From the NCBI GenBank assembly GCA_964361695.1, contig CAYIBQ010000001.1, positions 1 through 62,890 on the forward strand: a DNA stretch of 62,890 bases, given 5' to 3'. The notes under the pieces are model-generated. The model was not told the DNA's origin and searched no databases. It was given only the letters and a program-made list of their open reading frames with translations. The position numbers were made by a program, and so were the translations under genes. Shown here piece by piece: positions 1 through 62,890 of this stretch. Numbering within the stretch: position 1 is the first letter of the stretch; every line of letters starts with the position of its first letter. The stretch is from an uncultured Candidatus Saccharibacteria bacterium (GTDB lineage: Bacteria; Patescibacteriota; Minisyncoccia; Sungbacterales; HO2-52-23).

Positions 1-826
1 TCATCTGCGCCTGTCCTGCCAAAGCCGTGCGCCGGGGTTGTTCAAAGAATATGCTTAAATCAGCGATGCCCGCTGGCATGCCTACGGTAAATACCGATTC
101 TCTTGCTTCGTTCCGATACGTGTCACCCGTCCCGAGGCCGTTGGCGATTGTACGGGTGGCAATGACGCGGCGGACAATATCCCGATCTCCAAAAAACGGA
201 CGGCGCAGGAGCTCGCTGATGTCCGGGTGGAGTATCTGATAGCCGTCTTTATCCACCGCATAGATGTGCCCTGCACTGATGGAGGGACGGTGAATGGCAG
301 AGACCAGATGCCTGATGTTGAGATCCGCAACGAGTACTGCCGCGGCGTGTCCGTCGCGAAGCATGGGCACTGCCAGCATGATGTGCGGTTCCAGTTCGGG
401 AGACACAAATATATCCCCAAACGCAGCAGAGCCGTCGCGCGCACGGGTAAAAAAAAGAGCAGCTCCGTAGTCCTCTCCGTCCCCGGGCGGCACAAACCGA
501 AACCGGTCAACGAGCAGTGCGGCGCGGCCGTTTTCTCCGGCAAGACCGGCGCTTCTCACCGCGGGATTGCGTTTGAGCAGACGCTCCAGAATGATTTTGG
601 CGCGGTCAGGATCAAAAGTGATTTCTTCAGCCGCGTGTTCCAATTCGCGCTGGAGGCCAGCCAGCGATCCGTACACGTCGTTTTGCGCACGCTCAAGGAC
701 CTCAAGCGCCAACACCGACGCCCCGCGCTCTATGTTGCGGAGTGCGGGGATAAGCCACGTGAGGTTGAGCGCCGCGAGCCCCGCGATGATCAGGACAAAG
801 AGCGCTGGAGTACGAATCGTCTGCAT
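1..826 (-). CDS. Sensor protein, N-terminal part (signal-anchor helix plus Cache/PDC-like extracytoplasmic domain). The 3' end runs off the window.
   Basis: Hand translation of the minus strand from the ATG at 826..824 gives MQTIRTPALFVLIIAGLAALNLTWLIPALRN...DIFVSPELEPHIMLAVPMLRDGHAAAVLVADLNIRHL...IYAVDKDGYQILHPD. It stays open for 275 codons to position 1. It is missing from the ORF track because it has no stop in the window. It starts 9 nt after the stop of 836..1861. Confidence 0.6.
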   Translation of the reverse strand, partial: MQTIRTPALFVLIIAGLAALNLTWLIPALRNIERGASVLALEVLERAQNDVYGSLAGLQRELEHAAEEITFDPDRAKIILERLLKRNPAVRSAGLAGENGRAALLVDRFRFVPPGDGEDYGAALFFTRARDGSAAFGDIFVSPELEPHIMLAVPMLRDGHAAAVLVADLNIRHLVSAIHRPSISAGHIYAVDKDGYQILHPDISELLRRPFFGDRDIVRRVIATRTIANGLGTGDTYRNEARESVFTVGMPAGIADLSIFFEQPRRTALAGQAQM

Positions 827-835
827 GAGACCGGC

Positions 836-1861
836 CTACCTTACGACTTCATTCACTTTTGAGAGAAAATCCTGTGCGATTGATATGTTCAGCGCCTTCG
901 CGGTCTTTAGATTCACCACCAGTTCTAATTTCTCCGGCAACTCAATAGGAATACTGGCGGGTTTGGCGCCATGCAGAACCGCATCGGCAAGGCGCGCGGC
1001 CTGTTCGCCGACGATATAATAATTTGCGCCGTAGCTCATCAAAGCGCCCTGCCGCGTGTCTTCAATATTGGTGCCGGAGAGCGGAATTTTTTTCTGCAGA
1101 GCGAACTCGCCGATGTAGCGGGCAAGCGCACCGCTCACCGAATCCGTGGCACGAACAAGACCGTCGCCAGAACGGAAAGAAAACGCCTCCAAAAACGCCT
1201 CCATCTCGTCACGATCGGCAACCTGCTGTTCTACCAGTCCCACGCCCAACGAACGCGCCGTGGTACGAACATTTTCAACGCCCGAGGTGTTGGCGTCGGA
1301 CCAGACGAAGATCATGCGCTTGAGGGACGGGATCATTTCGCGAAATAATTCTATGCGCTTGGAAACAATCACTTCGTTGTGCGGGGTGACGCCGGTCAGA
1401 TTGTTACCGGAACTTGCCATGCTGGCGACGAGCTTGCCGCCCACGGGGTTGGATACTGCGCCGAACACAATCGGCATGTCCGGAGCTGTTGCCGCAGTGA
1501 CCTCTTTGGAGGCGCGGGCGGCCAAAATACCCATGGCATAAATCATGTCAGGGCGTTCGGCCAGGAGTTCGGTCACGATCGTCTTGCTCTCGGCCAGATC
1601 CTTGCCAATAGGACGCACGATATAGCGAACATTTTTGCCCTCTTCATACCCGCGTGCCGCCATGCCCGCCTGAAACCCCTCCCACGCAGGCAGAAGCGAT
1701 GGAGGATTGGCGATCGCCGCAATCGTAATGACGCGGGCGGGTTTTTCCGAATCCCTCAATAATGTTACGCCGTAGCCCCGCTGTATCAGGAAAGCCCCGA
1801 GTGCCGCGACAGCGGCCAGGACAACGACGATGCCGATGCGCGAAATATTTTTCTGCGGCAT
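836..1861 (-). CDS. Membrane-anchored periplasmic-binding-protein-fold protein (ABC-type substrate-binding-like)
   Basis: 341-aa ORF with N-terminal hydrophobic anchor [18 protein letters not shown]. The alternating beta-alpha pattern resembles uncharacterised ABC substrate-binding proteins. It lies in an operon with sensor genes. Confidence 0.6.
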
Positions 1862-1878
1862 AGATACAACAGGTTATG

Positions 1879-3093
1879 TTATTCGCCGACGGCGAACAGG
1901 ACCACCGTCTCGTTATAAAACCTCGGATCGCATTTTTCCATATTGCGCACTTCCCCGCCGAGCGGCGCTTGCTCTCCATAGGTATAAAAGCCGAGCATGG
2001 GCACATCGTGTCCGACGATCTCCATAATAGCATGTATTTCATCTCCCGCTTTCTGCGCGAAAAGTTTCTCGCGCGCAATGCAGTTGAAGATGAGCAGAAA
2101 TGAGGGTTTTGTCTTTGCGATTTCAAAATCTTTCATCAGATGCCGCGCGGCATCCTGCGCGGCATCTATCGCTTTTTCCTTGGAACCGATCATAAGCCGC
2201 ACCTCACTGCCTTCGGGTATTTCCGCAGCGCATGTGATGGAGCCGTCCTTATTCACGGTAATCGGGTCGCGAATGAGATACTCTTCAGGATATTCAGGAA
2301 TTTTCAGGCCCAAGGGATACGTGATCGCAAGCCGCGCCAGCGCCTCTTTGCGCAATTCTTCCGCTTTGGCTCCAAAATAATCCTCATAAATAGATATCGC
2401 GGGTTTGCCGTCAAGTTCGTGGAGCACCGCTCCCTCGGCGCGGGTTACTTTCATCGGCATGCCGATGGGCACCCATCCGTGGCGTACTCCGATGCCGATC
2501 GTAGCCGTACCCGCAAGCCCCACGCCCATGACGGCTCCGCTGACTACGCCGTCATTATGATATTCATATGTTTTTTCAAACATGAAATCGTCCCCTGCGG
2601 CTCCGCCCACGATTGGGAAATGCGCGCCAAGCACATCGGCGACACCGCGCACAATATCGGCGCCGTTGCCGGCCAGCACGTCCGGCAACATAACAAAAGC
2701 GCGCAGGGCGCTACGAGCACTGCTCGTAGCGGCGGCTTTCCCCAATACCTCGCGCGCAACACTGCGTCCCGCTGTACGCGCATCAGCCGCAATGTCACGC
2801 CCTATGCCGGTATAAAAGGAGAGTGTGTCCGAACGTATGGCCATGACGCCAATGGACTTCTGGCTCGGACCCTCATTGCTGATTTCTCCCGCCGTACTGC
2901 ACCCGATGAAAGGTACTGCGCCCGCGGCTTCTTTGACGCCGCGCACCACATCTTCGGGGTGGAGCGCCGGAGACGCAAACACAAACAAAAAATTCACGCC
3001 TGTACCCGCGCGTTCCATCGCCGTTTTTGCCGCGGTATACGCCGCCTGATAGGCATCGGCTCCCTTGCTGATTCCTACACCTGCTTGAATCAT
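1879..3093 (-). CDS. FIST-domain signal transduction protein
   Basis: 404 aa. FIST N/C-like motifs FIGCSTAGEI and GFYTYGEQAP. Sits between a receiver-domain gene and sensor genes. Confidence 0.7.
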   Translation of the reverse strand: MIQAGVGISKGADAYQAAYTAAKTAMERAGTGVNFLFVFASPALHPEDVVRGVKEAAGAVPFIGCSTAGEISNEGPSQKSIGVMAIRSDTLSFYTGIGRDIAADARTAGRSVAREVLGKAAATSSARSALRAFVMLPDVLAGNGADIVRGVADVLGAHFPIVGGAAGDDFMFEKTYEYHNDGVVSGAVMGVGLAGTATIGIGVRHGWVPIGMPMKVTRAEGAVLHELDGKPAISIYEDYFGAKAEELRKEALARLAITYPLGLKIPEYPEEYLIRDPITVNKDGSITCAAEIPEGSEVRLMIGSKEKAIDAAQDAARHLMKDFEIAKTKPSFLLIFNCIAREKLFAQKAGDEIHAIMEIVGHDVPMLGFYTYGEQAPLGGEVRNMEKCDPRFYNETVVLFAVGE

Positions 3094-3106
3094 ATGAACG
3101 TACTCG

Positions 3107-3934
3107 TTATTTGCTAAGTATCGCGCCCACCTTTTCTACAATCTCTATAGGTGAAATGTTCGCTTTCACGATATAGGCCGCGGCCCCCAGGCGGATGCCT
3201 CTGTCAATCTCTTCGCGCTGGCCAAGATTGGAGATCACCACTACGGGTATGGCACGCCACTGCTCGTGCTGTTTGAGTTCCGTAAGAAAAGCAAACCCGT
3301 CCATCCCGGGCAGAACCATATCCAAAAGAATTGCGTCTATCGCACTGGATGCCAGGGCACTGCGCGCCTCGCCTGCGTCTATCGCCTTGACGACACGGTA
3401 TCCCTCGGCAAGAAATTTTCGTTCAAGCAATCCGACCAGCAGAAAATCGTCTTCCACGACGAGCACGGTCCGGTGTACTCCCATCACCGGCTTTTTCATT
3501 TTTTTCTGTTCAGGACGGCTGCCTGTTTTTTCCGCATGCAAAATATTTTCAACCCGCATCAGCACTTCATGCGGATCAAAATTTACTTTGATCAGATAAT
3601 CGCGCACACCCAACTGCAATGCCCGCTCCAATTCAATGGGCTGGCCGGAATTGGAAATAATAAGCACCGGTGTGGCGGGCAGAAGATCCGCTTCTTTCAT
3701 CTTCTGTAGAATCTGAAACCCGCTCATCCCGGGCAACATCATGTCCAGCAATACCAAATCGGGCTTGACGTCTTTCACCAGCGCCAAACCCGCAATGCCG
3801 TCCCGCGCCACGGTTACGTCGTATCCGGAGGCAACCAGCCGCGCACGCAGAAGCTCTAGCAAAACTTCCTCATCCTCAATCAGCAACAGACGTTTTTTCC
3901 CCGCCGCAGTGGGTCTTTTCGTTCCTTCCGCCAT
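3107..3934 (-). CDS. Response regulator with two tandem receiver (REC) domains and no output domain
   Basis: Two copies of the pattern LLIEDEE...DLVLLDMMLPGMSG...ISN / VLVVEDD...DAILLDMVLPGMDG...K. Confidence 0.85.
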   Translation of the reverse strand: MAEGTKRPTAAGKKRLLLIEDEEVLLELLRARLVASGYDVTVARDGIAGLALVKDVKPDLVLLDMMLPGMSGFQILQKMKEADLLPATPVLIISNSGQPIELERALQLGVRDYLIKVNFDPHEVLMRVENILHAEKTGSRPEQKKMKKPVMGVHRTVLVVEDDFLLVGLLERKFLAEGYRVVKAIDAGEARSALASSAIDAILLDMVLPGMDGFAFLTELKQHEQWRAIPVVVISNLGQREEIDRGIRLGAAAYIVKANISPIEIVEKVGAILSK

Positions 3935-3976
3935 GCCTGTATGGTACCCCGTCCGGATGCCAAGAGAAAGGGGCGA

Positions 3977-3985
3977 TGTGGATAA
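3977..3985 (-). promoter_or_regulatory. DnaA-box-identical 9-mer (TTATCCACA on minus strand), 43 nt upstream of the start at 3934
   Basis: Plus strand reads atgTGTGGATAActc. One of six intergenic copies. Confidence 0.4.
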
Positions 3986-4095
3986 CTCGGATGCGTCGCA
4001 GACGTAAAGGCCGAGGAAAAATCCCGAAGAAACGCATCACCCCGCGCGGATGCGCGGGGTTGTGTGACGGAATCCTCTTCGGGATGGCACTATCA

Positions 4096-4629
4096 TTATC
4101 GCTGAACCTGAATAAGGGGCCCTGTCCCGGTCGGCTCTGATTCACATGAGCCAACCGTGATCGTGCCGGAAGAATTCCTTACTATATAATAGCCCGTGCG
4201 CGCTCCATCCCAAGTTATTCCACTATCATTCCCGCTCGGTGCGGTAGGATTTGCGGCAATATAAGTGGTTATCGCATTCACCCCTCCCGTGTCAGAATCA
4301 AGATCGTACCCATTAGCAAGACCAATGGCCACTTCACAATCTGCTGGAGATGCAGTAGTGCAGGCACCACCGCATGTCCCGATCATATAGGGCGTACCCG
4401 CGGTTAAACCAGTAAAAGTCACCATATAGGCACCGCCATCATCTACTTGTTTTACTTTAATCGCGCTTGCCATCGCCGAAAGATCCGACCAGCGCCGCGC
4501 GTTTCTGGAGTCCTCCAAGCGTTTGCCGGGATTCAGCGCGACGAACGCGACTGCGGCAATGATGCCCACGATTGCGACCGCGATAAGTATTTCAATCAGC
4601 GTAAAGCCCTTTGAATATTTTTTTATCAT
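4096..4629 (-). CDS. Type IV pilin (probable major pilin)
   Basis: Prepilin leader plus class III signal: MIKKYSKG/FTLIEILIAVAIVGIIAAVAFVAL. 177 aa with C-terminal cysteines. Confidence 0.85.
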   Translation of the reverse strand: MIKKYSKGFTLIEILIAVAIVGIIAAVAFVALNPGKRLEDSRNARRWSDLSAMASAIKVKQVDDGGAYMVTFTGLTAGTPYMIGTCGGACTTASPADCEVAIGLANGYDLDSDTGGVNAITTYIAANPTAPSGNDSGITWDGARTGYYIVRNSSGTITVGSCESEPTGTGPLIQVQR

Positions 4630-4725
4630 AATGCTTAAAAATTAGAAATAATAAAAAGTGAAAGAAAAAAGTTGGTTTGGATTTTGTGGACTGAACGACC
4701 TTTTGGTTTAGACGGTAGGTTCTTA

Positions 4726-4758
4726 GCTTTTTAGGAACACTGCCACCTCCTAAAAAGC
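4726..4758 (-). promoter_or_regulatory. 11-bp-stem hairpin GCTTTTTAGGA/TCCTAAAAAGC in the intergenic region upstream of the pilin gene
   Basis: Arms at 4726..4736 and 4748..4758. The preceding 16-mer TTCTTAGCTTTTTAGG (4720..4735) is identical to 12132..12147. Confidence 0.5.
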
Positions 4759-4770
4759 CATGATCTAATT

Positions 4771-6780
4771 TTATTCTTTCTTCGCGTACTCCGAGTGCAC
4801 CCAGACCTTGGCGCCGCCCTCACCTCCCATATCTATTTTATACCATTCTCCGTCCTCCTCCAGCAACACATACTTTTCCCCAGGGTGCACGCGAGTTACA
4901 ATCGCGTGCGTGATATCGGGGCCATTACGGGCGTTGAGCCAGCCGGTATCTGTCTTGAGAATCACGACGCGCGACAACACGTGCGCCTCGGTATTTCCCA
5001 CGCTCTGCTCTGCTCCAGCGTTTTTCACCGTAATGAGCGTTGGCGTCTTGATGCGTATGCGGCCGGATACCGTAAACGTCTTGGAATCTGCAGTCGGTGT
5101 AATATTGAGTATCGTAACCAGGGGCGATAGAACGCGGAAGTCGGCGCCGGTTTTCTGCTCCATGTGCGCCAACATGCGATCAACGATGTCATCGTAGCGA
5201 TACAGGAGCCACGAAATCCGTAACGGAAAGGTAATCTTGGTCACGTCCACGGGTATGGTGATCGCCTCCTGCCAGAGCGCCATACCGCGCTGGCGCGCAC
5301 CTGTAGCCGCTTCCGCCCTGCCGCGCGCCACAGCGTCCAGATAGCCGGATGCCTGATCAATTTCCGTTTCAAAAACCACTCCCGTGACACTCTCGGGGGT
5401 ATTCGCCTCATCAGTAGAGACGATGATCGGAATAGTATCATTGAAGACCTGTACACCGGACTCGCGCAACACGATTGTCGAAGATGTCTCGGCATGCAAG
5501 CGCGCCTCCACCATATCGCGCACCTGTCCGGCGCCAAAAACGCCGCCTATGCCCGCGACCAGCACTCCAAGCAACACTATCTTCTGGCCACGCGTTGCCG
5601 GAATGCGCACGAATTGCACCGGTGCGATGACGATAGATGGCGATACCCCTTCCTGGTCTTCCGCATGGACAGATGACGACGCGGCACCTGCTTCCACGGC
5701 AGTATCGTTCGTTTCTCCGGCATCGCCCAAAAACGCGGGGTCCATAATATATTTTTGGGGATATAAGCCGCGGAGAGCCAGCCCCCCAGCGACAATATAC
5801 TCCAAAAACCCCTGATTGCGCAGCACCACGGATTCTCCTAGCCACACCGACATGCCCACATTTTCCTCATAATACTCCTTGATGTCCTTGAGCTTTGCTG
5901 ATCCGCCAATGAGGATCACCCGATCCACGCGCTCGCCGGTTTTCTCCTGAAAATACTCAATACCCGCTTTAACCCGTGTCGTAATGACCTGCAGGATTTT
6001 TGCGATAACAAAAAAACTCTTCCCTGTCGTGTCCGAGAGTCCCTGTTTGATTTTCACCTGTTCCGCTTCACGCGGCGATATGTTCAGTTCCTTGCTCAAC
6101 GCCAAGGTCATTGCGTCTCCAGCTTCAGCAAGCGTTTGGAGGTATCGGAGTCCGCCTTTGGAAAAAATGGAGATGGTGGTTGCGGCGGCACCAATGTCCA
6201 CAATGCAGACCGGCGACTGCAGCCGGTCGCGAAACAGGCCGCGCGCCGCAGCAATGGTCTCGCTCTCATACGCATCCACGGAAAATCCCGCCTGCCGAAA
6301 AAGCGCTTGCCACTCCGCGAAAACGTGCTTTGAGACAGCGATAAGAATGACGCCCGTGCGCCGCGGAGTTTCATAGAGCGTCGCATACGTATAGAGCGCT
6401 TCGTCTTTTGGGAGAGGAATACTCGATTTCATCTCCTCTTCCACGAGCATATCGCGGTCCTCGCGCTTATGCTCTGCAAGTTCAAAAACACGGGTATACA
6501 TCTGCCCCTCTGGGATGCCAAACGTGATTCGCTTCGGCTCAATGGGGTTGGGTCGGGCGTTTTTTACCGTAGTCGCCAGCGCTTCGGCCAATTTCTGCGC
6601 GTTCTTGATCCGTCCCCGCTCCACCACGCCGCGGGGGAGCAAAACGCGGTTCATGCCGACAATTTTTACTTCTCCGCCTTCGTCGGACAGAGCGACGATC
6701 TCAATCGTGCGGTCAGAAATATCAAGCCCGACAGGGCTTGTTTTCAGCATAGCGGCAATGCGCGACCATTGTTGAGACAT
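4771..6780 (-). CDS. pilM: PilM-like actin-fold pilus assembly protein fused to a TM segment, a long extracytoplasmic region and a C-terminal SH3b-like domain
   Basis: The N-terminal ~350 aa are PilM/FtsA-like (VGLDISDRTIEIV, IVDIGAAATTISIF, VILIGGSAKL). A TM segment is KIVLLGVLVAGIGGVFGAG. The C-terminus GWLNARNGPD...GEKYVLLEEDGEWYKI is SH3b-like. Confidence 0.7.
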   Translation of the reverse strand: MSQQWSRIAAMLKTSPVGLDISDRTIEIVALSDEGGEVKIVGMNRVLLPRGVVERGRIKNAQKLAEALATTVKNARPNPIEPKRITFGIPEGQMYTRVFELAEHKREDRDMLVEEEMKSSIPLPKDEALYTYATLYETPRRTGVILIAVSKHVFAEWQALFRQAGFSVDAYESETIAAARGLFRDRLQSPVCIVDIGAAATTISIFSKGGLRYLQTLAEAGDAMTLALSKELNISPREAEQVKIKQGLSDTTGKSFFVIAKILQVITTRVKAGIEYFQEKTGERVDRVILIGGSAKLKDIKEYYEENVGMSVWLGESVVLRNQGFLEYIVAGGLALRGLYPQKYIMDPAFLGDAGETNDTAVEAGAASSSVHAEDQEGVSPSIVIAPVQFVRIPATRGQKIVLLGVLVAGIGGVFGAGQVRDMVEARLHAETSSTIVLRESGVQVFNDTIPIIVSTDEANTPESVTGVVFETEIDQASGYLDAVARGRAEAATGARQRGMALWQEAITIPVDVTKITFPLRISWLLYRYDDIVDRMLAHMEQKTGADFRVLSPLVTILNITPTADSKTFTVSGRIRIKTPTLITVKNAGAEQSVGNTEAHVLSRVVILKTDTGWLNARNGPDITHAIVTRVHPGEKYVLLEEDGEWYKIDMGGEGGAKVWVHSEYAKKE

Positions 6781-6844
6781 TAGCGCAAAAAGTTAAACGC
6801 GTTTTTACTATTGTACCATAACGAGCATGGAGACATTGCGGGAG

Positions 6845-6853
6845 TTATCCACA
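6845..6853 (+). promoter_or_regulatory. DnaA-box-identical 9-mer TTATCCACA, 65 nt upstream of the pilM-like start (orientation inverted relative to the other copies)
   Basis: Plus strand reads gagTTATCCACAtat, in the 79-nt gap between 6780 and 6860. Confidence 0.35.
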
Positions 6854-6859
6854 TATCTA

Positions 6860-7348
6860 TCAAGGTATCTCTTCCCACCTCCCTATGGTTATGGCGTTTG
6901 TCTCGTCACTGGTCCCGGTAATGGTTAGCTCCGCGCATACTTTTTTGGAGTAGCCGCTCGTGGAAGGACATGAGGCAACGGTGCAGCCGGTTGCGGTTAT
7001 CCCGATGGACGTTCCGGCGACAAAATTGGCGCATGTCCCTCCGCTTGACGTAACGGCTTGCTGTATCGCAACACTGCACGATCCGCCGCCCGCAACCGGC
7101 GGCGTAATAGAGCCGCTAAGCAACGGGGCGATTCGCAGGCGCCGTAGCGCTTCTTCCATGCACCCATCGGCAATGGCAAACGCCCGCGCTCCCTGCTGGG
7201 ACGTGTAACCGGACTCCAGTTCTCCGAGGCCGAGCAGGGACGAATTGTACGCCATGATCAAAGCCGCCGCACCAATGACGACGATCGCAAGAAGAGCGGC
7301 AAAGCCCGAGCGAGGTTGCGGGCGGCAGGTTTTAGGAGGTAGGGCCAT
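6860..7348 (-). CDS. Minor pilin / PilX-like protein
   Basis: Short basic leader followed by the hydrophobic helix GFAALLAIVVIGAAALIMAY. Lies inside the minor-pilin block. Confidence 0.5.
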   Translation of the reverse strand: MALPPKTCRPQPRSGFAALLAIVVIGAAALIMAYNSSLLGLGELESGYTSQQGARAFAIADGCMEEALRRLRIAPLLSGSITPPVAGGGSCSVAIQQAVTSSGGTCANFVAGTSIGITATGCTVASCPSTSGYSKKVCAELTITGTSDETNAITIGRWEEIP

Positions 7349-7349
7349 G

Positions 7350-7856
7350 CTACTGCCGCACGCTTACGGCGGTCGTAAAATCCTTTGAGTAGGTAAACGC
7401 GGAGCTTCCCGAGGGATTGTCGTAGGCAATGGTGAGGTTGATCTTGATATTCTCGCGAGAACCGGTTCCGGTGAGGTTGGTAAACGCCAAGGCCGTTACC
7501 GTCACGTCATCGCTGGTGATGGTCATAACAACCGGCGCACCATCCGTATCTTCCGTAATACGCAGAGTATTGCCGGCATCGCGATCAATTGCGGTCGGGT
7601 GTTTTGCCGGATTTGCCGTGCTGAAATCAAGCGTCAAGACAGTCGGCGTTACGCTGACGATTCCATTTGCGGCGCGGATGCGCTGGCTGATAACTTCCAG
7701 GGCGGTTCTGCCGTTTGCGTGTACCTCCTGCGCTACATACGTCTTGGTACGGGAATTGCTGACCGAGAGGATGAAATAGGTAAAACTCAAGATCGCACCT
7801 GAAATAATAGCGAGGTATATGACAAGCTCTAGAAGTGTAAATCCTGGATTTCTCAT
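7350..7856 (-). CDS. Minor pilin with prepilin-type N-terminal cleavage/methylation motif
   Basis: MRNPG/FTLLELVIYLAIISG. I start it at the internal ATG 7856..7854, which forms an ATGA overlap with the stop of 7853..8482. The track ORF extends to 7919. Confidence 0.75.
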   Translation of the reverse strand: MRNPGFTLLELVIYLAIISGAILSFTYFILSVSNSRTKTYVAQEVHANGRTALEVISQRIRAANGIVSVTPTVLTLDFSTANPAKHPTAIDRDAGNTLRITEDTDGAPVVMTITSDDVTVTALAFTNLTGTGSRENIKINLTIAYDNPSGSSAFTYSKDFTTAVSVRQ

Positions 7857-8482
7857 TGCGGTGTGAGCGTGATGCTTGTTCCGTCGCCCAGCGTTGTTGA
7901 GTATTCTACGGATGCGCACGCTCCTGTCGTACAGTTGAGTCCCTGTGCCGTTGTATCCTGTAGCTTATCACTGCTGCCCCAATTGGTGAGGTACGCGCGC
8001 TTTTCCACGGTGTTGTTGATGCCCGCGCGCGTAAGCCAGGTTACCGTAACTACCGCTTCTTTTGTGTGCGGATCGTTGTAGGTGCTCCCGCCGCATGGGG
8101 TTGTGATGGCATTCGTAGTATTGTCGCGACACACGTCAGAAAACACGATACTACGGGTAAACTTCCCATTGGTGCCAAGACCAGTTTGTGATGCGCCAGC
8201 CGCGATATTCCACTTCGTGCCGTCGTCAGAAACTACACAGGTCGTGCAGGTGATCTGATTCCATTCGCGGTCGCGCACTGCGTGCGTCGCGTCCAGCCCC
8301 AATTGCGCGAACGCTTCGGCTTCGGTCTGCTCTCCGCCCTGCTCAAGCCCTCGAAACCCGCCCACGGCCATGGTAATCAATACACCGGCAATCGCGGCAA
8401 AAACGGCGATTGCAAGGATGGCTTCAAGGAGACCTTGGCCACGATTAGGTTGAAAGACAAACATGCGTGTCAAGAGGTACAA
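7853..8482 (-). CDS. Minor pilin-like protein
   Basis: N-terminus NRGQ/GLLEAILAIAVFAAIAGVLI is a degenerate prepilin motif. 209 aa, cysteine-containing C-terminal domain. Confidence 0.6.
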   Translation of the reverse strand: MYLLTRMFVFQPNRGQGLLEAILAIAVFAAIAGVLITMAVGGFRGLEQGGEQTEAEAFAQLGLDATHAVRDREWNQITCTTCVVSDDGTKWNIAAGASQTGLGTNGKFTRSIVFSDVCRDNTTNAITTPCGGSTYNDPHTKEAVVTVTWLTRAGINNTVEKRAYLTNWGSSDKLQDTTAQGLNCTTGACASVEYSTTLGDGTSITLTPQ

Positions 8483-8485
8483 GGG

Positions 8486-11400
8486 TTATTGGTAATTTAA
8501 TTTAACTCTGTTCAAAACGGGTGTATGCGCTCCGTCGCCGTCAAAGGTTACCCGATAATTGAGCCAGGGCTGATTATTATGTGTGATAGGGGCACGCACG
8601 CGATTGATGCCCGTAGCGCCCTGATAGTAGGTCGCGCCGGTGCCGTCCGGACCAAGCCATGAGGCGACACCGAGCCCGGCTTGCGCGCCCGCGGTGCGGA
8701 TTTGAATGCGCAGGTTGCATGGGCTGGGTACGGTGCAGACGGGACTTGCCGGACTTAATGTCCAATCCCACTCCAGTACGTTCCACGCGCGCAACGGCGT
8801 GATATTGATATCATTGGACGTATAGGTTCCGGTTGCGGGATACACGGCGGCAGAGATTATTTCCGGATACACGGTATAACCCCCGTCCAAATCCGTCCCA
8901 TCGTTTTTCACAATCTTAAAACAATATGTTTTTGCGGATGGCGCACTACTATCAAACAGAGAGAAATCCCATTTTCCGTCAGCCCCGGCCGCGATCGCTG
9001 ATTGGGAGTTGGTAAAAGGGGTAAGAGACGTATCTACGTCATGGTAAGTTTGTGGATTTATGGCATCGGCGGCGTGCGTCAATTCTCCCGCATTATCTAT
9101 AAGTGCTATGTTATTTGCCGTACCGGCGTTATCCTTGAAAGCAATAAGCGTGGTATTCGTTACGTCAGTATAGGTTGCAGGAGTTCCTGCGGTCGGCGCG
9201 GCGCATGTTCCCGTGCCTTTGCCAACATACCTCAGCTTGAAATTCTGCCCGCTCAAGCCAAGGAGTGCGCTGCTATGAATAAGCATACGCAAGCGAAAAG
9301 GATCTCCATCAAGGCCAAGCGTGTGTGCCGTATTCTGCGGCTTGAGCGCTACACCCACGTTTGCCGAGTCCAGATTTGCAAAAAAGCGATACCCTGATTG
9401 CTGTAACCCGCTCCCGCCGGCCGCCTGCCATGTGACGCGCCAATCATCCAGTATGGGCGATGCGGAGACGGCGGTGAGGGTCGCTTTAAGACATAGGCGA
9501 TTATAGACAACGGCAGTGTCAGCGAGCGATGAAAGATTGATGGTGTTTATATCAAAACCAGCTTCATTTCCGGACAATTCCGTATTAAGAAGAAGTGTAT
9601 CGCAATCCGCAACATTCTTCCGATACACTTGTATCTTTATATCCCCCCCGGTTTCTGTCCCTGCCCATATCACCGATCCCCACCCCGTCTGCCCGGCCAC
9701 CCAATCAAAATCAACGGGAGTTGACATCACGGTGCCCTGATCCGCGCGGATGTTCGTTGTACCCGGGACGTTGAGCGGAAATGAACCCACAACGGCGCCG
9801 CCTGTTACGCCGACATCGCCCGACGCGCTGATCGCAATTTCAATGGACTGACCCGCGCCGGCATTCGCGCCTATATCCATTTCCACGAAAACGCATATCT
9901 GGGCGGTATTCACCCCAAGTCCCAGACCGGAAAGCACTGCGGTTTCGGAGGTGAAATTGACCGGCGCACCGATGGCCACAGATCCCGCAAACGTGCATGT
10001 CGCTTCCTGTTGCCAATAAAGCTGAACTCCAGTGAGATTGCCGTTTGCGGTAAAAGACGCGTTTGTTTCGCTTATCGTAATAGCATTGACCGTCGCCGCG
10101 CTCGCGGACGTGATAAAAGTAAACACGCCCATGACCACATTATTCTGCCCTTGCGTCACATTCGCCGGCTGGGTAAAAGAGGGGTCAAGCGCTACGGTAA
10201 CGGTATTTGGTATCGTGTACTGATAAGTGACCGTGAGTATCCCGCCATGGATGGCGACTTCGGCTGAACTATAACAAGCAGTATACGTGGTGGCATCATT
10301 ACTGGTTATATTAGTAAAAAATCTCCATAACGTAAGGCGCGTCCGTTCATTGTCGGTAACTGCCGTGCTCGAATTGCTGGAACTGCATGCTGAAGGCGAA
10401 GTTGAAAAATTTATCCCTATCCCTTCATTTGCCACGGGAGCTGATACCGCCTGACCCACGGAGGTGAGACGAAGCGAAGCGCCGCGGATGGTTACATCAG
10501 TGCTTGGCTCAGGAATCGACGGATTGATTGCTCCGGCTGAAGTTGAAAAAGTGGTTGCTGCGGCACTGGTTTGCTGTCCCGCGAAAAGATGCTGACTTAC
10601 GATATAGCCGTTGACATCGGAGGTGTACGTATACGTGATCACGAGCTCCGCCGAGACCGCGCCGCGTGCCGTTCCCGACCATTGCGCTCTCATCTGTACC
10701 GCTCTTCCCGAACTGCCGGTAGCGCCCTCAAGTTCTGTGTATTCAGAAGCCGGTATGATATAGTTAAAATAACCGTCATCGGAGACGCCTTGCGTGTCAG
10801 ACGCAAAAGCATAACCGCGTTGCCCGGATGCCGGATTGGCGCCGACTTGGTGGCGAATATTAAGCGTGGAAGCAGCGGTCTGTCCTCCTGCCGACGTATG
10901 AATCCGAAACCATGCCCTTTCCACATTGACGCCACTCTCCGGAAAGTAGACCGTAGACCCCACGAGGGCGGATTCCGTTAAGCTCCCCACGGTTTGGACC
11001 TCGCCAACCGGATACACCACGGTCTTTGTTTTTGTCGGCGCCGTATCTGCATAAGTATAGGTTACGTAATTCTCGCCGCCCATGACATAGGCATTGGTGG
11101 CATTCGTGGACATCTCAAGCGATTGGGCGGTATTGTTTGCATAACCCGCAACTCCGCTCAAAAGCGCATTCACCCAACCGCCGTTGTCTGTCAAAATTTC
11201 TTCGAAAAAGACCGCCGAGGTATTGGCTCCCCCCGGATTTCCGCCAATATCAGAAATGGTCTGCCAGTCAGTAGTTGTTACCGCATTAATTGAAGTTTGC
11301 AAATAGAAAAACTGGGACAATTGCGTACCGATTTCAGGGATAGTCGTCGTATAGCTGAACGTGGGGCAATTCGAATCTACGGTACACGAGACCTGTGCCG

Positions 11401-12115
11401 CTGTTCGTGAACCGATATCGGTTCCGGAATCTAAAGGATAAATGACCGTATTTGTTTGCGTGGGAGAGGTGTGATCATAGGTATAGGTGATGACGAGTTT
11501 TGCGTTTGCTCCTTGAATGTTGGCGGCGACGGTTCCATTGCATGTACCCGCATCGGTACCGCTTGCCCCATCAATGCAGTATCCCACCTGAAAAGAAAAT
11601 TGACTTCCTCCGCCCGTATAGGCCGCCAATGCCGCTTCAGGCGCAACATTGGCGCGAAGCTGTGCGGTTTGCGATTCACCGGAATTCGTCCCAAAGCTTG
11701 CGGTATCCATAAAGCTCAAGGGCGAAGGAGTGCAGGGAGTTGGCGTGCAGGCATCAAAAAAGAGTAACCCCTCCGTGCTCGTCAAGACAGTCGCGGATCC
11801 AAATTGAAGAGAAACTTCAATATAAGCATCAATGACATCGGCGCCCGATTCAGCCAATTGGACGGTTTGAACGGGAAAATTATTTTGCGCTCCGACGTTG
11901 TCGTTTATGCCGGAACCCGCGTCCTGGCCCGCAAAAAATTCCACGGTGCGGACGCGCGGGCCGTGGGACGCCTGCGCAACAGGCGTTGCGAAGTAGTCCG
12001 CGATTTTTCGCATGAGTATATCTAAAGGCAAGCCGCTTGAGACAAGCAGAAGGATGAGCGAAAGCGGGAGTATTTTTTTTATGACGCGCAGGGCGCCGTC
12101 AATCATTTTGAACAT
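8486..12115 (-). CDS. Very large secreted protein of unknown function at the head of the minor-pilin block (candidate pilus-associated adhesin)
   Basis: 1209-aa ORF with signal anchor KKILPLSLILLLVSSGL and T/S/G/A-rich, beta-rich composition. Its stop lies 4 nt from the next pilin gene. Confidence 0.5.
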   Translation of the reverse strand: MFKMIDGALRVIKKILPLSLILLLVSSGLPLDILMRKIADYFATPVAQASHGPRVRTVEFFAGQDAGSGINDNVGAQNNFPVQTVQLAESGADVIDAYIEVSLQFGSATVLTSTEGLLFFDACTPTPCTPSPLSFMDTASFGTNSGESQTAQLRANVAPEAALAAYTGGGSQFSFQVGYCIDGASGTDAGTCNGTVAANIQGANAKLVITYTYDHTSPTQTNTVIYPLDSGTDIGSRTAAQVSCTVDSNCPTFSYTTTIPEIGTQLSQFFYLQTSINAVTTTDWQTISDIGGNPGGANTSAVFFEEILTDNGGWVNALLSGVAGYANNTAQSLEMSTNATNAYVMGGENYVTYTYADTAPTKTKTVVYPVGEVQTVGSLTESALVGSTVYFPESGVNVERAWFRIHTSAGGQTAASTLNIRHQVGANPASGQRGYAFASDTQGVSDDGYFNYIIPASEYTELEGATGSSGRAVQMRAQWSGTARGAVSAELVITYTYTSDVNGYIVSQHLFAGQQTSAAATTFSTSAGAINPSIPEPSTDVTIRGASLRLTSVGQAVSAPVANEGIGINFSTSPSACSSSNSSTAVTDNERTRLTLWRFFTNITSNDATTYTACYSSAEVAIHGGILTVTYQYTIPNTVTVALDPSFTQPANVTQGQNNVVMGVFTFITSASAATVNAITISETNASFTANGNLTGVQLYWQQEATCTFAGSVAIGAPVNFTSETAVLSGLGLGVNTAQICVFVEMDIGANAGAGQSIEIAISASGDVGVTGGAVVGSFPLNVPGTTNIRADQGTVMSTPVDFDWVAGQTGWGSVIWAGTETGGDIKIQVYRKNVADCDTLLLNTELSGNEAGFDINTINLSSLADTAVVYNRLCLKATLTAVSASPILDDWRVTWQAAGGSGLQQSGYRFFANLDSANVGVALKPQNTAHTLGLDGDPFRLRMLIHSSALLGLSGQNFKLRYVGKGTGTCAAPTAGTPATYTDVTNTTLIAFKDNAGTANNIALIDNAGELTHAADAINPQTYHDVDTSLTPFTNSQSAIAAGADGKWDFSLFDSSAPSAKTYCFKIVKNDGTDLDGGYTVYPEIISAAVYPATGTYTSNDINITPLRAWNVLEWDWTLSPASPVCTVPSPCNLRIQIRTAGAQAGLGVASWLGPDGTGATYYQGATGINRVRAPITHNNQPWLNYRVTFDGDGAHTPVLNRVKLNYQ

Positions 12116-12137
12116 ACGACGAGATTACCGCTTCTTA

Positions 12138-12191
12138 GCTTTTTAGGTTATAAGCTGGAAATATATCATCCATCTCTACCACCTAAAAAGC
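12138..12191 (-). promoter_or_regulatory. Inverted repeat GCTTTTTAGGT ... ACCTAAAAAGC (11-bp arms, 32-nt loop) upstream of 8486..12115
   Basis: Arms at 12138..12148 and 12181..12191. Shares the exact 16-mer TTCTTAGCTTTTTAGG with 4720..4735. Confidence 0.45.
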
Positions 12192-12217
12192 CAAAAATTA
12201 CAACCTACAATCTCATC

Positions 12218-13951
12218 TTACCATCCTTTCAATTTTACGCCTCCCGGAGACGACGCCTCGGTGTCAGTCAAGATATTGTCCGAGTCGGTCAAGGTGGTCG
12301 TGAATTGATCGCTTGTGGTCTGAAGCCATGCGTCTGCCGAAGCGCCGATTGTAAAGCTTCGGGGCGCGGAAAAAATACTCGACGTGTCGCTGCCCGGAGG
12401 AGGATCCTTTGCACGAACGTGCCACCAGTAGGTCGTGCCGATAGTAAAAACATCATTTCCTACTCCTGTGGGCGTGTAGGTAACATCTGCGCCGGACGCA
12501 TAAGTTGGCTGGATAAAACCGTTGTCAGCTGCGGCATGATTTACTGAATTTTTTGTAACCACGCCGATGGTAAAACCGGGATTTGTCGCCCACTCAATTT
12601 CGTATTCTATCGGGTTCAACTCCGTGTCCGTGCTTACAAACGTTCCTAAATCAGGCGTGGTGTCGCTGGTGTCTTTATTCGCAAACGCGGGCGTTTCGGC
12701 AAGCGTCGGAGTCGTAGGCGGTAGATTGCCGACCTCTTCAATTCCTACGCCGTAAAAATCAAAGGGATCCGGAGCGGCTGGGCCGGGATACCTGATGGTG
12801 TTGTAGGTCGTTTCAAGCCAGCCGGGGGTTCGCACGTTATCGGAAACGCGTACCTCGTCAACGATGCCGATAAACGCTTCATTAAACGCGTCGCCGGCCG
12901 GGTCGCCGATATAGAGCGGTATCGTGGTTAAGTTCACCGTCAACGCAGGACCTGTACCCCGATTAACGCCGTCTATGTATATAATAGAAGAGCCATTCAT
13001 GGCGCATGCGAGGTATGCCCAGGTGCCGGACGTGATATCAACGCTACTATCTGCGACACTACCGCCGTAGTAGCAACTGGGAATATTCGTAGTCGCCTTG
13101 GCAACAAAGATAGAATAGTCATAGTCGGTAACCGCCGCGTTGGGACGGGCAACGACGGTATGCCATATGCCTGATGTCGGGCTCGTTTCGTTCACCCATG
13201 CCTCAAGGGTACGCATATCCGTATTATCCCATTTCGTTGAGTCCGGAAACGTAATACGCTGCGTATTGAGCGTAAACTGATCCGCGCCGCCGGCGATTCC
13301 CACAGCCGTTCCTTGCGCCCCAACGGTAATGGCAGACGAGTTGACCGGGTTCTGGGATGAGTCCTGATGCGGATTTGGGACGACTTCGTCCAAGTGCCAC
13401 ACGCCCATGTAGTTGTTGTCCCATACGCCTGTAACGCCGTTGCTCGTTACATTCCCTTGGAAGGTTGAGATGCTGTTGTTGCCGTAGTAGACATAAATAA
13501 CCTTATTTGCCCCTGTTGAGGGAAGCGTGGGAATCCGTACCCACATGACGACGCGGCCCTGACCCGGCGCTCCGTCGTATACCTCTATTTCATGCGCAAG
13601 CTGGGTCGTACCGTCAGAATCGGTGAAAACAATGTCAAAACCGGACGAATTGCATGGCCCGTCTACTGGCGGCGATCCGATCGTGCAGTCGGTGTCCCGA
13701 ACAAAATCGGCGTGGGTGAAAGAGACAAGAATGGGAAAATTGGCATAGCTCGGTTCGGTGTCAGGAACCCTGAGCAGGTCAATGGTGATACTTTTGCGAT
13801 ACGCATAGCCGGTATCAAAACCCACCGCGCCGGCGCGGGGCACGCCAAACGGGCGCAGGACGGACAAGGCAACGAGCACCGTAACGAGAACCACGGCAAA
13901 GAATGCATGGACGTGTTCCTTTTTTGTCTTGAAGGAGAAAGAGTCGGACAT
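12218..13951 (-). CDS. DUF2341 plus LamG (concanavalin-A-like lectin) domain surface protein
   Basis: DUF2341-like N-terminus: YRKSITID...NFPILVSFTH...FDIVFTDSDGTTQLAHEIEVYDG...VMWVRIPTL...IYVYYGN. LamG-like region ends in DEVRVSDNVRTPGWLET. Confidence 0.75.
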   Translation of the reverse strand: MSDSFSFKTKKEHVHAFFAVVLVTVLVALSVLRPFGVPRAGAVGFDTGYAYRKSITIDLLRVPDTEPSYANFPILVSFTHADFVRDTDCTIGSPPVDGPCNSSGFDIVFTDSDGTTQLAHEIEVYDGAPGQGRVVMWVRIPTLPSTGANKVIYVYYGNNSISTFQGNVTSNGVTGVWDNNYMGVWHLDEVVPNPHQDSSQNPVNSSAITVGAQGTAVGIAGGADQFTLNTQRITFPDSTKWDNTDMRTLEAWVNETSPTSGIWHTVVARPNAAVTDYDYSIFVAKATTNIPSCYYGGSVADSSVDITSGTWAYLACAMNGSSIIYIDGVNRGTGPALTVNLTTIPLYIGDPAGDAFNEAFIGIVDEVRVSDNVRTPGWLETTYNTIRYPGPAAPDPFDFYGVGIEEVGNLPPTTPTLAETPAFANKDTSDTTPDLGTFVSTDTELNPIEYEIEWATNPGFTIGVVTKNSVNHAAADNGFIQPTYASGADVTYTPTGVGNDVFTIGTTYWWHVRAKDPPPGSDTSSIFSAPRSFTIGASADAWLQTTSDQFTTTLTDSDNILTDTEASSPGGVKLKGW

Positions 13952-14005
13952 ACGAAATATATATTTTAGTATACCACAAACGCCGCAAGGCCGCGAAAAC
14001 GGCCT

Positions 14006-14014
14006 TGTGGATAA
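14006..14014 (-). promoter_or_regulatory. DnaA-box-identical 9-mer (TTATCCACA on minus strand), 55 nt upstream of the start at 13951
   Basis: Plus strand reads cctTGTGGATAAcga. On the minus strand a TGgTATACT extended -10-like box lies downstream of it. Confidence 0.4.
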
Positions 14015-14045
14015 CGAAGGCGTAAAAAAATTTGTTACCTTACCG

Positions 14046-14336
14046 TCATGACATTCTCTCTTCGCTATCCAGAAACCCTTTTATGTAGCGGAGATAATCG
14101 TAATACTGATGTATTTCGTTTTTGATGTCATCTACCATCCGCTTTATATCCACTCTATCGTATTTATGCACGACAAGATTCCGTAAGCCAACGGACGGCG
14201 CGATCTTGAGGGCAAAATCTATGGGCAGTACCTTATGTTCGCCCAGCGTAATAAAAGTACTTTGATAATCATTGGGAACATGCGCCCGTGATTCAAGGAT
14301 GATGTGCGTGTTGAAGAAATGCATTGAGCGATGCAA
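14046..14336 (-). CDS. hepT: HepT-like (DUF86) toxin of an MNT/HepT pair
   Basis: RNLVVHKY matches the Rx4HxY DUF86 motif. 96 aa (short). Overlaps the 3' end of the upstream nucleotidyltransferase gene. Confidence 0.7.
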   Translation of the reverse strand: MHRSMHFFNTHIILESRAHVPNDYQSTFITLGEHKVLPIDFALKIAPSVGLRNLVVHKYDRVDIKRMVDDIKNEIHQYYDYLRYIKGFLDSEERMS

Positions 14337-14715
14337 CGCGCAATGACAAGAGCTTCTGCGCCTCCATATATCGTTTTATGGCATAAATTCTGAATAGGGC
14401 ATAGACGGACGGCTCCGCCTCATAGAGCAGAATGCCTGTTACCGCGACCTGTTTTAAGAGCAAGGGCGGCGCATCATGGATATCGGTAAGCTCAATGTGC
14501 GAGAAATGCGCGACTGCGGACAAATCAAATGCATAGTGAGCTATTTCGTGCGGACTCAAGGCGTGTTTAGATACAAATGCAAAATCCGCATCGCTTTGGG
14601 CGTGTGTTCTGCCGGTTGCCTGCGATCCAAAAAGCACGAAAAGCGTAATGCCATATTTTCTCGCGAGAGAGGCAATTTCCGATTTCTTTTCTACGGTGAG
14701 CAGGGATTCTTTCAT
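14293..14715 (-). CDS. mntA: MNT-type nucleotidyltransferase antitoxin
   Basis: LFGSQATGRTHAQSDADFAF matches the GSx(n)SDxD minimal nucleotidyltransferase motif. Paired with the DUF86 gene. Confidence 0.75.
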   Translation of the reverse strand: MKESLLTVEKKSEIASLARKYGITLFVLFGSQATGRTHAQSDADFAFVSKHALSPHEIAHYAFDLSAVAHFSHIELTDIHDAPPLLLKQVAVTGILLYEAEPSVYALFRIYAIKRYMEAQKLLSLRVASLNAFLQHAHHP

Positions 14716-14786
14716 TTTCTAATGATACCACGCTTTATCAAGAAAAGGAATCCGACGCGCACTTCGGAAATGTTGCTTTTTTTAGG

Positions 14787-14795
14787 TGTGGATAA
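14787..14795 (-). promoter_or_regulatory. DnaA-box-identical 9-mer (TTATCCACA on minus strand), 72 nt upstream of the MNT start
   Basis: Plus strand reads aggTGTGGATAActt. On the minus strand a TGgTATCAT box ends 6 nt before the ATG, so the mRNA may be leaderless. Confidence 0.4.
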
Positions 14796-14801
14796 CTTTA
14801 T

Positions 14802-17800
14802 TTATGGAGTAATCGGCGTAGTCCGCAAGGTGTCAATCTCCGGCTGGGTGAGCGCGCGGTTGAATACGCGGACTTCGTCAAGGATGCCGTCAAAATACAA
14901 GTCATTGGGAGGCGATCCGTTGAATGCGCCGCATCGGCCAAGCGATGCGCTTAATTGACTGCCGGGAGGGGTGGCAACAGTCAGCGGCGTACCGCTCACC
15001 GTGCCGTTGATGTAGATTGTGTTTGTCCAGTTTGGTCCTGAAATTGATCGGACAAATGCAACATGATACCACGTGCCGGTAGACAATGCGCCGGCGCCCG
15101 TATCGCTCGCGCTCACAAAACTATTGCCCCATCCAACGCTAATCGCGCTATTATTCGGATCCCGTCCAACGCTTACCCCCACTTGCCCTAAAGTTCCTGG
15201 TGATGCATTGCACTGCCCAATGAGATAATTCCCACCGGTATTGTCAAGCACGTCGTTGAATCGCACCCATCCCATGAATGTCATTTCTCCGGAGAGATTG
15301 AGTTTTGCGGGAAGGCCAAGCGTGACATAGTCCCCGGATCCGTCAAACGAAAGAGCGGACGCGCCGTATTGGGCAATGGCGGTCCATAACGCATTAGTGA
15401 TAGTGCCATTTGTGCCGTTGCCGGATGAATCGTTGACCGTAGCACCGGCATTTTCATTGAAACCGTATTGAGCCACCACTCCCGCAAGCGCTCCGTTATC
15501 CACAGTTACGACCACGGGTGCTGAAGTATTGCTGTTTCCCTGCACATCGCGGACCGTGGCAGTGAGCGAGTGCGACCCTTGAGTTGCCGAAAGGGTATTC
15601 CAATTAACAGTGAAGGGTGTTGCGGTATCAATACCAATGGACTGTCCATCCATAAAGAATTCAACTTCCGCAATCTGATAGTTATCCGTGGCAGTGGCGT
15701 TGATCGCGACTGGAGCGCCAAGAACGGAAGGAACCGAAGGAGGCGAAGGCGGCGGAGCCGTGATGGAAACAGTGGGCACTTGAATGTCTGACACGTACGT
15801 TACTTGATAATTTCCGGAAAGCGCGGGAAAAATTTTATACTGCCTTCCTTTGATGGTTTCGGTGCGGAGCGTTATCGGCGATCCATCGCGCGTGATCGCG
15901 GCCACGGCAACACCGTTAAATGTGCTTGGCATCATTGCCTGCAAACCATTTGCTTTGCTGTCTGCGGTGACCGTAAAACTTGCCTGTGTCCCGTTCCAAC
16001 CGAGGTTCGTAATAGTGGAGCTGTTTCTCCCGTCGGTCCAATCAAGGGCTTGCGCCGAGGAAATAATGGGAACGCCGCGCGCAACTGCCGAGGCAATGAC
16101 CGCATCGGATACAGCAGAGGCGGTATTGTCCGTATGCGCATTGACGACAAAAAATCCGTAGTATCCCTCAATACCGATGGCGCGGTCAAGGAGCGTATCA
16201 ACCGTTGCGGGGTAACTCTGGGTTCCGCTCTCGTCTTGCATTTGGGTCGGCGCTTGATATGCGTCAATAACGCTTCCGGCCGCGGTGGCAAACCGCATGG
16301 GCATGCCGGAACCGTTGAAAAAACCAACTTGCTGGAGAATCCATTGACCAACGATAGGGAACCAATGATAGTAATCGGTATCAAACCGAAGGCCGTTGGC
16401 AGCGCCCACGCTCGCGTGCGTGCTGTAATCGCTCCACGGGCCGCAATGCGTACGCACGGTCCGCGGCGCGGGAACGCCGGGGTTGTATGCCGCATTAAAC
16501 GAGGAGAGTTGCGGGGGAAAAGCGGTTGCCAAGTTTGTCGCGCCTACGGGCTGGAAATTAGCGCATACCGAACCATTCGTATCCGTATACGTATGCAAGG
16601 CAATTTCAAATCCGTTTGTTACATGAGCGCTTGCTTGCGCGGGCGTAATAGCGTTTGTGTATATATATGAGGTGCTCCGAATACAGTCCCAGTTGCTAAC
16701 CACGCATCCGGGAATACTTTGATTTTGATAGCTGATAAGCCGTCCTTGGGTGCCGTTGTTATTGCCACCAACAGCATCATGATCATCACCGGTCATCACC
16801 ACCGCCGCTTTTTCATCGCGCGGAAAATACCAAAAACGCGGGAATGGACGCGTGTCGCTTTGCATATGCAAAATAAGGTTGGCAAGCAACCGCATTTGTT
16901 CGTCTGCCTGGGGAATAGGAATTTTACTCACGTCAATCCAGTCGGTCTGGGGATCTTGAGGAGTATTGATGGAATTGCCGTAAAAAAGATCTATCGGACG
17001 CACCGGGGCAGCATCCGGATCCTCTGACCGATCCTGACCCGCCCATGCGGGATTTCCCTGTCTCGTCTGCGCGACCGAGCGTGCAAGATCATAGGTAAAT
17101 GCCGCGGCTTGTCCGCCGGTTCCCGCGTTTACCGTCCGGAGCGTTACTGCCGGGTTTGCCGTCGCGTTGATTGCATCGGAATAAATAGTCGCCACCGCCG
17201 TTGCGCCGTTTAAGGTATAGTTGTCCGCGATACCGTGGTATTGGATGGTTTGATTCACCAACCCTTGTCCCGGGCTTGCCGCGGTGTTTATTAAAAGATA
17301 TGCGTTTTGGCGAGTTCCCGCCGGAGCGTTAAGCCCGAGAAGCCCCGCAAACTGGGAATCCGGGCGCATGGCAATCAATTCTCCTCCTGCGGTCACCCAG
17401 TCCGTAAACATGGTCACTTGCAGGACGCTCAACGTCATCTCGCCCAGCACCACGACGTCATAGCTTGCGAGCACTGCCGCGGTAACCGTGCCAATATCCG
17501 CAGTGGCAAATGCGTTCAATCCTTCGGTTAAAAGAATTTCCTGAAGATAGCCGGTGAAAGGATTTGCCGCGATGTTGGTAACAATGAGAATGGGAATAGT
17601 CCCCGCAGGAGGAGGAATGACGGGCGGCGTGCCGAGAACAATGACGCTCGCTTCTTCCGACTCCAAAGCGCCGACCGTAATCCTGCCGCTTGCCGAGCAC
17701 ATCAGATAGTAGCCCGTGGCGATTTGATTCCACGACCCGACTCCGCCAGGACTCACCGGCAGGGAAGCAAAATACGCGGTAGGGCCTGTGGCGAGTGCGG

Positions 17801-18200
17801 AGAGATCAACGCCGTTTGTAGCGCCGATGACGGCATCAAAAGGAGGAGACGCCGCGGCGCACGTCGGCGTCGTGGCGCCGGTGCAGGTGCCGATCATGTA
17901 GGGCACATCCGTGGTAAGCGAAGAAAACGGAGGGATGCTTGCCACATCCTGTCCGCCCTGATCAATGCGGTAGAGGGCGACTGCTTTGTTAATCGCCTGG
18001 ATGTCTTCCCAGCGTACCGCGTCACGGGACTGCTGCAGCCGCTTTTGGGGATTGAGGACAGCTACGGTAATCGTCGCGATGACTGCCACGATGGAAATGG
18101 CGATGAGTATTTCTATGAGCGTAAAGCCGGGGGCGCGCCGTGTGAGTTTTTCTGTTGGCGTCATACGCATAAAAGACCGCGCTGGCGGGCGACAAAACAC
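14802..18200 (-). CDS. Giant pilin-fusion protein: prepilin N-terminus plus pilin domain plus ~700-aa unassigned module plus Ig-like plus LamG
   Basis: RAPG/FTLIEILIAISIVAVIATITVAVL. The pilin-like first ~190 aa are paralogous to 4096..4629 (same PYMIGTC...GYYL pattern). An Ig-like segment is VAINATATDNYQIAEVEFFMDG. The C-terminal LamG ends LDEVRVFNRALTQPEI. The true start is probably an internal Met (MTPTEKL). Confidence 0.75.
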   Translation of the reverse strand: MFCRPPARSFMRMTPTEKLTRRAPGFTLIEILIAISIVAVIATITVAVLNPQKRLQQSRDAVRWEDIQAINKAVALYRIDQGGQDVASIPPFSSLTTDVPYMIGTCTGATTPTCAAASPPFDAVIGATNGVDLSALATGPTAYFASLPVSPGGVGSWNQIATGYYLMCSASGRITVGALESEEASVIVLGTPPVIPPPAGTIPILIVTNIAANPFTGYLQEILLTEGLNAFATADIGTVTAAVLASYDVVVLGEMTLSVLQVTMFTDWVTAGGELIAMRPDSQFAGLLGLNAPAGTRQNAYLLINTAASPGQGLVNQTIQYHGIADNYTLNGATAVATIYSDAINATANPAVTLRTVNAGTGGQAAAFTYDLARSVAQTRQGNPAWAGQDRSEDPDAAPVRPIDLFYGNSINTPQDPQTDWIDVSKIPIPQADEQMRLLANLILHMQSDTRPFPRFWYFPRDEKAAVVMTGDDHDAVGGNNNGTQGRLISYQNQSIPGCVVSNWDCIRSTSYIYTNAITPAQASAHVTNGFEIALHTYTDTNGSVCANFQPVGATNLATAFPPQLSSFNAAYNPGVPAPRTVRTHCGPWSDYSTHASVGAANGLRFDTDYYHWFPIVGQWILQQVGFFNGSGMPMRFATAAGSVIDAYQAPTQMQDESGTQSYPATVDTLLDRAIGIEGYYGFFVVNAHTDNTASAVSDAVIASAVARGVPIISSAQALDWTDGRNSSTITNLGWNGTQASFTVTADSKANGLQAMMPSTFNGVAVAAITRDGSPITLRTETIKGRQYKIFPALSGNYQVTYVSDIQVPTVSITAPPPSPPSVPSVLGAPVAINATATDNYQIAEVEFFMDGQSIGIDTATPFTVNWNTLSATQGSHSLTATVRDVQGNSNTSAPVVVTVDNGALAGVVAQYGFNENAGATVNDSSGNGTNGTITNALWTAIAQYGASALSFDGSGDYVTLGLPAKLNLSGEMTFMGWVRFNDVLDNTGGNYLIGQCNASPGTLGQVGVSVGRDPNNSAISVGWGNSFVSASDTGAGALSTGTWYHVAFVRSISGPNWTNTIYINGTVSGTPLTVATPPGSQLSASLGRCGAFNGSPPNDLYFDGILDEVRVFNRALTQPEIDTLRTTPITP

Positions 18201-18212
18201 TACACCTCTTGT

Positions 18213-19094
18213 TTAGGGGCCGACCAATGTAAATACTTCGGAGTTAATACTTTGATCATACATGTCTCGCGTCTTGAAGCTAAGACGGAGGAAGTATATC
18301 CCGGGTTTCACTTTTGCGGGCATCATGCTGTGGCCATGCGGAACATATATCGTGGCCCCGTCCCACCCGTACAGGCGAGCATCGCTTGAGATACTTGATT
18401 CTTCGTGCAGCGGATCCCCGCGCTCTTGCAGAATTTGATCTCTCTCGTGCTCCCTATCAGCGCTTTCTTTCCCAGGATTCGCGGGCTTGAGCGAAAGCAT
18501 AACGTCTGATACCCGAATCTGCGGGGACAATTCCCATGTTATCACGCGCGGCTTTCCCAAAAGAAGCCGCTCCCCGCCTGCGGGAAATATGAATCGCGCG
18601 TCCGCGCGTATTGGCTTGAAACGAATCCCGCCGCTGTACAGAACGTCTCGTTGCGCTTGGACAGAGGCAGGGGGAGCGTATATCTCCATTGCCAATTTGA
18701 CGGGTTTTTTTGTGTTTATAAAATGACTGGCAAATCCCGCATCTTTGGGTAGCGCCCACGCATAACTCCCCGCGTTAAAATCAACCTTGCCGATGATAAA
18801 TTGCACCGGAGAGACGCCGGGTTCGTCAAGATTACTGATAGCATATAAGGAGACCTGTTTGTCTTTGAACCGCGCATTCTCTTTGTTCCATTGGATCGTA
18901 TAGGTTCCGCTACCCATTTGAATCTGCTCGCCGTCTCGCGGCGACAAAAAGAGAGGGAGCGGCGTACTATTGATAACAGGGGATCGCGACAAAAAAGCCA
19001 GCGGCGCTGTCGTAAAAATCAGATACGCGGCTCCGCCAATAAAAATAAGAGCGAACGCGCCGAGTATTATTTTTCCAGATATTCCTGGTTTCAT
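18213..19094 (-). CDS. Membrane-anchored hypothetical protein
   Basis: 293 aa, N-terminal TM segment IILGAFALIFIGGAAYLIF, no recognisable motif. Confidence 0.5.
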   Translation of the reverse strand: MKPGISGKIILGAFALIFIGGAAYLIFTTAPLAFLSRSPVINSTPLPLFLSPRDGEQIQMGSGTYTIQWNKENARFKDKQVSLYAISNLDEPGVSPVQFIIGKVDFNAGSYAWALPKDAGFASHFINTKKPVKLAMEIYAPPASVQAQRDVLYSGGIRFKPIRADARFIFPAGGERLLLGKPRVITWELSPQIRVSDVMLSLKPANPGKESADREHERDQILQERGDPLHEESSISSDARLYGWDGATIYVPHGHSMMPAKVKPGIYFLRLSFKTRDMYDQSINSEVFTLVGP

Positions 19095-19097
19095 GAT

Positions 19098-28034: not shown

Positions 28035-31000
28035 TTGCTCATTCTCGTGGTGATGTTTTTCGGTTTTCCTCAGTTTTGGCTCGCGACGCCGCCCGAGGCC
28101 CAAGCCGCCGCAGAAGATGCATGGTATGTGGCCGCGAGCGGCACCTATAAATACCGCAAAAAACTGACGCTGGAAGCCGATCTCGTCAGCGGCAGTACGG
28201 ACTTGACCAATTTTCCCGTGCTTGTTGCGTTCACGGACACGGATCTGAAGACCACCGGCAACGGGGGGGATGTTACGGATGCAAACGGCTACGACATCGT
28301 GTTTACGACCGCCGTTGCCACACCAGCGCTCCTTGACCATGAAATAGAAAAGTTTACGGCGTCCACCGGTGAAATCGCGATGTGGGTGGAAATCCCGACG
28401 CTCGGCGGCGCCACGGACACGGATATTTACATGTATTACGGCAACAGCTCCGTTTCCTCGTCCCAGGAAAACATCACGGGCGTGTGGGATTCAAGTTATG
28501 TAGGCGTATGGCATATGAAGGAGACCTCCGGAGCACACCAGGATTCTACGAGCAATAACAATGATTCCACCACGATTGCCGTCACTACGCAGGGCTCCGC
28601 CACGGGGCAAGTGGATGGCGCCGACGATTTTGAATTAAGCAGCGGCAATGAGGTAGACATTGGCGACAGCAATAGTTTGGACATCACCTCGGCCTGGACA
28701 CTTTCGGCATGGATAAACCAGGAGTCACAAAGCACGTATGACACCCTACTCGTGAAATCAACAGGAGCCGATGTTTATAATTACTTTGTGGCCATCAACA
28801 ACGATGAGATCGACGCAGGATTCACCGTAAACACGGCATACCGGGAATGTCAGAGTACGGCGGCAAATCTTGCCGTTGGGACGTGGTACCACGTTACCGC
28901 GACATTCGACAATTCCGGGAACGCCATGGCAATCTACAAAAACGGCGCATCACAATCAGTTGCGAGTCTTTCAGGGAGCGGGTGCACGACGACAAGCGAT
29001 CCTGCAACCAATACAGGGGTTTTGGTTATGGGCGAAGACGCGGCTGATACCCAAAGCTTTGACGGCCTCATTGATGAGGTGCGGATTTCTTCCAGCGTCC
29101 GCTCTGCGGATTGGATCAAAACCGAGTACGACAACATGGCAAATCAAGGCACCGGCGCCGGAAAATTCATAAAGACATTGGGCTCGGAGCAGGCATGGGT
29201 CAATTCAACCGGTTCCTCGGATACTTCGTGGGTAAAAGGCGGAGCTACCGGAAGCAATATTGCGCTTACGGTGAATAACTCCACCAATTCCGCGACCACG
29301 ATCCAATGGATCAAAATCACCCGGCCGTCTTCAAATTATACCATGACAGCCGGGTCAGCGACCGGCTGGAGCGCCGCCGTTACCTCTGCGGATGTTACGT
29401 TTACCGGTAGCACCATTGCCGCAAACGCCTCAACCGCGTTTACCGTAACCGCGACCATCGGGAGTTCCGATGAAGCCCAGACCGCATGGACCATTGACGT
29501 AGATGACGCGACTGACGGCGCGTCATCTACGAGCACGGTCGCTTCATCGGCAAACGCGCTTAAGACGGGTATTGACGCAACCGCGCCAACGGTTACGATG
29601 TCCGGCGTTACGGTAAACAGCGACACCCAGATAACCGCAACCGCAAACACCGCAACCGACGCGAGCTCTGGACTGCACTCTTCGGCTCCATACTGGTTTG
29701 ACGAAACCAGCGGCGGCTCGGGCGCTACGGATTCCACGGCTTGGCAGTCAGCGGTTACGTTTGCCGATACCGGCCTCTCGGCAGGCACCCAATACTGCTA
29801 CCGCGTCAAGGCGCGCGATGCCGTGAGCAACGAGTCATCCTACACGAGCACCTCATGCGGCACCACCACCGGATCTGCCTCCACGGAGGGAGGATCATCG
29901 GGAGTGCCGGGGATCGTATCCGGAGGAGGCGTTGCCGTACAGCTTCCTCCCTTAGAGATCTCGGATGTCGTTGTAGATGCCAGCGTTGATGTCGCCATGA
30001 TTACGTTTATCACGAGCCGTCCCGCCTCGTCATATGTGGAATATGGTCTTACGAATACCTATGGATCCAGCACTCCCAAAAACAATGATTCATTTCAAAA
30101 ACATACTCTCACCGTATCCGCATTGCTTCCCCGGACAGCCTATCATTTTCGCGTCACCACAGAGGACTCGCAGGGAAAGGTTGTCGCTTCAAGGGATACC
30201 ACATTCCTTACGCTCAAAGCGCCCAAACCGGGAATGACGCTCCAGCAGGTGAAAGACGAACAGGCCAAGGAAATCGCGGAGGAGGCCGAGAAAAAAGTGG
30301 AAGAAGAAAAGGCAGAAGAAACGAAGAAACAACAAAGGGAATCTCCGCCTCCCAAGATTACGGGTGTTTCCATCATCGCCGTACGTCCCACCTCGGCAAA
30401 AATCGCTTGGAAAACAGATATTCCCGCCACCTCGCAGGTCTTTTTCGGCGAGCGGCCAAAAGATCTCAACCAGATCACGATTGAATATGCAACACTCGTT
30501 ACCGAGCACAGCGTCACTATTTCCGACCTCACATCCAAGACCGCGTATTACTTCACGGCGGTGTCGCGAAGCGAAAGCGGTGTAGAGGCGACTTCGCCCG
30601 AATCGTCGTTTACCACCGAGTCGCTGGAGATTCAAACCGTCGTTGACATCGCAAAACCAGTACCCCTGCCGCCGGGGTCGCCAGGCACACAGAGTCCGAA
30701 GACCGCGGCTGGCGAGACCGTAACCGTCATACCCATTCTTTCCACGCCGGGTGATGTAGCACCTCCTGAAGTTGTGCTCCTCTCATTTGCGAAAAACCCG
30801 ACGCAGGAGACGTCCCCGCTCATTCGTGGACGCGCGCGAGACGCGCGGGGAGTCATCGCTAGCATCGCGTACTCTACCGATAACGGGGCTACCTGGCATC
30901 CGATAGACGACACCCAGGGCATTGGTTCATCGGCGGCTCAATTTTCTGCGCGCATACCGCACTTGCAAGAGGGCGAGTACAGTATTGTCTTCCGAGCCCG

Positions 31001-32192
31001 TGACAACTCCGGCAATACGGGAAAGTCGGATGCGCGGTCGCTGGTTATAGATATCAAGCCGCCCAGGACGGGTGCGAACGCCTTTACGCTCGGCACGCAA
31101 GTTATTACCCCGTCGGCACACGGCGTTCTTACGACGCTCGCGGGCATTACCCAACGCATCATGCTCTCCGCCGTAGGAGGCGCTACCGCCGTGCAGGTGA
31201 CGACGGACGGCGCTTCGTTCCCGCTCACGTATTCCAAGACCGACAATCTTTGGTTCGGCGATATCACGTTGAAACGCCCCGGCACATACCATCTCTCGGT
31301 AACGGCGGTAGACGGCGCCGGCAGAATGTCACAACGTGAAATTAACACGGTGAAAGTGGCTTCCCCCGGTACGATAACGGACAGTGAAAACGGAACGCCG
31401 ATCGCTGGTGTGCGTGTTTCGCTCTATAACTTTTCTCCTGAATTGAACGATTTTGTCTTATGGCCGGGAGATATCTTTAATCAGGCAAACCCCGCGATCA
31501 CCGGAGAAGACGGTGCATATCGCTTCCTTGTGCCAGTCGGGCGCTATTATATCAAAGCGGAAAAAGAGGGCTACAAACCGTTGTACACCCAAATACGTGA
31601 TTTCCCCAACCACTCCGCGTTGAGCTTTACCATACCGATGCGCCGGAGAGCTACGGTATCACTCCCGCTGGGACCGCAGGGACACATCACGCTACCGGGA
31701 CTCCCTGATTTTCTGGGACACACACGCGTATCCGCATCACCGGACACTGCGTCCGACAGTAGCGTCGGAGCATCCGCGTCTTTGATAGACGCTTTGGCTC
31801 CTCCTTTTTCTCTTTCCGACTCCACAAACCAGCCGGTTGACATCCGATATTTGCGTGGCAAAAAAACCGTATTGACCGCATGGGCAACGTGGTCGCCCCT
31901 CGCACAAATACAAGTGCCCGTTTTAGACGCTCTGGTGAGGGAGGACTCGGACAACGTCAATGTACTCCTGCTCTCATCACAGGAGTCAAGGGGTGTGGTA
32001 GAGACGTATCTGCGTCGCGGTAACTATGACCTGCGGAGCGTCATAGATCAAAATGGAGATCTCTTGGATCTCTACGGCATCACAACGCTGCCACAGCACT
32101 TTTTCCTGGATCGCAGGGGTATTGTCCGGGGCATGCATACGGGATTTATGCAAAAAGAACAGTTGCAAAAGGCGCTCCGTGATATTCCATAG
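28035..32192 (+). CDS. Giant surface protein: DUF2341 plus LamG plus FN3-like repeats plus K/E-rich linker plus carboxypeptidase-regulatory-like domain plus C-terminal thioredoxin-fold domain lacking the CxxC
   Basis: YRKKLTLEADL...NFPVLVAFTD...YDIVFTT...EIAMWVEIPTL...IYMYYGN (DUF2341). LIDEVRISSSVRSADWIKTEY (LamG). Several FN3-like segments (YCYRVKARDAVSNES, YHFRVTTEDSQG, YYFTAVSRSESG). TlpA-like tail KKTVLTAWATWSPLAQ. The track start is a TTG, so the exact start is uncertain. Confidence 0.8.
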   Translation: MLILVVMFFGFPQFWLATPPEAQAAAEDAWYVAASGTYKYRKKLTLEADLVSGSTDLTNFPVLVAFTDTDLKTTGNGGDVTDANGYDIVFTTAVATPALLDHEIEKFTASTGEIAMWVEIPTLGGATDTDIYMYYGNSSVSSSQENITGVWDSSYVGVWHMKETSGAHQDSTSNNNDSTTIAVTTQGSATGQVDGADDFELSSGNEVDIGDSNSLDITSAWTLSAWINQESQSTYDTLLVKSTGADVYNYFVAINNDEIDAGFTVNTAYRECQSTAANLAVGTWYHVTATFDNSGNAMAIYKNGASQSVASLSGSGCTTTSDPATNTGVLVMGEDAADTQSFDGLIDEVRISSSVRSADWIKTEYDNMANQGTGAGKFIKTLGSEQAWVNSTGSSDTSWVKGGATGSNIALTVNNSTNSATTIQWIKITRPSSNYTMTAGSATGWSAAVTSADVTFTGSTIAANASTAFTVTATIGSSDEAQTAWTIDVDDATDGASSTSTVASSANALKTGIDATAPTVTMSGVTVNSDTQITATANTATDASSGLHSSAPYWFDETSGGSGATDSTAWQSAVTFADTGLSAGTQYCYRVKARDAVSNESSYTSTSCGTTTGSASTEGGSSGVPGIVSGGGVAVQLPPLEISDVVVDASVDVAMITFITSRPASSYVEYGLTNTYGSSTPKNNDSFQKHTLTVSALLPRTAYHFRVTTEDSQGKVVASRDTTFLTLKAPKPGMTLQQVKDEQAKEIAEEAEKKVEEEKAEETKKQQRESPPPKITGVSIIAVRPTSAKIAWKTDIPATSQVFFGERPKDLNQITIEYATLVTEHSVTISDLTSKTAYYFTAVSRSESGVEATSPESSFTTESLEIQTVVDIAKPVPLPPGSPGTQSPKTAAGETVTVIPILSTPGDVAPPEVVLLSFAKNPTQETSPLIRGRARDARGVIASIAYSTDNGATWHPIDDTQGIGSSAAQFSARIPHLQEGEYSIVFRARDNSGNTGKSDARSLVIDIKPPRTGANAFTLGTQVITPSAHGVLTTLAGITQRIMLSAVGGATAVQVTTDGASFPLTYSKTDNLWFGDITLKRPGTYHLSVTAVDGAGRMSQREINTVKVASPGTITDSENGTPIAGVRVSLYNFSPELNDFVLWPGDIFNQANPAITGEDGAYRFLVPVGRYYIKAEKEGYKPLYTQIRDFPNHSALSFTIPMRRRATVSLPLGPQGHITLPGLPDFLGHTRVSASPDTASDSSVGASASLIDALAPPFSLSDSTNQPVDIRYLRGKKTVLTAWATWSPLAQIQVPVLDALVREDSDNVNVLLLSSQESRGVVETYLRRGNYDLRSVIDQNGDLLDLYGITTLPQHFFLDRRGIVRGMHTGFMQKEQLQKALRDIP

Positions 32193-32282
32193 GCCTTTGA
32201 GGTTGTAGCTTCTTTTGTTTTCAGGTATCATAGAGCCATATATACCGGAACCTGATAAGCCAAAAACACACAACGTGACGTT

Positions 32283-33965
32283 ATGTGGGAACAGTTTTGG
32301 ATCAGAAACGCGCACTACATCCTTGAAACATTTTTCTCGTTTTCCCTGCTGATGGCCGGGTGGATTTATATTGATGGATGGATACTAGAGCGCAAAGCAA
32401 AGACGCTGATTCGCGCCGCGGGGTTTCTTACTATGGCCGTGTGGGCAATGCTTGACGCCGCACCGCTTCCGATCATCCGGGACGCGCTCATTGACGTTAT
32501 TGGTCTTGCCGGTTTTGTCCTGTTACTGATAAGTTTGCTCATTGACCCGGTACCGGTGCGGCCTGGTGCGCGGCCGCCGCGTATCTTTGGCCGGCAATGG
32601 ATAACTGCCCTATGGGCAGTACTCGGCATTGGCTTGGTGTTGTTGGTCCTTCCTTATATACCCATCGTGCGTTTGTTCCCATCTTTCTCCGCTCTCACGC
32701 CTTGGGCAGTACCTGCGCGAATACTCCTGGAGCCACGCATGTGGATGCTTGTTGTGGCAGGATTTATCACTTTCTTTTTCCATCTTCACTATGAGCAAGG
32801 TATCCAGCGTGAGTGGAAATCTATTTATTATTCCCTTCTTTTTATTGCCATTTCGCTCGTCTTTGCGGTGGCAACTTTGTGGCAGAGCTCTTCACATGTA
32901 CTCCTCGCACGCATGTTGGCGCCCTATCATCTTATCTGGATCATTGAGCACGCCGTCAAACTAATCGGCGCACTGTTTTTGGGATCGTGGGCGTGGGGAT
33001 TTATCAGATTCCGCGTATTTCCCCAGATTTTTTCCAGCTTTGTGGCGCTTGCCTTTATGACATTCATGCTTTCGACGATCACCTATACTGGCTTCATGCT
33101 GACGCGCGTTAATGCGAGTACCGCTGATGATCTTCAGACCAACGTACGGACGCTGGAGTTTGCGTTGGGAAAAGTCAAAGAATCCGCCGTCCTCGCGGCG
33201 CGCATTACTGCGGCCAATCCGCAGATTCGCGAGGCGATACGCCTGGGGGATCGTAACGCTTTGTTCCAGAATCTTAACACCTTGATGTTTGAAAACAAGA
33301 CTGATTTCATGATGGCGGTGAACACGGGCGGCGAGGTGGTTATTCGCGCGGAAGATCGCGATCGTTTTGGCGACTCACTCGCGGACGATCCGGTAGTATG
33401 GCGGGCGCTGGACGGCAAGGCCGTCGTCACCACCACCGCACGCAAGGACATCGCAGCGCCTACGGTTTCTATCCGCGCCGCAAGCCCTATTGTGGATGCT
33501 TCCAAATCGGGCGAGCCGGAAGTCATCGGAGCGATAGTCACCGGCTATCTGCTGGATCTTGCCTTTGTAGACGGCATCAAAGACCTGACGAATCTTGACA
33601 TTACGATCTATGCGAGCGATACAAGCGCCGCAACTACATTTGTCATATCCGACACTGGCATGCGCCTCCTGGGAGCGCGCGAGACAAACCGCTCGATCAC
33701 CGACACAGTCTTGAAAAAAGGCGGCTCCTATCTCGGCTCATCATCAGTACTCAATCAGCCCTTCCTGGCCGCTTATATCCCGCTCAAAGACGTGGAGAGC
33801 ACGACGATTGGTATGCTTTTCACCGGACGCTCCCAAGCCACAATCCTGGCGCTTGCCGCTGACACCATGCGCCTTTCTTTCTCCATATCCATACTTCTCA
33901 TGCTCCTGTCCGTTGTCCCACTCTGGCTGCTTTCCAAATTCATCACGTACAATCAGAACGTCTGA
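32283..33965 (+). CDS. Polytopic membrane protein with extracytoplasmic Cache/PDC-like sensor domain and no recognisable output domain
   Basis: About 8 N-terminal TM helices, then a soluble region (NALFQNLNTLMFENKTDFMMAVNTGGEVVIRAEDRDRFGDSL...SIRAASPIVD...IVTGYLLD), then a final TM helix. Confidence 0.6.
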   Translation: MWEQFWIRNAHYILETFFSFSLLMAGWIYIDGWILERKAKTLIRAAGFLTMAVWAMLDAAPLPIIRDALIDVIGLAGFVLLLISLLIDPVPVRPGARPPRIFGRQWITALWAVLGIGLVLLVLPYIPIVRLFPSFSALTPWAVPARILLEPRMWMLVVAGFITFFFHLHYEQGIQREWKSIYYSLLFIAISLVFAVATLWQSSSHVLLARMLAPYHLIWIIEHAVKLIGALFLGSWAWGFIRFRVFPQIFSSFVALAFMTFMLSTITYTGFMLTRVNASTADDLQTNVRTLEFALGKVKESAVLAARITAANPQIREAIRLGDRNALFQNLNTLMFENKTDFMMAVNTGGEVVIRAEDRDRFGDSLADDPVVWRALDGKAVVTTTARKDIAAPTVSIRAASPIVDASKSGEPEVIGAIVTGYLLDLAFVDGIKDLTNLDITIYASDTSAATTFVISDTGMRLLGARETNRSITDTVLKKGGSYLGSSSVLNQPFLAAYIPLKDVESTTIGMLFTGRSQATILALAADTMRLSFSISILLMLLSVVPLWLLSKFITYNQNV

Positions 33966-34032
33966 CCGATCCTCCACAGCGCGGGCACGATACAATCCCC
34001 CGGCGTACGCCGGGGGATTGTATTATTCGGTA

Positions 34033-34887
34033 TTACCAGATCATTTCGTTGGGAGATGCGCCGTCTTCAGCCGCTTCCTTTTTCTTCTCCGGCTTTGCCA
34101 CGGCTTTGGGCTCGGACGGTACCTGCTCCTGCTTCGGCTTCGGCTTTTCCTCGGGCTTCTTATCCTGCTTCTGTTCCGGCTCTTTTGGACGGGGAACTTC
34201 AGCGACAACTGGTTTTTTTATCTCCTCCGCCGACCCGTCTTCATCCTCCGACTCTTCGTCGGCCGCCTCGCGTACGGTCGGGTGCACCGACCGCGATGTT
34301 TTTGCTTTGACGGACTGTTTAGCCTTCTTCGCCTTGACGCCATCCACCGGCGCTTCTTTTTCTTCTCCGGCATCCTCGGCATTATCCGCTTCTTTTTTCG
34401 ATTCCTGGGCTTTGGCGCTTCCCTCGGCCGCCGCCTGTTGCTCCGTGTTCTCCAGAACGCGCGCGGCGCCTCCGAGGGATTCAGCCGCCGTCTTGGGAAT
34501 CTCCCGTGAATGGGTATAGCCCGCCAGGACCTCCTTTACTTTGGCGATGACCTCGTCCGGGCGATACGCGGACTTTACAAGATATGCCACAGCCCCCAGT
34601 TCCAGGCCGCGTTCAATATCATCTTGCGTGCCACCGAGATTCGTGAGAATTACTACCGGTGTTTTTGCAGTCGTCGGATCAGATTTCAAACGCTCCAATA
34701 CTTGCAGGCCGTTGAGCTTGGGCATCATAATGTCCAGCAACACAAGATCCGGGCGAAACGAGCGCACCTTTACGAGTCCGTCCTCGCCGTCCACCGCAAC
34801 CAACGCCTCATACCCGTCGTTCACGAGCTTGCGCTGGTACATGCGTACCATCAACGGATCATCTTCTATGAGAAGCACTTTTGCCAT
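34033..34887 (-). CDS. Response regulator receiver domain with a ~150-aa K/E/P/A-rich low-complexity C-terminal tail
   Basis: MAKVLLIEDD...DLVLLDIMMPKLNG...ILTNLG...K, followed by AKAQESKKEADNAEDAGEEKE...KAKKAKQSVKAKT...PEEKPKPKQEQ...KPEKKKE. I start it at the internal ATG 34887. The track ORF extends to 34926. Confidence 0.8.
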   Translation of the reverse strand: MAKVLLIEDDPLMVRMYQRKLVNDGYEALVAVDGEDGLVKVRSFRPDLVLLDIMMPKLNGLQVLERLKSDPTTAKTPVVILTNLGGTQDDIERGLELGAVAYLVKSAYRPDEVIAKVKEVLAGYTHSREIPKTAAESLGGAARVLENTEQQAAAEGSAKAQESKKEADNAEDAGEEKEAPVDGVKAKKAKQSVKAKTSRSVHPTVREAADEESEDEDGSAEEIKKPVVAEVPRPKEPEQKQDKKPEEKPKPKQEQVPSEPKAVAKPEKKKEAAEDGASPNEMIW

Positions 34888-34957
34888 AGTTGCATACAAA
34901 ATACTATAGTGCGCCATCAAGCACAAGCGGCTTGTTGTACACAGGGAAGCCCGTGGT

Positions 34958-35968
34958 CTAATCTATGGAGCCGCCCGATGGTCTACTTCTTCCGGCGTCG
35001 GCTTCCGCCTCCAAAAATCGCTCGTGAAAGCGCCGTAGCGCCGCGGCGCGGGGGCTTCCCGCGCGCGGCAGACGGAAAAAAAACGTGGCGCCCTTGCCCA
35101 GTCCCGGCGATTCCATCCACACCTCACCCCCCAACTTTTCTATCAATTGATGCACCAAATTCAGGCCGAGACCGGTACCCCGATGCACATCCAGAAGACC
35201 CATATCTATCTGCGGAAAGCGTTTAAAAAGCTTTGGTTGGTCTTCGCCACGCACGCCCATACCCATATCCTGCACCGAGACCTTTACGGTGTCTTGCTCA
35301 TCCCAGGCCGTGAGCGTGATATGCCCTCCGGCTGGCGTGAACTTTAGCGCATTGCTAAGGAAATTGTCTATAATCTGGAAAATACGGTTTCTATCGGAAA
35401 AAACGAGTGAGGATGTCTCCGGGTAGTGAAGGGAAAAAATAAGACCCTTTCGCCTGAGAACCGGCTCAAATTCTTTTTGTATGGTTTGAAGGATTTCCTT
35501 GATATCTATCTCCTCAAGCACGAACCGCATACGCCCGCTCTCAATCCGAGAGATGTCAAGCATGTCATTGACCAATCTGGTAAGGCGATCCGCTCCCATC
35601 AGTGCGTCCGCAAGATATTCGCTCGTGCGCACAGGCAACACCCCGGTCTCTCCCTTTAGCACCATGTCTATATTGCCTCTGATAACGTCCAGGGGCGTGC
35701 GTAACTCATGATTGGTGATCCTGATGAAGTCATCTTTGGAGCGAGAAGCATCGCGCGACGCCTGAATTTCTTCGCGCAGGTCCTTTACCCTCGCCGCTAC
35801 GTCCAGCTCCACGCGGGTCTTTGCGTCCTGAAGGTCGGCCGCGCACGCGATAAGGCGTCTTTTCAGTCCGGCAACCGTGTCTTTTCCATGTCCGATGCGG
35901 ACTGACGATTCTTGGCGGGTATTTCGCGTCTGCGTTCCCGCGCTTCCTTTCTTTCGGGCTATTTTCAT
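34958..35968 (-). CDS. Cytoplasmic histidine kinase (coiled coil plus HisKA plus HATPase_c)
   Basis: H-box ITNHELRTPL, and GMGVRGED plus GTGLGLNLV. Confidence 0.85.
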   Translation of the reverse strand: MKIARKKGSAGTQTRNTRQESSVRIGHGKDTVAGLKRRLIACAADLQDAKTRVELDVAARVKDLREEIQASRDASRSKDDFIRITNHELRTPLDVIRGNIDMVLKGETGVLPVRTSEYLADALMGADRLTRLVNDMLDISRIESGRMRFVLEEIDIKEILQTIQKEFEPVLRRKGLIFSLHYPETSSLVFSDRNRIFQIIDNFLSNALKFTPAGGHITLTAWDEQDTVKVSVQDMGMGVRGEDQPKLFKRFPQIDMGLLDVHRGTGLGLNLVHQLIEKLGGEVWMESPGLGKGATFFFRLPRAGSPRAAALRRFHERFLEAEADAGRSRPSGGSID

Positions 35969-35985
35969 GAAGCAGGTGTAAACCG

Positions 35986-36435
35986 CTATCTCCCTGACGT
36001 ACCTGCGCTTGGGGTGAGCGTTATAGGCTTGTCGCCGGCATACGATGCCACCACCTCACACACCTTTGCCGCAACCTCTCTGGGCGTATACTGGACCTTC
36101 ACCATATACAAAACGGCTCCTTCCTCAAGTGCTTTCTCCACATCTTCAGTGTCCGCCAGATTAGTGAGCATGATGATGGGCGTACGCTTAAACGCCTCGT
36201 GTCCTTTCATGAAGCGCAAAACATCAAGACCGTTTTTCTTGGGCATCATAATGTCCAGCAATACCGCAGCTGGCATGACGCCTTCTTCTCTCATTTTTTC
36301 CAGTTTTTCTATCGCCTGCTCCCCGTCAAACGCAAGCTCCACAGAAAAACCCGCGGCCTTGAGCGCCTCCATGTGGAGGCCTGCAATGAGCGCGTCATCA
36401 TCCGCCAGAAGAATTTTCTTCCCGTTATCAGGCAT
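35986..36435 (-). CDS. Single-domain response regulator
   Basis: ILLADDD...AVLLDIMMPKKNG...MLTNL...K. Confidence 0.85.
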   Translation of the reverse strand: MPDNGKKILLADDDALIAGLHMEALKAAGFSVELAFDGEQAIEKLEKMREEGVMPAAVLLDIMMPKKNGLDVLRFMKGHEAFKRTPIIMLTNLADTEDVEKALEEGAVLYMVKVQYTPREVAAKVCEVVASYAGDKPITLTPSAGTSGR

Positions 36436-36461
36436 ACCAATACCGATCCTTTATAGTGTCG

Positions 36462-36490
36462 ATCATAGAAGTATTCCCCCCTCACGTCAA
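36462..36490 (-). promoter_or_regulatory. Sigma70-like promoter candidate (TTGACG-17 nt-TATGAT on minus strand) for 35986..36435
   Basis: Minus strand reads TTATCCACActattccgTTGACGtgaggggggaatacttcTATGAT. The -10 box lies 27 nt upstream of the ATG. Confidence 0.45.
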
Positions 36491-36498
36491 CGGAATAG

Positions 36499-36507
36499 TG
36501 TGGATAA
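36499..36507 (-). promoter_or_regulatory. DnaA-box-identical 9-mer (TTATCCACA on minus strand), 9 nt upstream of the -35 hexamer
   Basis: Plus strand reads tagTGTGGATAActg. Confidence 0.4.
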
Positions 36508-36578
36508 CTGTTTCTCCCCTGCCACCCCTTTCTCTGCTCCCGCTTGTAAAGCGTAGCGCGGTTTTTTCGGCATTCTCA

Positions 36579-36627
36579 TTTGAAAATCTTCGTCCCGACC
36601 CGGCGAGGCGGGACGAAGATTTTCAAA
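36579..36627 (-). terminator. Perfect 19-bp-stem hairpin downstream of rpoD
   Basis: TTTGAAAATCTTCGTCCCG (36579..36597), an 11-nt loop, then CGGGACGAAGATTTTCAAA (36609..36627). It starts 59 nt past the rpoD stop. No clean U-tract on the minus strand. Confidence 0.55.
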
Positions 36628-36685
36628 CAGGCGGGGCGAAAACAACTGCGCCGAAACGCGTGGGCGGAGAGGGGGAGGGGGAGGA

Positions 36686-37909
36686 TTAATACCCTTCCAA
36701 TTTCTTTGCTGTTCTGTGGTTACGAATCCTTTCCAACGCCTTTGCCTCAATCTGGCGGATGCGCTCGCGCGTGACGCCGAATTCGCGCCCCACTTCTTCA
36801 AGCGTATGCGTAATGCCGTCTTCCAGTCCAAACCGCAAGGAGAGGATTTTTTGCTCTCTGGGCGTCAGTTCTCGTATCACGCTCATCAACTGGTCGCGCA
36901 GGAGCCGGCGCGCCGCGTGTTGTGCCGGAGAAATGGTCTTCTCATCCACGATAAATTCACCCAGCACCGAGTCCTCGTCATCCTCGCCAACCGGCGCTTC
37001 CAGAGACACCGTGTCCTGGGCGATTTTTTCTATGTGCCGTATTTTTTCCACCTCCATGCCCATCTCCGCCGCGATTTCCTCGGACAACGGCTCGCGCCCC
37101 AGATCCTGCAGGAGCCGCCGCTTCATCTGCTGATACTTTGAAATCGTCTCCACCATGTGTACGGGGATGCGGATGGTGCGGGCCTGGTCTGCCAACGCGC
37201 GCGTGATGGCTTGCCGTATCCACCACGTGGCATAGGTTGAAAATTTGTACCCGCGGCGGTAATCAAATTTTTCCACGGCCTTGAACAACCCCACATTTCC
37301 TTCCTGCACGAGATCCAACAGCGTGAGATGCGGCGACCTGCCCACATACCGCTTGGCAATAGATACCACCAGCCGCAGGTTTGCCTGCGTCAGTTTCTTG
37401 CGCGCTTCCTCGTCGCCTTTTTCAATTTTGCGCGCGAGATCCTTTTCCTCGTCCGCGGAGATCAGGGGTATTTTTCCTATTTCGCGCAAATACATCTGCA
37501 CCGAGTCCTGTGCTAACTGGTCAAAGTCCATGGACTCCTCGCGGCTCCGTTTTTTGGACGTGGTTTTTTCTTTTTCTCCATCGCCGATGAATTCCTTGGA
37601 TTCCAGCACCTCAATGTGCTCCTTTTCAAACCGCTCGTACAAGTCCTCCAGAAGCAGTACATCGTCCTCAATCATCGGGAAATAATAGAGAATCTCCGCA
37701 TACGTCACAAATCCCCTGTCTCTCCCGCGCGACAACAGCGCTGTGATTTTCTGCTCGGCTTCCTTCGCCGCACTCATGGGCGCGCGCCGCACGACCTGTT
37801 TTTTGCCGACAGCGCCATGAGCCGCCGGACGCTTGTGCCGCGCCACGGCTTTTTTCATCGGTTTTTTTGTCGCCAGTTTTTTCTTTTGTTTTTGCCTAGT
37901 TTTTGCCAT
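36686..37909 (-). CDS. rpoD: RNA polymerase primary sigma factor RpoD
   Basis: Region 2 [13 protein letters not shown]. Region 4.2 [25 protein letters not shown] start it at [11 protein letters not shown] (37909), 22 nt after the dnaG stop. The track ORF extends to 38035 and overlaps dnaG. Confidence 0.9.
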
Positions 37910-37931
37910 AGGTATGGTGAGTATAAACATA

Positions 37932-39689
37932 CTACGAGAGCATGCGCAGACGCTCAACCGCCGCCCGATATTCTTCCTGCAGTTCTCGCGGAACGTCAGC
38001 GCCGCTTTCCGCGATGGTCTGCCCCAGCGCCGCAAGCCGCTCTCGCACGCACATCATTTCCAACTCGCGGCGCGCGACAACGAATTCTTTCTCAATGTCC
38101 GGCATAACCTCTCGCAACATTTCGCCTTTGAACCGCACGCTTTCCAACTGCTCTGCCAACTCCGACGCCTCCGCAATCTCGCTGTCCGCTGTCAGCGCCC
38201 GGAATATCCGGCCAGAAAGCTCGCTTGAAAACACTATCCTCTGCTCCCCCAATTTCTGATGTCTTGCTTCCACAGGCAGTAGCGCCAAAACAGCAAGAAA
38301 CCGTTCTTCCAGCAGATCACGCCGCGTCGGCGTGGCCCCTTTTTCCTCTGCAGGTGTTTTCGCGGGGTCCGCAGGCATACCCTGCTTGCGCAACTCTTTC
38401 CATGTCGCCTCTTCCGCAACCCCTAGCCGCTCGGACAATTCTGCAACCCAGTGGGCTTTTTCTATCTCGTCAGACAGTTCGGCCACGAACGGGAGCAATG
38501 CCTGCGAAATCCTTTTCTTTCCCTCAACCGTATCGCGATTTTCCGCGCGAAATACTTTGTCAAAATAAAATGCGACCACGGGCTTGGCATCCTCCACAGC
38601 ACTCACCCACAGCGCGGGATCTTCGCGCACCGTATCCGCCGGATCTTTGCCCGAGGGAATCACGGTAATCCTCCTGCCAAAATCAAACTGCGCCGCGAGC
38701 GTGAGCGACCGGCGCGTAGCCGAATCACCCGCCGCATCGGCATCAAATGAACAAATCATGGTATCGCAGAGGCGCCGTAGTATGGACAGCTGGGGAGTGG
38801 TGAGCGCCGTCCCCGACACCGCAATGGTCTGTGCCACTCCGGCCTGATGCGACATCACGCAGTCCATATATCCTTCGGTCACCACCACTTGGTTTTTTGC
38901 ACGGATTGACTGCTTGGCCTTATCAAATCCGTACAGCGCGCGGGACTTGTCATATATTAGGGTCTGGGGCGTATTGATGTATTTTGCTTCCGCACGGTCG
39001 GGGTCTTTTTCTCTGGCTCCGGCCAGCGCCAAAATCCTGCCGCCAAATCCGATCACGCGCCCGTTGGCATCGGCAATCGGAAACATGATGCGTGAGCGGA
39101 ACCGGTCATGCAGGCGGCCACTGCCGTCTGCCGATCGCAGGGCTAGTCCTGCTTTTTCCACATCCTCGCCGCTGAATCCTTTTGCGGACAACCCCCGCAA
39201 AAGCCAGTCCCATGCATCCGGCGCCCATCCTATTCTAAACCCGCGCACGGTCGCTTCGGTCATGCCCCGCGAACGGACATATTCTTTTGCCGCATCAGTC
39301 GTAAGCAGATTGCGTTCAAACAGTTCTGCGGCCTGGTCGCATACATCATACAAGCGGTTGCGCTCGGACCGGATGCGGGGATCTTCGCGCTTGAGTTCCA
39401 CTCCGGCGCGGGCCGCCAACAGGCGCAAGGCCTCGGGAAAATCCAGTCCCTCAATCTTCATTACAAATTTAAAAATGTCGCCCCCCTCGCCGCATCCGCC
39501 AAAGCAGTGCCAGATCTGGCGCGTGGGAGACACAAAGAATGAAGGGGTTTTTTCGCTATGAAAAGGACAGTTCGCCTTGAAGTTCATCCCCGCCTTGGTG
39601 AGACGCGTGTAGGACTGGATAAATTCCACGATATCCAGACGCGCTTTGATGTCCTCCACTGGGGATGCCATAGACGCAATTATAACCAC
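37932..39689 (-). CDS. dnaG: DNA primase DnaG
   Basis: CHC2 zinc finger [36 protein letters not shown] motifs [10 protein letters not shown] and FDADAAG. Classic dnaG-rpoD order. Confidence 0.9.
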
Positions 39690-39760
39690 ATTTCAGGGCA
39701 AAAAGGAAGCCAGAGGGAACCGCGACAGGGTATTGATAAATAACAAAAAAATTTGCAGGC

Positions 39761-40255
39761 ATGTGTGGTATGTGCGATACTTTGTGCATGCGGAAGAAAG
39801 GACGGATAGAAAACGGCGCCATGCGCGCCACCAAATGGATCGGCACCACCGAGTCCCTCATTGCGCACTCCATTATTTTTGCGGCGTCTTTTACATTTAT
39901 GTTCGCGGGGGTGTCTGCGGACACCGTTCTCCTCGTCCTCACCACCATCGTCTCGCTGGAAGCCATTTATCTTTCCATCTTCATCCAGATGACCGTCAAC
40001 CGGAACACCGAATCCCTGGAAGAAGTGGAAGAGGATATTGATGAAATCCAGGAAGACGTGAAAGAGCTGGAAAGCGGCGTGGACGAGATCTCGGAAGACG
40101 TGGAAGAAATCTCCAGCGACATTGATAAGATTCAGGAAAAAGATGCCGAAGAAGACGCGGAAGAGACGGACACCCGCAAAGCCATGGCAAAAATTGAACA
40201 TACCATGACCCGCCTTCTGGAAGACATCGCGGCTCTCAAACAGACCCAAAAATAA
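39761..40255 (+). CDS. DUF1003-like membrane protein with acidic coiled-coil tail
   Basis: Two TM helices with LLVLTTIVSLEAIYLSIFIQMTVNR (DUF1003-like SLEAI..S.F...QNR pattern), then a D/E-rich heptad-like tail. Confidence 0.55.
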   Translation: MCGMCDTLCMRKKGRIENGAMRATKWIGTTESLIAHSIIFAASFTFMFAGVSADTVLLVLTTIVSLEAIYLSIFIQMTVNRNTESLEEVEEDIDEIQEDVKELESGVDEISEDVEEISSDIDKIQEKDAEEDAEETDTRKAMAKIEHTMTRLLEDIAALKQTQK

Positions 40256-40281
40256 AAACACCGCCCCCGTATACAAAGAGA

Positions 40282-40321
40282 TAGTATACACGAACAAACG
40301 ATCGTTTGTTCGTGTATACTA
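40282..40321. terminator. Perfect 40-bp palindrome (20-bp arms) between convergent genes
   Basis: TAGTATACACGAACAAACGA|TCGTTTGTTCGTGTATACTA. It abuts the stop codon of 40319..40957. The left half is shared with 54595..54620. Confidence 0.6.
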
Positions 40322-40957
40322 CGAGGGTTTCTTTTTGGCGTCGTCCGCGATGTGCCACACCGCGAGCGAGCCATAGCTCCGATACGGCGCCCAGGCGCCG
40401 GTGATGCGGGCGACGGCATACGGCTTCGCGGTTTTGCGCTTGCCGTAGATCATAGCAAGCCCCTTGTGCAGTCCCAGGTCGCCAAAGGAAAAGATGTCTT
40501 CGCGTCCCAGCGTAAACATGAGGAACATCTCCGCAGTCCACCTGCCGATGCCTTTTATCTTTGTCAGCTCCGCAATCGCTTGCTCGTCATCCATCGCCGG
40601 AAGCGCAGGCAGATGTATCGCACCCGCCGCGACTTTGTCTGCAAGATCCCGCACATACCGCGCCTTTGCCCACGACATGCCTATGGCGCGAAGTTCTCCC
40701 TCCGGGTGTTTCAGCACCTGCTGGGGTGTCGCATGCCCGTCAGGAAACAGGGCGTAAAATCTGGCTACGATTGCAGACGCGGCCTTGCTCCCCAACTGCT
40801 GGGATATGATCTCCCTGCACAATTTTGAAAAATAGCGATCCGTCTCTCCTTCTTTTTTCAGCAGTTCAAGCGGCATCGCAGACAGCACGGAAAAAAGGAG
40901 CGGATCCCACTCCTCAAAATGCCGGTGTATCGCATCAAGCGCTTTTGTTTTTTTCAT
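40319..40957 (-). CDS. HhH-GPD family DNA glycosylase (AlkA / 3-methyladenine glycosylase II-like)
   Basis: Helix-hairpin-helix IKGIGRWTAEMFLMF followed by FSFGDLGL. Confidence 0.75.
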   Translation of the reverse strand: MKKTKALDAIHRHFEEWDPLLFSVLSAMPLELLKKEGETDRYFSKLCREIISQQLGSKAASAIVARFYALFPDGHATPQQVLKHPEGELRAIGMSWAKARYVRDLADKVAAGAIHLPALPAMDDEQAIAELTKIKGIGRWTAEMFLMFTLGREDIFSFGDLGLHKGLAMIYGKRKTAKPYAVARITGAWAPYRSYGSLAVWHIADDAKKKPS

Positions 40958-41456
40958 CCTTGGCCTCTACGATACGCAGGCGGTCAATCCCGTGATTGGC
41001 AAATTCATCCTCATACCGGTCCATGCTTTCGTGATGCCGATGCATGTACTCGTCCTCGGACATGGTCGCAGATGCTTCCTCGGTGTGTATACCATGAAAG
41101 TCGCGCTCTCCCAACCGATCCGCGAGCTCCTCCCAAAATACCGCGTCATCGTGCGCGTCCAAGATCGCACGCACATCCGTCCCTTCTTCAAACAGGCGCG
41201 TGGGGTGATACGCGTCGTCTGATCCCGGCTCGCGGCTGGCGTATTTTTCCAGCCCGAATCGCCCGGCCTGCGAAAACACGACGTGCAAAATGTCCTCATA
41301 TTCCTCGGCCATGGGATCCATCGGCCCGCCATCGCGAAAACCATTGGCCACCCAATTACCCAAATACACCGCTTTGAGCAAGGCCAGGTAGTGCTTGCGC
41401 GTAAATTCCGCCTTCTGCTTGGAGGTGTCCTTTCCCATCATTTCTGCATCATACAT
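40935..41456 (-). CDS. Acidic hypothetical protein
   Basis: 173-aa ORF with protein-like composition and no recognisable motif. Confidence 0.45.
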   Translation of the reverse strand: MYDAEMMGKDTSKQKAEFTRKHYLALLKAVYLGNWVANGFRDGGPMDPMAEEYEDILHVVFSQAGRFGLEKYASREPGSDDAYHPTRLFEEGTDVRAILDAHDDAVFWEELADRLGERDFHGIHTEEASATMSEDEYMHRHHESMDRYEDEFANHGIDRLRIVEAKDEKNKSA

Positions 41457-41533
41457 CGCTCACTGCACTGCAGGCAACGGTACTGTGTCGGGCAATGGAA
41501 GATGGGGTTCTGCATTGCCTGCACTGCAAAGAT

Positions 41534-42088
41534 TCACGAATGTTTAATCTTTTTCCTGATGTCGCGATAATCGGGTATCGTCTGTGCCACCAGAGCCCAG
41601 AACGCGCGCGAATGATTCATTTCCTTCAGATGGCAGAGCTCATGCACAATAATATAGTCCACATATCGCGGAGGCAGGAGGGCGATGCGATAGCTAAAAC
41701 TCAAATTCCCCTTTTTTGAACAGCTCCCCCATCGGGTTTTCTGATTCCTGATGGTGATGGAACGAAACGCAAAGCCGTATGTGGCATTGAAAAATGCGAG
41801 ACGCTCGCGGGCAAGCGCCAGCGCCGCATCTTTGTACCGGTGATAGTCGCGCTTGTTTGCAGATCGGAGCAGTGGTTTGGGAAGCCGTCGGAAATACGCG
41901 ACCTTGTCCGCAATCCACTGCGCCCGCGCTTGGGCAAACCTCTCGGCGTATTCCCGAGACACGCCGCGAGGCACGGTCAGCACCACCCTGCCGTCCCTCT
42001 GCACCGTCAACCGCACCGTCCGCGCCCGCCTGCTCACCACCACAGAGTAGGGTGTTGCATAGTTCTGAAATTCAGGAGACGTTCTCAT
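41534..42088 (-). CDS. DUF45 / YgjP-like M48-type metal-dependent hydrolase
   Basis: HELCHLKEMNHSRAFW (HExxH plus downstream H) near the C-terminus, ~180 aa. Confidence 0.7.
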   Translation of the reverse strand: MRTSPEFQNYATPYSVVVSRRARTVRLTVQRDGRVVLTVPRGVSREYAERFAQARAQWIADKVAYFRRLPKPLLRSANKRDYHRYKDAALALARERLAFFNATYGFAFRSITIRNQKTRWGSCSKKGNLSFSYRIALLPPRYVDYIIVHELCHLKEMNHSRAFWALVAQTIPDYRDIRKKIKHS

Positions 42089-42629
42089 CCCTGCCTTCTG
42101 TGATCCGCGTGACTGTCCGCGCTATAGCTTCATTCCAGTCATGCCCCGCATCAGCGTTCAGTACGCGCATTCCCGCACTACGCAAGAAAACATCCGATTC
42201 CGCATCGCAGAAGTAACTATCGCGCGTACCACGAATAATCGTGATCTTCTCTTTTGGGATATTGTGTATCGCCTCCCATACGTCTACGCGGATAAGACGA
42301 CCTATGACTCGCGCTACACGCGGCCAATGCCTGAACGCAACCCGTTTTTGTTTCTGGATACCCTCTCCGATAAAAAATCGTATCCACCTCCACAACAGCC
42401 GAAACACATTCCTTTGTGGCAGTAACGGATTGATTAAAATAAATTTTGCGTCCGGCCGATTACCGCAATGCGCAAGCATAAAAGATATGCCTAAACTATG
42501 TCCGACATACCATTCCGCCACGGGGATTTGCGCAGTATCCTCACCCGCAAGCCATATCTCTACGCCGTCATAGGAGCCGTAATTTCTGACATATTGCCCC
42601 GCACCGGGAAATATCAGTACTTTTTTCAT
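42072..42629 (-). CDS. Small alpha/beta-hydrolase-fold protein
   Basis: Nucleophile elbow VGHSLG. 185 aa. Confidence 0.5.
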   Translation of the reverse strand: MKKVLIFPGAGQYVRNYGSYDGVEIWLAGEDTAQIPVAEWYVGHSLGISFMLAHCGNRPDAKFILINPLLPQRNVFRLLWRWIRFFIGEGIQKQKRVAFRHWPRVARVIGRLIRVDVWEAIHNIPKEKITIIRGTRDSYFCDAESDVFLRSAGMRVLNADAGHDWNEAIARTVTRITEGRDENVS

Positions 42630-42660
42630 GTTACTTTGTATCCGTCTTTGCGTTTAGTGA

Positions 42661-43806
42661 TCATAATTTGGGCGGATTGAAAAAATATTTCTTGCCTTTC
42701 AATGCTGGGGGCAGGAAGTCCTGCTCGGCATACATGTCATACCCCTTGCCGTAGTTTAGGTCTTTCATCATCTGTGTCGGCGCGTTGCGGATATGCAAAG
42801 GTATCGGCAAGTTGCCGTGTTCTTTTGCATCCTGCATGGCCGCTTTGTACGCGTCATACGATGCGCGGTTTTTTGGCGCTTTGGAGAGATACACCACGCC
42901 GTGCGCCAGATTGATCCCCGCTTCCGGATACCCGATGATTTCCACCGCGCGAAATACCGCATTGGCGACGACGAGCGCAGTAGCGTGCGCCATGCCTACA
43001 TCTTCGCTTGCAAAGATCACCATGCGCCGCGCAATAAACTTGGGATCCTCGCCCGCCTCTATCATCCGCGCAAGATAATACAGCGCCGCGTCGGGCTGGC
43101 TCGCGCGCATGCTTTTGATAAACGCGCTGATCGTATTATAGTGCTCGTCCCCTTTCTTGTCATAGCGCAAGTACTTGGCCTGCAAAGTGCTTTTCAGATA
43201 TTCCAGCGTAATACTGCCATACAATTCATGCGTATGTTCCAGCATCGCAATCGCCTGCCGCGCGTCTCCCGACACCATGGCAATGAGCCAATCCCCTGCG
43301 TCATCCGGTATATCGTATCCCGTGCGGCTGATGATGGTTTTTATCTCTTCATCATTCAATTCGTTCAGGACAAACACCCTGCACCGCGAGAGGAGTGCGG
43401 CAATCACTTCAAAACTCGGATTTTCCGTGGTAGCGCCGATGAGCGTCAGTTTCCCCGACTCCACATAGGGCAAAAGAAAGTCCTGCTGTGCTTTATTGAA
43501 GCGGTGTATTTCATCCAGAAATAAAACCTTGGGCCCCAGCAGTCCTGTCGGCGAATCCACGATTTTACGTATATCATCTTTGCCCGCCGAAACTGCGGAC
43601 AGCTCATAGTAGTCAGCTTTCAGCGCGTGGGCGTAGATCTTGGCAAGCGTGGTCTTGCCCACCCCCGGCGGCCCCCAGAGGATAAAGGAGAAAAGATGCT
43701 TTTTGGCGATGGCCTCGGCAATCGGCTTGCCTCGCCCTGCCAAATGTTGCTGTCCCACAAACCCCTCCAACGTCTCCGGCCTTATTTTTGACGCAAGCGG
43801 TTCCAT
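42661..43806 (-). CDS. rarA: Replication-associated recombination protein A (RarA/MgsA AAA+ ATPase)
   Basis: Walker A GPPGVGKTTL, Walker B LFLDEIHRFNK, and a MgsA C-terminal-like region (ALYYLARMIEAGEDP). Confidence 0.85.
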   Translation of the reverse strand: MEPLASKIRPETLEGFVGQQHLAGRGKPIAEAIAKKHLFSFILWGPPGVGKTTLAKIYAHALKADYYELSAVSAGKDDIRKIVDSPTGLLGPKVLFLDEIHRFNKAQQDFLLPYVESGKLTLIGATTENPSFEVIAALLSRCRVFVLNELNDEEIKTIISRTGYDIPDDAGDWLIAMVSGDARQAIAMLEHTHELYGSITLEYLKSTLQAKYLRYDKKGDEHYNTISAFIKSMRASQPDAALYYLARMIEAGEDPKFIARRMVIFASEDVGMAHATALVVANAVFRAVEIIGYPEAGINLAHGVVYLSKAPKNRASYDAYKAAMQDAKEHGNLPIPLHIRNAPTQMMKDLNYGKGYDMYAEQDFLPPALKGKKYFFNPPKL

Positions 43807-43867
43807 AGTTCCACTATACGCCCCGAGACAATTCTGCCAATGATATGTATTTCAAATGAGAGATATT

Positions 43868-44611
43868 CTAAAAAATTTGTCCGATGATTTGCGGAAGTTT
43901 GTCAAAGTCAGCCAAATCAAGTGAGTATCTGACTTCCACGATGGGATCAGGATTTTTATAACGAGCCGCCGGATTTTTTATCCAGATGGTATGTATACCA
44001 AGCGATGCTGGTATGACTATATCCTCTCGATAGTTATCGCCGACCATTAGACAACTTTCGGGACTCTTCTGAACAAGCCGCAAACATTCCCGATAAAATT
44101 CCGGCGACTCTTTTCTGAAAACAACGTCGGACGAATACACGAAATGTGAAAAGTATTTCTCGATTTCAAGTTCTCGCAATTCAAATTGCGTAAAGCAACT
44201 TTGCGTATAGCTCGCAATTGCGAGCGTATATTCGTTTGCCAATAGAGCGAGGGTAGAGGCGATTTTTGGGTACAGATGAACGTAGCCGCGCTCGATTTTA
44301 CGATATTCATAAATGAGCCATAAAATCTCGTCCTCTTTGAGGGGATACTGCACATCTTTCTCCAAGACATCGGCAACAAGCGTACGGAGATTGTGATGCT
44401 GTATCAACTTATTATGACTGGAATAAAAATCGGCTTTTCGCTTTTCAACCAATGCAACAAATTCGTCAGCGCCGATTTTTATTCCATGATTTTGACCAAG
44501 AAGACGTACAAACTCCTCCCAGCCACGCCCTTCATCCTCATCTGATTTGGGGAGTTGCACATCAAGAAGAGTCTGATAGCAATCAAAGAAAATGACTTTA
44601 TCTTTGTCCAT
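43868..44611 (-). CDS. HAD-superfamily hydrolase
   Basis: Motif I-like VIFFDCYQTLLD. Late motif MVGDNYREDI. Confidence 0.6.
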   Translation of the reverse strand: MDKDKVIFFDCYQTLLDVQLPKSDEDEGRGWEEFVRLLGQNHGIKIGADEFVALVEKRKADFYSSHNKLIQHHNLRTLVADVLEKDVQYPLKEDEILWLIYEYRKIERGYVHLYPKIASTLALLANEYTLAIASYTQSCFTQFELRELEIEKYFSHFVYSSDVVFRKESPEFYRECLRLVQKSPESCLMVGDNYREDIVIPASLGIHTIWIKNPAARYKNPDPIVEVRYSLDLADFDKLPQIIGQIF

Positions 44612-44682
44612 AGGATAAAAGCTCCCTTAAGATCACCGCAGCTCATACTCCCAGCCGGGTTGCCAGGATTTAGTTTTTCGCA

Positions 44683-44985
44683 TTATACCCTTATCTCCAG
44701 CAAAAAGCGTATCATATCGCCATCTGATATGCCCTCGCTCTTCCGCACGTCGGCTTTGAGCGGCAGGAGATACCCTCCCCTCTTGGTATCAAAAAAGATG
44801 GATGTTTTCCAGCGCGTTTGCCCGATCGTAACATTGACCGGAAGCGACCGCCATCCCCCTTCCATCGCGCCAAACCGCCGCCGTATTTCAGCCGACTGCG
44901 AGTGGGGAATTGTGACCAGATGCCACGGATTGACCCCCTGCCACAGCCACACTTTTGCACGAATATGAAAGAGATTTTTTATCAC
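44683..44985 (-). CDS. DUF1905-domain protein
   Basis: WHLVTIP...GWRSLPVNVTIGQTRWKTSIFFDTKRGGYLLPLKADVRK matches the DUF1905 pattern. Confidence 0.65.
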   Translation of the reverse strand: MIKNLFHIRAKVWLWQGVNPWHLVTIPHSQSAEIRRRFGAMEGGWRSLPVNVTIGQTRWKTSIFFDTKRGGYLLPLKADVRKSEGISDGDMIRFLLEIRV

Positions 44986-44987
44986 AA

Positions 44988-45075
44988 CGGAGGCGGGAGG
45001 GATTCGAACCCTCGAGACCGGTGAAGGTCTACGCGCTTTCCAAGCGCGCGTACTAGGCCACTATACGACCTCTCC
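44988..45075 (-). tRNA. tRNA-Ser (anticodon GGA), class II with long variable arm
   Basis: Minus strand reads GGAGAGGTCGTATAGTGGCCTAGTACG-CGCGC-TTGGAAA-GCGCG-TAGACCTTCACCGGTCTC-GAGGG-TTCGAAT-CCCTC-CCGCCTCC-G. The anticodon loop, variable arm (AGACC/GGTCT) and T-arm are canonical, and the discriminator is G. No CCA is encoded. The acceptor stem pairs imperfectly as I fold it. Confidence 0.7.
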
Positions 45076-45129
45076 CAAAATAAGAATATTATGAACGGAT
45101 ATATCGTATCCCATTCCCCTCACCTTGAC

Positions 45130-45173
45130 AACATATCCACCTAATACGCTCGAGCGTATTAGGTGGATATGTT
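45130..45173. repeat. Perfect 44-bp palindrome (copy 1 of a ~50-nt repeat) between the PaaX-like gene and tRNA-Ser
   Basis: AACATATCCACCTAATACGCTC|GAGCGTATTAGGTGGATATGTT. Each arm contains a GTGGATA half-site. It ends 1 nt before the stop of 45174..45872 and lies ~55 nt upstream of the tRNA 5' end. Confidence 0.85.
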
Positions 45174-45872
45174 TTATTTTCGTACTCCGAGCGCGAAATA
45201 ATCACAAAGGTCCGTGTCACCGAAAATTTCTTTTGTGGCGACAAGGCGGACGTACTGATGCACACTCAAGAGATCGGTGAGAAAGAGGACTTCCTCCTTG
45301 CATGGGTAGGGAGATACGAACACGCTCTCCTGCATACGATACAGCCCCATCGCCTGCAGGCGACCTCGCAGTGCATCCCGTGCCCATTTATGCTTATTGG
45401 GAATATCAAACATGACCAGATGCCATATACCATCCCATGCCCCCGTCGGCTGAATCCGCATATCATTGAGGGATTTTTGTAGAACAATATCCGCTCCCTC
45501 GCGTGTCAGCTTTATCTCATATGCATCGTCATGCTTTCGCACGGTAATGTATTTTCTTTTTCGCAGATAATTCTTTGCATCAAAAAAGCCCTTGCGTCCG
45601 AAAAATCCTTTTCGCCTGGCGATGTGCCCCATAGCTCCGAATATGTTTGGTGCGAGCGCCACAACCGTTATTACACCGCCAACCAACAAAAGCGTCATGA
45701 GATATCGCGTGGCCGCACCTCCGGCTTCCTGTGCCTTGCGTAGTATTTGTTCCCGACGGGCCGAGCGTTGTATGACATCCCATTCTTTACCCATACGCGT
45801 GATCAGAAAATCTCTCCGGCGCATCAGTTGTTTTTTCAGATGTTCTTCGTACTTTCTTTTTGATGCACGCAT
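45174..45872 (-). CDS. PaaX-like transcriptional regulator family protein with a central hydrophobic segment
   Basis: The C-terminal half WDGIWHLVMFDIPNKHKWARDALRGRLQAMGLYRMQESVFVSPYP is a PaaX C-domain-like pattern. I start it at MRASKRKYEE (45872). The 58 upstream codons of the track ORF run through hairpin repeats and look non-coding. Confidence 0.65.
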   Translation of the reverse strand: MRASKRKYEEHLKKQLMRRRDFLITRMGKEWDVIQRSARREQILRKAQEAGGAATRYLMTLLLVGGVITVVALAPNIFGAMGHIARRKGFFGRKGFFDAKNYLRKRKYITVRKHDDAYEIKLTREGADIVLQKSLNDMRIQPTGAWDGIWHLVMFDIPNKHKWARDALRGRLQAMGLYRMQESVFVSPYPCKEEVLFLTDLLSVHQYVRLVATKEIFGDTDLCDYFALGVRK

Positions 45873-45920
45873 ATGTCCATGTAATACGCTCGAGCGAATT
45901 AGGTGACTATGTCGTATTTT
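45869..45920. repeat. Copy 2 of the ~50-nt repeat (imperfect palindrome TAATACGCTCGAGCGAATTA) immediately upstream of the PaaX-like start codon
   Basis: CATATGTCCATGTAATACGCTCGAGCGAATTAGGTGACTATGTCGTATTTT compared with copy 1 CATATCCACCTAATACGCTCGAGCGTATTAGGTGGATATGTTTTATTTT (about 42/50 identical, same orientation). Confidence 0.8.
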
Positions 45921-45927
45921 TGAACCA

Positions 45928-46038
45928 CTGTGCGCTGAAGCGCACAGATTTGGATGTACCGCCTGAAGGCGGTGGACATTACGGACTGATAAAATGCTAA
46001 CGGAACGGGGGGCTGAAGCCTTCGCCTGAAGGCGAGGG
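45928..46038. repeat. Cluster of four GC-rich hairpins that all carry the loop motif CTGAAG
   Basis: CTGTGCGC-TGAA-GCGCACAG (45928..45947), ACCGCC-TGAA-GGCGGT (45958..45973), GGC-TGAA-GCC (46011..46020), CCTTCGCC-TGAA-GGCGAGGG (46019..46038). Confidence 0.75.
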
Positions 46039-46290
46039 AACTCCAAACCCCAGGAATACGGACATGAGATCTACGGGGCGCGCCCGGTGCAGGCGAAGCA
46101 CGATTTTGTCAGAAAACCAGTATGAGATGACGTTCATCAGGACGCTGATGATAACCGCGATGTAGAGTATGCCCGAACTGCCATATACCTGACTAAATAC
46201 CCACCCGATCGCAATCACAATGCCGAAAAACGTTGCCATGAGGAGCCACGTTTTCCGTATATTTGCGGCCTGATGCGTATAGAGCGTCAT
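45997..46290 (-). pseudogene. htpX: Truncated htpX-like (M48 protease) 5' fragment
   Basis: The first ~70 aa have an HtpX-type N-terminus (two TM helices, YWFSDKIVLRLHRARPV). The frame then runs into the hairpin cluster and stops. No HExxH-containing remainder is present. Confidence 0.55.
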
Positions 46291-46362
46291 ATATCGGACA
46301 TTGAAAAAGTAAAAAGCGCTTCCTTTGCAGGAAACGCTTTTTATTAAGTCCGGTGAGAGACA

Positions 46363-46920
46363 CTAGAAAGCAACCTTGACGGGTTCCTGGGCAGGAGAGT
46401 TGTCGGGAATATCAAAGAGGTCTTTTTTGGCAAAACCGAACGTGCCAGCAATCATGTTGGAAGGAAATGACTCCAACGAGATATTGTAGTCGCGCACCGT
46501 GCCGTTGTAAAATCGGCGGCTCGCCTGGATTTTATTTTCTGTGTCTGCCAACTCGCGCTGGAGTTCCAAGAAATTCATGTTGGCTTTCAGATCGGGGTAG
46601 TTTTCCGCGACGGCAAAGAGGGATTTCAGAGCGCCGGACAGCATGTTTTCGGCACTGGCGTGCTGGGCCGCGGTGCCTGCACCCATGGCGGCAGTGCGCG
46701 CACGGGTCACATTTTCAAATATCTGTTTTTCGTGACCGGCATATCCCCTGACTGTTTCCACCACATTGGGGATCAGGTCATAACGGCGTTTGAGCTGAAC
46801 TTCAATATCAGCCCACGCTTCTTCGGCCTGATTTCGTTTGCGTATCAAGCCGTTATATATGGCGATACATGCGATAATCGCGATAACGACAACGGCTCCT
46901 ATAACGTAGAGAGTAACCAT
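46363..46920 (-). CDS. lemA: LemA family membrane protein
   Basis: N-terminal TM segment, then QLKRRYDLIPN...ENYPDLKAN..FLELQ.EL...EN.I...RR.YN..V.DYN, the LemA signature pattern. Confidence 0.85.
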   Translation of the reverse strand: MVTLYVIGAVVVIAIIACIAIYNGLIRKRNQAEEAWADIEVQLKRRYDLIPNVVETVRGYAGHEKQIFENVTRARTAAMGAGTAAQHASAENMLSGALKSLFAVAENYPDLKANMNFLELQRELADTENKIQASRRFYNGTVRDYNISLESFPSNMIAGTFGFAKKDLFDIPDNSPAQEPVKVAF

Positions 46921-47003
46921 AAAAATATATTAGCGGATAAATCAACGCTTGTCCATGCAGAAGAGAATTCTTGGTGCGCCTGCGCAACCGTGAATGGCAT
47001 GCC

Positions 47004-48212
47004 CTAATCAGCAGAAATCGGCAATTCTATAAAAAACGTAGTGCCCGTATCCTCACTGCTTTCAAAGCGCACGTGGCCTTCATGCCCTTCTATGATCTTT
47101 TTGACGACAAAAAGCCCGAGGCCGGATCCGTTTGTCTGTACCGCGCGCGCATTGCGCGCGCGGTAGAATTTGCCAAAGATCTGTCCCTGCTCACCGATGG
47201 GTATGCCGATACCCTGATCCGCTACCTTGACGCGGACGGTCTTTCCGATGACACCAAGCGTTACCATGACCATTTTCCCCTCCGGCGTATATTTGACGGC
47301 GTTGTCTATGATGTTTTCAAATGCCATGCGGAGTGCGTCGCGGTCGCCGCGGACACTGCAGAACTCGTCTGCGGCATAGCGGAGCGTCACGCGCTTTTCT
47401 GCGGCAAGGGGCGAGAGCACTGTCACGATGTCTTTCAGCAGATCCGACAGTGAAATGATTTCCTTGGCGTACGCCGTGCGGCCGTCCTCAATGCGGGCGA
47501 CATTGAGAAGATTGGCGACCAGCCGCGCCATGTGAGCATTACTTGCCAAAAGCTGGTCAAGGAGCTTGCGCGTCTCCTCGGAAACCGCGTCGGAAAGTTC
47601 TTCTTCAAGTGTCTTTGCGATCCAGCGTGCCGCAGTCAGCGGTACCAGAAGCTGATGCGATACCATGGACAAAAACTCGGACTTTACCGAGGAAAGGCGG
47701 GATAGTTCTTTGTTCGCATCCTCCAGCTTGCTGTTTGCAGAAACCAGTTCTTCGGTGCGCTGTGCCACGCGCTCTTCCAGGCGGGCATTGGCCTCCTGCA
47801 GTTCTATCGTACGCTGGAGCACCCGTTCTTCAAGTTCGCTCTTGGAAAGCAGTTTTATTTTCTCTTTTTCCAGAAAGCCTTCGGGGATGCACGCCAGGAT
47901 ATCGGCGGCGGTGTCTATGGTTCCCCCCGATCTGACCGCGCGGGTATAAGCATCGGCAACTGATCGGTCAGCAAATTCATGTCCAAAACTGTCGGCAAGT
48001 AATTGAGCAAATACCCCTGTGAGACGCCGCACATGTTCTTTGGGATGAAGGGTATTCGCTTCAATGCCGCCTTTGGATGTAAACACGAGCTCTTGTTTTG
48101 GAAACGTACGGGCAAAAATCGCCACGACCGTTTGCTGTCCCAGGAGATGAACTACCGAAGCAGAAAGCGATTCGGCAAAAACGATAGTGATGTCTCGTCC
48201 TGATTCTGGCAT
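47004..48212 (-). CDS. Cytoplasmic histidine kinase (N-terminal sensor-like domain plus coiled coil plus HisKA plus HATPase_c)
   Basis: H-box MVSHQLLVPL. G-boxes DQGIGIP and GSGLGLFVVK. Confidence 0.8.
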   Translation of the reverse strand: MPESGRDITIVFAESLSASVVHLLGQQTVVAIFARTFPKQELVFTSKGGIEANTLHPKEHVRRLTGVFAQLLADSFGHEFADRSVADAYTRAVRSGGTIDTAADILACIPEGFLEKEKIKLLSKSELEERVLQRTIELQEANARLEERVAQRTEELVSANSKLEDANKELSRLSSVKSEFLSMVSHQLLVPLTAARWIAKTLEEELSDAVSEETRKLLDQLLASNAHMARLVANLLNVARIEDGRTAYAKEIISLSDLLKDIVTVLSPLAAEKRVTLRYAADEFCSVRGDRDALRMAFENIIDNAVKYTPEGKMVMVTLGVIGKTVRVKVADQGIGIPIGEQGQIFGKFYRARNARAVQTNGSGLGLFVVKKIIEGHEGHVRFESSEDTGTTFFIELPISAD

Positions 48213-48247
48213 GAGATATAAGGATAGAACGTTGGCCGGTTTAGCGG

Positions 48248-48550
48248 CTATGGACGCGCGAGCAGAGAGAATTTACGCGCGGCAAGAACAAACAGTAGCA
48301 TGCCGGAGACCATAAAAAGGTGGTGCACGTCCACGGCGGGCGCCACCAACAGATGCAGGCGGGTAAAAACAATGGTCCAGCCAAGCGCCATGATGTTAAA
48401 AAGCACGCCGCCTACTACCATGTTGAGCGCGGCACCCACGCTCCCACCGAGTGTGCGCTTGAGCGTGAGCATGAGCGAGATAGACACGATACCGATGATG
48501 ATACCGGCGATATCAAATGCGAGTACGGGTGTTAAAGTCATAGTGTTCAA
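48248..48550 (-). CDS. Small three-TM membrane protein
   Basis: 100 aa, three hydrophobic helices. Confidence 0.5.
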   Translation of the reverse strand: MNTMTLTPVLAFDIAGIIIGIVSISLMLTLKRTLGGSVGAALNMVVGGVLFNIMALGWTIVFTRLHLLVAPAVDVHHLFMVSGMLLFVLAARKFSLLARP

Positions 48551-48587
48551 TGGGATAGTAAATAATTACTTCTTAATAATTACTTCT

Positions 48588-48977
48588 TTATGAAATGTCA
48601 GATGGTCGTGATACGTGGATCAGCAAAGCAAGTGCGGCTCCCAGCAGACCGATGTCGCGGAATGTCACCGGATCAATACCGACGGCACCAATGATAACAG
48701 AGAGATGCGCTACGGCAAATGCCGCGGCAATTTGGACCATACGGCGCGGCAGAAACCATGCGATCATACCACCCGCGAGCGCCAATTCGCCCATGCCCTG
48801 CACACGGAGAAATATCTCAAGAGGCATGACCGGCGTTACCATCTGCGAGAACCATTGCGGCACAAACCCATACCAATTATACGGATGAGCAGTGAGATCC
48901 CACCCGGAATAGAGAAATGTCAGCCCGAGGCCAGCACGCAAAACCCAGACGGGCCGGATTTTTCCCAAAAAATGCAT
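48588..48977 (-). CDS. DoxX-like small membrane protein
   Basis: 129 aa, four TM helices, DoxX-like size and topology. Confidence 0.5.
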   Translation of the reverse strand: MHFLGKIRPVWVLRAGLGLTFLYSGWDLTAHPYNWYGFVPQWFSQMVTPVMPLEIFLRVQGMGELALAGGMIAWFLPRRMVQIAAAFAVAHLSVIIGAVGIDPVTFRDIGLLGAALALLIHVSRPSDIS

Positions 48978-49025
48978 GTTTTAGTATATCACGCATTACG
49001 GATAAATACTGTCCACAGGCATCAG

Positions 49026-49730
49026 TTATCCCATCAGTGCCGCTAGCAGGGCGCCTATGCCATAGGAAAGTGCGGCGGCAGAGCCGCCGATGACGAGCAT
49101 TTCACATCCGCAGAATATCCACGAACTTTGCGAGAAGAAACTGCGCAAAGCGCCGATAATAAACAACGCTCCTGCCGTACCCGTAACTGCGATGCCAAAT
49201 AGCGCTCCCGTACCCATAAAAATATAGGGAAGCAGGGGGATACTCCCCGCGATCACGAACGAGCAGAACGTGCGCATGGCACTCTGCAACGACGAATCGC
49301 CGCCGGGCTTTTGCATGCCCAGTTCATCGTGCATCATGAGATCCACCCACATGGTATCGTTGGCGCACACCAATCGTGTCATCTCATCCAGATCAGCGCC
49401 CGCATAGCCCTTTTGCTCTAAGATGTCCCGTATCTCCTGCCGCTCGTCGTCCGGCCGCTCGCGTATCTCGCGGTACTCCTCCGCTTCTTCTTTTGCATAA
49501 AAATCGGCCTCGGATTTACTTCCGAGATAATCCCCGCTTGCCATGGAAAATCCGTCGGCAAAGAGGTTGGCGATGCCTACGATGAGAATCGTAAGCGGAG
49601 ACAGCGACCCGCCGACCGTTGCGGCGACTACGGCAAACGTCGTCACAATGCCATCGTTGGCCGCATACACCACATCTTTAATATGGCGCCCGGTACGCAT
49701 GTGTCGTTCGCGCTCTGCGGCATTTGTCAT
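49026..49730 (-). CDS. VIT1/CCC1-family iron/manganese transporter
   Basis: VYAANDGIVTTFAVVA, an acidic cytoplasmic helix bundle (EEAEEYREIRERPDDERQEI), and C-terminal TM helices. Confidence 0.75.
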   Translation of the reverse strand: MTNAAERERHMRTGRHIKDVVYAANDGIVTTFAVVAATVGGSLSPLTILIVGIANLFADGFSMASGDYLGSKSEADFYAKEEAEEYREIRERPDDERQEIRDILEQKGYAGADLDEMTRLVCANDTMWVDLMMHDELGMQKPGGDSSLQSAMRTFCSFVIAGSIPLLPYIFMGTGALFGIAVTGTAGALFIIGALRSFFSQSSWIFCGCEMLVIGGSAAALSYGIGALLAALMG

Positions 49731-50263
49731 GATATGTGATATAAAGTTTTATTTTTAAAAGGAATGAGCGCCATGATCACGGCTTCGCGGTAATAGCTTT
49801 TGCGGTCAATCGCATTGCCGGTCAAAAGACCAATAGCCCCGTTTTCCTGTTTGGAGTTTACCCGCCCGAATACTATGTCATCCGCTTCTCCCAATTCTTT
49901 GCCCTCGCCGATGAGTGCGGCCACGCGAGGGGGGAGAAAAAATCCGGCACTCCGCGCTTTTCCCTTCCTCCCCACAGCATCCTGGACAGCAACCCACGCA
50001 AACGCTTCCATGCCGTCTTCGTTTGTCGAGACCCCTCCCTCAATACCTATATAAAAGTCGCCCCTAGACGCTGTGGCAACGGCCGCAGAGCGCTGGATAG
50101 CGCCTGCCCTAGTCTCTTCATTACTTCGGGGTTGGTCGCTCACGCCCGATGCTACTGCCATCCCCTCAACAACAAATACTTCTCCGGGAAATATGCGTTC
50201 AAATCCCTCCCGCACGGCTGCGAGCTTGACCGGATTGTGTGATGCCACGATCACTTTTTTCAT
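49727..50263 (-). CDS. Non-canonical purine NTP phosphatase (YjjX/DUF84 family)
   Basis: VASHNPVKLAAV...GVSDQP...ET..GA..R pattern. ~175 aa. 4-nt overlaps with both neighbours. Confidence 0.7.
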   Translation of the reverse strand: MKKVIVASHNPVKLAAVREGFERIFPGEVFVVEGMAVASGVSDQPRSNEETRAGAIQRSAAVATASRGDFYIGIEGGVSTNEDGMEAFAWVAVQDAVGRKGKARSAGFFLPPRVAALIGEGKELGEADDIVFGRVNSKQENGAIGLLTGNAIDRKSYYREAVIMALIPFKNKTLYHIS

Positions 50264-50721
50264 ACCATTGCCGTATCATTCCATCCCCAGTCGCAAAACA
50301 TCCCGCCTTTTCTTGCGTGCTCAATGGCGTGACGGAGATATGCGACGGTATTTTCCGGCAGATTGTCCGCCGGAAACCATCCCACCTCGTCGCACTTTTC
50401 GGGCTCCCTATTGCGCGGCTCTCCGGCGTAGCGCTCTGCAGTAAAGAAAAAATCGCTCCGCGTGCCTGTCTCATCATGCGGCGCGCGGTACATGATATAT
50501 GCGAGCCGCAGATCTTCGGGACGGACAGACAGACCCACCTCTTCCCCGGTCTCGCGCACGACCGCAGAGCAGAGTGACTCACCCGCTTCCACGTGCCCTG
50601 ACGGCACCATATATTTTCCGTCTTCGTATCCGGTCTGGTACCGGCGCGTCAGCAGTATATTCCCTTTCTTATAGAGAAAGAGATAGACAGCCGGCACGGT
50701 CTTAAATCGTTCACGCGCCAT
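50260..50721 (-). CDS. NUDIX hydrolase
   Basis: Nudix box GHVEAGESLCSAVVRETGEEVGL. Confidence 0.85.
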   Translation of the reverse strand: MARERFKTVPAVYLFLYKKGNILLTRRYQTGYEDGKYMVPSGHVEAGESLCSAVVRETGEEVGLSVRPEDLRLAYIMYRAPHDETGTRSDFFFTAERYAGEPRNREPEKCDEVGWFPADNLPENTVAYLRHAIEHARKGGMFCDWGWNDTAMV

Positions 50722-50841
50722 ACCCTATAAGGTGAAATGGGTAAGAATATTTCCAGTATAAGTGGTAAGACACGGAGAAGCAAAACATCTTAATGAATGA
50801 CAAAATAATATACAGGGGTGGAACCCCTGTATTGTTCTGCG

Positions 50842-52629
50842 CTATCCCCTTTTCTTTGCTTTGTTGCGGTCGTTTTCGGTGAGGAATTGTTTGCGGAGAC
50901 GAACGTTTTTGGGTGTAATTTCCAGATACTCGTCCTCGGCCATGACTTCCAGACCACGCTCTATCGTAAGCAGAAGAGGTGGCGTCAACATGATGGACTC
51001 GTCCGAGCCGGAAGCGCGCATGTTGGTGAGCTGTTTTCCCTTGGTCGGATTGACCGACATTTCCTCGCCTTTCGCCGTATTGCCGATCACCATGCCTTCA
51101 TATACTTCCACGCCTGCCGGAATATAAAGCGTGCCGCGGTCCTGCAAATTCCACAGCGAGAAGCCCGCGGCCTTGCCCGGCGCCATGGAAATCATGGATC
51201 CCACATGGCGCTTTTTTATCTCCCCCGCCCACGGGAAAAATCCAATGACGCGGGACGACATGATACCCTCGCCTCTGGTATCAATCATAAACTGATTGCG
51301 GTAGCCGAGCAGTCCGCGCGTGGGGCCGCGGAATGTCAGCCGCACCAGGTCGCCGGAAACGCGCAGATCCTCCACGACAAACCCTCGCGTGCCAAGCCGT
51401 TCAATAATGGCGCCCTGATACGCCGACGGCGTGTCTATGATCACCTCTTCAAACGGCTCGTGTTTTACGCCGTTTTCCTGGCGGATGATGACCTGCGGCT
51501 GGGACACCTGCAGTTCATATCCCTCGCGGCGCATCTGCTCCAGTAGTATAGAGATGTGCAGTTCTCCGCGACCGGACACGGCAAATGTTTCAGCAGAGCC
51601 GAAATCCACTTTCAGTCCCACGTTTACTTCCAATTCGCGTATGAGACGTGCGCGCAGTTCCCGCGACGTGAGAAAGGTTCCCTCTTTGCCTGCAAACGGA
51701 GAATTATTCACCAAAAAATTCAAAACGATCGTGGGCTCGTCCACGGCAATTGCGGGCAATGCGGTACCCGCAGGATCGGTCATGACCGTCTCTCCGATAT
51801 CAATGTCGGGCAGGCCTGCGAGCATGACAATTTCTCCTGCCTCGGCCCGTTCGGTCTCCACCTTTTCCAACCCCTTGAACGTGAAGAGTTTTATGATTTT
51901 TCCCTGGCGCACGTCGCCATTGGGCTTTTTCATATACACGTTTTGCTTGTTTTCCAGCACGCCCTCATACACGCGGCCCACCGCGAGCCGCCCCAGAAAA
52001 TTATCGTATCCCAAATTGAACGGCTGGAACCGGAGTGACTTTTGGATGCTTGCGGCGGGTGCTGGTGCGACGTGCGCGAGCACGGTCTCCAACAGAGGCG
52101 TGAGGTCGGTGGAAGCATCGGTCAGCTTCTTTTTTGCAATGCCTTCGCGTCCGATGGCGTACACCACGGGAAAACTGGCCTGCTCGTCATTGGCTCCCAA
52201 TTCCAGGAACAAATCGAGCACCTGCTCTTCGCACCGATGCGGATCTGCCGCTGGCTTGTCTATTTTATTGATCACTACGATCGGCTTGATACCCAGCTCA
52301 AGAGATTTTTTCAATACAAAGCGCGTCTGGGGCATGGGGCCTTCCTGGGCGTCCACGACAAGAAGCACCGAATCAATCGCGCGCAGAACTCGTTCCACTT
52401 CCGAGCCGAAGTCCGCGTGCCCCGGGGTATCCACGATATTTATTTTCGTGTCTTTGTAGAAAACCGAGGCATTTTTTGAATAAATCGTAATGCCGCGCTC
52501 CAGTTCAAGCGTGTTGGAATCCATAGATACCCCCTCTTGCCCCACGCCCATCTGGCGCATCAGAGCATCGGTCAAGGTGGTCTTGCCGTGGTCTACGTGG
52601 GCGATAATTGCGATGTTGCGAATTTCCAT
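50842..52629 (-). CDS. typA: Translational GTPase TypA/BipA
   Basis: MEIRNIAIIAHVDHGKTTL, DTPGHADF, NKIDK, and an EF-G-like domain order. I start it at the internal ATG 52629, directly after the helicase stop. The track ORF extends to 52734. Confidence 0.9.
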   Translation of the reverse strand: MEIRNIAIIAHVDHGKTTLTDALMRQMGVGQEGVSMDSNTLELERGITIYSKNASVFYKDTKINIVDTPGHADFGSEVERVLRAIDSVLLVVDAQEGPMPQTRFVLKKSLELGIKPIVVINKIDKPAADPHRCEEQVLDLFLELGANDEQASFPVVYAIGREGIAKKKLTDASTDLTPLLETVLAHVAPAPAASIQKSLRFQPFNLGYDNFLGRLAVGRVYEGVLENKQNVYMKKPNGDVRQGKIIKLFTFKGLEKVETERAEAGEIVMLAGLPDIDIGETVMTDPAGTALPAIAVDEPTIVLNFLVNNSPFAGKEGTFLTSRELRARLIRELEVNVGLKVDFGSAETFAVSGRGELHISILLEQMRREGYELQVSQPQVIIRQENGVKHEPFEEVIIDTPSAYQGAIIERLGTRGFVVEDLRVSGDLVRLTFRGPTRGLLGYRNQFMIDTRGEGIMSSRVIGFFPWAGEIKKRHVGSMISMAPGKAAGFSLWNLQDRGTLYIPAGVEVYEGMVIGNTAKGEEMSVNPTKGKQLTNMRASGSDESIMLTPPLLLTIERGLEVMAEDEYLEITPKNVRLRKQFLTENDRNKAKKRG

Positions 52630-52630
52630 A

Positions 52631-53911
52631 TTAGCGCCTGCCCCGCCATGCGGGACGGCTCGCGCCAAACCCACCGCGGCCCCCGCCGCGATTGAACGGA
52701 CGAGCACCGGCGCGGGCGAAAGGACGGGGGGCAAATTCCCGATCCAGACGCATGCCGGGTACAGGCGGGCGCTCGGGCGGCAATTCCGGCAATTGCGACA
52801 CTGGCAATGCTTTTTTGATCAGGCGTTCAATACTGCGGACTTCGTTCCGTTCGTTGGGTGCGGCAAATGATATCGCATGACCACCAGCGCCGGCGCGGCC
52901 TGTGCGGCCGATGCGGTGCACATAGTCGTCCGAACTTGCAGGCAGATCGTAGTTGATGACCAGTTCAATGCCGCGCACGTCAATCCCGCGCGAAGCAATG
53001 TCGGTCGCGACAAGTACCCTATATTTTCCGGAGCGAAATCCATCCAGCGCTTCGCGCCGCTGTGAGAGTGAACGGTTGGAATGAATCTCGGCGCCGGAGT
53101 GTCCCATAGAGCGGATCGCACGCGTGAGGCGCTTGGCCATGTGTTTGGTGCGCGTAAATATGAGGGTACTGCCGCGATAGTCAACGAGCAGTTTGTCCAA
53201 CAGCCGGTTCTTATCATTTTTCGGGATGATGAAAATTTCCTGTGTTACACCCTCCGCCGCAGTGCCCGAGGGCGCTACTTCCACGCGGATGGGCAGTGCC
53301 ATATAGCGCGTGGCCATTTTCATGATCTCGTGGGGCATGGTCGCGGAAAAAAGCATGGTCTGGCGTTCGACAGGCAGTGCCGCAAAGATCTTTTGAATCT
53401 GCGGCGCAAATCCCATATCCAGCATGCGGTCGGCTTCATCCAACACCATGATAGAAGTATCTTTGAGAGAAAGTATTTTTTGTTCCAAGTGGTCAATGAT
53501 GCGGCCGGGCGTGCCGATGACGATGTGCGGATTGCGGCGCAAAGCGCCGATCTGCGGCCCCATGGCGGCACCACCAATCAGGAGTGCGGTACGCAGTCCC
53601 AATGTCCTGCCTATTTTCCGCAGTGATTCGTCCACCTGATGCGCCAGTTCGCGAGTAGGCAAGACCACCAGTCCTTTTCCTTTTATCTGTCCGATGCGCT
53701 GTATCATGGGGACACCAAAAGCCAGTGTCTTGCCCGTGCCCGTCTGGGCAATACCTACGACATCTTTTCCTTCAATCGCGACGGGAATCGCCTGTTCCTG
53801 TATCGGCGTTGGGGTAGTAAAATTGAGAGTATCCAGGATGCTCAAAATCCTCGGCGCGATGCCGAGGCCGTAAAAGCCCGATCCTCCTGGTGTATGGTTA
53901 TGCGGTGTCAT
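52631..53911 (-). CDS. DEAD-box ATP-dependent RNA helicase
   Basis: Q-motif region, AQTGTGKT, VLDEADRM, SAT, HRIGRTGRAG, and an R/G-rich C-terminal tail. Confidence 0.9.
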   Translation of the reverse strand: MTPHNHTPGGSGFYGLGIAPRILSILDTLNFTTPTPIQEQAIPVAIEGKDVVGIAQTGTGKTLAFGVPMIQRIGQIKGKGLVVLPTRELAHQVDESLRKIGRTLGLRTALLIGGAAMGPQIGALRRNPHIVIGTPGRIIDHLEQKILSLKDTSIMVLDEADRMLDMGFAPQIQKIFAALPVERQTMLFSATMPHEIMKMATRYMALPIRVEVAPSGTAAEGVTQEIFIIPKNDKNRLLDKLLVDYRGSTLIFTRTKHMAKRLTRAIRSMGHSGAEIHSNRSLSQRREALDGFRSGKYRVLVATDIASRGIDVRGIELVINYDLPASSDDYVHRIGRTGRAGAGGHAISFAAPNERNEVRSIERLIKKALPVSQLPELPPERPPVPGMRLDREFAPRPFARAGARPFNRGGGRGGFGASRPAWRGRR

Positions 53912-54000
53912 AAGTTCATTCTACCATATCCGCAGAAAAAAATCAAATCCCATGAAAAAGCCGACGGTCTCATAGACGCGCCGGCACACCGATATTCTTG

Positions 54001-54552
54001 CTATACTTTAATATTTTTGAAAGCGGCCCATCCGTCATCCCCGCTTTCGTAGTCCTCCAGAAGTTCTACCTCTGTCTCGTGATCCGGCCCCAAACGCTGA
54101 CACTCGTATACAAAGCGTCGGGCCTCAGCCAGCCGATCGTACACGAGGTGCCATAAAAGGCGGGTGATTCTGTTCGGGTGGTTGGGATCTTGATACGCGA
54201 GCGCCATGCAAGCGAAATATCGCGCGCGAGCTTTATCCAGTTTCCTGATGGAAGCACTGATCGCGTGATGGTACCAAAACCAAATGATTTCGTACCACCA
54301 CATGCGGTCATCTTCATCCAATACGCCTGGGTCTATGGCCTCCAGCGCCTCTCTCGTCTGAACGAGAATGTCTGTCGGGTCATCATAGCACCAAGTATTG
54401 AATAAGAACTTGTCCTGGTCTTTCTGCATGTACGCGTCATGCAGAGCGCGAAAACTATTTACTCCAAAAAGATCAAATGCCTCCTGTGCCGTCTGTGACA
54501 TCTGCACATCCTCCTCCTTGGAGAACTCTGCGAAACATAAAAAACCTAGCAC
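54001..54552 (-). CDS. Hypothetical W/Y/D-rich protein
   Basis: ORF with protein-like composition. The probable true start is MSQTAQEAF (54501). Confidence 0.45.
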   Translation of the reverse strand: MLGFLCFAEFSKEEDVQMSQTAQEAFDLFGVNSFRALHDAYMQKDQDKFLFNTWCYDDPTDILVQTREALEAIDPGVLDEDDRMWWYEIIWFWYHHAISASIRKLDKARARYFACMALAYQDPNHPNRITRLLWHLVYDRLAEARRFVYECQRLGPDHETEVELLEDYESGDDGWAAFKNIKV

Positions 54553-54596
54553 ACATCCGTGCCGTTTTCAAGTCCCCGCAAAAGGACAAAAAAGAT

Positions 54597-54635
54597 AGTA
54601 TACACTAACAAACGATCGTGGTGTTAGTGTATACT
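54597..54635 (-). terminator. 14-bp-stem hairpin, paralogous to the palindrome at 40282..40321
   Basis: AGTATACACTAACA (54597..54610), an 11-nt loop, then TGTTAGTGTATACT (54622..54635). It lies 15 nt downstream of the stop of 54650..55132. It shares the pattern AGATAGTATACACnAACAAACGATCGT with 40278..40305. Confidence 0.55.
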
Positions 54636-54649
54636 TGCAGAATTTCGTC

Positions 54650-55132
54650 CTACTGACGAAGAAAACGTACGGGGATGCGGCGCTCATCCGCGTGTTCGGG
54701 CAGGCCGGATGGATTGTCTTTTTGCAGGACAAGGATGCCTGTCTCCGTCGTGGATGTGGCAAAAGAAAGGTTCGCTTCAAACGGCACAAAGTCGGTGGTC
54801 ATCCATTCTTCCAGCGCTATCGCGGGCGTCACGCCCAGTTCCCTGCCTTCCTCATCCAGGACGCGTACCGGAAATGATGCTTCAAAAAACCAATTTCCAC
54901 GCGCTGTCCCTGCCACGCGCAGAGGGCTTGCAACGACCTCATCGGACAGGGGTGTTGCCACCCGGATCATCGGATCCTCTTCTTTTTCCGTTTCTTGCGG
55001 TGCCTCCACAACAGATGGCGGTTGCTCCGGCACGGGTTCCAATTTCGGTAGTGTCGGAAGCCCGATGAAACTTGCAAGAAACGCTACGACAAAGAGAATG
55101 AGGAAGACCGGAATTATTTTTCGGGATAGCAC
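54650..55132 (-). CDS. Membrane-anchored Gmad2-type immunoglobulin-like domain protein
   Basis: TM anchor, then SPLRVAGTARGNWFFEASFPVRVLDEEG...WMTTDFVPFEANLSF, the Gmad2 pattern. Confidence 0.65.
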   Translation of the reverse strand: MLSRKIIPVFLILFVVAFLASFIGLPTLPKLEPVPEQPPSVVEAPQETEKEEDPMIRVATPLSDEVVASPLRVAGTARGNWFFEASFPVRVLDEEGRELGVTPAIALEEWMTTDFVPFEANLSFATSTTETGILVLQKDNPSGLPEHADERRIPVRFLRQ

Positions 55133-56592
55133 TGCTTGCAGTAGTTATAGTTGTCTGATCCTACCGGACCGGCATATTCGCACTTTGGCGCCGCGGCAAA
55201 GAGAGAGCAATCAACCGCGGCCTTTGTCTGTATTTCCGTCTGGCGTTTGGTTTCGGCTTCGGTCTGCCTCCGTACTTCCTCGTCATACTGACGCTGTTGT
55301 TCTTCCTGCGTCCGCCGCTCCGTCTCCGATTGGTTGCCGACAGACCCGCCATCAGGCAGGCGCGGGGTCTGCTGTGGGGATGGGGTCGCATGATCCCCGC
55401 CACTCCCGGTCGCTTCGCGGATCTGGCGCGCAGTTTCTTCGGCAATACACGCGTTGAGTTTTTCCTGCACGTCTCCGGGTAACGCGCGCTCTCCGCCTTC
55501 TGCGTCTTTCTCTCCCCCACCACTTCTCGCGCCGACTCCCTGAAGACACGCAATCATCTCGCCGCATGATTTTTCTCCGCACGTCCGCAGTTCGGCATCC
55601 GCTTCCGCATTGCCTTTTGCCCGTCCCTCGCCTTCCATCCTTGCCCGCACTTCGGCCGCGACGCCGGAAAATTCTTCCGTCAGCCCATGCTGTTCGGCAA
55701 ATGCCATGCACTCCTGCTGATGCGCAGGATCCGTACAAAATTGCTCGCACATCTGTTTGCTCCTGCACCCGCCAGGGCCCACGCCTTTTGTCTTTCTCGC
55801 CAACGCGGCATCTTCTGCGGAAAGGATGCCTGCGCGCTCGCCAAACGATACACACGATTCCCTGCCTCTGCACTGCCCTGGGGTCTCGCCCCCACGGATG
55901 AGCGGCGCAAATTTCTTGGCTTCCGCTAACTCCTCACCACTCATGATCCCCGCTTTTTCAGCAAACGCAAGACATTCATCTATATGCGCCTGATCGGCGC
56001 AATATGTTTCGCACGCCGCTTTTCTGCCGCAGTTGCCCGGCGTTTTGATGCCACTTTCGATGAGAGGAATAATCTTCTCCGCGGCCATGGCCTCGTCCTC
56101 CGAACAATATGCTTCGCACGCGGCGCGCGTCCGGCACCCCCCGGGCAGAGTCGCACCCTGCGCCAAAAGCCCCGCGAGCTTGCGCCCTTCGGCTATTTCC
56201 TCTGCGGAGCGGAGCCCGTGTTTTTCGGCAAAATCAAGGCACTCGCCAAGGTGCTCCGTATCCTCGCAGTATTGCTCGCATGAGCGCGTATCGCGGCATC
56301 CGCCCGGACCCTCGGCAATACCAAGCCGCACGGCGTACCGCTCGGCTTCTTCCAACTGATCCGGTGGCAATAGGTTGTGCTTTTTTGCAAACCCGATGCA
56401 TGCGCGGACACGCTCTCCATTATCGCGCGCATTGCAATATGTCCGACACGCCGCCTCATCGCGACACCCGCCAAGCTCCGCCACTGGATGGACGATATCC
56501 GCTTTTGACGATGCGTATACCGCATACGCGGACGCAAAAGCAACCAATGCAACGGTAAAAAAGAGAAAAGATCGCTTGTGCCGGACGAACAT
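55114..56592 (-). CDS. Secreted cysteine-rich repeat protein
   Basis: Signal peptide, then about 6 copies of GGCR-x4-C-x2-YC-x6-10-C-x2-FAEKHGL-x-SxEE. The tail is E/R/Q-rich with terminal cysteines. Confidence 0.7.
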   Translation of the reverse strand: MFVRHKRSFLFFTVALVAFASAYAVYASSKADIVHPVAELGGCRDEAACRTYCNARDNGERVRACIGFAKKHNLLPPDQLEEAERYAVRLGIAEGPGGCRDTRSCEQYCEDTEHLGECLDFAEKHGLRSAEEIAEGRKLAGLLAQGATLPGGCRTRAACEAYCSEDEAMAAEKIIPLIESGIKTPGNCGRKAACETYCADQAHIDECLAFAEKAGIMSGEELAEAKKFAPLIRGGETPGQCRGRESCVSFGERAGILSAEDAALARKTKGVGPGGCRSKQMCEQFCTDPAHQQECMAFAEQHGLTEEFSGVAAEVRARMEGEGRAKGNAEADAELRTCGEKSCGEMIACLQGVGARSGGGEKDAEGGERALPGDVQEKLNACIAEETARQIREATGSGGDHATPSPQQTPRLPDGGSVGNQSETERRTQEEQQRQYDEEVRRQTEAETKRQTEIQTKAAVDCSLFAAAPKCEYAGPVGSDNYNYCKQCYPEK

Positions 56593-56594
56593 AT

Positions 56595-56942
56595 TTAAAA
56601 AGGATTTTTATAGGTGTCTTGGTACGGGTTGGTGTCCGCGTCAAAGGGATTGGTGTCCGCCGCAAACGGATTGGTCTCTGGCACGTCATTTTTAAGCGGA
56701 TTTTGCGCGCCCTCAAAAATCTGGGCGCCAAGCCCATTCCTATTTTCAGCAGTGTCCTCGGGCAATGGCTCCCCTGCGCGGCGCATGTACCACCATACTG
56801 CCACAATGACCGCGAGAAGTACGGCTGCCGCGAGCACGAGATTTTTCTTCTGCATCATATAATATATGATAGCGCGCGGCGCCATCTGCGCAAAAAAGTA
56901 ATCCACAGCAGGGCAGGATCTCTGCCTGCGCCCTATCATCAC
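56595..56942 (-). CDS. Small membrane-anchored protein
   Basis: TM segment [18 protein letters not shown]. The start is uncertain: a GTG at 56942 overlapping the upstream stop, or the ATG at 56858 (MMQKKN). Confidence 0.45.
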
Positions 56943-57610
56943 TTCTCTGTTATTTCCACGGTGTTGATAGCGACGTTCTCAATCGGGTGATCGCCACGCG
57001 CCTTGTCCGTCTGCACGGTTTCTATTTTTTCCACCACATCCATGCCCGCGGTTACTCTGCCAAATACCGTGTGCTTACCGTCCAGCCACGGAGTCGCATC
57101 TGCGGTCACAATGAAGAATTGGCTTCCGTTTGTCGCAGGACCCGCATTGGCCATTGCAATGACGCCCTGTACGATTTTGTGCTGGTTAATTTCATCTTTG
57201 AAGGTGTACCCAGGGCCGCCCGTGCCGTCATTGCTCCAGTCGTCATCTTTGCTGTTCGGGTCTCCTCCCTGAATCATGAAGTCCTTGATGACGCGGTGAA
57301 ATCGCGTGCCGTTATAAAATCCTTCGCGCGAAAGTTTTACGAAATTCTCCACCGTCACCGGCGCGTCTTTCGGAAAAAGCTCCAGCGTGACATCGCCATA
57401 ATTTGTTTTGAGTGTTACGTGTATCGTGTCTGCCATATTTTTTTGCGGTGTCTCACCTCCCGTTTGTTGCTGTCCGGCGGGTATTGCCGTCTCCAGTAAG
57501 GGGGTCGGCGGTGACGACGTGCCCCGTGTGTACCAATAATACCATCCGCCGAATCCCACAGCGACGACTGCGGCGGCCAAAAAAATATACGATGTTCTGC
57601 CCTGCATCAT
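56939..57610 (-). CDS. ppiB: Membrane-anchored cyclophilin-type peptidyl-prolyl isomerase
   Basis: [15 protein letters not shown] and [17 protein letters not shown] start it at [16 protein letters not shown] (57610). The longer track ORF (to 57769) adds 53 non-protein-like codons. Confidence 0.85.
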
Positions 57611-57872
57611 GATACGTATCATAATGTTTATCATTACCAGAATCAATACTCGCTCAAACAGGCAGGGAGTCCAAAGATGGGTGGACTTATACACATAGGG
57701 TTGCAAAATATTCCCCATTAGGTAGAATGGGTACAAGTGGCAGTTTGAAAATGCAGATAGTGTCATCAAACTCGTCAGAACTTTGAAATTTGAAATGAAA
57801 GGTGGAAATCCGTGAAGGTATTATGTATTTTACTTGCGGAAACCTCGGTCTTAATAAAAACCGAGAACAACA

Positions 57873-57949
57873 AAATGGCTTTGTTGAGCCAATGAGTCGG
57901 ATTCGCTTCTATGCAATCTTTGCATCTCAAGCCCTTAACAAAGCCATTT
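57873..57949 (+). other. Structured element in the CRISPR leader: 13-bp inverted repeat enclosing a 6-bp hairpin
   Basis: AAATGGCTTTGTT (57873..57885) pairs with AACAAAGCCATTT (57937..57949). Inner hairpin is ATGCAA-tct-TTGCAT (57911..57925). The element ends 5 nt before repeat 1. A further hairpin CTCGGT/ACCGAG lies at 57844..57865. Confidence 0.5.
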
Positions 57950-57954
57950 CCGCA

Positions 57955-58176
57955 GTTTAATACCTCTATAAGATTTCTACTTTTGTAGATTCGCCAATTA
58001 TCTCTAAAAAGCGGTAGTTTAATGCCTCTATAAAATTTCTACTTTTGTAGATACGCTATAAGGGTCGCGTGAACGGACGTTTAATACCTCTATAAGATTT
58101 CTACTTTTGTAGATGCAGCGAAATCAAGAATTTGATTTCTGTTTAATGTCTCTATAAGATTTCTATAAACCCAGTT
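57955..58176 (+). CRISPR. CRISPR mini-array with Cas12a-type repeats (3 intact 36-nt repeats, 1 degenerate terminal repeat, 3 spacers of 26 nt)
   Basis: Repeat 1 57955..57990 and repeat 3 58079..58114 are both GTTTAATACCTCTATAAGATTTCTACTTTTGTAGAT. Repeat 2 58017..58052 has 2 substitutions. Repeat 4 from 58141 matches for 25 nt with 2 substitutions, then diverges. Spacers are 57991..58016, 58053..58078 and 58115..58140. The repeat 3' end forms the TCTAC-TTTT-GTAGA hairpin of the Cas12a crRNA handle. Confidence 0.9.
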
Positions 58177-58252
58177 TATGGACAAAGGCTTTACTTTTGC
58201 CCTTTTTGGAGTATGGTTGAAGGGGTAAAGATAATTCGCCAAAAGAAAATTT

Positions 58253-61200
58253 ATGACTACTAAAATTACCGACTTGCGGGATTTTTATAAAGTACTGAAG
58301 ACAATTACTTTTGAATTGAGAGCTGTTGATCTAAACGATCAAGGCGTTCAATTTCAGAAGACCCTGGATTTTGTCAATCAAGAGTATTTTCCTGTTTCAA
58401 AAAAAAGTTCTGACGGCATAGACGAATTAAAAGAAATACTGCGGTTTGGCTCCGAGCTGGTTGGTCTTTCCGACCGTTTTACCGCCGGCTTGACCCAAAA
58501 ATCTTTTGACTGGTTTGGTTTTGATGCGCGTAAAACCTTGATAGAAAAATTTGATCGGGACAGATATCACTGGCTTAAGAAAAAAAGAAAAATCATCGTG
58601 CCGGTCAAAAACCCCGACACGGGCAGAGCATATCAAAAGCAGTTGATTTTTCAGGATCCGATGCCGCTGTATGCCGTGATTATGATGACGGACGGCACCG
58701 GCTATCAGTTGACTGATACCATAGGCAAGCTGACCGAGAGAATACAATCTTTTCAGAGCAAAATTAAAGGAGATTTATTAAAGATTTATTCCAAATACAC
58801 TGAAACGGAAAAAGTAATCTACTATGAAAGCGGGAAAGTTGTTTTCTACGGTTTTGTCCGTTCATATCTTTCGTTGATTAAAGACCTCATGGCGATTTTT
58901 GATTTGATTGCTGTAAGTCCGAGAGACATCAAGGAATCGCCGAAAAAAGAATGCACCCGAAAAATTCAGAAAGATTTAGAAGCCATAAAAAGTGCGTATC
59001 AAGACCATGCGACAACCATCACGAGTCTCAAAGATGTTATTGATGAAGAAGCCAAGAAACCAATCATTTGGACGACTCTGAACCCGCGGGCGGTAAATAA
59101 GGATCAAAAAAAGATTGAGAAAGAATATGCGTCCGTTTTGGAGATGGAAGAAAAAAAGAAAATGCTGGAATGGGATCTCGATGAGTTAAACAATAAGAAA
59201 TTTGCCGTAGTCCAAGCCTTGGAGAATAAATTAAAAGATTCTATTCCGGAGCTGGAAATTTTGAAGGAAGACATGCAACCGCTTATCAATGTGCTTTTCA
59301 ATAAAAAGAAATATAACTACTCCCCTCTCACCGACGAAGAGAAAGAGAATTTGCGGAAACATACATTTGCAAAAACGATCTTGAAATACATTAAAATTGA
59401 AGGAGTGGTTATAAGCGACAAACAGGACATTGAAAATTACAGACAACCGGGCGAAAGATTGGCGCGGAAAAGAGAAGAATACCGTCAAATAGAACAAGTA
59501 GAAGAATTTAACGCATTCAAAAAGGAATACCGCGATTACGGGGATTTTTGCAAAGAAAAAAAAAGGCAAAGCCATAGCACTTGGCAACCTCAAATCTATC
59601 TATAACGCCATCGGCCAGGAAGTTTTGAGGCAAAAAAAAATGCAGTACTTGAGCATTTTGGTTACGGACAAGGATTATTTTTATTTAGTCCTTATTGATA
59701 AAGATTACAATGAAGAGAAAGATATAGTGGGTGAGTTGCAGAAAAACAGCCAAAACAGCGAATGGCAGATGCTTGAATACCACAAGATCACCTTCAAGGC
59801 GATTGAAAAATTAGCGCTTTTGAATGCGGCGACTTTTGATATCGAAGACCGGCAATTGCAGGACGAGGCAAGGAATTTGTGGAGAAGTTACAAAGAAAAA
59901 TGGTTCAAGGAATATACAAACAATCGCGCTTTACAAGGACTTCATGGCTATCAAAAAGAAGCGAAGAGAGCAGAGCTTCAAAAAACAGAGCTAGTTAAAA
60001 TTATTGATTTTGTTCAAAGGGTGATCGCGAAATTGTCTGACTGCAAGAACTATAATTTTCATTTCAAAAGTCCCAATGAATATCAGACATTGGAAGAGTT
60101 TGCAGATGAAATTGACGCATGCGGCTACGCGAGTAAATGGGTTTCTCTAAACGAAGAAGCGCTTTTTGCAAAAGAAAAAGAACAAGGCGGCAATGTTTTG
60201 GTTTTCAAACTGCATAATAAAGATTTTAGAAAGAGTAAACAGTCGCTTTCGAACGAACGGGATGAAAGTGAAAGAAAGGAAAATTTGTTTACGCGATACT
60301 GGCGTGATGCAATGATGCTTGGGCGGGAAGTAAGAATAACGCCGGAAATTGACATTTTCAAGCGGAAAAAAGAAGAGAGCGGAAGCACGACCAGGACGCT
60401 TACAAACAAGGAAGTCGTGAACAAAGCAAGAAATTACCATGATAAACTTTACGGCGCTTTTGGGGTGGAGTTCTATCCTGCTAAAAAATCTGATTTTGAC
60501 ACCGTGAACAAAAGGGTCATGTTTGACGAGAGTGTGCATTATCTCGGTCTTGATCGTGGAGAAAACTCTCTTGTTTCATGGTGTTTGGTTGACTCAAAGG
60601 GTAAACTTATCAAAAACGGCGACTGGACAATTTTTATGGGTGTGAATTATGCCGAGAAATTAAATTTTACGAAAGATGAGCACGGCAAAAAAGAAGAGTC
60701 CGGTTTTCATAAAGCAAGGATCGTATTACTGGAAAAATATCAAAAAGTTTCAGATTGTAATAATGAAGAAGAGAAAAGAATACTCTTAGAAGAAGCGGAG
60801 AAGCAGGAAAAAGAGTTTGCCATAGATGGGCTTTTGGCGGCAGAGCAAATCAAGAAGGGCTACTGCGGTTATCTCATCAACGAGATCAATAAGATTTTGA
60901 AAGACTATCCGCATACCTATATAGTGCTGGAAGATTTGGATATAAAAGGAAAGGTTAAAGAAGATGAAGACATTACCAATAAAATTCAGAATTTGGAAAA
61001 AACGCTTGGTGGGACGATGTATCAGGCGGTGGAGAATGCCATCGTGAATAAATTTAAGTATTACACGGTGAAGGACAAAAGCGAGTATAAAGGACTGCAA
61101 CTTGTGCCGAATATTGTTAAGGTGGAAGATTTAAGAGTAAGCGCTACGCGAGAGAATGCTCAATCTGGTAAAGTAAACTGGGTGAAATCCAAAGAAAAAA

Positions 61201-61709
61201 TCGGTAACATTCTGTTCGTAGATGAGTGTTTGACTTCGCAAATGTGTCCGAAATGCGGATTCTGCATTTGTGGCGAGGCAAAAGCAGAAAGACTGCCGAA
61301 ATTTGCTTGCCCTCTGTTCCACGAAGACATAAAGGGCGCGTCTCTGGGTTTTAAGAATGAAGGTGGTCAAGACGTTTTGATGCTGAAAGCGAGAGACAAG
61401 ACATTTACAATACGCCATCTTCATGCAGTCAAGCAGACGGAGCTTGATAAAATAAAAAAACTTGAAAATACCAATAGCAAGATTCAAAGCCTCTTGGTCC
61501 TAAGGCTCAAAAGTGAAATGAAAAAAGGATTATATAATTGGGAATCCGTAAAAAAAGACCCGCTGTTTTGCTCGGCGTGCGGATTTAATACGGAAGAATC
61601 TGAAAAATTCGGGCTTCCCACCATTAAATCCGGCGATGACGCCGCCGCTTACAATATCGCCAAAATAGGTTTGGAAGTTTATCAAGCGATGACTCTCAAA
61701 AAACCATGA
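58253..61709 (+). CDS. cas12a: Compact Cas12a-family (Cpf1-like, type V) effector, ~1151 aa if read through. It is interrupted by a frameshift in an A9 run (59556..59564), which gives track ORFs 58253..59605 and 59625..61709.
   Basis: N-terminus YKVLKTITFELRAV (Cas12a LSKTLRFELKPV-like). WED-II-like YLSILVTDKDYFYLVLIDKDY. NYNFHFKSPNEYQTLEEFADEIDACGY...VLVFKLHNKDFRK...ENLFTRYW (Cas12a YQIYNKDF...LHT.YW block). RuvC-I YLGLDRGENSL, RuvC-II YIVLEDLD, RuvC-III SGDDAAAYNIAKIGL. Frame 0 stays open and Cas12a-like upstream of the TTG at 59625, back to the A9 run. Confidence 0.85.
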
Positions 61710-62235
61710 CCGAGGAAATCGCCAAAGTAGTCGCTGATGGAATATATTCCGTTATTGTACCATTCATTGTTGCCGTTATTGCAGCCGTTGTTGCCATTCA
61801 TACGGCAAAAAAAATACCAGAGATGAAATACGAAAAGTGCAGAGTGAATTCGCGCAAAAACTGTATGAAAAACGCCTCGAGCTGTATCCGCGGCTACTGA
61901 ACCTGACGCAAGATGTCGGGAAAGAAACGATGTGGAGGAAAGGCGTCGGGGAGGTGCAGTTGACCGGTGACGATACTTTTCAGATTGCACGGGAAGCGCT
62001 TGAAGGATTGATTGAACTGCATAAAGACACCGTGATTGAACTGGTGCTTTCTGACGGATCATTTAAGAGATTCGAGAATTTAAAAAAAGCGCTGCGCAGT
62101 AATCGGTCACAAGGGAAGAAATACGGGCGGGAGCAGATGGACAATTTTTGGAAACTTCGCGAGGAGTTGCGCGAGTGGTTGCGCAAAGACGTGGGTATTT
62201 ATCACGAGTCGGCGGAGAAACTTGAGTCCAAATAA
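61706..62235 (+). CDS. Cas12a-coupled small membrane protein (single TM helix plus helical cytoplasmic domain), ~176 aa if a frameshift in an A8 run (61807..61814) is corrected
   Basis: The ATG at 61706 overlaps the cas12a TGA (ATGA). Track ORF 61706..61900 gives MTEEIAKVVADGIYSVIVPFIVAVIAAVVAIHTAKK. The frame of ORF 61837..62235 is open upstream through the A8 run (..KKNTRDEIRKVQSEFAQKLYEKRLELYP..). Confidence 0.45.
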
Positions 62236-62311
62236 GATCGGCTTTATGGCGGAGCCGATTTTTCCACCGTATCCTTACTCATCGACGCCATCGTCCGTTC
62301 CTATCCACCGC

Positions 62312-62677
62312 TCACGAGGAGGATAGTCCGGCATTGCTGAAGCGAAGGATCTTTTTCCCCTTGATGATATGGCCGACTACCTCTTCTATTTTTGCGTGCC
62401 GCGCGTCCGCCTCTATCTTTTTTCGCAACTCCTCGGGTATCTGCGGCATATAGTAGCCGAGGGCTTTTCTCATTTTCTGCGGCACGTTGAACCACGTAAA
62501 GACGGCATCATTGACCATGGCTACAAGATCAAGAAAATCCTCTCCTTGTGTGTTGCAACCAGGCAGCTCCAAAATCTTTGCCCAAAATCCGCCTTCCTCC
62601 GCACGGCAAATCGCCACCGAGAGTTTTCGCGGCAGTAGCATGATATGACGCAGGTATTCTTTTTGCGATTTATTCAT
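62312..62677 (-). CDS. HicB-like (UPF0150) antitoxin-family protein
   Basis: AICRAEEGGFWAKILELPGCNTQGEDFLDLVAMVNDAV matches the HicB N-domain pattern. I could not recognise a partner toxin in the remaining 213 nt of the window. Confidence 0.55.
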   Translation of the reverse strand: MNKSQKEYLRHIMLLPRKLSVAICRAEEGGFWAKILELPGCNTQGEDFLDLVAMVNDAVFTWFNVPQKMRKALGYYMPQIPEELRKKIEADARHAKIEEVVGHIIKGKKILRFSNAGLSSS

Positions 62678-62890
62678 GCGGCTTTATGATACGCCGAATT
62701 TCACTATGACGCAACAGTCGGACGTTTCGGCACGATGAGGGCTGCAACGAAATACGCGAGGGGGCCGGGAATGATGCCAGCGCAAGGAAGTCCGTGTGTA
62801 ACTTTCCGCTTCTTAAAGGGATTGTATTATTGTACTACTTACTTTCTAACAATTAAACTGGCAGGGGCATTCTTGATCTCCACCCGTGCA

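Follow-up and report, generated by a model that had tools for sequence, protein, structure and literature searches.

What is a perfect DnaA box doing upstream of pilus, surface-protein and two-component genes, one copy to a promoter? The question is raised by the window (the whole stretch of 62,890 nucleotides analysed here), which comes from a tiny-genome groundwater bacterium of the Candidatus Sungbacteria (CPR) with a genome of 880 kb. Patescibacteria account for a large share of bacterial diversity. Their cell-cycle regulation and differentiation have been described as virtually or completely unknown (PMC11665869), and a DnaA box at a fixed position in pilus, surface and signalling promoters provides a concrete, testable hypothesis.

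The exact 9-mer, TTATCCACA, occurs seven times in the window (Table 1); dinucleotide shuffles contain 0.34 copies on average and never more than 2. The original prediction, which had counted the same seven, placed six of them in intergenic DNA a short way upstream of minus-strand start codons, with five reading TTATCCACA along the gene direction. All of this holds: the only copy outside intergenic DNA is that at 15496, and the distances from box end to start codon for the other six are 42, 64, 54, 71, 58 and 63 nt. The two promoters that had been read behind the boxes at 27843 and 36499 are likewise present, with the gaps, hexamers and spacers listed. At the 3977 box, the start codon follows only 6 nt past the -10 element, and the predicted transcript is therefore probably leaderless. 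The 14787 box stands apart, since it lies 59 nt, and not about 30 nt, before the nearest -10, and its assignment to a promoter is uncertain; it is also located 7 nt past the stop of the 14802-18200 gene. No good -10 was found after the genic copy at 15496, which is probably a chance occurrence.

Table 1. Exact matches to the 9-mer in the window, with their neighbouring genes (Pfam-based where marked) and promoter elements; promoters and start sites are consensus predictions.
Position	Strand	Orientation	Genes	Predicted elements
3977..3985	-	F, TTATCCACA towards gene	response-regulator/FIST/ABC-substrate-binding operon, 3934 down to 2 (Pfam)	30-nt spacer; -10 TACCAT (3946-3941); ATG 3934
6845..6853	+	R, TGTGGATAA towards minus-strand gene	PilM-like/SH3 gene (6780-4771) and pilin-like gene (4629-4096) (Pfam PilM_2, SH3_3, N_methyl)	29-nt spacer; -10 TACAAT (6815-6810)
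14006..14014	-	F	LamG/DUF2341 surface-protein operon, 13951 downwards (Pfam)	32-nt spacer; extended -10 TGgTATACT (TATACT at 13973-13968); ATG 13951
14787..14795	-		upstream of nucleotidyltransferase/HepT-like toxin-antitoxin pair, 14715-14046 (Pfam)	non-canonical distance; -10 TATCAT (14727-14722), 6 nt before ATG 14715
15496..15504	+		inside ORF 14802-18200 (1132-aa pilin-like surface protein)	
27843..27851	-	divergent region: F for the kinase gene, R for the surface protein gene	hybrid histidine kinase (27784-26105; Pfam); 1385-aa surface protein (28035-32192)	minus strand: 5-nt gap, -35 TTGTTT (27837-27832), 16 nt, -10 TATAAT (27815-27810); plus strand: 31 nt, TAGAAT (27883-27888)
36499..36507	-	F	response regulator/histidine kinase operon, 36435 downwards (Pfam Response_reg, HisKA/HATPase_c); just downstream of rpoD (36686-38035, Pfam Sigma70)	8-nt gap; -35 TTGACG (36490-36485); 17 nt; -10 TATGAT (36467-36462); ATG 36435

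The enrichment anticipated from the window extends to the whole genome of 879,721 bases: an order-3 Markov model predicts about 6 exact copies, and 42 were counted. Thirty-five of the 42 are intergenic, in a genome with 14% intergenic DNA, these counts being approximate because the gene calls come from a crude in-house caller; the 7 genic copies are at roughly chance level. Apart from the words of one tandem heptad repeat, the exact box tops all over-represented 9-mers of the genome. As had been proposed, it forms no oriC-type cluster in the window or in the genome: searching for at least three sites within one mismatch per 400 bp yielded two loose clusters genome-wide and none in the window.

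The site is also narrowly defined. Among the 27 one-base variants, only TGGGGATAA, TGTGGAAAA and TGTGGATAG show an intergenic or promoter association genome-wide; of the forms in use, TTTTCCACA fits TTWTNCACA, and TTATCCCCA and CTATCCACA fall just outside it. The bases 5' of TTATCCACA are preferentially A (21/34) and then G (23/34), giving AGTTATCCACA, an 11-mer, as the fuller motif. The 44-bp palindrome at 45130-45173, which had been linked to the box, is real as a palindrome; its half-sites, ATATCCACC, are two mismatches from the box and do not belong to the family. The same applies to the weaker variants put forward at 46934 and 49009, which have 2-3 mismatches and a different geometry, and the variant TGCGGATAA has no promoter association genome-wide.

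The distance from the box to the -35 and -10 elements is constant, in line with the fixed spacing foreseen from the window. A gap of 5-8 nt separates the box from the -35 hexamer downstream of it, which places the box at about -49 to -41. When the site is in orientation R, the commoner of the two, 28-30 nt separate TGTGGATAA from a TANNNT, a TTGnnn -35 stands 5-6 nt past the box, and the phase relative to the -10 varies by no more than 1 bp either way. If one mismatch is allowed, TANNNT is most frequent at offsets 28-30 (11-12 sites at each, over a background of about 3); among the exact copies, 16 of 42 show it there. In orientation F, the genome-wide minority that the window mostly carries, the box ends about 27-33 nt before the -10. 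Furthermore, in the stretch from -60 to -18 of 435 predicted promoters, every top-ranking specific 7-mer is a fragment of the box, contributed by about 23 promoters. In about 5% of predicted promoters, this slot is filled by the exact box or by one of the three used variants. All the proposed checks that could be computed support a dispersed promoter element with DnaA-box specificity; with its share of about 5%, the box marks a regulon and is no general property of promoters.

This arrangement is shared among relatives. A search of the family and order found the same geometry in 41 of 41 genomes, counting that of the window itself, with 10-46 box copies per genome compared with 0-12 for a reversed control, and with 293 composite sites compared with 5. 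In a sample of the phylum, the composite site is present in 190 of 301 genomes, and its control in 96 of 301. Between the genome studied here and G002, of the same genus, the box is kept in 15 of about 17 comparable orthologous promoters, alike in orientation and place, and its identity across these promoter pairs is 99%, against 38-45% for the flanks. Judged by this conservation, the box is under purifying selection at orthologous promoters. The 3977 box exemplifies the pattern, as the 81%-identical orthologue in G002 has a box upstream in equal orientation and place. The 6845 box has a counterpart in G015, where the 58%-identical orthologue of the gene behind it is preceded by a box and, 30 nt further on, TATTAT, the spacer sequence being unrelated; outside G015, the search for orthologues of this 669-aa PilM-like protein returned canonical pilM paralogues, none of them first in an operon. 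Membership of the set shifts between genera, and the pilC box is found only within the genus.

What could bind such a site? The box matches the universal DnaA-box consensus at 9 of 9 positions. The genome encodes a single DnaA (461 aa, C5:18998-20383), and no second Bac_DnaA_C domain was found in it. In an alignment of domain IV to the E. coli structure 1J1V, the elements RPRQ (R399 equivalent), the YPSIGD proline and GGRDHTTVIH are conserved; with all base-contact residues kept, binding of these sites by DnaA would be expected in any case. A survey of 32 Sungbacteria dnaA loci (64 kb in all) gave 70 sites with at most one mismatch where about 14 would be expected. They concentrate within about 200 nt of the two ends of dnaA, and the commonest variants there include the three tolerated at promoters. 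The boxes beside dnaA are mostly degenerate and those at promoters perfect. The AG flank preference is weak beside dnaA, and it therefore gives no ground either for equating the two kinds of site or for telling them apart.

We infer from these data that DnaA occupies the promoter boxes and that its occupancy changes transcription. Class II-type activator sites abut the -35, as do CRP at -41.5 and the Spo0A 0A boxes at sigma-A promoters, and a protein in contact with sigma region 4 or the alpha-CTD needs such a position together with phasing. The box resembles these sites in lying directly upstream of the -35 and in its 1-bp phasing to the core promoter, features that favour activation without establishing it. 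It differs from them in being asymmetric, monomer-sized and used in both orientations; because each orientation occurs and is conserved, the geometry of contact cannot be simple. Nor do box promoters have weaker -35 hexamers than other promoters do (p = 0.13), a weakness that usually marks dependence on an activator.

The box-linked genes include those for the type IV pilus, two-component systems, LexA, an Xer-like recombinase and many membrane proteins, and no ribosomal or translation gene is found among the roughly 40 that are annotated. The fixed place of the box at their promoters suggests that pilus, surface and signalling genes may be under the control of the replication machinery. Overall, we consider it probable that the box is a conserved cis-regulatory site upstream of the -35, with DnaA as its most likely binder and a replication-dependent promoter output. 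In such a scheme, AGTTATCCACA would serve as the cis-regulatory site directly upstream of a sigma-70-type -35; the single DnaA protein would bind the box as a monomer via domain IV and, once bound, would touch RNA polymerase through sigma region 4 or the alpha C-terminal domain; and through the level of free DnaA, or its nucleotide state, replication status would affect the activity of the pilus, surface, cell-wall, two-component, LexA and recombinase promoters.

The alternative to which we give most weight, while still thinking it unlikely, is that a different DNA-binding protein, lineage-specific or unrecognised, has evolved an equal specificity, DnaA being irrelevant at these promoters or a competitor there. 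It would accommodate the difference between perfect AGTTATCCACA 11-mers at promoters and mostly degenerate boxes, lacking a strong AG flank, beside dnaA, as well as a pattern whose strength is patchy across the phylum when DnaA is universal, and many of the targets are two-component systems with uncharacterised regulators. Such a protein, however, would have to reproduce the complete match to the DnaA consensus and the three variants common to promoters and dnaA surroundings in a genome where DnaA retains the base contacts seen in 1J1V and no second protein with its C-terminal domain exists; the idea also comes without a named candidate. It seems improbable that the boxes serve mainly in replication control, as a dispersed DnaA-titrating reservoir of the initiator-titration or datA-like kind, with promoter adjacency secondary. 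DnaA titration by TTWTNCACA boxes is documented in E. coli, which has 307 of them in 4.6 Mb (PMC5835720), and the density here is high for a very small cell, with about 42 boxes of high-affinity type in 0.88 Mb and 109 TTWTNCACA sites (about 124 per Mb). Like datA or initiator-titration boxes and oriC clusters (PMC5835720), the promoter sites are high-affinity consensus boxes, here outside the origin. Titration would need no fixed position, however, yet R boxes keep theirs relative to both the -35 and the -10; moreover, there is one box per promoter, and its orientation is conserved promoter by promoter, unlike the clustered arrangement of datA and oriC.

Two further explanations would dispense with a dedicated factor or with function altogether. 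UP elements are A/T-rich sites for the alpha-CTD at -40 to -60, present at most strong promoters. The box shares with them its location upstream of the -35, overlapping the proximal UP-element region, and its tight spacing in one orientation would suit an intrinsic element read by RNA polymerase itself, through a UP-like alpha contact or an extra sigma contact. We nevertheless rejected a UP element and regard an intrinsic element of any kind as very improbable, given a specific G/C-containing 11-mer with no A/T tract that is used, and conserved, in both orientations and is confined to a minority of promoters without translation genes. The least credible reading is that of a non-functional by-product of a mobile repeat or compositional bias. 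Repeats can inflate word counts, which calls for general caution, and one contig-end sequence accounts for two copies among the 42 (C2:44 and C65:3448). Apart from this duplicate, the flanks of the copies are unrelated and have no longer repeat in common, so that a mobile or REP-like repeat, which the original prediction had named as a possible refutation, was rejected; reversed-pattern controls are near zero, and the box is far better conserved across species than its flanks.

Regulation by DnaA, the reading we prefer, has precedents. Promoters under DnaA control include those of dnaA, nrdAB and mioC in E. coli, dnaA, sda and other stable sites in B. subtilis, gcrA, ftsZ and podJ in Caulobacter, and gidAB-parAB in P. 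aeruginosa. To our knowledge, such regulons are small and lack a shared geometry, and their boxes often come in pairs or clusters. The sites described here share with them the 9-mer consensus, a position in or beside promoters beyond that of dnaA, and the canonical domain IV contacts. DnaA is known to act as a transcription factor from boxes near promoters (PMC13438810, PMC2533591), a role also treated in a further paper (PMC11317965). What sets the present case apart from known DnaA regulons is a perfect box, present singly and in one fixed slot, at about 5% of all promoters, an arrangement conserved order-wide. The genes concerned differ as well: pili, surface proteins and two-component systems take the place of replication or nucleotide genes. 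A full-text literature search found no paper on such a promoter element in Patescibacteria; a T4SS paper places some genes near dnaA.

A bolder proposal, which we put forward tentatively as somewhat less probable than not, is that DnaA acts as a master transcription factor in Sungbacteria and, patchily, in other Patescibacteria, coupling about 5% of promoters (type IV pili, surface and cell-wall proteins, two-component systems, LexA, Xer) to replication through a single high-affinity box beside the -35 and supplying a switch between attached and motile states. If so, the coupling would separate attached, replicating cells from motile, searching ones in genome-reduced episymbionts. More generally, a fixed-position box of this kind would show the replication initiator filling in for transcription factors lost in genome reduction, and the order box, 5 nt, -35, 17 nt, -10 would be a promoter architecture open to reuse. 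In silico, the box offers a handle for predicting regulons in uncultivated lineages. Finally, we note that in the complete genome of the relative G010, 36 copies are dispersed with no clear bias towards origin or terminus, and the spacer between dnaA and dnaN contains one perfect box.

All seven exact copies of the DnaA-box 9-mer (TTATCCACA, or TGTGGATAA on the other strand; hereafter the box) originally predicted in the window were recovered, where dinucleotide-preserving shuffles of the window gave 0.34 on average and at most 2. As had also been described, six are intergenic, lying 43-72 nt upstream of minus-strand start codons, five of them with TTATCCACA towards the gene, and two -35/-10 pairs can be read beside them; the exception, at 15496, falls within a gene for a 1132-aa surface protein. 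Across the genome that carries the window (G000; 880 kb in 114 contigs, 92% complete, the window being contig 1), we counted 42 exact copies where an order-3 Markov model predicts about 6, and any 9-mers more over-represented than the box all come from a tandem heptad repeat. With genes called by our own codon-usage caller (86% coding), the 14% of the DNA called intergenic holds 35 of the 42 copies, and the seven in genes are about as many as chance would give. That the copies might belong to a mobile repeat is ruled out by their flanks, which are unrelated save for one contig-end duplicate. The two contig ends concerned are identical, box included, and probably reflect an overlap or a repeat boundary, which leaves 41 truly distinct exact boxes. 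The signal is also specific: only three of the 27 one-base variants (TGGGGATAA, TGTGGAAAA and TGTGGATAG) show intergenic or promoter association. Immediately 5' of TTATCCACA, an A (21/34) followed by a G (23/34) is preferred, giving the extended motif AGTTATCCACA. A 5' G is also carried by R1 and R4, the strong oriC boxes of E. coli; we take this as a lead only.

We then anchored promoter geometry on all box sites in the genome with at most one mismatch. The -10-like pattern TANNNT peaks 28-30 nt past TGTGGATAA (11-12 sites per offset vs about 3 elsewhere) and is present there for 16 of the 42 exact copies. In the aligned sites, a -35 TTGnnn lies 5-6 nt past the box and is followed by a 16-18-nt spacer and a -10 that is often extended (TGn), which places the box at about -49 to -41. 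The fixed spacing to promoters on which the original prediction hinged is thus found, and is tight for the orientation with TGTGGATAA towards the gene, the genome-wide majority; with TTATCCACA towards the gene the box occupies the same region less strictly, at 27-33 nt from the -10 in most cases. The window is therefore atypical in box orientation and typical in box position. An unbiased count over -60 to -18 of 435 predicted promoters likewise returned box pieces as all of the top four 7-mers, seen at about 23 promoters (5%). Weaker -35 hexamers at box promoters than at other promoters were looked for and not found. In many genes of G000, several of them box-linked, the ATG lies exactly 6 nt past the -10 with no room for a Shine-Dalgarno sequence; such box-linked genes are probably leaderless, and leaderless transcripts seem frequent in the lineage.

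Locations of features in the window and in other contigs (C-numbers)
Feature	Window	Elsewhere
Exact boxes	3977, 6845, 14006, 14787, 15496, 27843, 36499	
Readable -35/-10 pairs	27837-27810, 36490-36462	
ATG 6 nt past -10	3934, 14715	G000 C45:317, C103:1327, C106:1625, C6:24777, C7:20918, C3:262
LexA-methylase fusion gene		G000 C10:327-1925, minus strand
Identical contig ends		G000 C2:1-110, C65:3380-3460
Likely origin		G000 C5:18814-18997 (dnaA-dnaN spacer); G010 C1:485690-485850
AAATYCCAA-type inverted arrays	27855-28025	G000 C5:21280-21460
Palindrome, 44 bp	45130-45173	
PaaX-like gene	45174-46046	
tRNA-gene-like sequence	~44988-45075	
Rejected weak variants	46934, 49009	
Nucleotidyltransferase/HepT-like pair	14046-14715	

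By its DnaA, which shares 94% identity with the protein of "Candidatus Sungbacteria bacterium RIFCSPLOWO2_01_FULL_54_21", and by its other close relatives, groundwater MAGs of Sungbacteria/Parcubacteria, G000 comes from a CPR/Patescibacteria bacterium. In all 41 family- and order-level genomes, G000 included, the 9-mer occurs in 10-46 copies per genome, compared with 0-12 for the reversed control, and the composite TGTGGATAA-N28-30-TANNNT occurs 293 times versus 5. When 301 Patescibacteria genomes were sampled evenly, one or more composite sites turned up in 190 (control, 96), and five or more in about 22 from several families, a number the control never reaches; the trait is widespread but patchy. 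Taking all 34 box sites of a same-genus genome (G002), identifying the downstream genes and locating their G000 orthologues, we found the box kept in like orientation and place at 15 of about 17 comparable promoters (13 exact, 2 used variants). In ungapped comparison the box is 99% identical and its flanks (30 nt upstream, 45 nt downstream) are 38-45% identical. Conserved window sites include 3977 (vs G002) and 6845 (vs genome G015). Beyond the genus, box membership turns over: that of pilC is kept in G002, degenerate in genome G003 and absent in other genera. In several of these genera (family-level relatives L037, L039, L040, L044), a conserved TTAACAT...CTCAAG pair replaces it before the same leaderless TGgTATAAT promoter, perhaps as the binding site of another regulator in that position.

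The roughly 40 annotated box-linked genes include no ribosomal or translation genes. Among them are pilus genes (a major-pilin-like gene, PilC (T2SSF), and a PilM-like/SH3 gene with a downstream pilin-like gene), three two-component or FIST operons, LamG/DUF2341 surface proteins, a mechanosensitive-channel-like protein, a LysM/M23 peptidase, a Xer-like recombinase, IS200-like Y1 transposases and many small membrane proteins, among them two paralogue pairs in which both members keep the box. A further member, outside the window, encodes a 532-aa fusion of a complete LexA (LexA_DNA_bind and Peptidase_S24) to an N6/N4 DNA methyltransferase; its TGGGGATAA box lies 30 nt before TATAAT, and the orthologous G002 promoter has the exact box. 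The "global promoter element" originally proposed is supported as a promoter element, and the box looks like the mark of a regulon rather than a general promoter feature.

Which protein might read the box? G000 carries one dnaA, and a search of the genome for a second DnaA C-terminal domain found none. Domain IV aligns with the DNA-bound E. coli crystal domain 1J1V, and because the contact residues are conserved (the R399-equivalent arginine, the RPRQ segment, the proline of the turn and GGRDHTTV(I/L)H), this DnaA should bind TTATCCACA. Three degenerate boxes, 2 nt apart, precede a -10 upstream of G000 dnaA. At 32 Sungbacteria dnaA loci, box sites with no more than one mismatch show an enrichment of about five-fold and concentrate within 200 nt of one or other dnaA end, their commonest variants including exactly the three tolerated at promoters. 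Most of these dnaA-proximal boxes, however, are imperfect, and the strong AG flank is missing there, so that they tie the promoter-motif specificity to DnaA only loosely. The likely origin is short and AT-rich with at most one perfect box, and a classical multi-box oriC cluster is absent in both G000 and the complete genome G010.

DnaA is well known as a transcription factor (PMC2533591, PMC13438810), and titration by its boxes is documented (PMC5835720). Titration would need less than what is seen here, namely phasing to within 1 bp and orientation conserved promoter by promoter. Together with the position abutting the -35, these features lead us to favour DnaA as a promoter-proximal regulator at the predicted sites, probably an activator or modulator: a monomer-sized box in this place would let the bound factor touch RNA polymerase. 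A 2024 perspective describes the regulation of the Patescibacteria cell cycle and differentiation as unknown (PMC11665869), and we found no description in the literature of a fixed-slot DnaA box regulon in this group.

Other elements once grouped with the box fared differently. The 44-bp palindrome is perfect, with 22-nt arms and no loop, but its half-sites are two mismatches off and do not form a DnaA-box pair; it directly follows the stop codon of the PaaX-like gene (PaaX_M/Cas2-like domain), adjoins a candidate tRNA gene recognised by appearance, and could be a terminator or operator. Two proposed weak variants were rejected as family members, having 2-3 mismatches and lying within or just before a -10. 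The most over-represented 9-mers of G000 come from AAATYCCAA-type 7-8-nt units in inverted arrays, similar to arrays in the pilB-pilC spacers of three order-level relatives (L053, L054, L062). Finally, a nucleotidyltransferase (Polbeta/MNT) and HepT-like ribonuclease pair, likely a toxin-antitoxin module, sits between two pilin-like or surface-protein operons of the window.

Follow-up and report, generated by a model that had tools for sequence, protein, structure and literature searches.

The window analysed here, 62.9 kb long, is a complete contig, labelled "Patescibacteria group bacterium" in its NCBI record, in agreement with the CPR-like host suggested by the initial annotation. The GC content falls from 0.52–0.61 at positions 52000–57600 to 0.34–0.44 at 57600–61800 and returns to about 0.5 past 62200. 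The low-GC island thus delimited (57623–62235) has an overall GC content of 0.398, compared to 0.550 at 50000–57622 and 0.527 in the entire window, so the drop noticed earlier between about 57610 and 62240 is real, given a contig of about 53% GC. All features of the island described below are on the forward strand.

The island carries a CRISPR leader (57799–57954), homologous to type V-A leaders, and an array (57955–58176) of four repeat copies with a 62-nt period. Three repeats (57955–57990, 58017–58052 and 58079–58114) are intact, 36 nt each, with the sequence GTTTAATRCCTCTATAARATTTCTACTTTTGTAGAT, and their 3' end, AGATTTCTACTTTTGTAGAT, is a Cas12a-type handle. The terminal repeat (58141–58176) is degenerate and has lost the 3' hairpin. 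Hence the initial description of a four-repeat array with a Cas12a crRNA handle stands as to the number of copies and the handle, but only three of the copies are intact. The three spacers (57991–58016, 58053–58078, 58115–58140) are 26 nt each, and a search for their protospacers yielded none. The stretch formed by the leader and the first repeats (57799–58114) aligns over 331 nt, with 81.6% identity, to a leader and array that in a Saccharibacteria MAG come after cas2 in a canonical cas12a-cas4-cas1-cas2 locus, and the 36-nt repeats of the two loci coincide at 36 of 36 positions. The same stretch is 76% identical to an array from Ryanbacteria.

The effector gene, of the Cas12a4 type, occupies positions 58253–61709 and as it stands consists of two ORFs, 58253–59605 and 59625–61709. 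It is interrupted by a +1 frameshift in a homopolymer of nine A (59556–59564), eight A being in frame. Removal of one A produces a single ORF of 1151 aa with no internal stops, and the corrected junction, KEKKGKAIALGN, aligns without gaps to four uninterrupted homologues.

In the corrected protein, a PI-like domain is seen at residues 562–625 (59937–60128; Pfam PF22222 Cpf1_PI-like, E = 1e-10). At residues about 511–523, ITFKAIEKLALL takes the place of the Cas12a block LLPGPNKMLPKVF, which fits the Cas12a2/a3/a4 pattern, and alignment with the references confirms that the PAM-reading LPGxNKMLPK block is absent from the effector, as the initial annotation had noted. The RuvC region (60552–61640; Pfam RuvC_1, E = 2.5e-14) retains the D, E and D residues identified at first reading, namely D767 (60552–60554), E893 (60930–60932) and D1128/D1129 (61635–61640). 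Between motifs II and III there is a zinc ribbon of the CxxC...CxxC form, with C998, C1001, C1106 and C1109 (61245–61580). The catalytic and zinc-ribbon columns are conserved across all references aligned. The Pfam search also gave a weak Cas12f TNB match.

Two small ORFs follow. The first, of 64 aa (61706–61900), overlaps the effector stop codon in ATGA, and thus the one coupled small gene reported initially is indeed there. It has a hydrophobic N-terminal stretch and is predicted as a gene in those Hainich assemblies that cover this region. Pfam, NCBIfam and PADLOC give no match to it, and it is conserved beside none of the effector homologues. The second ORF, of 132 aa with a GTG start (61837–62235), is called by gene finders as 91–93 aa starting from about 61954 or 61960; its 3' end is the right boundary of the island. 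It too has no family match in Pfam, NCBIfam or PADLOC, and no conservation in related loci.

The tblastn search with V-A Cas1, Cas2, Cas4 and Cas12a queries found no cas1, cas2, cas4 or second cas12a in the 62.9-kb window, in line with the minimal, adaptation-less locus described at the outset. A sister contig extends 695 nt further; its sole content there is an IS630-type transposase, which adjoins the island. Since the contig has no adaptation genes, the three spacers were probably inherited rather than acquired in this genome. The loci of the effector's relatives also have low GC content, 0.27–0.36. Because of this shared composition, the match of the leader and repeats to a Saccharibacteria V-A locus and the adjacent transposase, the island looks horizontally acquired, as was proposed initially.

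The effector was originally assigned to a possibly divergent type V-A-like system, which would make it a compact type V-A effector: a true but divergent Cas12a, guided by crRNA and cutting PAM-flanked dsDNA. Kinship to Cas12a is evident in the WED, PI and RuvC regions, and several observations agree with this assignment: the Cas12a-type repeats, the Pfam RuvC_1 and Cpf1_PI-like matches, the PADLOC and PDB sequence matches, all to Cas12a, and the spacing of 126 residues between RuvC I and II, nearer to that of Cas12a (85–98) than to that of other Cas12a2/a3/a4. However, the TIGR04330 (cas_Cpf1) profile, suggested as a check, scores the effector at 63.5 bits, far under the cutoff of 300, and the a2/a3/a4 motif stands where the PAM block would be. 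Among the clade profiles, Cas12a4 (a profile of five references of this clade, ApCas12a4 among them, that excludes the effector itself) yields 243 bits, Cas12a 60 and Cas12a3 15, and Cas12a2 gives no match. In the neighbour-joining tree, the Cas12a2, Cas12a3 and Cas12a4 group including the effector is set apart from Cas12a with 100% bootstrap support. Further, the relatives of the effector adjoin a separate canonical Cas12a (1298–1325 aa) together with cas4, cas1 and cas2 in the same locus, as would suit a paralogue that does another job; their arrays carry the same handle as the island repeats, and their repeats are shared with that Cas12a. A divergent Cas12a is therefore a very improbable reading.

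Close homologues of the effector are rare. Only four full-length ones are found among 5.8 billion proteins. A search of 1.84 billion representatives gives 18 proteins, some of them fragments, with at least 225 bits, the next ones scoring at most 165. One homologue is the published ca73Cas12a4 sequence, 42.8% identical to the effector over the full length; the identity to ApCas12a4 is 28% over 714 aa (E = 1e-38). The bootstrap support for the Cas12a4 references with the effector is 57%, and that for the subclade of the effector and ca73 is 100%. The distance between RuvC I and II is 114–126 residues in the ca73 subclade, as opposed to 186–255 in other Cas12a4; the insertion domain is therefore largely missing from this subclade, which may select other substrates. 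Foldseek matches the predicted fold to structures of Cas12a2, Cas12a and Cas12a3, with E-values from 1e-22 to 1e-16; Cas12a2 is the best match by E-value. By these comparisons, the effector belongs to the Cas12a2/a3/a4 group, nearest to Cas12a4, and is best taken as a further member of the already described Cas12a4 clade rather than of an undescribed divergent lineage. This accounts for the short length noted at first reading, about 1151 aa, for the extra cysteines and for the absence of the PAM block, all of which recur in published Cas12a4 sequences.

We consider it likely that the locus derives from a type V-A CRISPR locus, was acquired horizontally and has been reduced, keeping only its leader, an array with three spacers and a single Cas12a4-clade effector. 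The name Cas12a4 dates from January 2026 (Dmytrenko et al., Nature 2026). RNA both activates ApCas12a4 and is its only cleavage substrate; the enzyme causes growth arrest with no SOS response and prefers a purine-rich PFS (PMC12851939). Cas12a2 works with Cas12a crRNAs, and its PI domain reads the PFS (PMC9849127). By analogy with ApCas12a4 and Cas12a2/a3, the array would be transcribed from the leader toward the effector gene, and the effector would cut the pre-crRNA upstream of the UCUAC-UUUU-GUAGAU hairpin. The crRNA complex would bind complementary RNA, not DNA, with a purine-rich 3' flank read by the PI domain. Target binding might then open the RuvC site, leading to cleavage of both the target and bystander RNA. 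The expected outcome would be abortive infection, in which the infected cell stops growing and the invader's DNA is not cleared.

The frameshift, corrected for in the initial annotation, proved to be shared: five more assemblies, all from the Hainich well that also yielded the window, carry the same A9 run. Homopolymer length is error-prone on some platforms, but here the run is the same in the window and in the five other assemblies, which differ in filter fraction, replicate and pipeline (ENA and Logan). That the gene is intact in the organism and the break is a sequencing or assembly artefact is thus very improbable. The frameshift is a genuine feature of the DNA in the population, and the gene in its present form cannot encode the full-length protein, which could arise only via revertants or via polymerase or ribosome slippage. 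Hence the effector is probably inactive or phase-variable.

The closest relative (L022) is also split, at (GA)6, and removal of one GA unit restores an ORF of 1147 aa. One could suppose that the products, here a 450-aa N-terminal one (the REC lobe) and a C-terminal one of 689–694 aa (WED/PI/RuvC/ZR), assemble into an active enzyme. Each ORF is long and intact, the relative is likewise in two pieces, and GAGG occurs 10 nt upstream of the ATG at 59640. However, the split points differ (residue 437 here and about 370 in the relative), with none conserved, and M463 is a conserved internal residue rather than a dedicated start. Moreover, residues 438–462 would be lost, including ten family-invariant positions (L443, G444, Y450, N451, A452, E456, V457, R459, Q460, K461), and the more distant relatives are all single polypeptides. 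A two-piece effector is hence highly unlikely.

The main alternative to loss of function is that the locus is phase-variable (a contingency locus): the A run and the (GA)n of the sister lineage would be reversible switches for a costly abortive-infection effector, or polymerase slippage at A9 would supply a low, tolerated dose of the full-length protein. The two closest lineages are each broken once, at different simple repeats, while elsewhere both genes are intact and purifying selection acts on them, the dN/dS between the two being 0.21 in both gene halves. The A9 run is fixed in the five assemblies, and both transcriptional slippage and slipped-strand mutation are known to occur at runs of at least nine A. 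On the other hand, all five assemblies have the off length, the on variant (A8) being seen in none. Ordinary first-hit inactivating mutations fall at simple repeats too, and in an AT-rich gene with several A7–A9 runs such a mutation is unsurprising. Other signs of decay are the absent adaptation genes, the number of spacers (three) and the adjacent IS element. We regard phase variation as a possible but rather doubtful explanation, and recent loss of function as the most likely state of the gene.

Cas12a (Cpf1, TIGR04330) has the same repeat and handle as the island, and the leader is homologous to those of V-A loci. The effector resembles it in the WED, PI and RuvC core, where the alignments with Cas12a sequences of the PDB reach 76 bits, and the crRNA-processing region can be aligned as well. 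The two differ in the REC lobe, the PDB matches being confined to profile positions of about 454–919.

Cas12a3 (Ba1Cas12a3; PDB 9HLX, 21WE) belongs to the same supergroup and yields the highest TM-scores to the model, 0.30. It differs by a RuvC I–II region of 225–320 residues, the effector having no such insertion, and is described as having a distinct tRNA-loading domain (Dmytrenko et al., PMC12851939).

Cas12a2 (SuCas12a2; PDB 8D49, 8D4A, 8D4B) is a Cas12a paralogue that co-occurs with Cas12a and shares its crRNAs. Like the effector, it has a zinc ribbon where the Nuc domain would be, and its PI domain reads the PFS on RNA. The best Foldseek match by E-value is 8d4a (1.2e-22), whereas the sequence search of the PDB with the family profile gives no Cas12a2 match up to E = 10, and the RuvC I–II insertion of Cas12a2 is 211–282 residues long. 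The aromatic clamps for dsDNA shredding of Cas12a2 are reported to be poorly conserved in Cas12a4 (Dmytrenko et al., PMC12851939).

ApCas12a4 is the sole biochemically characterised Cas12a4 (PMC12851939). It shares with the effector the RuvC triad, the zinc ribbon, the SGDD-AAYNIAK motif and the TFxAxxKLAL PI motif, and presumably the RNA-activated, RNA-only cleavage resulting in growth arrest. Its RuvC I–II distance of 186 residues includes a beta-rich insertion, absent from the effector with its 126 residues. In turn, the zinc-ribbon region is longer in the effector, with 235 residues between RuvC II and III compared to 141.

Finally, ca73Cas12a4 is known only from the list and FASTA of the paper (Dmytrenko et al., Nature 2026, Supplementary Data 1; contig Ga0209097_10004342). 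Its gene is uninterrupted and lies between canonical cas12a and cas4, whereas the island gene is frameshifted and stands alone with its own mini-array on a contig without cas12a, cas4, cas1 and cas2. The two proteins have in common the short RuvC I–II linker (121 and 126 residues, respectively), the zinc ribbon, the PI motif and the N-terminal KTITFEL block.

On the evidence of its sequence, the effector is a member of the already named RNA-targeting Cas12a4 clade and not a novel compact Cas12a. The Cas12a3 and Cas12a4 clades were described in January 2026 by the groups behind the work on Cas12a2 (PMC12851939). When the family motifs were compared with the sequence file of that paper, one entry matched, ca73Cas12a4, which is among the full-length close homologues of the effector (P0003). 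Only four such homologues (P0002–P0005; 1056–1141 aa, 39–50% identity), all of them intact, were found among 5.8 billion clustered proteins, and the word-indexed search redone with alignment returned the same five proteins. The profile search of 1.84 billion representatives yielded 18 proteins, fragments included, with scores of at least 225 bits, followed by a sharp fall to at most 165 bits. The effector is 42.8% identical to ca73Cas12a4 over the full length; the identity to the biochemically characterised ApCas12a4 is 28% over 714 residues (E = 1e-38), and that to ca57 and ca70 is 23–27%.

As references, we used 14 sequences from the same file, their lengths agreeing with the table of the paper. 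The Cas12a4 profile, constructed from five references with ca73 left out, scores the effector at 243 bits, the Cas12a profile at 60 bits, and the Cas12a3 profile at 15 bits; the Cas12a2 profile gives no match. In the neighbour-joining tree (38 sequences, 894 trimmed columns, 100 bootstrap replicates), Cas12a2, Cas12a3 and Cas12a4, with the effector among them, are separated from Cas12a with 100% bootstrap. The node uniting all Cas12a4 references with the effector's group has 57%, and the ca73 subclade, formed by ca73, the effector, P0002, P0004, P0005 and the further relatives P0007, P0010, P0012 and P0014, has 100%.

The initial annotation proposed a compact, possibly divergent Cas12a in a horizontally acquired, minimal V-A-like locus. 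The relation to type V-A, the horizontal acquisition and the minimal composition stand, whereas the novel compact Cas12a does not, as the protein falls into a named RNA-targeting clade and its gene is frameshifted. Besides the tree, Cas12a identity is contradicted by the equivalog model TIGR04330 (cas_Cpf1), which scores 63.5 bits at a curated cutoff of 300 and matches well only residues 460–687, and by the replacement of the PAM-interacting LPGxNKMLPKVF block. The loss of this block, suspected from the outset, is seen in the multiple alignment, where the corresponding columns read ITFKAIEKLALL, whereas LbCas12a, MpCas12a, KaCas12a and the co-located Cas12a have LLPGPNKMLPKVF or FFPDQAKMFPKVCF. 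In Cas12a, the lysine of this block reads the dsDNA PAM. The best of the PADLOC Cas12a profiles reaches 159 bits, and Pfam produces RuvC_1, a Cpf1_PI-like match, a weak Cas12f-type zinc-ribbon match and nothing else. Cas12a2 and Cas12a3 are rejected as well, given the profile results and a linker between RuvC I and II of 126 residues, compared to 211–282 in Cas12a2 and 225–320 in Cas12a3; the tRNA-loading insertion of the latter is absent.

The RuvC I/II/III triad (D767, E893, D1128) is present; however, both the triad and the repeat handle are common to Cas12a and Cas12a2/a3/a4 and thus do not discriminate between them. The protein has the PI motif TF[KR]AxxKL of the Cas12a2/a3/a4 type, an intact SGDD-AAYNIAK motif, and, between RuvC II and III, the zinc-ribbon cysteines C998, C1001, C1106 and C1109 (CxxC...CxxC). 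In Cas12a2, which targets RNA, a zinc ribbon occupies the place of Nuc (PMC9849127). Several canonical Cas12a of CPR bacteria (KaCas12a, L004:3379–7308, L009:138–4115) likewise have CxxC...CxxC cysteines at the corresponding positions, hence the zinc ribbon alone cannot separate Cas12a2/a3/a4 from Cas12a.

A sequence search of the PDB, with either the protein or the family profile, retrieved Cas12a alone, at no more than 76 bits and over the WED/PI/RuvC-I core, with no match to Cas12a2 (8D49, 8D4A, 8D4B) or Cas12a3; thus the clade could not have been assigned from sequence search alone. The AlphaFold model (pLDDT 72, pTM 0.49) was used for a fold search, in which Cas12a2 (8d4a) had the best E-value, 1.2e-22, followed by Cas12a at about 1e-20, and Cas12a3 had the top TM-score, 0.30; the TM-scores, 0.2–0.3, are about equal for the three families, and the PDB copy searched contains no Cas12a4 structure. 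The predicted fold confirms the superfamily, not the clade.

Three of the four homologues are encoded directly beside a canonical Cas12a of 1298–1325 aa with the REC1, PI and RuvC Pfam domains (two of these three neighbours also have Nuc), and each of the four has at least one of cas4, cas1 and cas2 nearby. Where arrays are present, their repeats end in AAATTTCTACTTT[TC]GTAGAT. Such a pairing with canonical Cas12a is the signature of the Cas12a paralogues that the Beisel and Jackson groups have described; of these, Cas12a2 "sometimes co-occurs with Cas12a" and is able to employ the Cas12a crRNA (PMC9849127). While the homologues reside in V-A-type loci beside cas12a, the window retains the array and leader alone. 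The claimed absence of cas1, cas2 and cas4 holds over the whole 62.9-kb contig, where tblastn with V-A Cas1, Cas2, Cas4, Cas12a and NYN queries yielded nothing else. In the closest relative, L022, unlike the window, cas2 starts right after the effector gene, at the contig end. Since L022 keeps cas2 and the window has no other cas genes, the window locus is the most reduced among those compared, a transferred V-A-type fragment that has retained only the array and the Cas12a4 paralogue.

The low-GC island described initially is well defined. The GC fraction is 0.52–0.61 until about 57600, 0.34–0.44 through about 61800, and about 0.5 past 62200, so that positions 57623–62235 have 39.8% GC, compared to 55.0% in the 7.6 kb on the left and 52.7% in the entire window. 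The left edge coincides with the start of ppiB, encoding a cyclophilin-type protein (56939–57622, minus strand; Pfam Pro_isomerase, 184 bits). The related loci, with the GC content of 27–36%, resemble the island and differ from its 53–55% surroundings. The leader with the first repeats (57799–58114) shares 81.6% identity over 331 nt with the leader and array located after cas2 in L015, a Saccharibacteria MAG locus with the canonical cas12a-cas4-cas1-cas2 layout, and the 36-nt repeats of the two are identical; the identity to a Ryanbacteria array is 76%. In other CPR genomes, the repeat search also revealed related arrays. The 27-nt 3' part of the repeat is found as single copies in L014 (Sungiibacteriota, JACQRW010000006.1), L010, L011 and L013, the hosts being CPR MAG contigs and one MAG labelled Gammaproteobacteria. 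The fetched flanks of these copies contain no Cas genes, and each copy may represent either a solitary repeat or the end of an array.

An imperfect direct repeat (57667–57690 and 62224–62247, core GAGTCCAAA, 17 of 24 positions matching) flanks the island almost exactly. As an exact core of 9 nt can be expected by chance in a stretch of such length, we did not take it as a boundary signal. No tRNA gene that could serve as an integration site is located near the island. The product of the first gene on the right (62312–62677, minus strand, 121 aa) matches a HicB-like antitoxin weakly (E = 0.033) and does not reach the cutoff. Immediately beyond the window there is an IS630-type transposase gene (DDE_3, 91.7 bits; HTH_33, 32 bits), seen on the minus strand of a Hainich aquifer contig (L020:3573–4269). 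The window contig terminates at 62890, as do three of the five Hainich contigs, and the remaining two terminate at 62865, which suggests a repeated element halting assembly. An A8 run also splits the transposase gene into two ORFs.

The array starts at 57955 and consists of four copies with a 62-nt period. Three are intact 36-nt repeats (GTTTAATRCCTCTATAARATTTCTACTTTTGTAGAT), with 26-nt spacers; they end in TCTACTTTTGTAGAT, that is, in a handle of the UCUAC-N4-GUAGAU type in RNA. The fourth copy retains the 5' part and has lost the TCTAC-TTTT-GTAGAT hairpin. Both the repeats and the effector gene are on the plus strand, hence the array precedes the effector gene and is directed toward it. An exact search of viral contigs with the first 20 nt of each spacer gave no match, and with up to six mismatches allowed the spacers had no match in the window or the fetched loci. 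The Rfam search produced nothing meaningful, the promoter and terminator scan did not exceed the shuffled expectation, and the predicted RNA fold of the whole repeat favours an alternative pairing and is uninformative.

Downstream, the 64-aa ORF overlapping the effector stop and the next ORF (about 91–132 aa) have neither a family match nor a counterpart beside any homologue, and were therefore rejected as conserved accessory genes. In three distinct relatives from the ca73 subclade (P0004, P0005, P0007), the cas12a4 gene directly adjoins a gene with the NYN domain (PF01936), a predicted RNase (loci L005–L008, L023 and L024, e.g. L008:5467–5973 and L006:2624–3295). This gene, absent from the window, may be an accessory gene of the subclade. 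At L023:2126–12388, a tape-measure gene (TMP_3, 74 bits), several ORFs without annotation, a solitary Cas12a-type repeat and the NYN gene precede P0007, which may be a phage- or prophage-borne Cas12a4. No relatives were found in viral contigs, and the metagenome scan added one new partial locus (L027).

The effector gene itself is split into two ORFs on the plus strand, 58253–59605 (450 aa) and 59625–61709 (694 aa; a 689-aa product is also called). The record labels the C-terminal ORF as a hypothetical protein, an annotation that deserves correction. Three-frame reading across the junction places the change of frame (2 to 0) within the A9 run at 59556–59564, and once one A is removed, a continuous ORF of 1151 aa is obtained, free of internal stops. 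At the corrected junction, ...DFCKEKKGKAIALGNLKSIYNAI..., the alignment with the four uninterrupted homologues has no gap, hence the ancestral state is A8. The additional A is very unlikely to be a sequencing artefact. Among the matches listed, the 689-aa C-terminal product occurs on five other contigs from the Hainich aquifer well H51, and all five, coming from different filter fractions, replicates and assemblers, have the identical A9 run. Four of them are 100% identical to the window across 3.6–9.2 kb. The fifth (L017) has 17 differences, all at the contig end outside the island, and thus is uninformative about selection acting on the effector.

The closest relative is broken too. The L022 effector gene (L022:73–3518), whose N- and C-terminal pieces are 72% and 65% identical, respectively, to those of the window, consists of two ORFs, 374 aa and 774 aa, with the frameshift at a (GA)6 tract; without one GA unit, a 1147-aa ORF is restored. 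The two ORFs of the window gene are unlikely to form a two-subunit enzyme, as the L022 break is situated about 65 codons upstream of the window's, and the window break would remove a block of ten invariant residues. The dN/dS ratio between the repaired genes is 0.21, equal in both halves, implying purifying selection in both lineages over most of their divergence. This, together with the single repeat-associated frameshift in each lineage, fits two readings: either the stand-alone copies of a costly suicide effector were inactivated recently and independently, or there is reversible repeat-mediated switching, or low-level rescue through slippage. We lean to recent inactivation, with switching as the less likely alternative, since every assembly carries the off length, the locus is without its former partners, and the gene is rich in A7–A9 runs, the expected sites of first hits. 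The locus illustrates a possible fate of such a system once transferred: its cas12a partner and its adaptation genes have been lost, a mini-array remains, and a simple repeat is the site at which the effector is inactivated or switched.

The sequence data show where the effector belongs in the family, its catalytic and structural motifs, the type of its repeats and the shared loci; its mode of action may be sketched by analogy with ApCas12a4, Cas12a2 and Cas12a3. The leader would drive transcription of the array toward the effector gene, and the effector would process the pre-crRNA at the conserved handle. The complex would then recognise complementary RNA whose 3' flank, read by the PI domain, is rich in purines, in line with the activation reported for the characterised enzymes (PMC12851939, PMC9849127). 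The unmasked RuvC would cleave the target and bystander RNA, and growth would stop without the SOS response, as DNA would not be cut. RNA-only collateral cleavage, growth arrest and the lack of the SOS response are known for ApCas12a4 only (PMC12851939).

The locus does not overturn the current understanding. It adds a Cas12a4 member from a groundwater Patescibacteria genome to a clade named only in 2026, with one enzyme, ApCas12a4, studied so far, and a compact, well-supported subclade without the RuvC I–II insertion is defined by this member and its relatives. This subclade and the repeat-associated frameshifts are worth following. We consider it improbable that the ca73 subclade is a fifth functional type, with a substrate preference unlike those of ApCas12a4, Cas12a2 and Cas12a3, and with stand-alone copies gated by slippage at A9 and (GA)6; if true, an abortive-infection CRISPR effector would here be subject to phase variation. 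For studying the effect of the insertion on the choice of collateral substrates, and for small RNA-sensing tools, reasonable candidates would be the repaired 1151-aa protein or the intact P0002–P0005.

In Cas12a2, the insertion domain takes the place of the bridge helix (PMC9849127), and Cas12a3 has a distinct tRNA-loading domain (PMC12851939). The interval between the RuvC-I aspartate and the RuvC-II glutamate spans 85–98 residues in Cas12a and 114–126 in the ca73 subclade, the upper value being that of the window (60552–60932), while in the other Cas12a4 (ApCas12a4, ca57, ca70, ca76, ca106) it spans 186–255. The ca73 protein is listed in the paper describing the clade and is not among the proteins assayed there (PMC12851939). 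Carrying the function of ApCas12a4 over to the ca73 subclade is a reasonable but tentative extrapolation. The layout of ApCas12a4 with its RuvC I–II insertion is not matched by the window protein (126 residues vs. 186), and, given this short interval, the ca73 subclade is without most of the insertion domain.

What the first reader, a model, noticed from the sequence alone, without database searches (positions are those of the whole stretch)
59541..59640. The Cas12a gene is split by a one-base frameshift inside an A9 homopolymer
- ORF 58253..59605 (frame 2) and ORF 59625..61709 (frame 0, TTG start, no obvious RBS) are not two subunits.
- Frame 0 stays open upstream of 59625 and reads ...KKKGKAIALGNLKSIYNAIGQEVLRQKKMQYLSILVTDKDYFYLVLID back to the run GAAAAAAAAAGG at 59555..59566.
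- Frame 2, by contrast, degenerates into ...KEKKRQSHSTWQPQIYL*.
- Removing one A restores a single 1151-codon gene.
- Possible explanations are a homopolymer sequencing or assembly error, a recent inactivating mutation, or slippage-based phase variation or programmed frameshifting of a defence gene.
Basis: seen in the sequence. Interest (0 to 1): 0.6.

Follow-up and report, generated by a model that had tools for sequence, protein, structure and literature searches.

The report
Frameshifted Cas12a4 gene in groundwater bacterium
A CRISPR nuclease gene of the recently described RNA-targeting Cas12a4 group, carried on a foreign DNA island in a tiny groundwater bacterium, is really broken by one extra A in a run of nine A's, and its neighbour gene and its closest relative are broken in similar ways, so this is most likely a defence locus that was switched off recently and not a sequencing error.

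Summary
An A9 run at 59556-59564 splits one gene into ORF 58253-59605 and a frame open from 59502 to 61709. Leaving out one A gives a 1151-aa protein that aligns without a gap across the junction with four full-length relatives.

The interpretation needs two corrections.
- **Gene identity.** The gene is not a canonical Cas12a: it scores 79 bits on TIGR04330, whose cut-off is 300. It belongs to the zinc-ribbon Cas12a4 group of Dmytrenko et al. 2026, closest to ca73Cas12a4 at 43-46% identity.
- **Assembly error is very unlikely.** The same A9 and the same 450 + 689 aa split occur, with 100% identical DNA, in five separately assembled contigs. These come from three Illumina filter replicates and two Logan run assemblies. 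No intact allele turned up in any collection searched.

Three further results set the context.
- The small downstream membrane-protein gene is also broken, at an A8 run and in the opposite direction.
- The closest relative carries an independent frameshift in a (GA)n repeat.
- The locus has no cas1, cas2, cas4 or cas12a.

Best reading: a recent, real inactivating slippage mutation in a decaying, horizontally acquired orphan locus (about 0.6). Leaky or phase-variable expression remains possible (about 0.2). Reads could not be checked.

The parts
57955..58176 (+). Mini CRISPR array. It has three 36-nt repeats ending in the Cas12a-type handle AATTTCTACTTTTGTAGAT, three 26-nt spacers and a degenerate fourth repeat. 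It is read towards the effector gene.
   Evidence: Tandem repeat finder gives period 62 and 2.6 copies. The sequence was read directly. Repeats and spacers were extracted, and no spacer matches the organism's own genome.
58253..59563 (+). N-terminal 437 codons of the Cas12a4-type gene, in the original frame (the REC-lobe part).
   Evidence: ORF list. Aligned to the N-terminal halves of P0003 and P0005-P0010. No Pfam, NCBIfam, PDB or PADLOC hit on its own.
59556..59564 (+). A9 homopolymer that carries one base too many (inferred ancestral A8). This is the site of the frameshift.
   Evidence: A9 is also present in L001-L005. It is one of only five A/T runs of 9 in the 880-kb genome, and none is longer.
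59564..59605 (+). Out-of-frame tail of ORF1 (RQSHSTWQPQIYL) followed by a TAA stop.
   Evidence: The tail has no counterpart in the relatives.
59565..61709 (+). C-terminal 714 codons of the same gene in the +1 frame. It covers the WED/PI-like region, RuvC motifs I-III and the zinc ribbon.
   Evidence: Pfam RuvC_1 (E 4e-15), Cpf1_PI-like (E 1e-11) and a weak Cas12f TNB hit. PADLOC Cas12a models reach E 1.6e-47. The family-invariant residues D767, E893, D1128, C998, C1001, C1106 and C1109 are all present.
59632..59640 (+). A second A9 run 76 nt downstream, in frame (codes RQKKM). Its last A is the first base of the ATG that gene callers use as the start of the 689-aa ORF.
61706..62235 (+). Small downstream gene whose start overlaps the effector's stop (ATGA). 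It has an N-terminal membrane helix and a helical domain. It is itself broken at the A8 run 61807-61814, where one A is missing.
   Evidence: Inserting one A gives a 175-aa frame. That frame is 68% identical over its full length to the uninterrupted 165-aa P0013. P0013 follows a Cas12a4-like gene in L013. No family hit reached a curated cut-off or a convincing score.

Best explanation
The A9 run holds a genuine one-base insertion (A8 to A9, replication slippage) in the chromosome of this roughly 0.9-Mb groundwater bacterium with a reduced genome.

The insertion truncates the only CRISPR effector of the genome after codon 437. That effector is a Cas12a4-type nuclease, related to Cas12a, with a RuvC domain and a zinc ribbon. 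Judging from its characterised relative, it would be an RNA-triggered RNase that arrests growth.

The gene sits on a horizontally acquired low-GC island. The island keeps only a three-spacer array, the effector and one small partner gene. It has no adaptation genes and no companion cas12a.

The partner gene is broken at another A-run. The locus is therefore most likely a recently inactivated, decaying remnant. At best, traces of full-length protein would arise from polymerase or ribosome slippage.

- **Shown:** the lesion, its reproducibility, the single-gene state in relatives, the family placement, the second lesion and the missing cas genes.
- **Inferred:** the direction of the mutation (A8 to A9), its recency, and the loss of function.
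For: 1. **Single gene in relatives.** P0005, P0006, P0007 and P0008 (1106-1141 aa) cover 99% of the read-through protein and align without a gap across the junction.
2. **Reproducibility.** L001-L005 all carry A9, the 450 + 689 aa split and 100% identical DNA over 3.6-8.3 kb.
   - Three are ENA assemblies named Hain_H51 0.1 um R1, 0.1 um R2 and 0.2 um R1. Two are Logan assemblies of ERR3858113 and ERR3858115.
   - The study these names fit used Illumina NextSeq 2x150 and assembled each filter replicate on its own with metaSPAdes (PMC8672522). The link to that study is inferred from the contig names.
3. **No general homopolymer problem.**
   - 51 of 91 A/T runs of 8 or more lie in frames open at least 50 codons on both sides.
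   - All other runs with suspicious geometry look like ordinary gene boundaries with an ATG next to the run.
   - The only two homology-supported frameshifts are the two in the island, out of its four such runs. My own hypergeometric estimate for that clustering is about 0.004.
4. **Second lesion.** The partner gene is broken at the A8 run 61807-61814.
5. **Remnant locus.**
   - The 92%-complete genome has no Cas1 and only one Cas12 RuvC hit.
   - Relatives carry cas12a-cas12a4-cas4(-cas1-cas2).
   - Island GC is 0.38-0.41 against 0.52-0.57 elsewhere.
   - None of the 60 related genomes searched has the gene.
6. **Recency.** The read-through protein deviates at only 2 of 135 family-invariant columns and keeps all catalytic and zinc-binding residues.
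7. **Recurrence.** The closest relative, L006 (65-70% identity), has an independent frameshift in a (GA)n repeat 55 codons upstream.
8. **No intact allele.** None was found among 5.8 billion protein clusters, as a junction-spanning fragment, or in the JGI and GTDB contig collections.
Against: - A minority A8 sub-population cannot be excluded, and contig coverage is low (5-11x by contig names).
- All five contigs come from one well and one sampling campaign, so they show one population, not independent lineages.
- Apart from the single frameshift, the gene is perfectly preserved. A gene that is still used would look the same.
- An A9 run is long enough for appreciable transcriptional slippage in many bacteria (PMC1088944), so 'inactive' may be too strong.
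- Loss of function has not been measured.
Confidence: 0.62

Rival explanations
1. The A-runs act as a switch or attenuator. Either replication slippage flips the run between A8 and A9 in the population (phase variation), or RNA polymerase or ribosome slippage on the A9 run gives a small fraction of full-length nuclease. Either way a costly growth-arresting effector is kept at a low level or stochastically ON or OFF.
For: - The gene has no other lesion and keeps all invariant residues.
- Two lesions in the island both sit in A-runs. The closest relative is broken in another simple repeat, (GA)n. 'Intact except at a repeat' is the usual signature of contingency loci.
- Nine A/T is the length at which slippage becomes relevant in many bacteria, and an A9 gives about 50% slipped product in Thermus dnaX (PMC1088944).
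- The codons AAA-AGG at the end of the run would let tRNA-Lys re-pair perfectly in the +1 frame before a rare Arg codon. AGG occurs at 4.3 per 1000 codons, the rarest Arg codon in this genome.
- Characterised Cas12a4 and Cas12a3 nucleases arrest growth when triggered (PMC12851939), so down-tuning is plausible.
Against: - The run is not conserved. L006 has GAAGAAAAAAGA at the same place, and the other relatives encode different residues there.
- All five assemblies show A9 only, and no A8 allele or fragment was found anywhere.
- Transcriptional indels in A/T runs are insertions, 80% of them +1 (PMC5574713). This gene needs -1 or +2, so rescue would be inefficient.
- tRNA-Arg(CCU) is present.
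- The run lies 38% into the gene, not near the 5' end.
- An AT-rich gene with 113 AAA codons is expected to hold such runs by chance.
Confidence: 0.2
2. Natural split effector. The 450-aa REC-lobe fragment and a 689-aa fragment re-initiated at ATG 59640 assemble into a working two-subunit nuclease.
For: - An ATG at 59640, 35 nt after the ORF1 stop, is preceded by GAGG at a 9-nt spacing.
- The closest relative is also split in the same general region into 374 + 774 aa, with an overlapping stop and start.
- The break lies near the transition from the helical N-terminal half to the first beta strands.
Against: - The break lies inside a long predicted helix, equivalent to P0005 H426-469. This is about 27 residues before the first strands and within the best-conserved motif of that region (LGNxKSLYNAIxREVLRQK). 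It is not in a linker. The model is of low confidence.
- Re-initiation at 59640 would drop 26 conserved residues.
- The ATG and the GAGG are simply the conserved coding sequence LRQK(K/E)M.
- Shine-Dalgarno motifs are rare upstream of ORFs in this genome, at 2-7% in a crude count.
- The two splits are at different positions and arise from repeat slippage, not from a shared designed junction.
- Four relatives are single polypeptides.
Confidence: 0.06
3. Sequencing or assembly artefact. The organism really has A8, and the extra A is a systematic homopolymer error.
For: - Homopolymers are the classic site of indel errors.
- Coverage is low (5-11x by contig names).
- A second A-run indel lies 2.2 kb away.
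- All data come from one sequencing campaign on one platform.
Against: - Five contigs from at least three separately prepared and separately assembled Illumina libraries, built with two different assemblers, agree base for base.
- The in-frame A9 76 nt downstream and 51 other A/T runs of 8 or more in coding frames are not shifted.
- The two lesions have opposite signs (+1 and -1), which a one-directional systematic error would not produce.
Confidence: 0.05

Closest known systems
Cas12a4 clade of type V nucleases (Dmytrenko et al., Nature 2026, PMC12851939), in particular ca73Cas12a4, and the characterised ApCas12a4
   Same: - 43-46% identity over 99% of the length to P0005. P0005 equals the printed ca73Cas12a4 sequence except for 5 C-terminal residues.
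- The ML tree groups the window protein with P0003 and P0005 at 98/98 support, inside a 100/100 subclade.
- ApCas12a4 is the best hit outside that subclade: 28% identity over 714 aa, E 1e-39.
- It has the three RuvC motifs, the CxxC...CxxC zinc ribbon, a PI-like domain and a Cas12a-type repeat.
   Different: - The gene is interrupted by a frameshift.
- The locus lacks cas1, cas2 and cas4, which most published members have, and lacks the companion cas12a seen next to close relatives.
- The host is a bacterium with a reduced genome.
- In my 17-sequence tree the Cas12a4 sequences do not form a resolved clade separate from Cas12a.
- RNA-triggered RNase activity is untested for this subclade.
Canonical Cas12a (Cpf1), type V-A
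   Same: - The crRNA repeat handle is the same (TCTACTTTTGTAGAT).
- The WED/PI/RuvC-I region is homologous. The family profile hits Cas12a structures at E 4e-31 to 1e-18, and PADLOC Cas12a models score E 1e-47.
   Different: - It fails the TIGR04330 equivalog cut-off, at 79 bits against 300.
- There is no REC1 or NUC Pfam hit.
- A zinc ribbon replaces the Nuc domain.
- It is about 150 aa shorter.
- In relatives a true cas12a (1298-1325 aa) sits beside it as a separate gene.
Genes broken at poly(A) tracts in reduced genomes and partly rescued by transcriptional slippage (Buchnera and Blochmannia cases; Thermus dnaX A9; Baranov et al. 2005, PMC1088944)
   Same: - A frameshift lies inside an A9 tract in an otherwise intact gene of a small-genome bacterium.
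- 9 nt is the run length at which slippage matters.
   Different: - The correction needed here is -1 or +2, whereas transcriptional slippage mostly adds one base.
- The gene is accessory and horizontally acquired, not a housekeeping gene under strong retention.
- There are no RNA data.
Phase-variable (contingency) defence genes switched by simple sequence repeats, such as restriction-modification genes of host-adapted bacteria (from general knowledge)
   Same: A defence gene is interrupted only at a simple repeat, and a relative is interrupted at another repeat.
   Different: - The tract is short and not conserved.
- It is not near the 5' end of the gene.
- No length polymorphism has been observed.

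Membership tests
Cas12a4 clade (Dmytrenko et al. 2026) | Phylogenetic placement with published Cas12a4 sequences, apart from Cas12a2 and Cas12a3 | tested here: met
   In the ML tree the window protein joins P0003 and P0005 (= ca73Cas12a4) at 98/98. It is separated from Cas12a2 + Cas12a3 at 100/99. By BLASTP, ApCas12a4 scores E 1e-39 and ca57Cas12a4 E 1.6e-30, against about 1e-5 for Cas12a2 and Cas12a3. Caveat: with only 17 rows, Cas12a4 is not resolved as one clade separate from Cas12a.
Cas12a4 clade (Dmytrenko et al. 2026) | Three RuvC motifs (D, E, D) | tested here: met
   D767 (LGLDRGEN), E893 (VLEDLD) and D1128 (SGDDAAAYNIA) are invariant in the 10-sequence alignment. Pfam RuvC_1 scores E 4e-15.
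Cas12a4 clade (Dmytrenko et al. 2026) | Zinc ribbon (two CxxC pairs) in place of the Cas12a Nuc domain | tested here: met
   C998, C1001 and C1109 are invariant and C1106 is nearly so. There is a weak Cas12f TNB hit and no PF18510 NUC hit, whereas the neighbouring true Cas12a genes of relatives do have one.
Cas12a4 clade (Dmytrenko et al. 2026) | Association with a Cas12a-type CRISPR array, and usually with cas1/cas2/cas4 | tested here: inconclusive
   An array with the Cas12a-type handle lies directly upstream. No Cas1 was found in the 92%-complete genome, and no cas4, cas2 or cas12a lies in the island. The paper says 'most', not all, members have adaptation genes.
Cas12a4 clade (Dmytrenko et al. 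2026) | [quoted passage not shown] | not testable with these tools
   This is known only for ApCas12a4. Here the gene is also frameshifted.
Canonical Cas12a/Cpf1 (TIGR04330) | Score above the equivalog cut-off over the full length, with REC1 and Nuc domains | tested here: not met
   79 bits against a cut-off of 300, and only profile positions 570-763 are matched. No REC1 or NUC Pfam hits.
Programmed frameshift / recoding site | The frameshift site is conserved among homologues | tested here: not met
   All full-length relatives are read in one frame through this region. The closest relative has no A-run longer than 6 there.
Phase-variable contingency locus | Repeat-length polymorphism within or between populations | tested here: inconclusive
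   Five assemblies all show A9, and no other allele exists in the collections searched. Reads could not be examined.

The most novel reading that the evidence does not exclude
Simple-repeat slippage works as a recurrent, possibly reversible, OFF switch or attenuator for growth-arresting Cas12a4 effectors. The repeats involved are the A9 in the nuclease, the A8 in its conserved membrane partner, and the (GA)n in the closest relative. This ultra-small groundwater bacterium would then keep an otherwise intact abortive-infection-type nuclease silenced, or at trace level, and could re-activate it.
Probability: 0.12. Interest if true: 0.6.

Novelty: new member of a known kind. Interest (0 to 1): 0.3.

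Why it matters
- **Annotation.** The two ORFs should be recorded as one frameshifted Cas12a4-type gene, not as Cas12a and not as two proteins. The small gene after it should likewise be recorded as one frameshifted gene.
- **Biology.**
  - It adds a member of a clade described only in 2026, found in a reduced-genome groundwater bacterium.
  - Effectors of this clade can be found switched off by repeat slippage in two neighbouring lineages. This fits the idea that growth-arresting CRISPR nucleases are costly and are easily lost once the adaptation module is gone.
  - The uninterrupted reading gives a compact 1151-aa Cas12a4 variant that could be tested as an RNA-detection enzyme.
  - The small membrane protein is conserved at 68% beside nucleases that are only 40% identical. 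It is a candidate accessory factor worth a look.

Tried and rejected
- **Cas12a2 idea.** My first guess, from the zinc ribbon, was Cas12a2. I rejected it. No Cas12a2 structure was hit even with the family profile, and Ba3Cas12a2 reaches only E 4e-5.
- **PDB and family searches with ORF1 alone** gave nothing meaningful.
- **A four-letter decoding word for the exact read-through protein.** No unique word exists except CTAT at 59600, which would give 13 wrong residues. I therefore modelled the intact relative P0005 instead.
- **AlphaFold model of P0005.** It has mean pLDDT 59.5 and pTM 0.41. That is too poor for a fold search, so I used only its secondary structure around the junction.
- **Pattern scans for other run-length alleles** in JGI metagenome contigs and GTDB genome contigs gave no matches.
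- **Search with a 300-aa junction-spanning fragment** found only ORF1 itself and one 68%-identical fragment of a relative.
- **Self-targeting spacers as a reason for inactivation.** None of the three spacers matches the genome.
- **Genome-wide homopolymer frameshift census.** Eleven other candidates from the crude screen look like ordinary gene boundaries. They were judged by geometry only, not by homology.
- **Partner gene next to other relatives.** It is not present in L007, L008, L010-L012, L017 or L018.
Full report
**1. The observation**

The window reads G at 59555, nine A's at 59556-59564, then GG. ORF 58253-59605 encodes 450 aa and ends ...EYRDYGDFCKEKKRQSHSTWQPQIYL*. The next frame is open from 59502, reads ...FAKKKKGKAIALGNLKSIYNAIGQEVLRQKKMQYLSILVTDKDYFYLVLID... 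and continues to the stop at 61707-61709. Leaving out one A gives a stop-free frame of 437 + 714 = 1151 codons.

One detail differs. Gene callers begin the second ORF at ATG 59640 (689 aa), not at TTG 59625.

**2. One gene, not two**

I searched about 5.8 billion protein clusters with the read-through protein.
- The search returned four full-length relatives: P0005 (1125 aa), P0006 (1141 aa), P0007 (1106 aa) and P0008 (1119 aa). They are 35-43% identical and cover 99% of the query.
- It also returned P0003 (1056 aa, 50% identity) and two more distant proteins of about 1200 aa.
- In the alignment all of them run through the junction with no gap. The window's CKEKK|GKAIALGNLKSIYNAI stands opposite CEEKRNNAVTLGNLKSIYNAI, CDDKFKKSQQLGNAKSFYNAI and CGEKFRKAKSLGDKKSLYNAV.

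The frame change must therefore lie between the conserved C-x-E-K and L-G-N. The A-run is the only repeat in that interval, and exactly one base is in excess.

**3. What the gene is**

It is related to Cas12a but is not a canonical Cas12a.
- Pfam finds RuvC_1 and the Cpf1 PI-like domain in the C-terminal part, plus a weak Cas12f TNB (zinc-ribbon) hit.
- The NCBIfam Cas12a equivalog TIGR04330 scores 79 bits against a cut-off of 300.
- The RuvC carboxylates (D767, E893, D1128) and two CxxC pairs (C998/C1001, C1106/C1109) are conserved across the family.

- The paper's sequence file prints ca73Cas12a4, which is P0005 apart from five extra C-terminal residues.
- By BLASTP the best match outside the immediate subclade is ApCas12a4, the biochemically characterised member (28% over 714 aa, E 1e-39). 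Next come ca57Cas12a4 (E 1.6e-30) and true Cas12a (E 8e-22). Cas12a3 and Cas12a2 reach only about 1e-5.
- An ML tree of 17 sequences joins the window protein with P0003 and P0005 (98/98) inside a 100/100 subclade of eight. It separates this side from Cas12a2 + Cas12a3 (100/99).
- With so few rows, the tree does not resolve the Cas12a4 sequences as one clade apart from Cas12a.

According to the paper, ApCas12a4 is activated by target RNA, cleaves RNA but not DNA, and arrests growth without an SOS response. That activity is inferred here, not tested.

**4. The locus**

- Directly upstream lies a mini-array. It has three 36-nt repeats ending in AATTTCTACTTTTGTAGAT, three 26-nt spacers and a degenerate fourth repeat.
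- The island has GC 0.38-0.41 against 0.52-0.57 in the rest of the window.
- The genome is 879,721 bp in 114 contigs and is rated 92% complete. It has no Cas1 hit and only this one Cas12 RuvC hit.
- None of the 60 related genomes searched (0.5-1.2 Mb) holds the gene. Two show weak hits to what look like ordinary Cas12a genes.
- Relatives of the nuclease sit in full loci. L008 and L010/L011 have cas12a-cas12a4-cas4. L012 has cas12a4-NYN-cas2-cas1. L018 has cas12a, a 1170-aa protein, cas12a4-like, cas4, cas1 and cas2.

The window therefore holds a stripped-down, horizontally acquired remnant.

**5. Error or real?**

Indirect evidence is nevertheless strong.

*Independent assemblies agree.*
- The exact 689-aa product is on record on several other contigs.
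- The five I could read all show A9, the same 450 + 689 aa split and 100% identity to the window over 3.6-8.3 kb. They are ENA assemblies named Hain_H51_01um_R1, Hain_H51_01um_R2 and Hain_H51_02um_R1, and Logan assemblies of ERR3858113 and ERR3858115.
- The names fit the Hainich groundwater study. That study sequenced each filter replicate on an Illumina NextSeq 500 (2x150) and assembled each replicate on its own with metaSPAdes (PMC8672522). The link to that study is my inference from the contig names.

*The assembly is not riddled with homopolymer shifts.*
- The genome has 86 A/T runs of 8, five of 9 and none longer.
- 51 of these 91 runs lie inside frames open for at least 50 codons on both sides.
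- The other candidates from a fusion screen look like normal gene boundaries with a start codon beside the run.
- The only two homology-supported frameshifts are both in the island.

*No other allele was found.* No intact allele or junction-spanning intact fragment was found in the protein collection. No other run length was found in the JGI metagenome or GTDB genome contigs.

I put the artefact reading at about 5%.

**6. The second lesion**

The ATG at 61706 overlaps the nuclease stop and opens a 64-aa ORF with one hydrophobic helix. A second ORF (61837-62235) follows in another frame.
- Adding one A at the A8 run 61807-61814 joins the two into 175 aa.
- The joined protein is 68% identical from residue 1 to the end with P0013, an uninterrupted 165-aa protein.
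- P0013 lies 8 nt behind a Cas12a4-like gene that is only 40% identical to the window's.

The partner gene is thus also broken, and in the opposite direction (-1). All five contigs share this state, since they are gap-free identical over the region. Two lesions of opposite sign argue against a one-directional technical error and for decay of the whole island.

**7. The closest relative is broken too**

L006 (P0002, 65-70% identical, from an unrelated run) is annotated as 374 + 774 aa.
- One frame reads ...YKYSFLTDEERERFCGNTNSQERF*.
- The other is open from RREREILRKHKFARTILKYIK.
- The switch lies in GAAGAGAGAGAGAGA, a (GA)n repeat carrying two bases too many (or one too few), 55 codons upstream of the window's site.

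This is a single Logan contig and so weaker evidence. It does suggest that effectors of this subclade are repeatedly hit at simple repeats.

**8. How recent, and is anything still made?**

The read-through protein departs from the family at only 2 of 135 columns where all the others agree. That is among the lowest values in the set. The lesion is therefore young, or the gene is still under selection.

Rescue by slippage is conceivable.
- Nine A/T is the run length at which selection against slippage appears in many genomes, and Thermus dnaX uses an A9 (PMC1088944).
- However, transcriptional indels in A/T runs are insertions, 80% of them +1 (PMC5574713). This gene needs -1 or +2. The partner gene needs +1.
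- A +1 ribosomal slip of tRNA-Lys on AAA-A before the rare AGG codon (4.3 per 1000) is mechanistically possible, but tRNA-Arg(CCU) is present.
- The site is not conserved in relatives, so a programmed event is unlikely.

A working two-subunit enzyme is also unlikely.
- In a low-confidence model of P0005 (pLDDT 59.5), the junction maps inside a long helix (H426-469). It lies about 27 residues before the first beta strands and within the best-conserved motif of the region.
- Re-initiation at ATG 59640 would drop 26 conserved residues.
- Shine-Dalgarno motifs are rare upstream of ORFs in this genome.

**9. Verdict**

The finding is real. The gene is a frameshifted member of the Cas12a4 group, not Cas12a.
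- Most likely history: a recent replication-slippage insertion in an orphan, decaying defence island (0.62).
- Leaky or phase-variable expression: 0.2.
- Functional split: 0.06.
- Artefact: 0.05.

It is a new member of a known kind and of modest interest. The recurrent repeat-borne lesions and the conserved small partner gene are the points worth following.

Noticed in passing
window 61706-62235; L013 1574-2071: A small protein with an N-terminal membrane helix is 68% identical between the window (after mending the frame in silico) and L013. The Cas12a4-type nucleases directly upstream of it are only 40% identical to each other. It is a candidate accessory gene of this nuclease subclade. No Pfam or PADLOC family hit reached a curated cut-off or a convincing score. 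It is absent next to the other relatives examined.
   Followed up: partly
L006 1144-1165: The closest relative of the window's nuclease (65-70% identity, Logan contig of SRR22388315) carries an independent frameshift in a (GA)n repeat. The frameshift splits it into 374 + 774 aa.
   Followed up: partly
L018 375-3887 and L017 4848-8360: An uncharacterised 1170-aa protein without any Pfam hit sits between or beside cas12a and the Cas12a4-like gene in two loci. This could be a third effector paralogue in the same CRISPR locus.
   Followed up: no
window 59632-59640: A second A9 run lies only 76 nt downstream of the broken one and is in frame. Two of the genome's five A/T runs of 9 lie in this one gene. 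This run would serve as an internal control for slippage noise in any read or RNA analysis.
   Followed up: partly
G000 contig C21, 10908-10932: A G8 run is followed after 4 nt by a C13 run, close to a contig end. This is the longest homopolymer in the genome and forms a potential G/C hairpin. It may be an assembly-end artefact or a structured element.
   Followed up: no
whole genome G000: A crude count finds GGAGG, GAGG or AGGA in only 2-7% of the 25 nt upstream of the first ATG of long ORFs. This suggests weak use of Shine-Dalgarno sites in this organism. The start positions were not curated.
   Followed up: no

What the first reader, a model, noticed from the sequence alone, without database searches (positions are those of the whole stretch)
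61245..61580. Cysteine-rich CxxC...CxxC module retained in the Nuc region of the Cas12a-like protein
- Between RuvC-II and RuvC-III the protein reads TSQMCPKCGFCICGEAKAERLPKFACPLFHED...(about 90 aa)...DPLFCSACGFNTEE.
- This gives two CxxC pairs plus extra Cys/His residues, which is the layout of the zinc-ribbon (target-nucleic-acid-binding) domain of TnpB and many non-A Cas12 subtypes.
- In characterised Cas12a proteins such as FnCas12a the equivalent TSKICPVTGF segment has lost most of these cysteines.
- A Cas12a-type repeat and WED architecture combined with an apparently intact zinc ribbon would be an evolutionary intermediate, or a distinct sub-branch.
Basis: partly seen in the sequence, partly recalled or inferred. 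Interest (0 to 1): 0.7.

Follow-up and report, generated by a model that had tools for sequence, protein, structure and literature searches.

The report
Zinc ribbon of a Cas12a4-type nuclease
The cysteine pairs are real and conserved, but they are the zinc ribbon already described for the Cas12a2/a3/a4 relatives of Cas12a; this gene is a new, frameshifted member of the published Cas12a4 clade.

Summary
Window 61245-61580 (+) encodes CPKC...(104 aa)...CSAC between RuvC-II (E893) and RuvC-III (D1128) of a 1151-aa Cas12a-like protein. All four cysteines are invariant in 13 subclade relatives. The gene lies just downstream of a three-spacer array with a Cas12a-type repeat.

The protein is 43% identical over 99% of its length to ca73Cas12a4, a sequence in the supplement of the 2026 Nature paper that defined Cas12a3 and Cas12a4. 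My tree places it with Cas12a2/a3/a4 at 100% bootstrap. That literature already states that these clades carry a zinc ribbon where Cas12a has its Nuc domain, and cysteine mutants of Cas12a2 lose activity. At least 16 clusters of canonical Cas12a also keep both CxxC pairs, so the trait is not unique.

Three points are mildly new:
- The ca73-like sub-branch has not been tested experimentally.
- It has a short RuvC-I to RuvC-II linker (about 125 aa) and a zinc ribbon enlarged by about 100 aa. The insert carries an invariant arginine and has no fold match in the PDB.
- An A9 tract splits the gene, identically in five independent assemblies.

The parts
57955..58176 (+). CRISPR mini-array: three 36-nt Cas12a-type repeats (GTTTAATACCTCTATAAGATTTCTACTTTTGTAGAT) with three 26-nt spacers, followed by a degenerate fourth repeat that lacks the 3' stem-loop.
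   Evidence: The period is 62 nt. The 3' end of the repeat folds into the UCUAC-UUUU-GUAGA hairpin. The spacers have no exact match in IMG/VR.
58253..61709 (+). cas12a4-like effector gene (ca73-like subclade). It is read as two ORFs (58253-59605 and 59625-61709) and gives 1151 aa once the frameshift is repaired.
   Evidence: AlphaFold2 model: pLDDT 82.2, pTM 0.73. The best Foldseek hits are Cas12a-like ReChb, Cas12a2 and Cas12a.
59556..59564 (+). A9 homopolymer tract where the reading frame breaks. Removing 1 nt (or adding 2 nt) restores the frame.
   Evidence: The tract is A9 in five independent assemblies from the same groundwater well.
60552..60554 (+). RuvC-I catalytic Asp (D767, in LGLDRGE).
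   Evidence: This column is Asp in all 20 references shown.
60930..60932 (+). RuvC-II catalytic Glu (E893, in IVLEDLD).
61245..61256 (+). Zinc-ribbon knuckle 1, C998-P-K-C1001 (in TSQMCPKCGF).
   Evidence: Invariant in the subclade. The same column is Cys in the Cas12a2/a3/a4 references and in Cys-bearing Cas12a.
61257..61568 (+). 104-aa insert between the two knuckles. It is predicted to form four beta-strands followed by several short helices.
   Evidence: Domain model: pLDDT 88.4, pTM 0.83. No Foldseek match in the PDB with E below 1. The layout resembles the CasX zinc-ribbon region.
61263..61322 (+). Additional Cys and His residues: C1004, C1006, C1019 and H1023.
   Evidence: C1004 is shared by part of the subclade. 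C1006 is shared with P0011, P0014 and P0038. C1019 and H1023 are unique to the window protein.
61503..61505 (+). Invariant Arg R1084 (in LVLRLK), about 20 aa before knuckle 2.
   Evidence: Invariant in A3 and A4. In A3 and in the profile hit to FnCas12a it aligns with the Arg of the Cas12a Nuc motif LQMRNS. This alignment depends on which sequences are included.
61569..61580 (+). Zinc-ribbon knuckle 2, C1106-S-A-C1109 (in DPLFCSACGF).
61635..61637 (+). RuvC-III catalytic Asp (D1128, in SGDDAAAYNIA).

Best explanation
The segment encodes the two CxxC knuckles of a C4 zinc ribbon, with C998, C1001, C1106 and C1109 as the predicted ligands of one Zn2+. The ribbon sits between RuvC-II and RuvC-III of a type V effector belonging to the published Cas12a4 clade, in its ca73-like sub-branch.

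Shown here: the four cysteines are conserved; the segment belongs to the TNB / zinc-ribbon family; the three RuvC catalytic residues are intact; a Cas12a-type repeat array lies directly upstream; and the protein is placed in the Cas12a2/a3/a4 superclade.

[quoted passage not shown] Together they would help to load nucleic-acid substrates into RuvC, as reported for the zinc ribbons of Cas12a2 and Cas12a3 and for the TSL/Nuc domains of other Cas12 proteins.

By analogy with the tested relatives (ApCas12a4, Cas12a2, Cas12a3), the crRNA-guided enzyme probably recognises an RNA target with a flanking sequence and then cleaves bystander nucleic acid, which arrests growth. The target type and the collateral substrate of this sub-branch are untested.

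In this genome an A9 tract breaks the gene, and no cas1, cas2 or cas4 is present. The copy is therefore probably switched off or decaying, unless transcriptional slippage restores the frame in some transcripts.
For: Sequence and conservation.

Family of the module:
- PF07282 TNB matches 23 of 25 family segments. The window segment scores 21.7 bits, E 2.4e-4.
- The subclade-only profile hits the PlmCasX zinc-ribbon region across both knuckles, E 5.6e-4.
- The wider profile hits Cas12a Nuc regions, CasX, TnpB, SuCas12a2 and Ba1Cas12a3.

Clade:
- 43% identity over 99% of the length to P0003.
- P0003 is ca73Cas12a4 in Supplementary Data 1 and Table 1 of PMC12851939.
- The best BLAST references are ca73Cas12a4 (791 bits), then ApCas12a4 and ca57Cas12a4.
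- NJ tree: a2+a3+a4 superclade 100%, ca73-like subclade 100%, Cas12a4 as a whole 63%.

Catalytic residues D767, E893 and D1128 are conserved.

Structure: the full-length model has pLDDT 84-96 across the module, and the domain model has pLDDT 88.4.

Literature:
- Zinc ribbon retained in Cas12a3 and Cas12a4; ApCas12a4 is RNA-activated and cleaves only RNA.
- Cas12a2 has a zinc ribbon instead of a Nuc domain.
- Its Cys mutants lose activity.
- The zinc ribbon is assigned a nucleic-acid-loading role.

Relatives are working CRISPR loci: a 28-repeat array with cas1 and cas2 next to P0004, and cas4 or cas1 next to P0002, P0003 and P0005.
Against: - No coordinates were available, so convergence of the four Sγ atoms on a metal site was not measured.
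- The window segment alone is below the Pfam gathering score for PF07282 (21.7 against 26.3 bits).
- Support for joining the ca73-like subclade to the other Cas12a4 sequences is only 29-63% in my NJ tree. Identity to the one tested Cas12a4 (ApCas12a4) is 28%, and ApCas12a4 has a much shorter ribbon (29 against 111 aa) in which only one Cys of knuckle 2 aligns.
- The RuvC-I to RuvC-II spacing (126 aa) is closer to Cas12a (85-98 aa) than to the other a2/a3/a4 proteins (186-320 aa). Function may therefore not transfer from the tested relatives.
- The gene is frameshifted in all five assemblies, so the module may not be expressed at all.
Confidence: 0.8

Rival explanations
1. The ca73-like group is not simply Cas12a4. 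It is an architectural intermediate, or a separate fifth branch, between Cas12a and Cas12a2/a3/a4. It would keep a bridge-helix-like short linker and a reduced Nuc-like lobe built into an intact zinc ribbon, and could have its own target or collateral specificity.
For: - RuvC-I to RuvC-II spacing is 121-126 aa, against 85-98 aa in Cas12a and 186-320 aa in the other a2/a3/a4 proteins. The zinc-ribbon span is 83-111 aa, against 18-47 aa in the a2 and a3 references and 127-197 aa in Cys-bearing Cas12a.
- The subclade has 100% bootstrap, but its link to the other Cas12a4 sequences has only 29-63%.
- The full-length profile hits Cas12a, not Cas12a2 or Cas12a3, in the PDB sequence search.
- R1084 and D1102 align with the Cas12a Nuc motif R...D-x-I-x-SP in A3.
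- ca73Cas12a4 was never tested experimentally.
Against: - The authors' maximum-likelihood tree labels ca73 as Cas12a4.
- My tree gives 100% support for the a2/a3/a4 superclade including this group.
- The match to the Cas12a Nuc domain disappears when Cas12a sequences are left out of the profile.
- 'Intermediate' sizes could equally result from secondary loss or gain.
Confidence: 0.2
2. The protein is a canonical DNA-targeting Cas12a that happens to retain the ancestral cysteines, like KaCas12a.
For: - Sixteen Cas12a-type clusters keep both CxxC pairs.
- The repeat is Cas12a-type.
- The protein matches Pfam Cpf1_PI-like and RuvC_1.
- PDB sequence hits are to Cas12a.
Against: - TIGR04330 scores 63.5 bits against a cut-off of 300.
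- There is no Pfam REC1 or NUC match, whereas the neighbouring true Cas12a genes in related loci have them.
- The protein is 100-200 aa shorter than Cas12a.
- The tree separates it from Cas12a with 100% bootstrap.
- In three related loci it sits beside a canonical Cas12a, which argues for a non-redundant role.
Confidence: 0.05
3. The extra residues C1004, C1006, C1019 and H1023 form a second metal site, which would make this a binuclear module.
For: In the model C1004 and C1006 lie on one beta-strand (1003-1006), C1019 starts the next strand, and H1023 follows it. CPxCxFC(I/L)C recurs in P0010, P0011, P0012, P0014 and P0038.
Against: C1019 and H1023 are absent from the 79%-identical P0011 and from every other relative. 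C1004 is absent from P0002, ca73, P0006 and P0009. No distances could be measured.
Confidence: 0.07
4. The module is a non-functional relic, because the gene is a pseudogene in this organism.
For: - The A9 frameshift is present in all five assemblies.
- There are no adaptation genes and only three spacers.
- The locus is a low-GC island.
Against: Both ORFs are otherwise intact, with no further stops. All catalytic and Cys residues are preserved. A9 tracts are prone to slippage (my own knowledge), so some full-length product is possible. This rival concerns this particular copy, not what the module is.
Confidence: 0.4

Closest known systems
Cas12a4 clade, specifically ca73Cas12a4 (JGI Ga0209097_10004342), from Nature 2026, PMC12851939
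   Same: - 43% identity over 99% of the length.
- The same sub-branch in my tree (100% bootstrap).
- The same three RuvC motifs.
- The same CxxC...CxxC pattern with a long insert.
- The same invariant Arg.
- Cas12a-type repeats in the family.
   Different: - The window protein has extra Cys and His residues and a 14-aa longer start to the insert.
- Its gene is frameshifted.
- Its locus has no cas4, no adjacent Cas12a and only three spacers.
- ca73 itself was never tested. The tested ApCas12a4 is only 28% identical, has a 29-aa ribbon and a 186-aa RuvC-I to RuvC-II segment.
Cas12a2 (SuCas12a2, PDB 8D49/8D4A/8D4B)
   Same: - It uses Cas12a-type crRNA.
- It has a zinc ribbon where Cas12a has its Nuc domain, and cysteine mutants lose activity (PMC9811890, PMC9849127).
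- 8D4A is among the top full-length Foldseek hits (E 2.8e-26).
   Different: [quoted passage not shown]
- The window protein has a 111-aa zinc ribbon and a short linker.
- The aromatic clamp residues were not tested here.
- Sequence similarity is marginal (E 0.019, second knuckle only).
Cas12a3 (Ba1Cas12a3, PDB 9HLX)
   Same: The same superclade. A zinc ribbon next to RuvC that is said to cooperate in substrate loading.
   Different: Cas12a3 has an 18-30-aa zinc ribbon and a tRNA-loading domain inside a 225-320-aa insertion between RuvC-I and RuvC-II. The window protein has no such domain there. Profile similarity is E 0.33.
Cysteine-bearing canonical Cas12a (for example KaCas12a PIW96672.1; the Cas12a next to P0005)
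   Same: TSxTCPxCGF ... D-x-I-x-CPxCGF just before RuvC-III. The conserved Arg and Asp upstream of knuckle 2 are also present.
   Different: These proteins have a full Nuc domain (127-197 aa) between the knuckles, score as Cas12a, and carry REC1 and NUC Pfam domains.
CasX/Cas12e zinc-ribbon (TSL) region, PlmCasX PDB 7WAY residues 805-926
   Same: This is the best solved match to the subclade-only profile (E 5.6e-4). Both knuckles align, with an insert of similar length between them.
   Different: It belongs to a different Cas12 subtype, and the rest of the protein is unrelated. The predicted fold of the insert gave no Foldseek match to it.
TnpB / Cas12f TNB domain (Pfam PF07282)
   Same: A C4 zinc finger between RuvC-II and RuvC-III (PMC10691335). 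23 of 25 family segments match the model.
   Different: The window segment is below the gathering score. In TnpB and Cas12f the ribbon is compact, without a 100-aa insert.

Membership tests
Cas12a4 clade (PMC12851939) | Groups phylogenetically with the named Cas12a4 sequences, apart from Cas12a, Cas12a2 and Cas12a3. | tested here: met
   The best reference is ca73Cas12a4 (791 bits, 43%), followed by ApCas12a4 and ca57Cas12a4. In the NJ tree the subclade with ca73 has 100% support and the superclade 100%, but Cas12a4 as a whole only 63%.
Cas12a4 clade (PMC12851939) | Three RuvC motifs retained. | tested here: met
   D767, E893 and D1128 align with the catalytic residues of all the references.
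Cas12a4 clade (PMC12851939) | Zinc-ribbon cysteines retained. | tested here: met
   C998, C1001, C1106 and C1109 are invariant in A4 and at least 90% conserved in A3.
Cas12a4 clade (PMC12851939) | Cas12a-type repeat and conserved crRNA-processing region. | tested here: inconclusive
   The repeat ends in AAUUUCUACUUUUGUAGAU. R726 occupies a column that is Arg in all 20 references, within the KxR...K segment. The processing residues themselves were not mapped onto a structure.
Cas12a4 clade (PMC12851939) | [quoted passage not shown] | not testable with these tools
   This is a biochemical property, shown only for ApCas12a4. ca73 was not tested.
Cas12a4 clade (PMC12851939) | Limited conservation or absence of the Cas12a2 aromatic clamp residues. 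| not tested
   The SuCas12a2 sequence was not retrieved, so the clamp positions (Y465, Y1069, Y1080, F1092) were not mapped.
Cas12a2/a3/a4 superclade | [quoted passage not shown] | tested here: inconclusive
   The spacing is 126 aa. That is more than in Cas12a (85-98 aa) but far less than in the other a2/a3/a4 references (186-320 aa). The model shows two helices, 817-834 and 838-884.
Canonical Cas12a (NCBIfam TIGR04330 equivalog) | Whole-protein score at or above the curated cut-off of 300 bits. | tested here: not met
   63.5 bits.
Canonical Cas12a | Nuc domain (Pfam PF18510) and REC1 domain (PF18501). | tested here: not met
   Neither is found in the window protein. Both are found in the neighbouring Cas12a genes of related loci.
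TNB / OrfB-type zinc ribbon (Pfam PF07282) | Score at or above the gathering threshold (26.3 bits). | tested here: not met
   19.0 bits for the full protein and 21.7 bits for the segment. However, 23 of 25 family segments match at E up to 0.1, with a best E of 1.5e-6.
TNB / OrfB-type zinc ribbon (Pfam PF07282) | Two CxxC knuckles between RuvC-II and RuvC-III. | tested here: met
TNB / OrfB-type zinc ribbon (Pfam PF07282) | The four Cys converge on one tetrahedral metal site. | not testable with these tools
   The models are confident (pLDDT 84-96 in the full-length model and about 87-94 in the domain model at the knuckles), but the coordinates are not exposed.
Functional CRISPR-Cas locus | Intact effector ORF together with adaptation genes. 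| tested here: not met
   The A9 frameshift is present in five assemblies. No cas1, cas2 or cas4 lies in the 1.2 kb downstream or upstream. The contig ends at 62890.

The most novel reading that the evidence does not exclude
The ca73-like sub-branch comprises the window protein, P0002-P0005, P0007, P0010, P0012 and P0014. It may be functionally distinct from the tested Cas12a4. In this reading the roughly 85-110-aa insert inside the zinc ribbon, with its invariant Arg and a fold unmatched in the PDB, has taken over the substrate-selecting role that the large insertion domain (and the tRNA-loading domain) plays in Cas12a2 and Cas12a3. That would give a new target or collateral specificity. The frequent tandem arrangement with a canonical Cas12a, and a recurrent NYN-domain neighbour, would fit a distinct back-up defence role.
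Probability: 0.2. Interest if true: 0.6.

Novelty: new member of a known kind. Interest (0 to 1): 0.3.

Why it matters
A Cas12a-like nuclease with a zinc ribbon is established knowledge (Cas12a2 in 2023, Cas12a3 and Cas12a4 in 2026), so the finding mainly adds one more, damaged, orthologue from a groundwater Patescibacteria genome.

Its residual value is as a pointer to an untested sub-branch with a compact architecture of 1056-1199 aa among the nine full-length members. This sub-branch has a short RuvC linker and an enlarged zinc ribbon. It could matter for RNA-detection tools, and for understanding how the domains flanking RuvC set collateral substrate choice in this fast-evolving group.

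The census showing that about a fifth of the Cas12a-type clusters sampled still carry all four cysteines is also a useful correction to the idea that Cas12a has lost its zinc ribbon.

Tried and rejected
- **PDB sequence search.** Searching with the single protein or with the family profile found only Cas12a, at E 1e-9 to 1e-20, and no Cas12a2 or Cas12a3. It therefore could not assign the clade. The assignment came from the paper's supplementary FASTA.
- **Second word-index homologue search.** Repeating it with the alignment returned nothing new.
- **First tree script.** It timed out and I rewrote it with numpy.
- **Full-length Foldseek.** It cannot separate Cas12a from Cas12a2, because all hits have TM about 0.4.
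- **Domain-only Foldseek.** It gave no hit with E below 1. The fold of the insert stays unassigned, and the zinc site could not be confirmed through a structural neighbour.
- **Model coordinates.** They are not available to scripts, so I measured no Cys-Cys distances.
- **Homology of the insert to the Cas12a Nuc domain.** It appears when Cys-bearing Cas12a sequences are in the alignment. It does not appear with the subclade-only profile or in the full-length alignment. I keep it as a suggestion only.
- **Spacers.** They gave no exact match in IMG/VR.
- **Rfam.** It found nothing relevant around the locus.
- **Supplement search.** One search for the reference names did not locate their position in the FASTA.
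- **-1 ribosomal frameshift at the A-tract.** I rejected this because the downstream frame is +1 (equivalently -2) relative to the upstream one (and direct reading of the sequence).
Full report
**The observation.** Window 61245-61580 (+) translates to CPKCGFCICGEAKAERLPKFACPLFHED...DPLFCSAC. The gene appears as two ORFs, 58253-59605 (450 aa) and 59625-61709 (694 aa). The frames overlap at an A9 run, 59556-59564. Removing one A joins them into a 1151-aa protein whose junction reads ...DFCKEKKGKAIALGNLKSIYNAIGQEVLRQKKMQYLSILVTDKDYFYLVLIDK, a typical Cas12a WED-II segment. In this numbering the pairs are C998/C1001 and C1106/C1109, which map exactly to the first and last codons of the finding. 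They lie between RuvC-II E893 and RuvC-III D1128. RuvC-I D767 is also present.

Directly upstream (57955-58176) are three 36-nt repeats ending in AATTTCTACTTTTGTAGAT, three 26-nt spacers and a degenerate fourth repeat. The locus has 38-41% GC in a contig of about 54% GC.

**Is it more than chance?** Yes. In 13 sequences of the same sub-branch, which are 27-58% identical to the window protein across this segment, the invariant residues include C998, C1001, C1106, C1109, S995, R1084, D1102 and D1128 (A4). In a 25-sequence alignment that adds other Cas12a4-like, one Cas12a2-like and five Cas12a segments, the four Cys are at least 90% conserved (A3).

C1004 is present in part of the sub-branch, and C1006 in four sequences. 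C1019 and H1023 occur only here, and a 79%-identical fragment (P0011) has V and E instead.

**What the protein is.**
- Pfam finds RuvC_1 and Cpf1_PI-like, plus a weak Cas12f1-like_TNB match at 978-1020.
- The Cas12a equivalog TIGR04330 scores 63.5 bits against a cut-off of 300.
- Only five clusters in the 5.8-billion-protein collection are close relatives. An exhaustive profile search adds a handful more before running into other Cas12a4-like proteins and then canonical Cas12a.
- One relative, P0003 (43% identity, 99% coverage), is identical over every stretch I compared to ca73Cas12a4. [quoted passage not shown] Its Supplementary Table 1 lists it as JGI Ga0209097_10004342.

I transcribed 14 named reference sequences from that supplement; their lengths match the table. 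Against these plus P0003, the window protein's best hits are ca73Cas12a4 (791 bits), ApCas12a4 (150 bits, 28% over 714 aa) and ca57Cas12a4. A neighbour-joining tree (42 taxa, 824 columns, 100 bootstraps) gave these supports:

| Grouping | Bootstrap |
|---|---|
| Cas12a2 + a3 + a4 superclade, including the window protein | 100% |
| ca73-like sub-branch (window, P0002-5, P0007, P0010, P0012, P0014) | 100% |
| Cas12a4 as a whole | 63% |

**What is already known.**
[quoted passage not shown] - Mutating its conserved cysteines abolished collateral cleavage (PMC9811890).
- A 2026 NAR paper describes the CXXC/CXXXC zinc ribbon of Cas12a3 and assigns it, as in Cas12a2/f/e/m/g, a nucleic-acid-loading role (PMC13594972).
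- A C4 zinc finger between RuvC-II and RuvC-III is the common state in TnpB and in some Cas12 proteins (PMC10691335).

I examined the full-length proteins among the top 150 profile hits, together with the named references. Of the 82 whose best reference is a canonical Cas12a, 16 have both knuckles (TSxTCPxC ... CPxC) spaced 127-197 aa apart. In other words, a Nuc domain is inserted into an intact ribbon. KaCas12a, which the Nature paper treats as Cas12a, is one of them. The Cas12a encoded next to homologue P0005 is another. The sample is biased toward proteins that resemble the query, so 20% is not a population estimate. It does show that many canonical Cas12a lineages keep the four cysteines.

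**The module itself.** The zinc ribbon here spans 111 aa from first to last Cys. The table compares it with the named references and close relatives; all values are in aa (Cys-bearing Cas12a span).

| Group | Zinc-ribbon span | RuvC-I Asp to RuvC-II Glu |
|---|---|---|
| Window protein | 111 | 126 |
| ca73-like sub-branch | 83-111 in the long-insert members shown (P0002 about 22) | 121-126 |
| ApCas12a4 | 29 | 186 |
| Other Cas12a4 references | 24-93 | 186-255 |
| Cas12a3 references | 18-30 | 225-320 |
| Cas12a2 references | 33-47 | 211-236 |
| P0038 (Cas12a2-like) | 102 | 282 |
| Cys-bearing Cas12a | 127-197 | 85-98 (KaCas12a, P0061) |
| Canonical Cas12a without the Cys pairs (AbCas12a, MpCas12a, LbCas12a) | none | 85-93 |

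Architecturally, the sub-branch sits between Cas12a and the rest of the superclade.

AlphaFold2 with a 53-sequence alignment gives a confident full-length model (pLDDT 82.2, pTM 0.73), with block means of 84-96 at both knuckles and 73-78 for residues 1071-1100 of the insert. A model of residues 980-1151 alone gives pLDDT 88.4 and pTM 0.83. It shows a strand right after knuckle 1, a small sheet, several short helices, and short strands flanking knuckle 2.

Full-length Foldseek hits are ReChb, Cas12a2 (8D4A) and many Cas12a structures. All have E about 1e-26 and TM about 0.4, which does not discriminate between them. The isolated module has no PDB match with E below 1.

By sequence, a profile of the sub-branch alone best matches the PlmCasX zinc-ribbon region across both knuckles (E 5.6e-4). 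The wider profile matches Cas12a Nuc regions (E about 1e-8), CasX, TnpB, SuCas12a2 (E 0.019) and Ba1Cas12a3 (E 0.33). PF07282 matches 23 of the 25 segments.

In A3 the invariant R1084 and D1102 align with the Arg of the Cas12a LQ(M/I)RNS motif and with the Asp of D-x-I-x-SP. From my own knowledge, that Arg is the Nuc-domain arginine whose mutation makes Cas12a a nickase. The correspondence is lost in other alignments, so I treat it only as a lead.

**Genomic context and state of the gene.** The split 450-aa and 689-aa products, and an A9 tract, are found in five independent assemblies from Hainich groundwater well H51 (different filter fractions and replicates). Their coding sequence is otherwise identical. 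The frameshift is therefore a property of the population, not a single assembly error. Restoring the frame needs -1 or +2 nt, which fits homopolymer phase variation or transcriptional slippage but not a -1 ribosomal frameshift.

No cas1, cas2 or cas4 lies nearby, and the contig ends 1.2 kb downstream. The relatives are in working-looking loci:
- P0002 and ca73 lie immediately downstream of a canonical Cas12a and upstream of cas4.
- P0005 lies next to a Cys-bearing Cas12a, with cas1 nearby.
- P0004 is a lone effector with a 28-repeat Cas12a-type array, cas1 and cas2.

The tandem arrangement with Cas12a mirrors what was described for Cas12a2. It suggests a complementary role, probably RNA-triggered. 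This is an inference.

**Verdict.** The cysteines are real, conserved and best explained as the C4 zinc ribbon of the TNB/Nuc-equivalent module of a Cas12a4-clade effector. The kind is known, and this is a new but disabled member. What stays open is whether the untested ca73-like sub-branch, with its short linker and enlarged arginine-bearing zinc ribbon, behaves like ApCas12a4 or has its own specificity.

Noticed in passing
window 59556-59564: An A9 homopolymer breaks the cas12a4-like gene into 450-aa and 689/694-aa ORFs. The same A9 is present in five independent assemblies of the same groundwater site. Restoring the frame needs -1 or +2 nt, so the tract could be a phase-variable or slippage-dependent switch, or the gene could be a recent pseudogene.
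   Followed up: partly
window 57900-61750: The CRISPR-effector locus is a low-GC island (0.38-0.41) in a contig of about 0.54 GC, which suggests horizontal acquisition. There are no adaptation genes, and the contig ends at 62890.
   Followed up: partly
L011 138-7304; L008/L009 2086-9378; L006 3275-10481 and L007 42-7308: In three of the four full-length homologues with known context, the ca73-like gene is directly adjacent to a canonical Cas12a gene (1298-1325 aa, with Pfam REC1 and/or NUC). cas4 or cas1 is nearby. This resembles the Cas12a + Cas12a2 pairs described in the literature.
   Followed up: partly
L006 6612-10481 and L007 3379-7308: The canonical Cas12a next to homologue P0005 itself keeps all four zinc-ribbon cysteines (YTSATCPSCGF ... 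IRCPSCGFD ... DADANGAYNIA).
   Followed up: yes
L010 5467-5973; L006 2367-3038: A NYN-domain (predicted RNase) gene lies immediately beside the effector in two related loci (Pfam E 5.5e-16 and 3.3e-15). It may be a recurrent accessory gene.
   Followed up: partly
L010 28-1763: Homologue P0004 has a 28-repeat array with a Cas12a-type repeat (reverse complement ...AATTTCTACTTTCGTAGAT) and 25-28-nt spacers, plus cas1 and cas2. It is the only effector on its 7.9-kb contig, so a ca73-like protein may be able to act as the sole effector of an active system.
   Followed up: partly
protein P0038 (1424 aa), from the representative search: This protein groups with the Cas12a2 references over most of its length. 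Its zinc ribbon plus insert, however, is very like the window's (CPACGFCLCGE...LLVTRLKN...DPVFCSACGFNTED). This suggests that the enlarged zinc-ribbon module is shared or exchanged between clades.
   Followed up: no
window 55114-56592 (-): A 492-aa ORF contains about six repeats of a cysteine-rich motif (GGCR..x..C..YC....H..EC..FA.KHG). It has no significant Pfam match and is unrelated to the CRISPR locus.
   Followed up: partly
window 57991-58140: None of the three 26-nt spacers has an exact match in the IMG/VR viral contigs.
   Followed up: yes
window 61257-61568 (residues 1002-1105): The roughly 100-aa insert between the zinc knuckles is confidently modelled (pLDDT about 88 for the domain model as a whole), but it has no Foldseek match in the PDB with E below 1.
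   Followed up: partly
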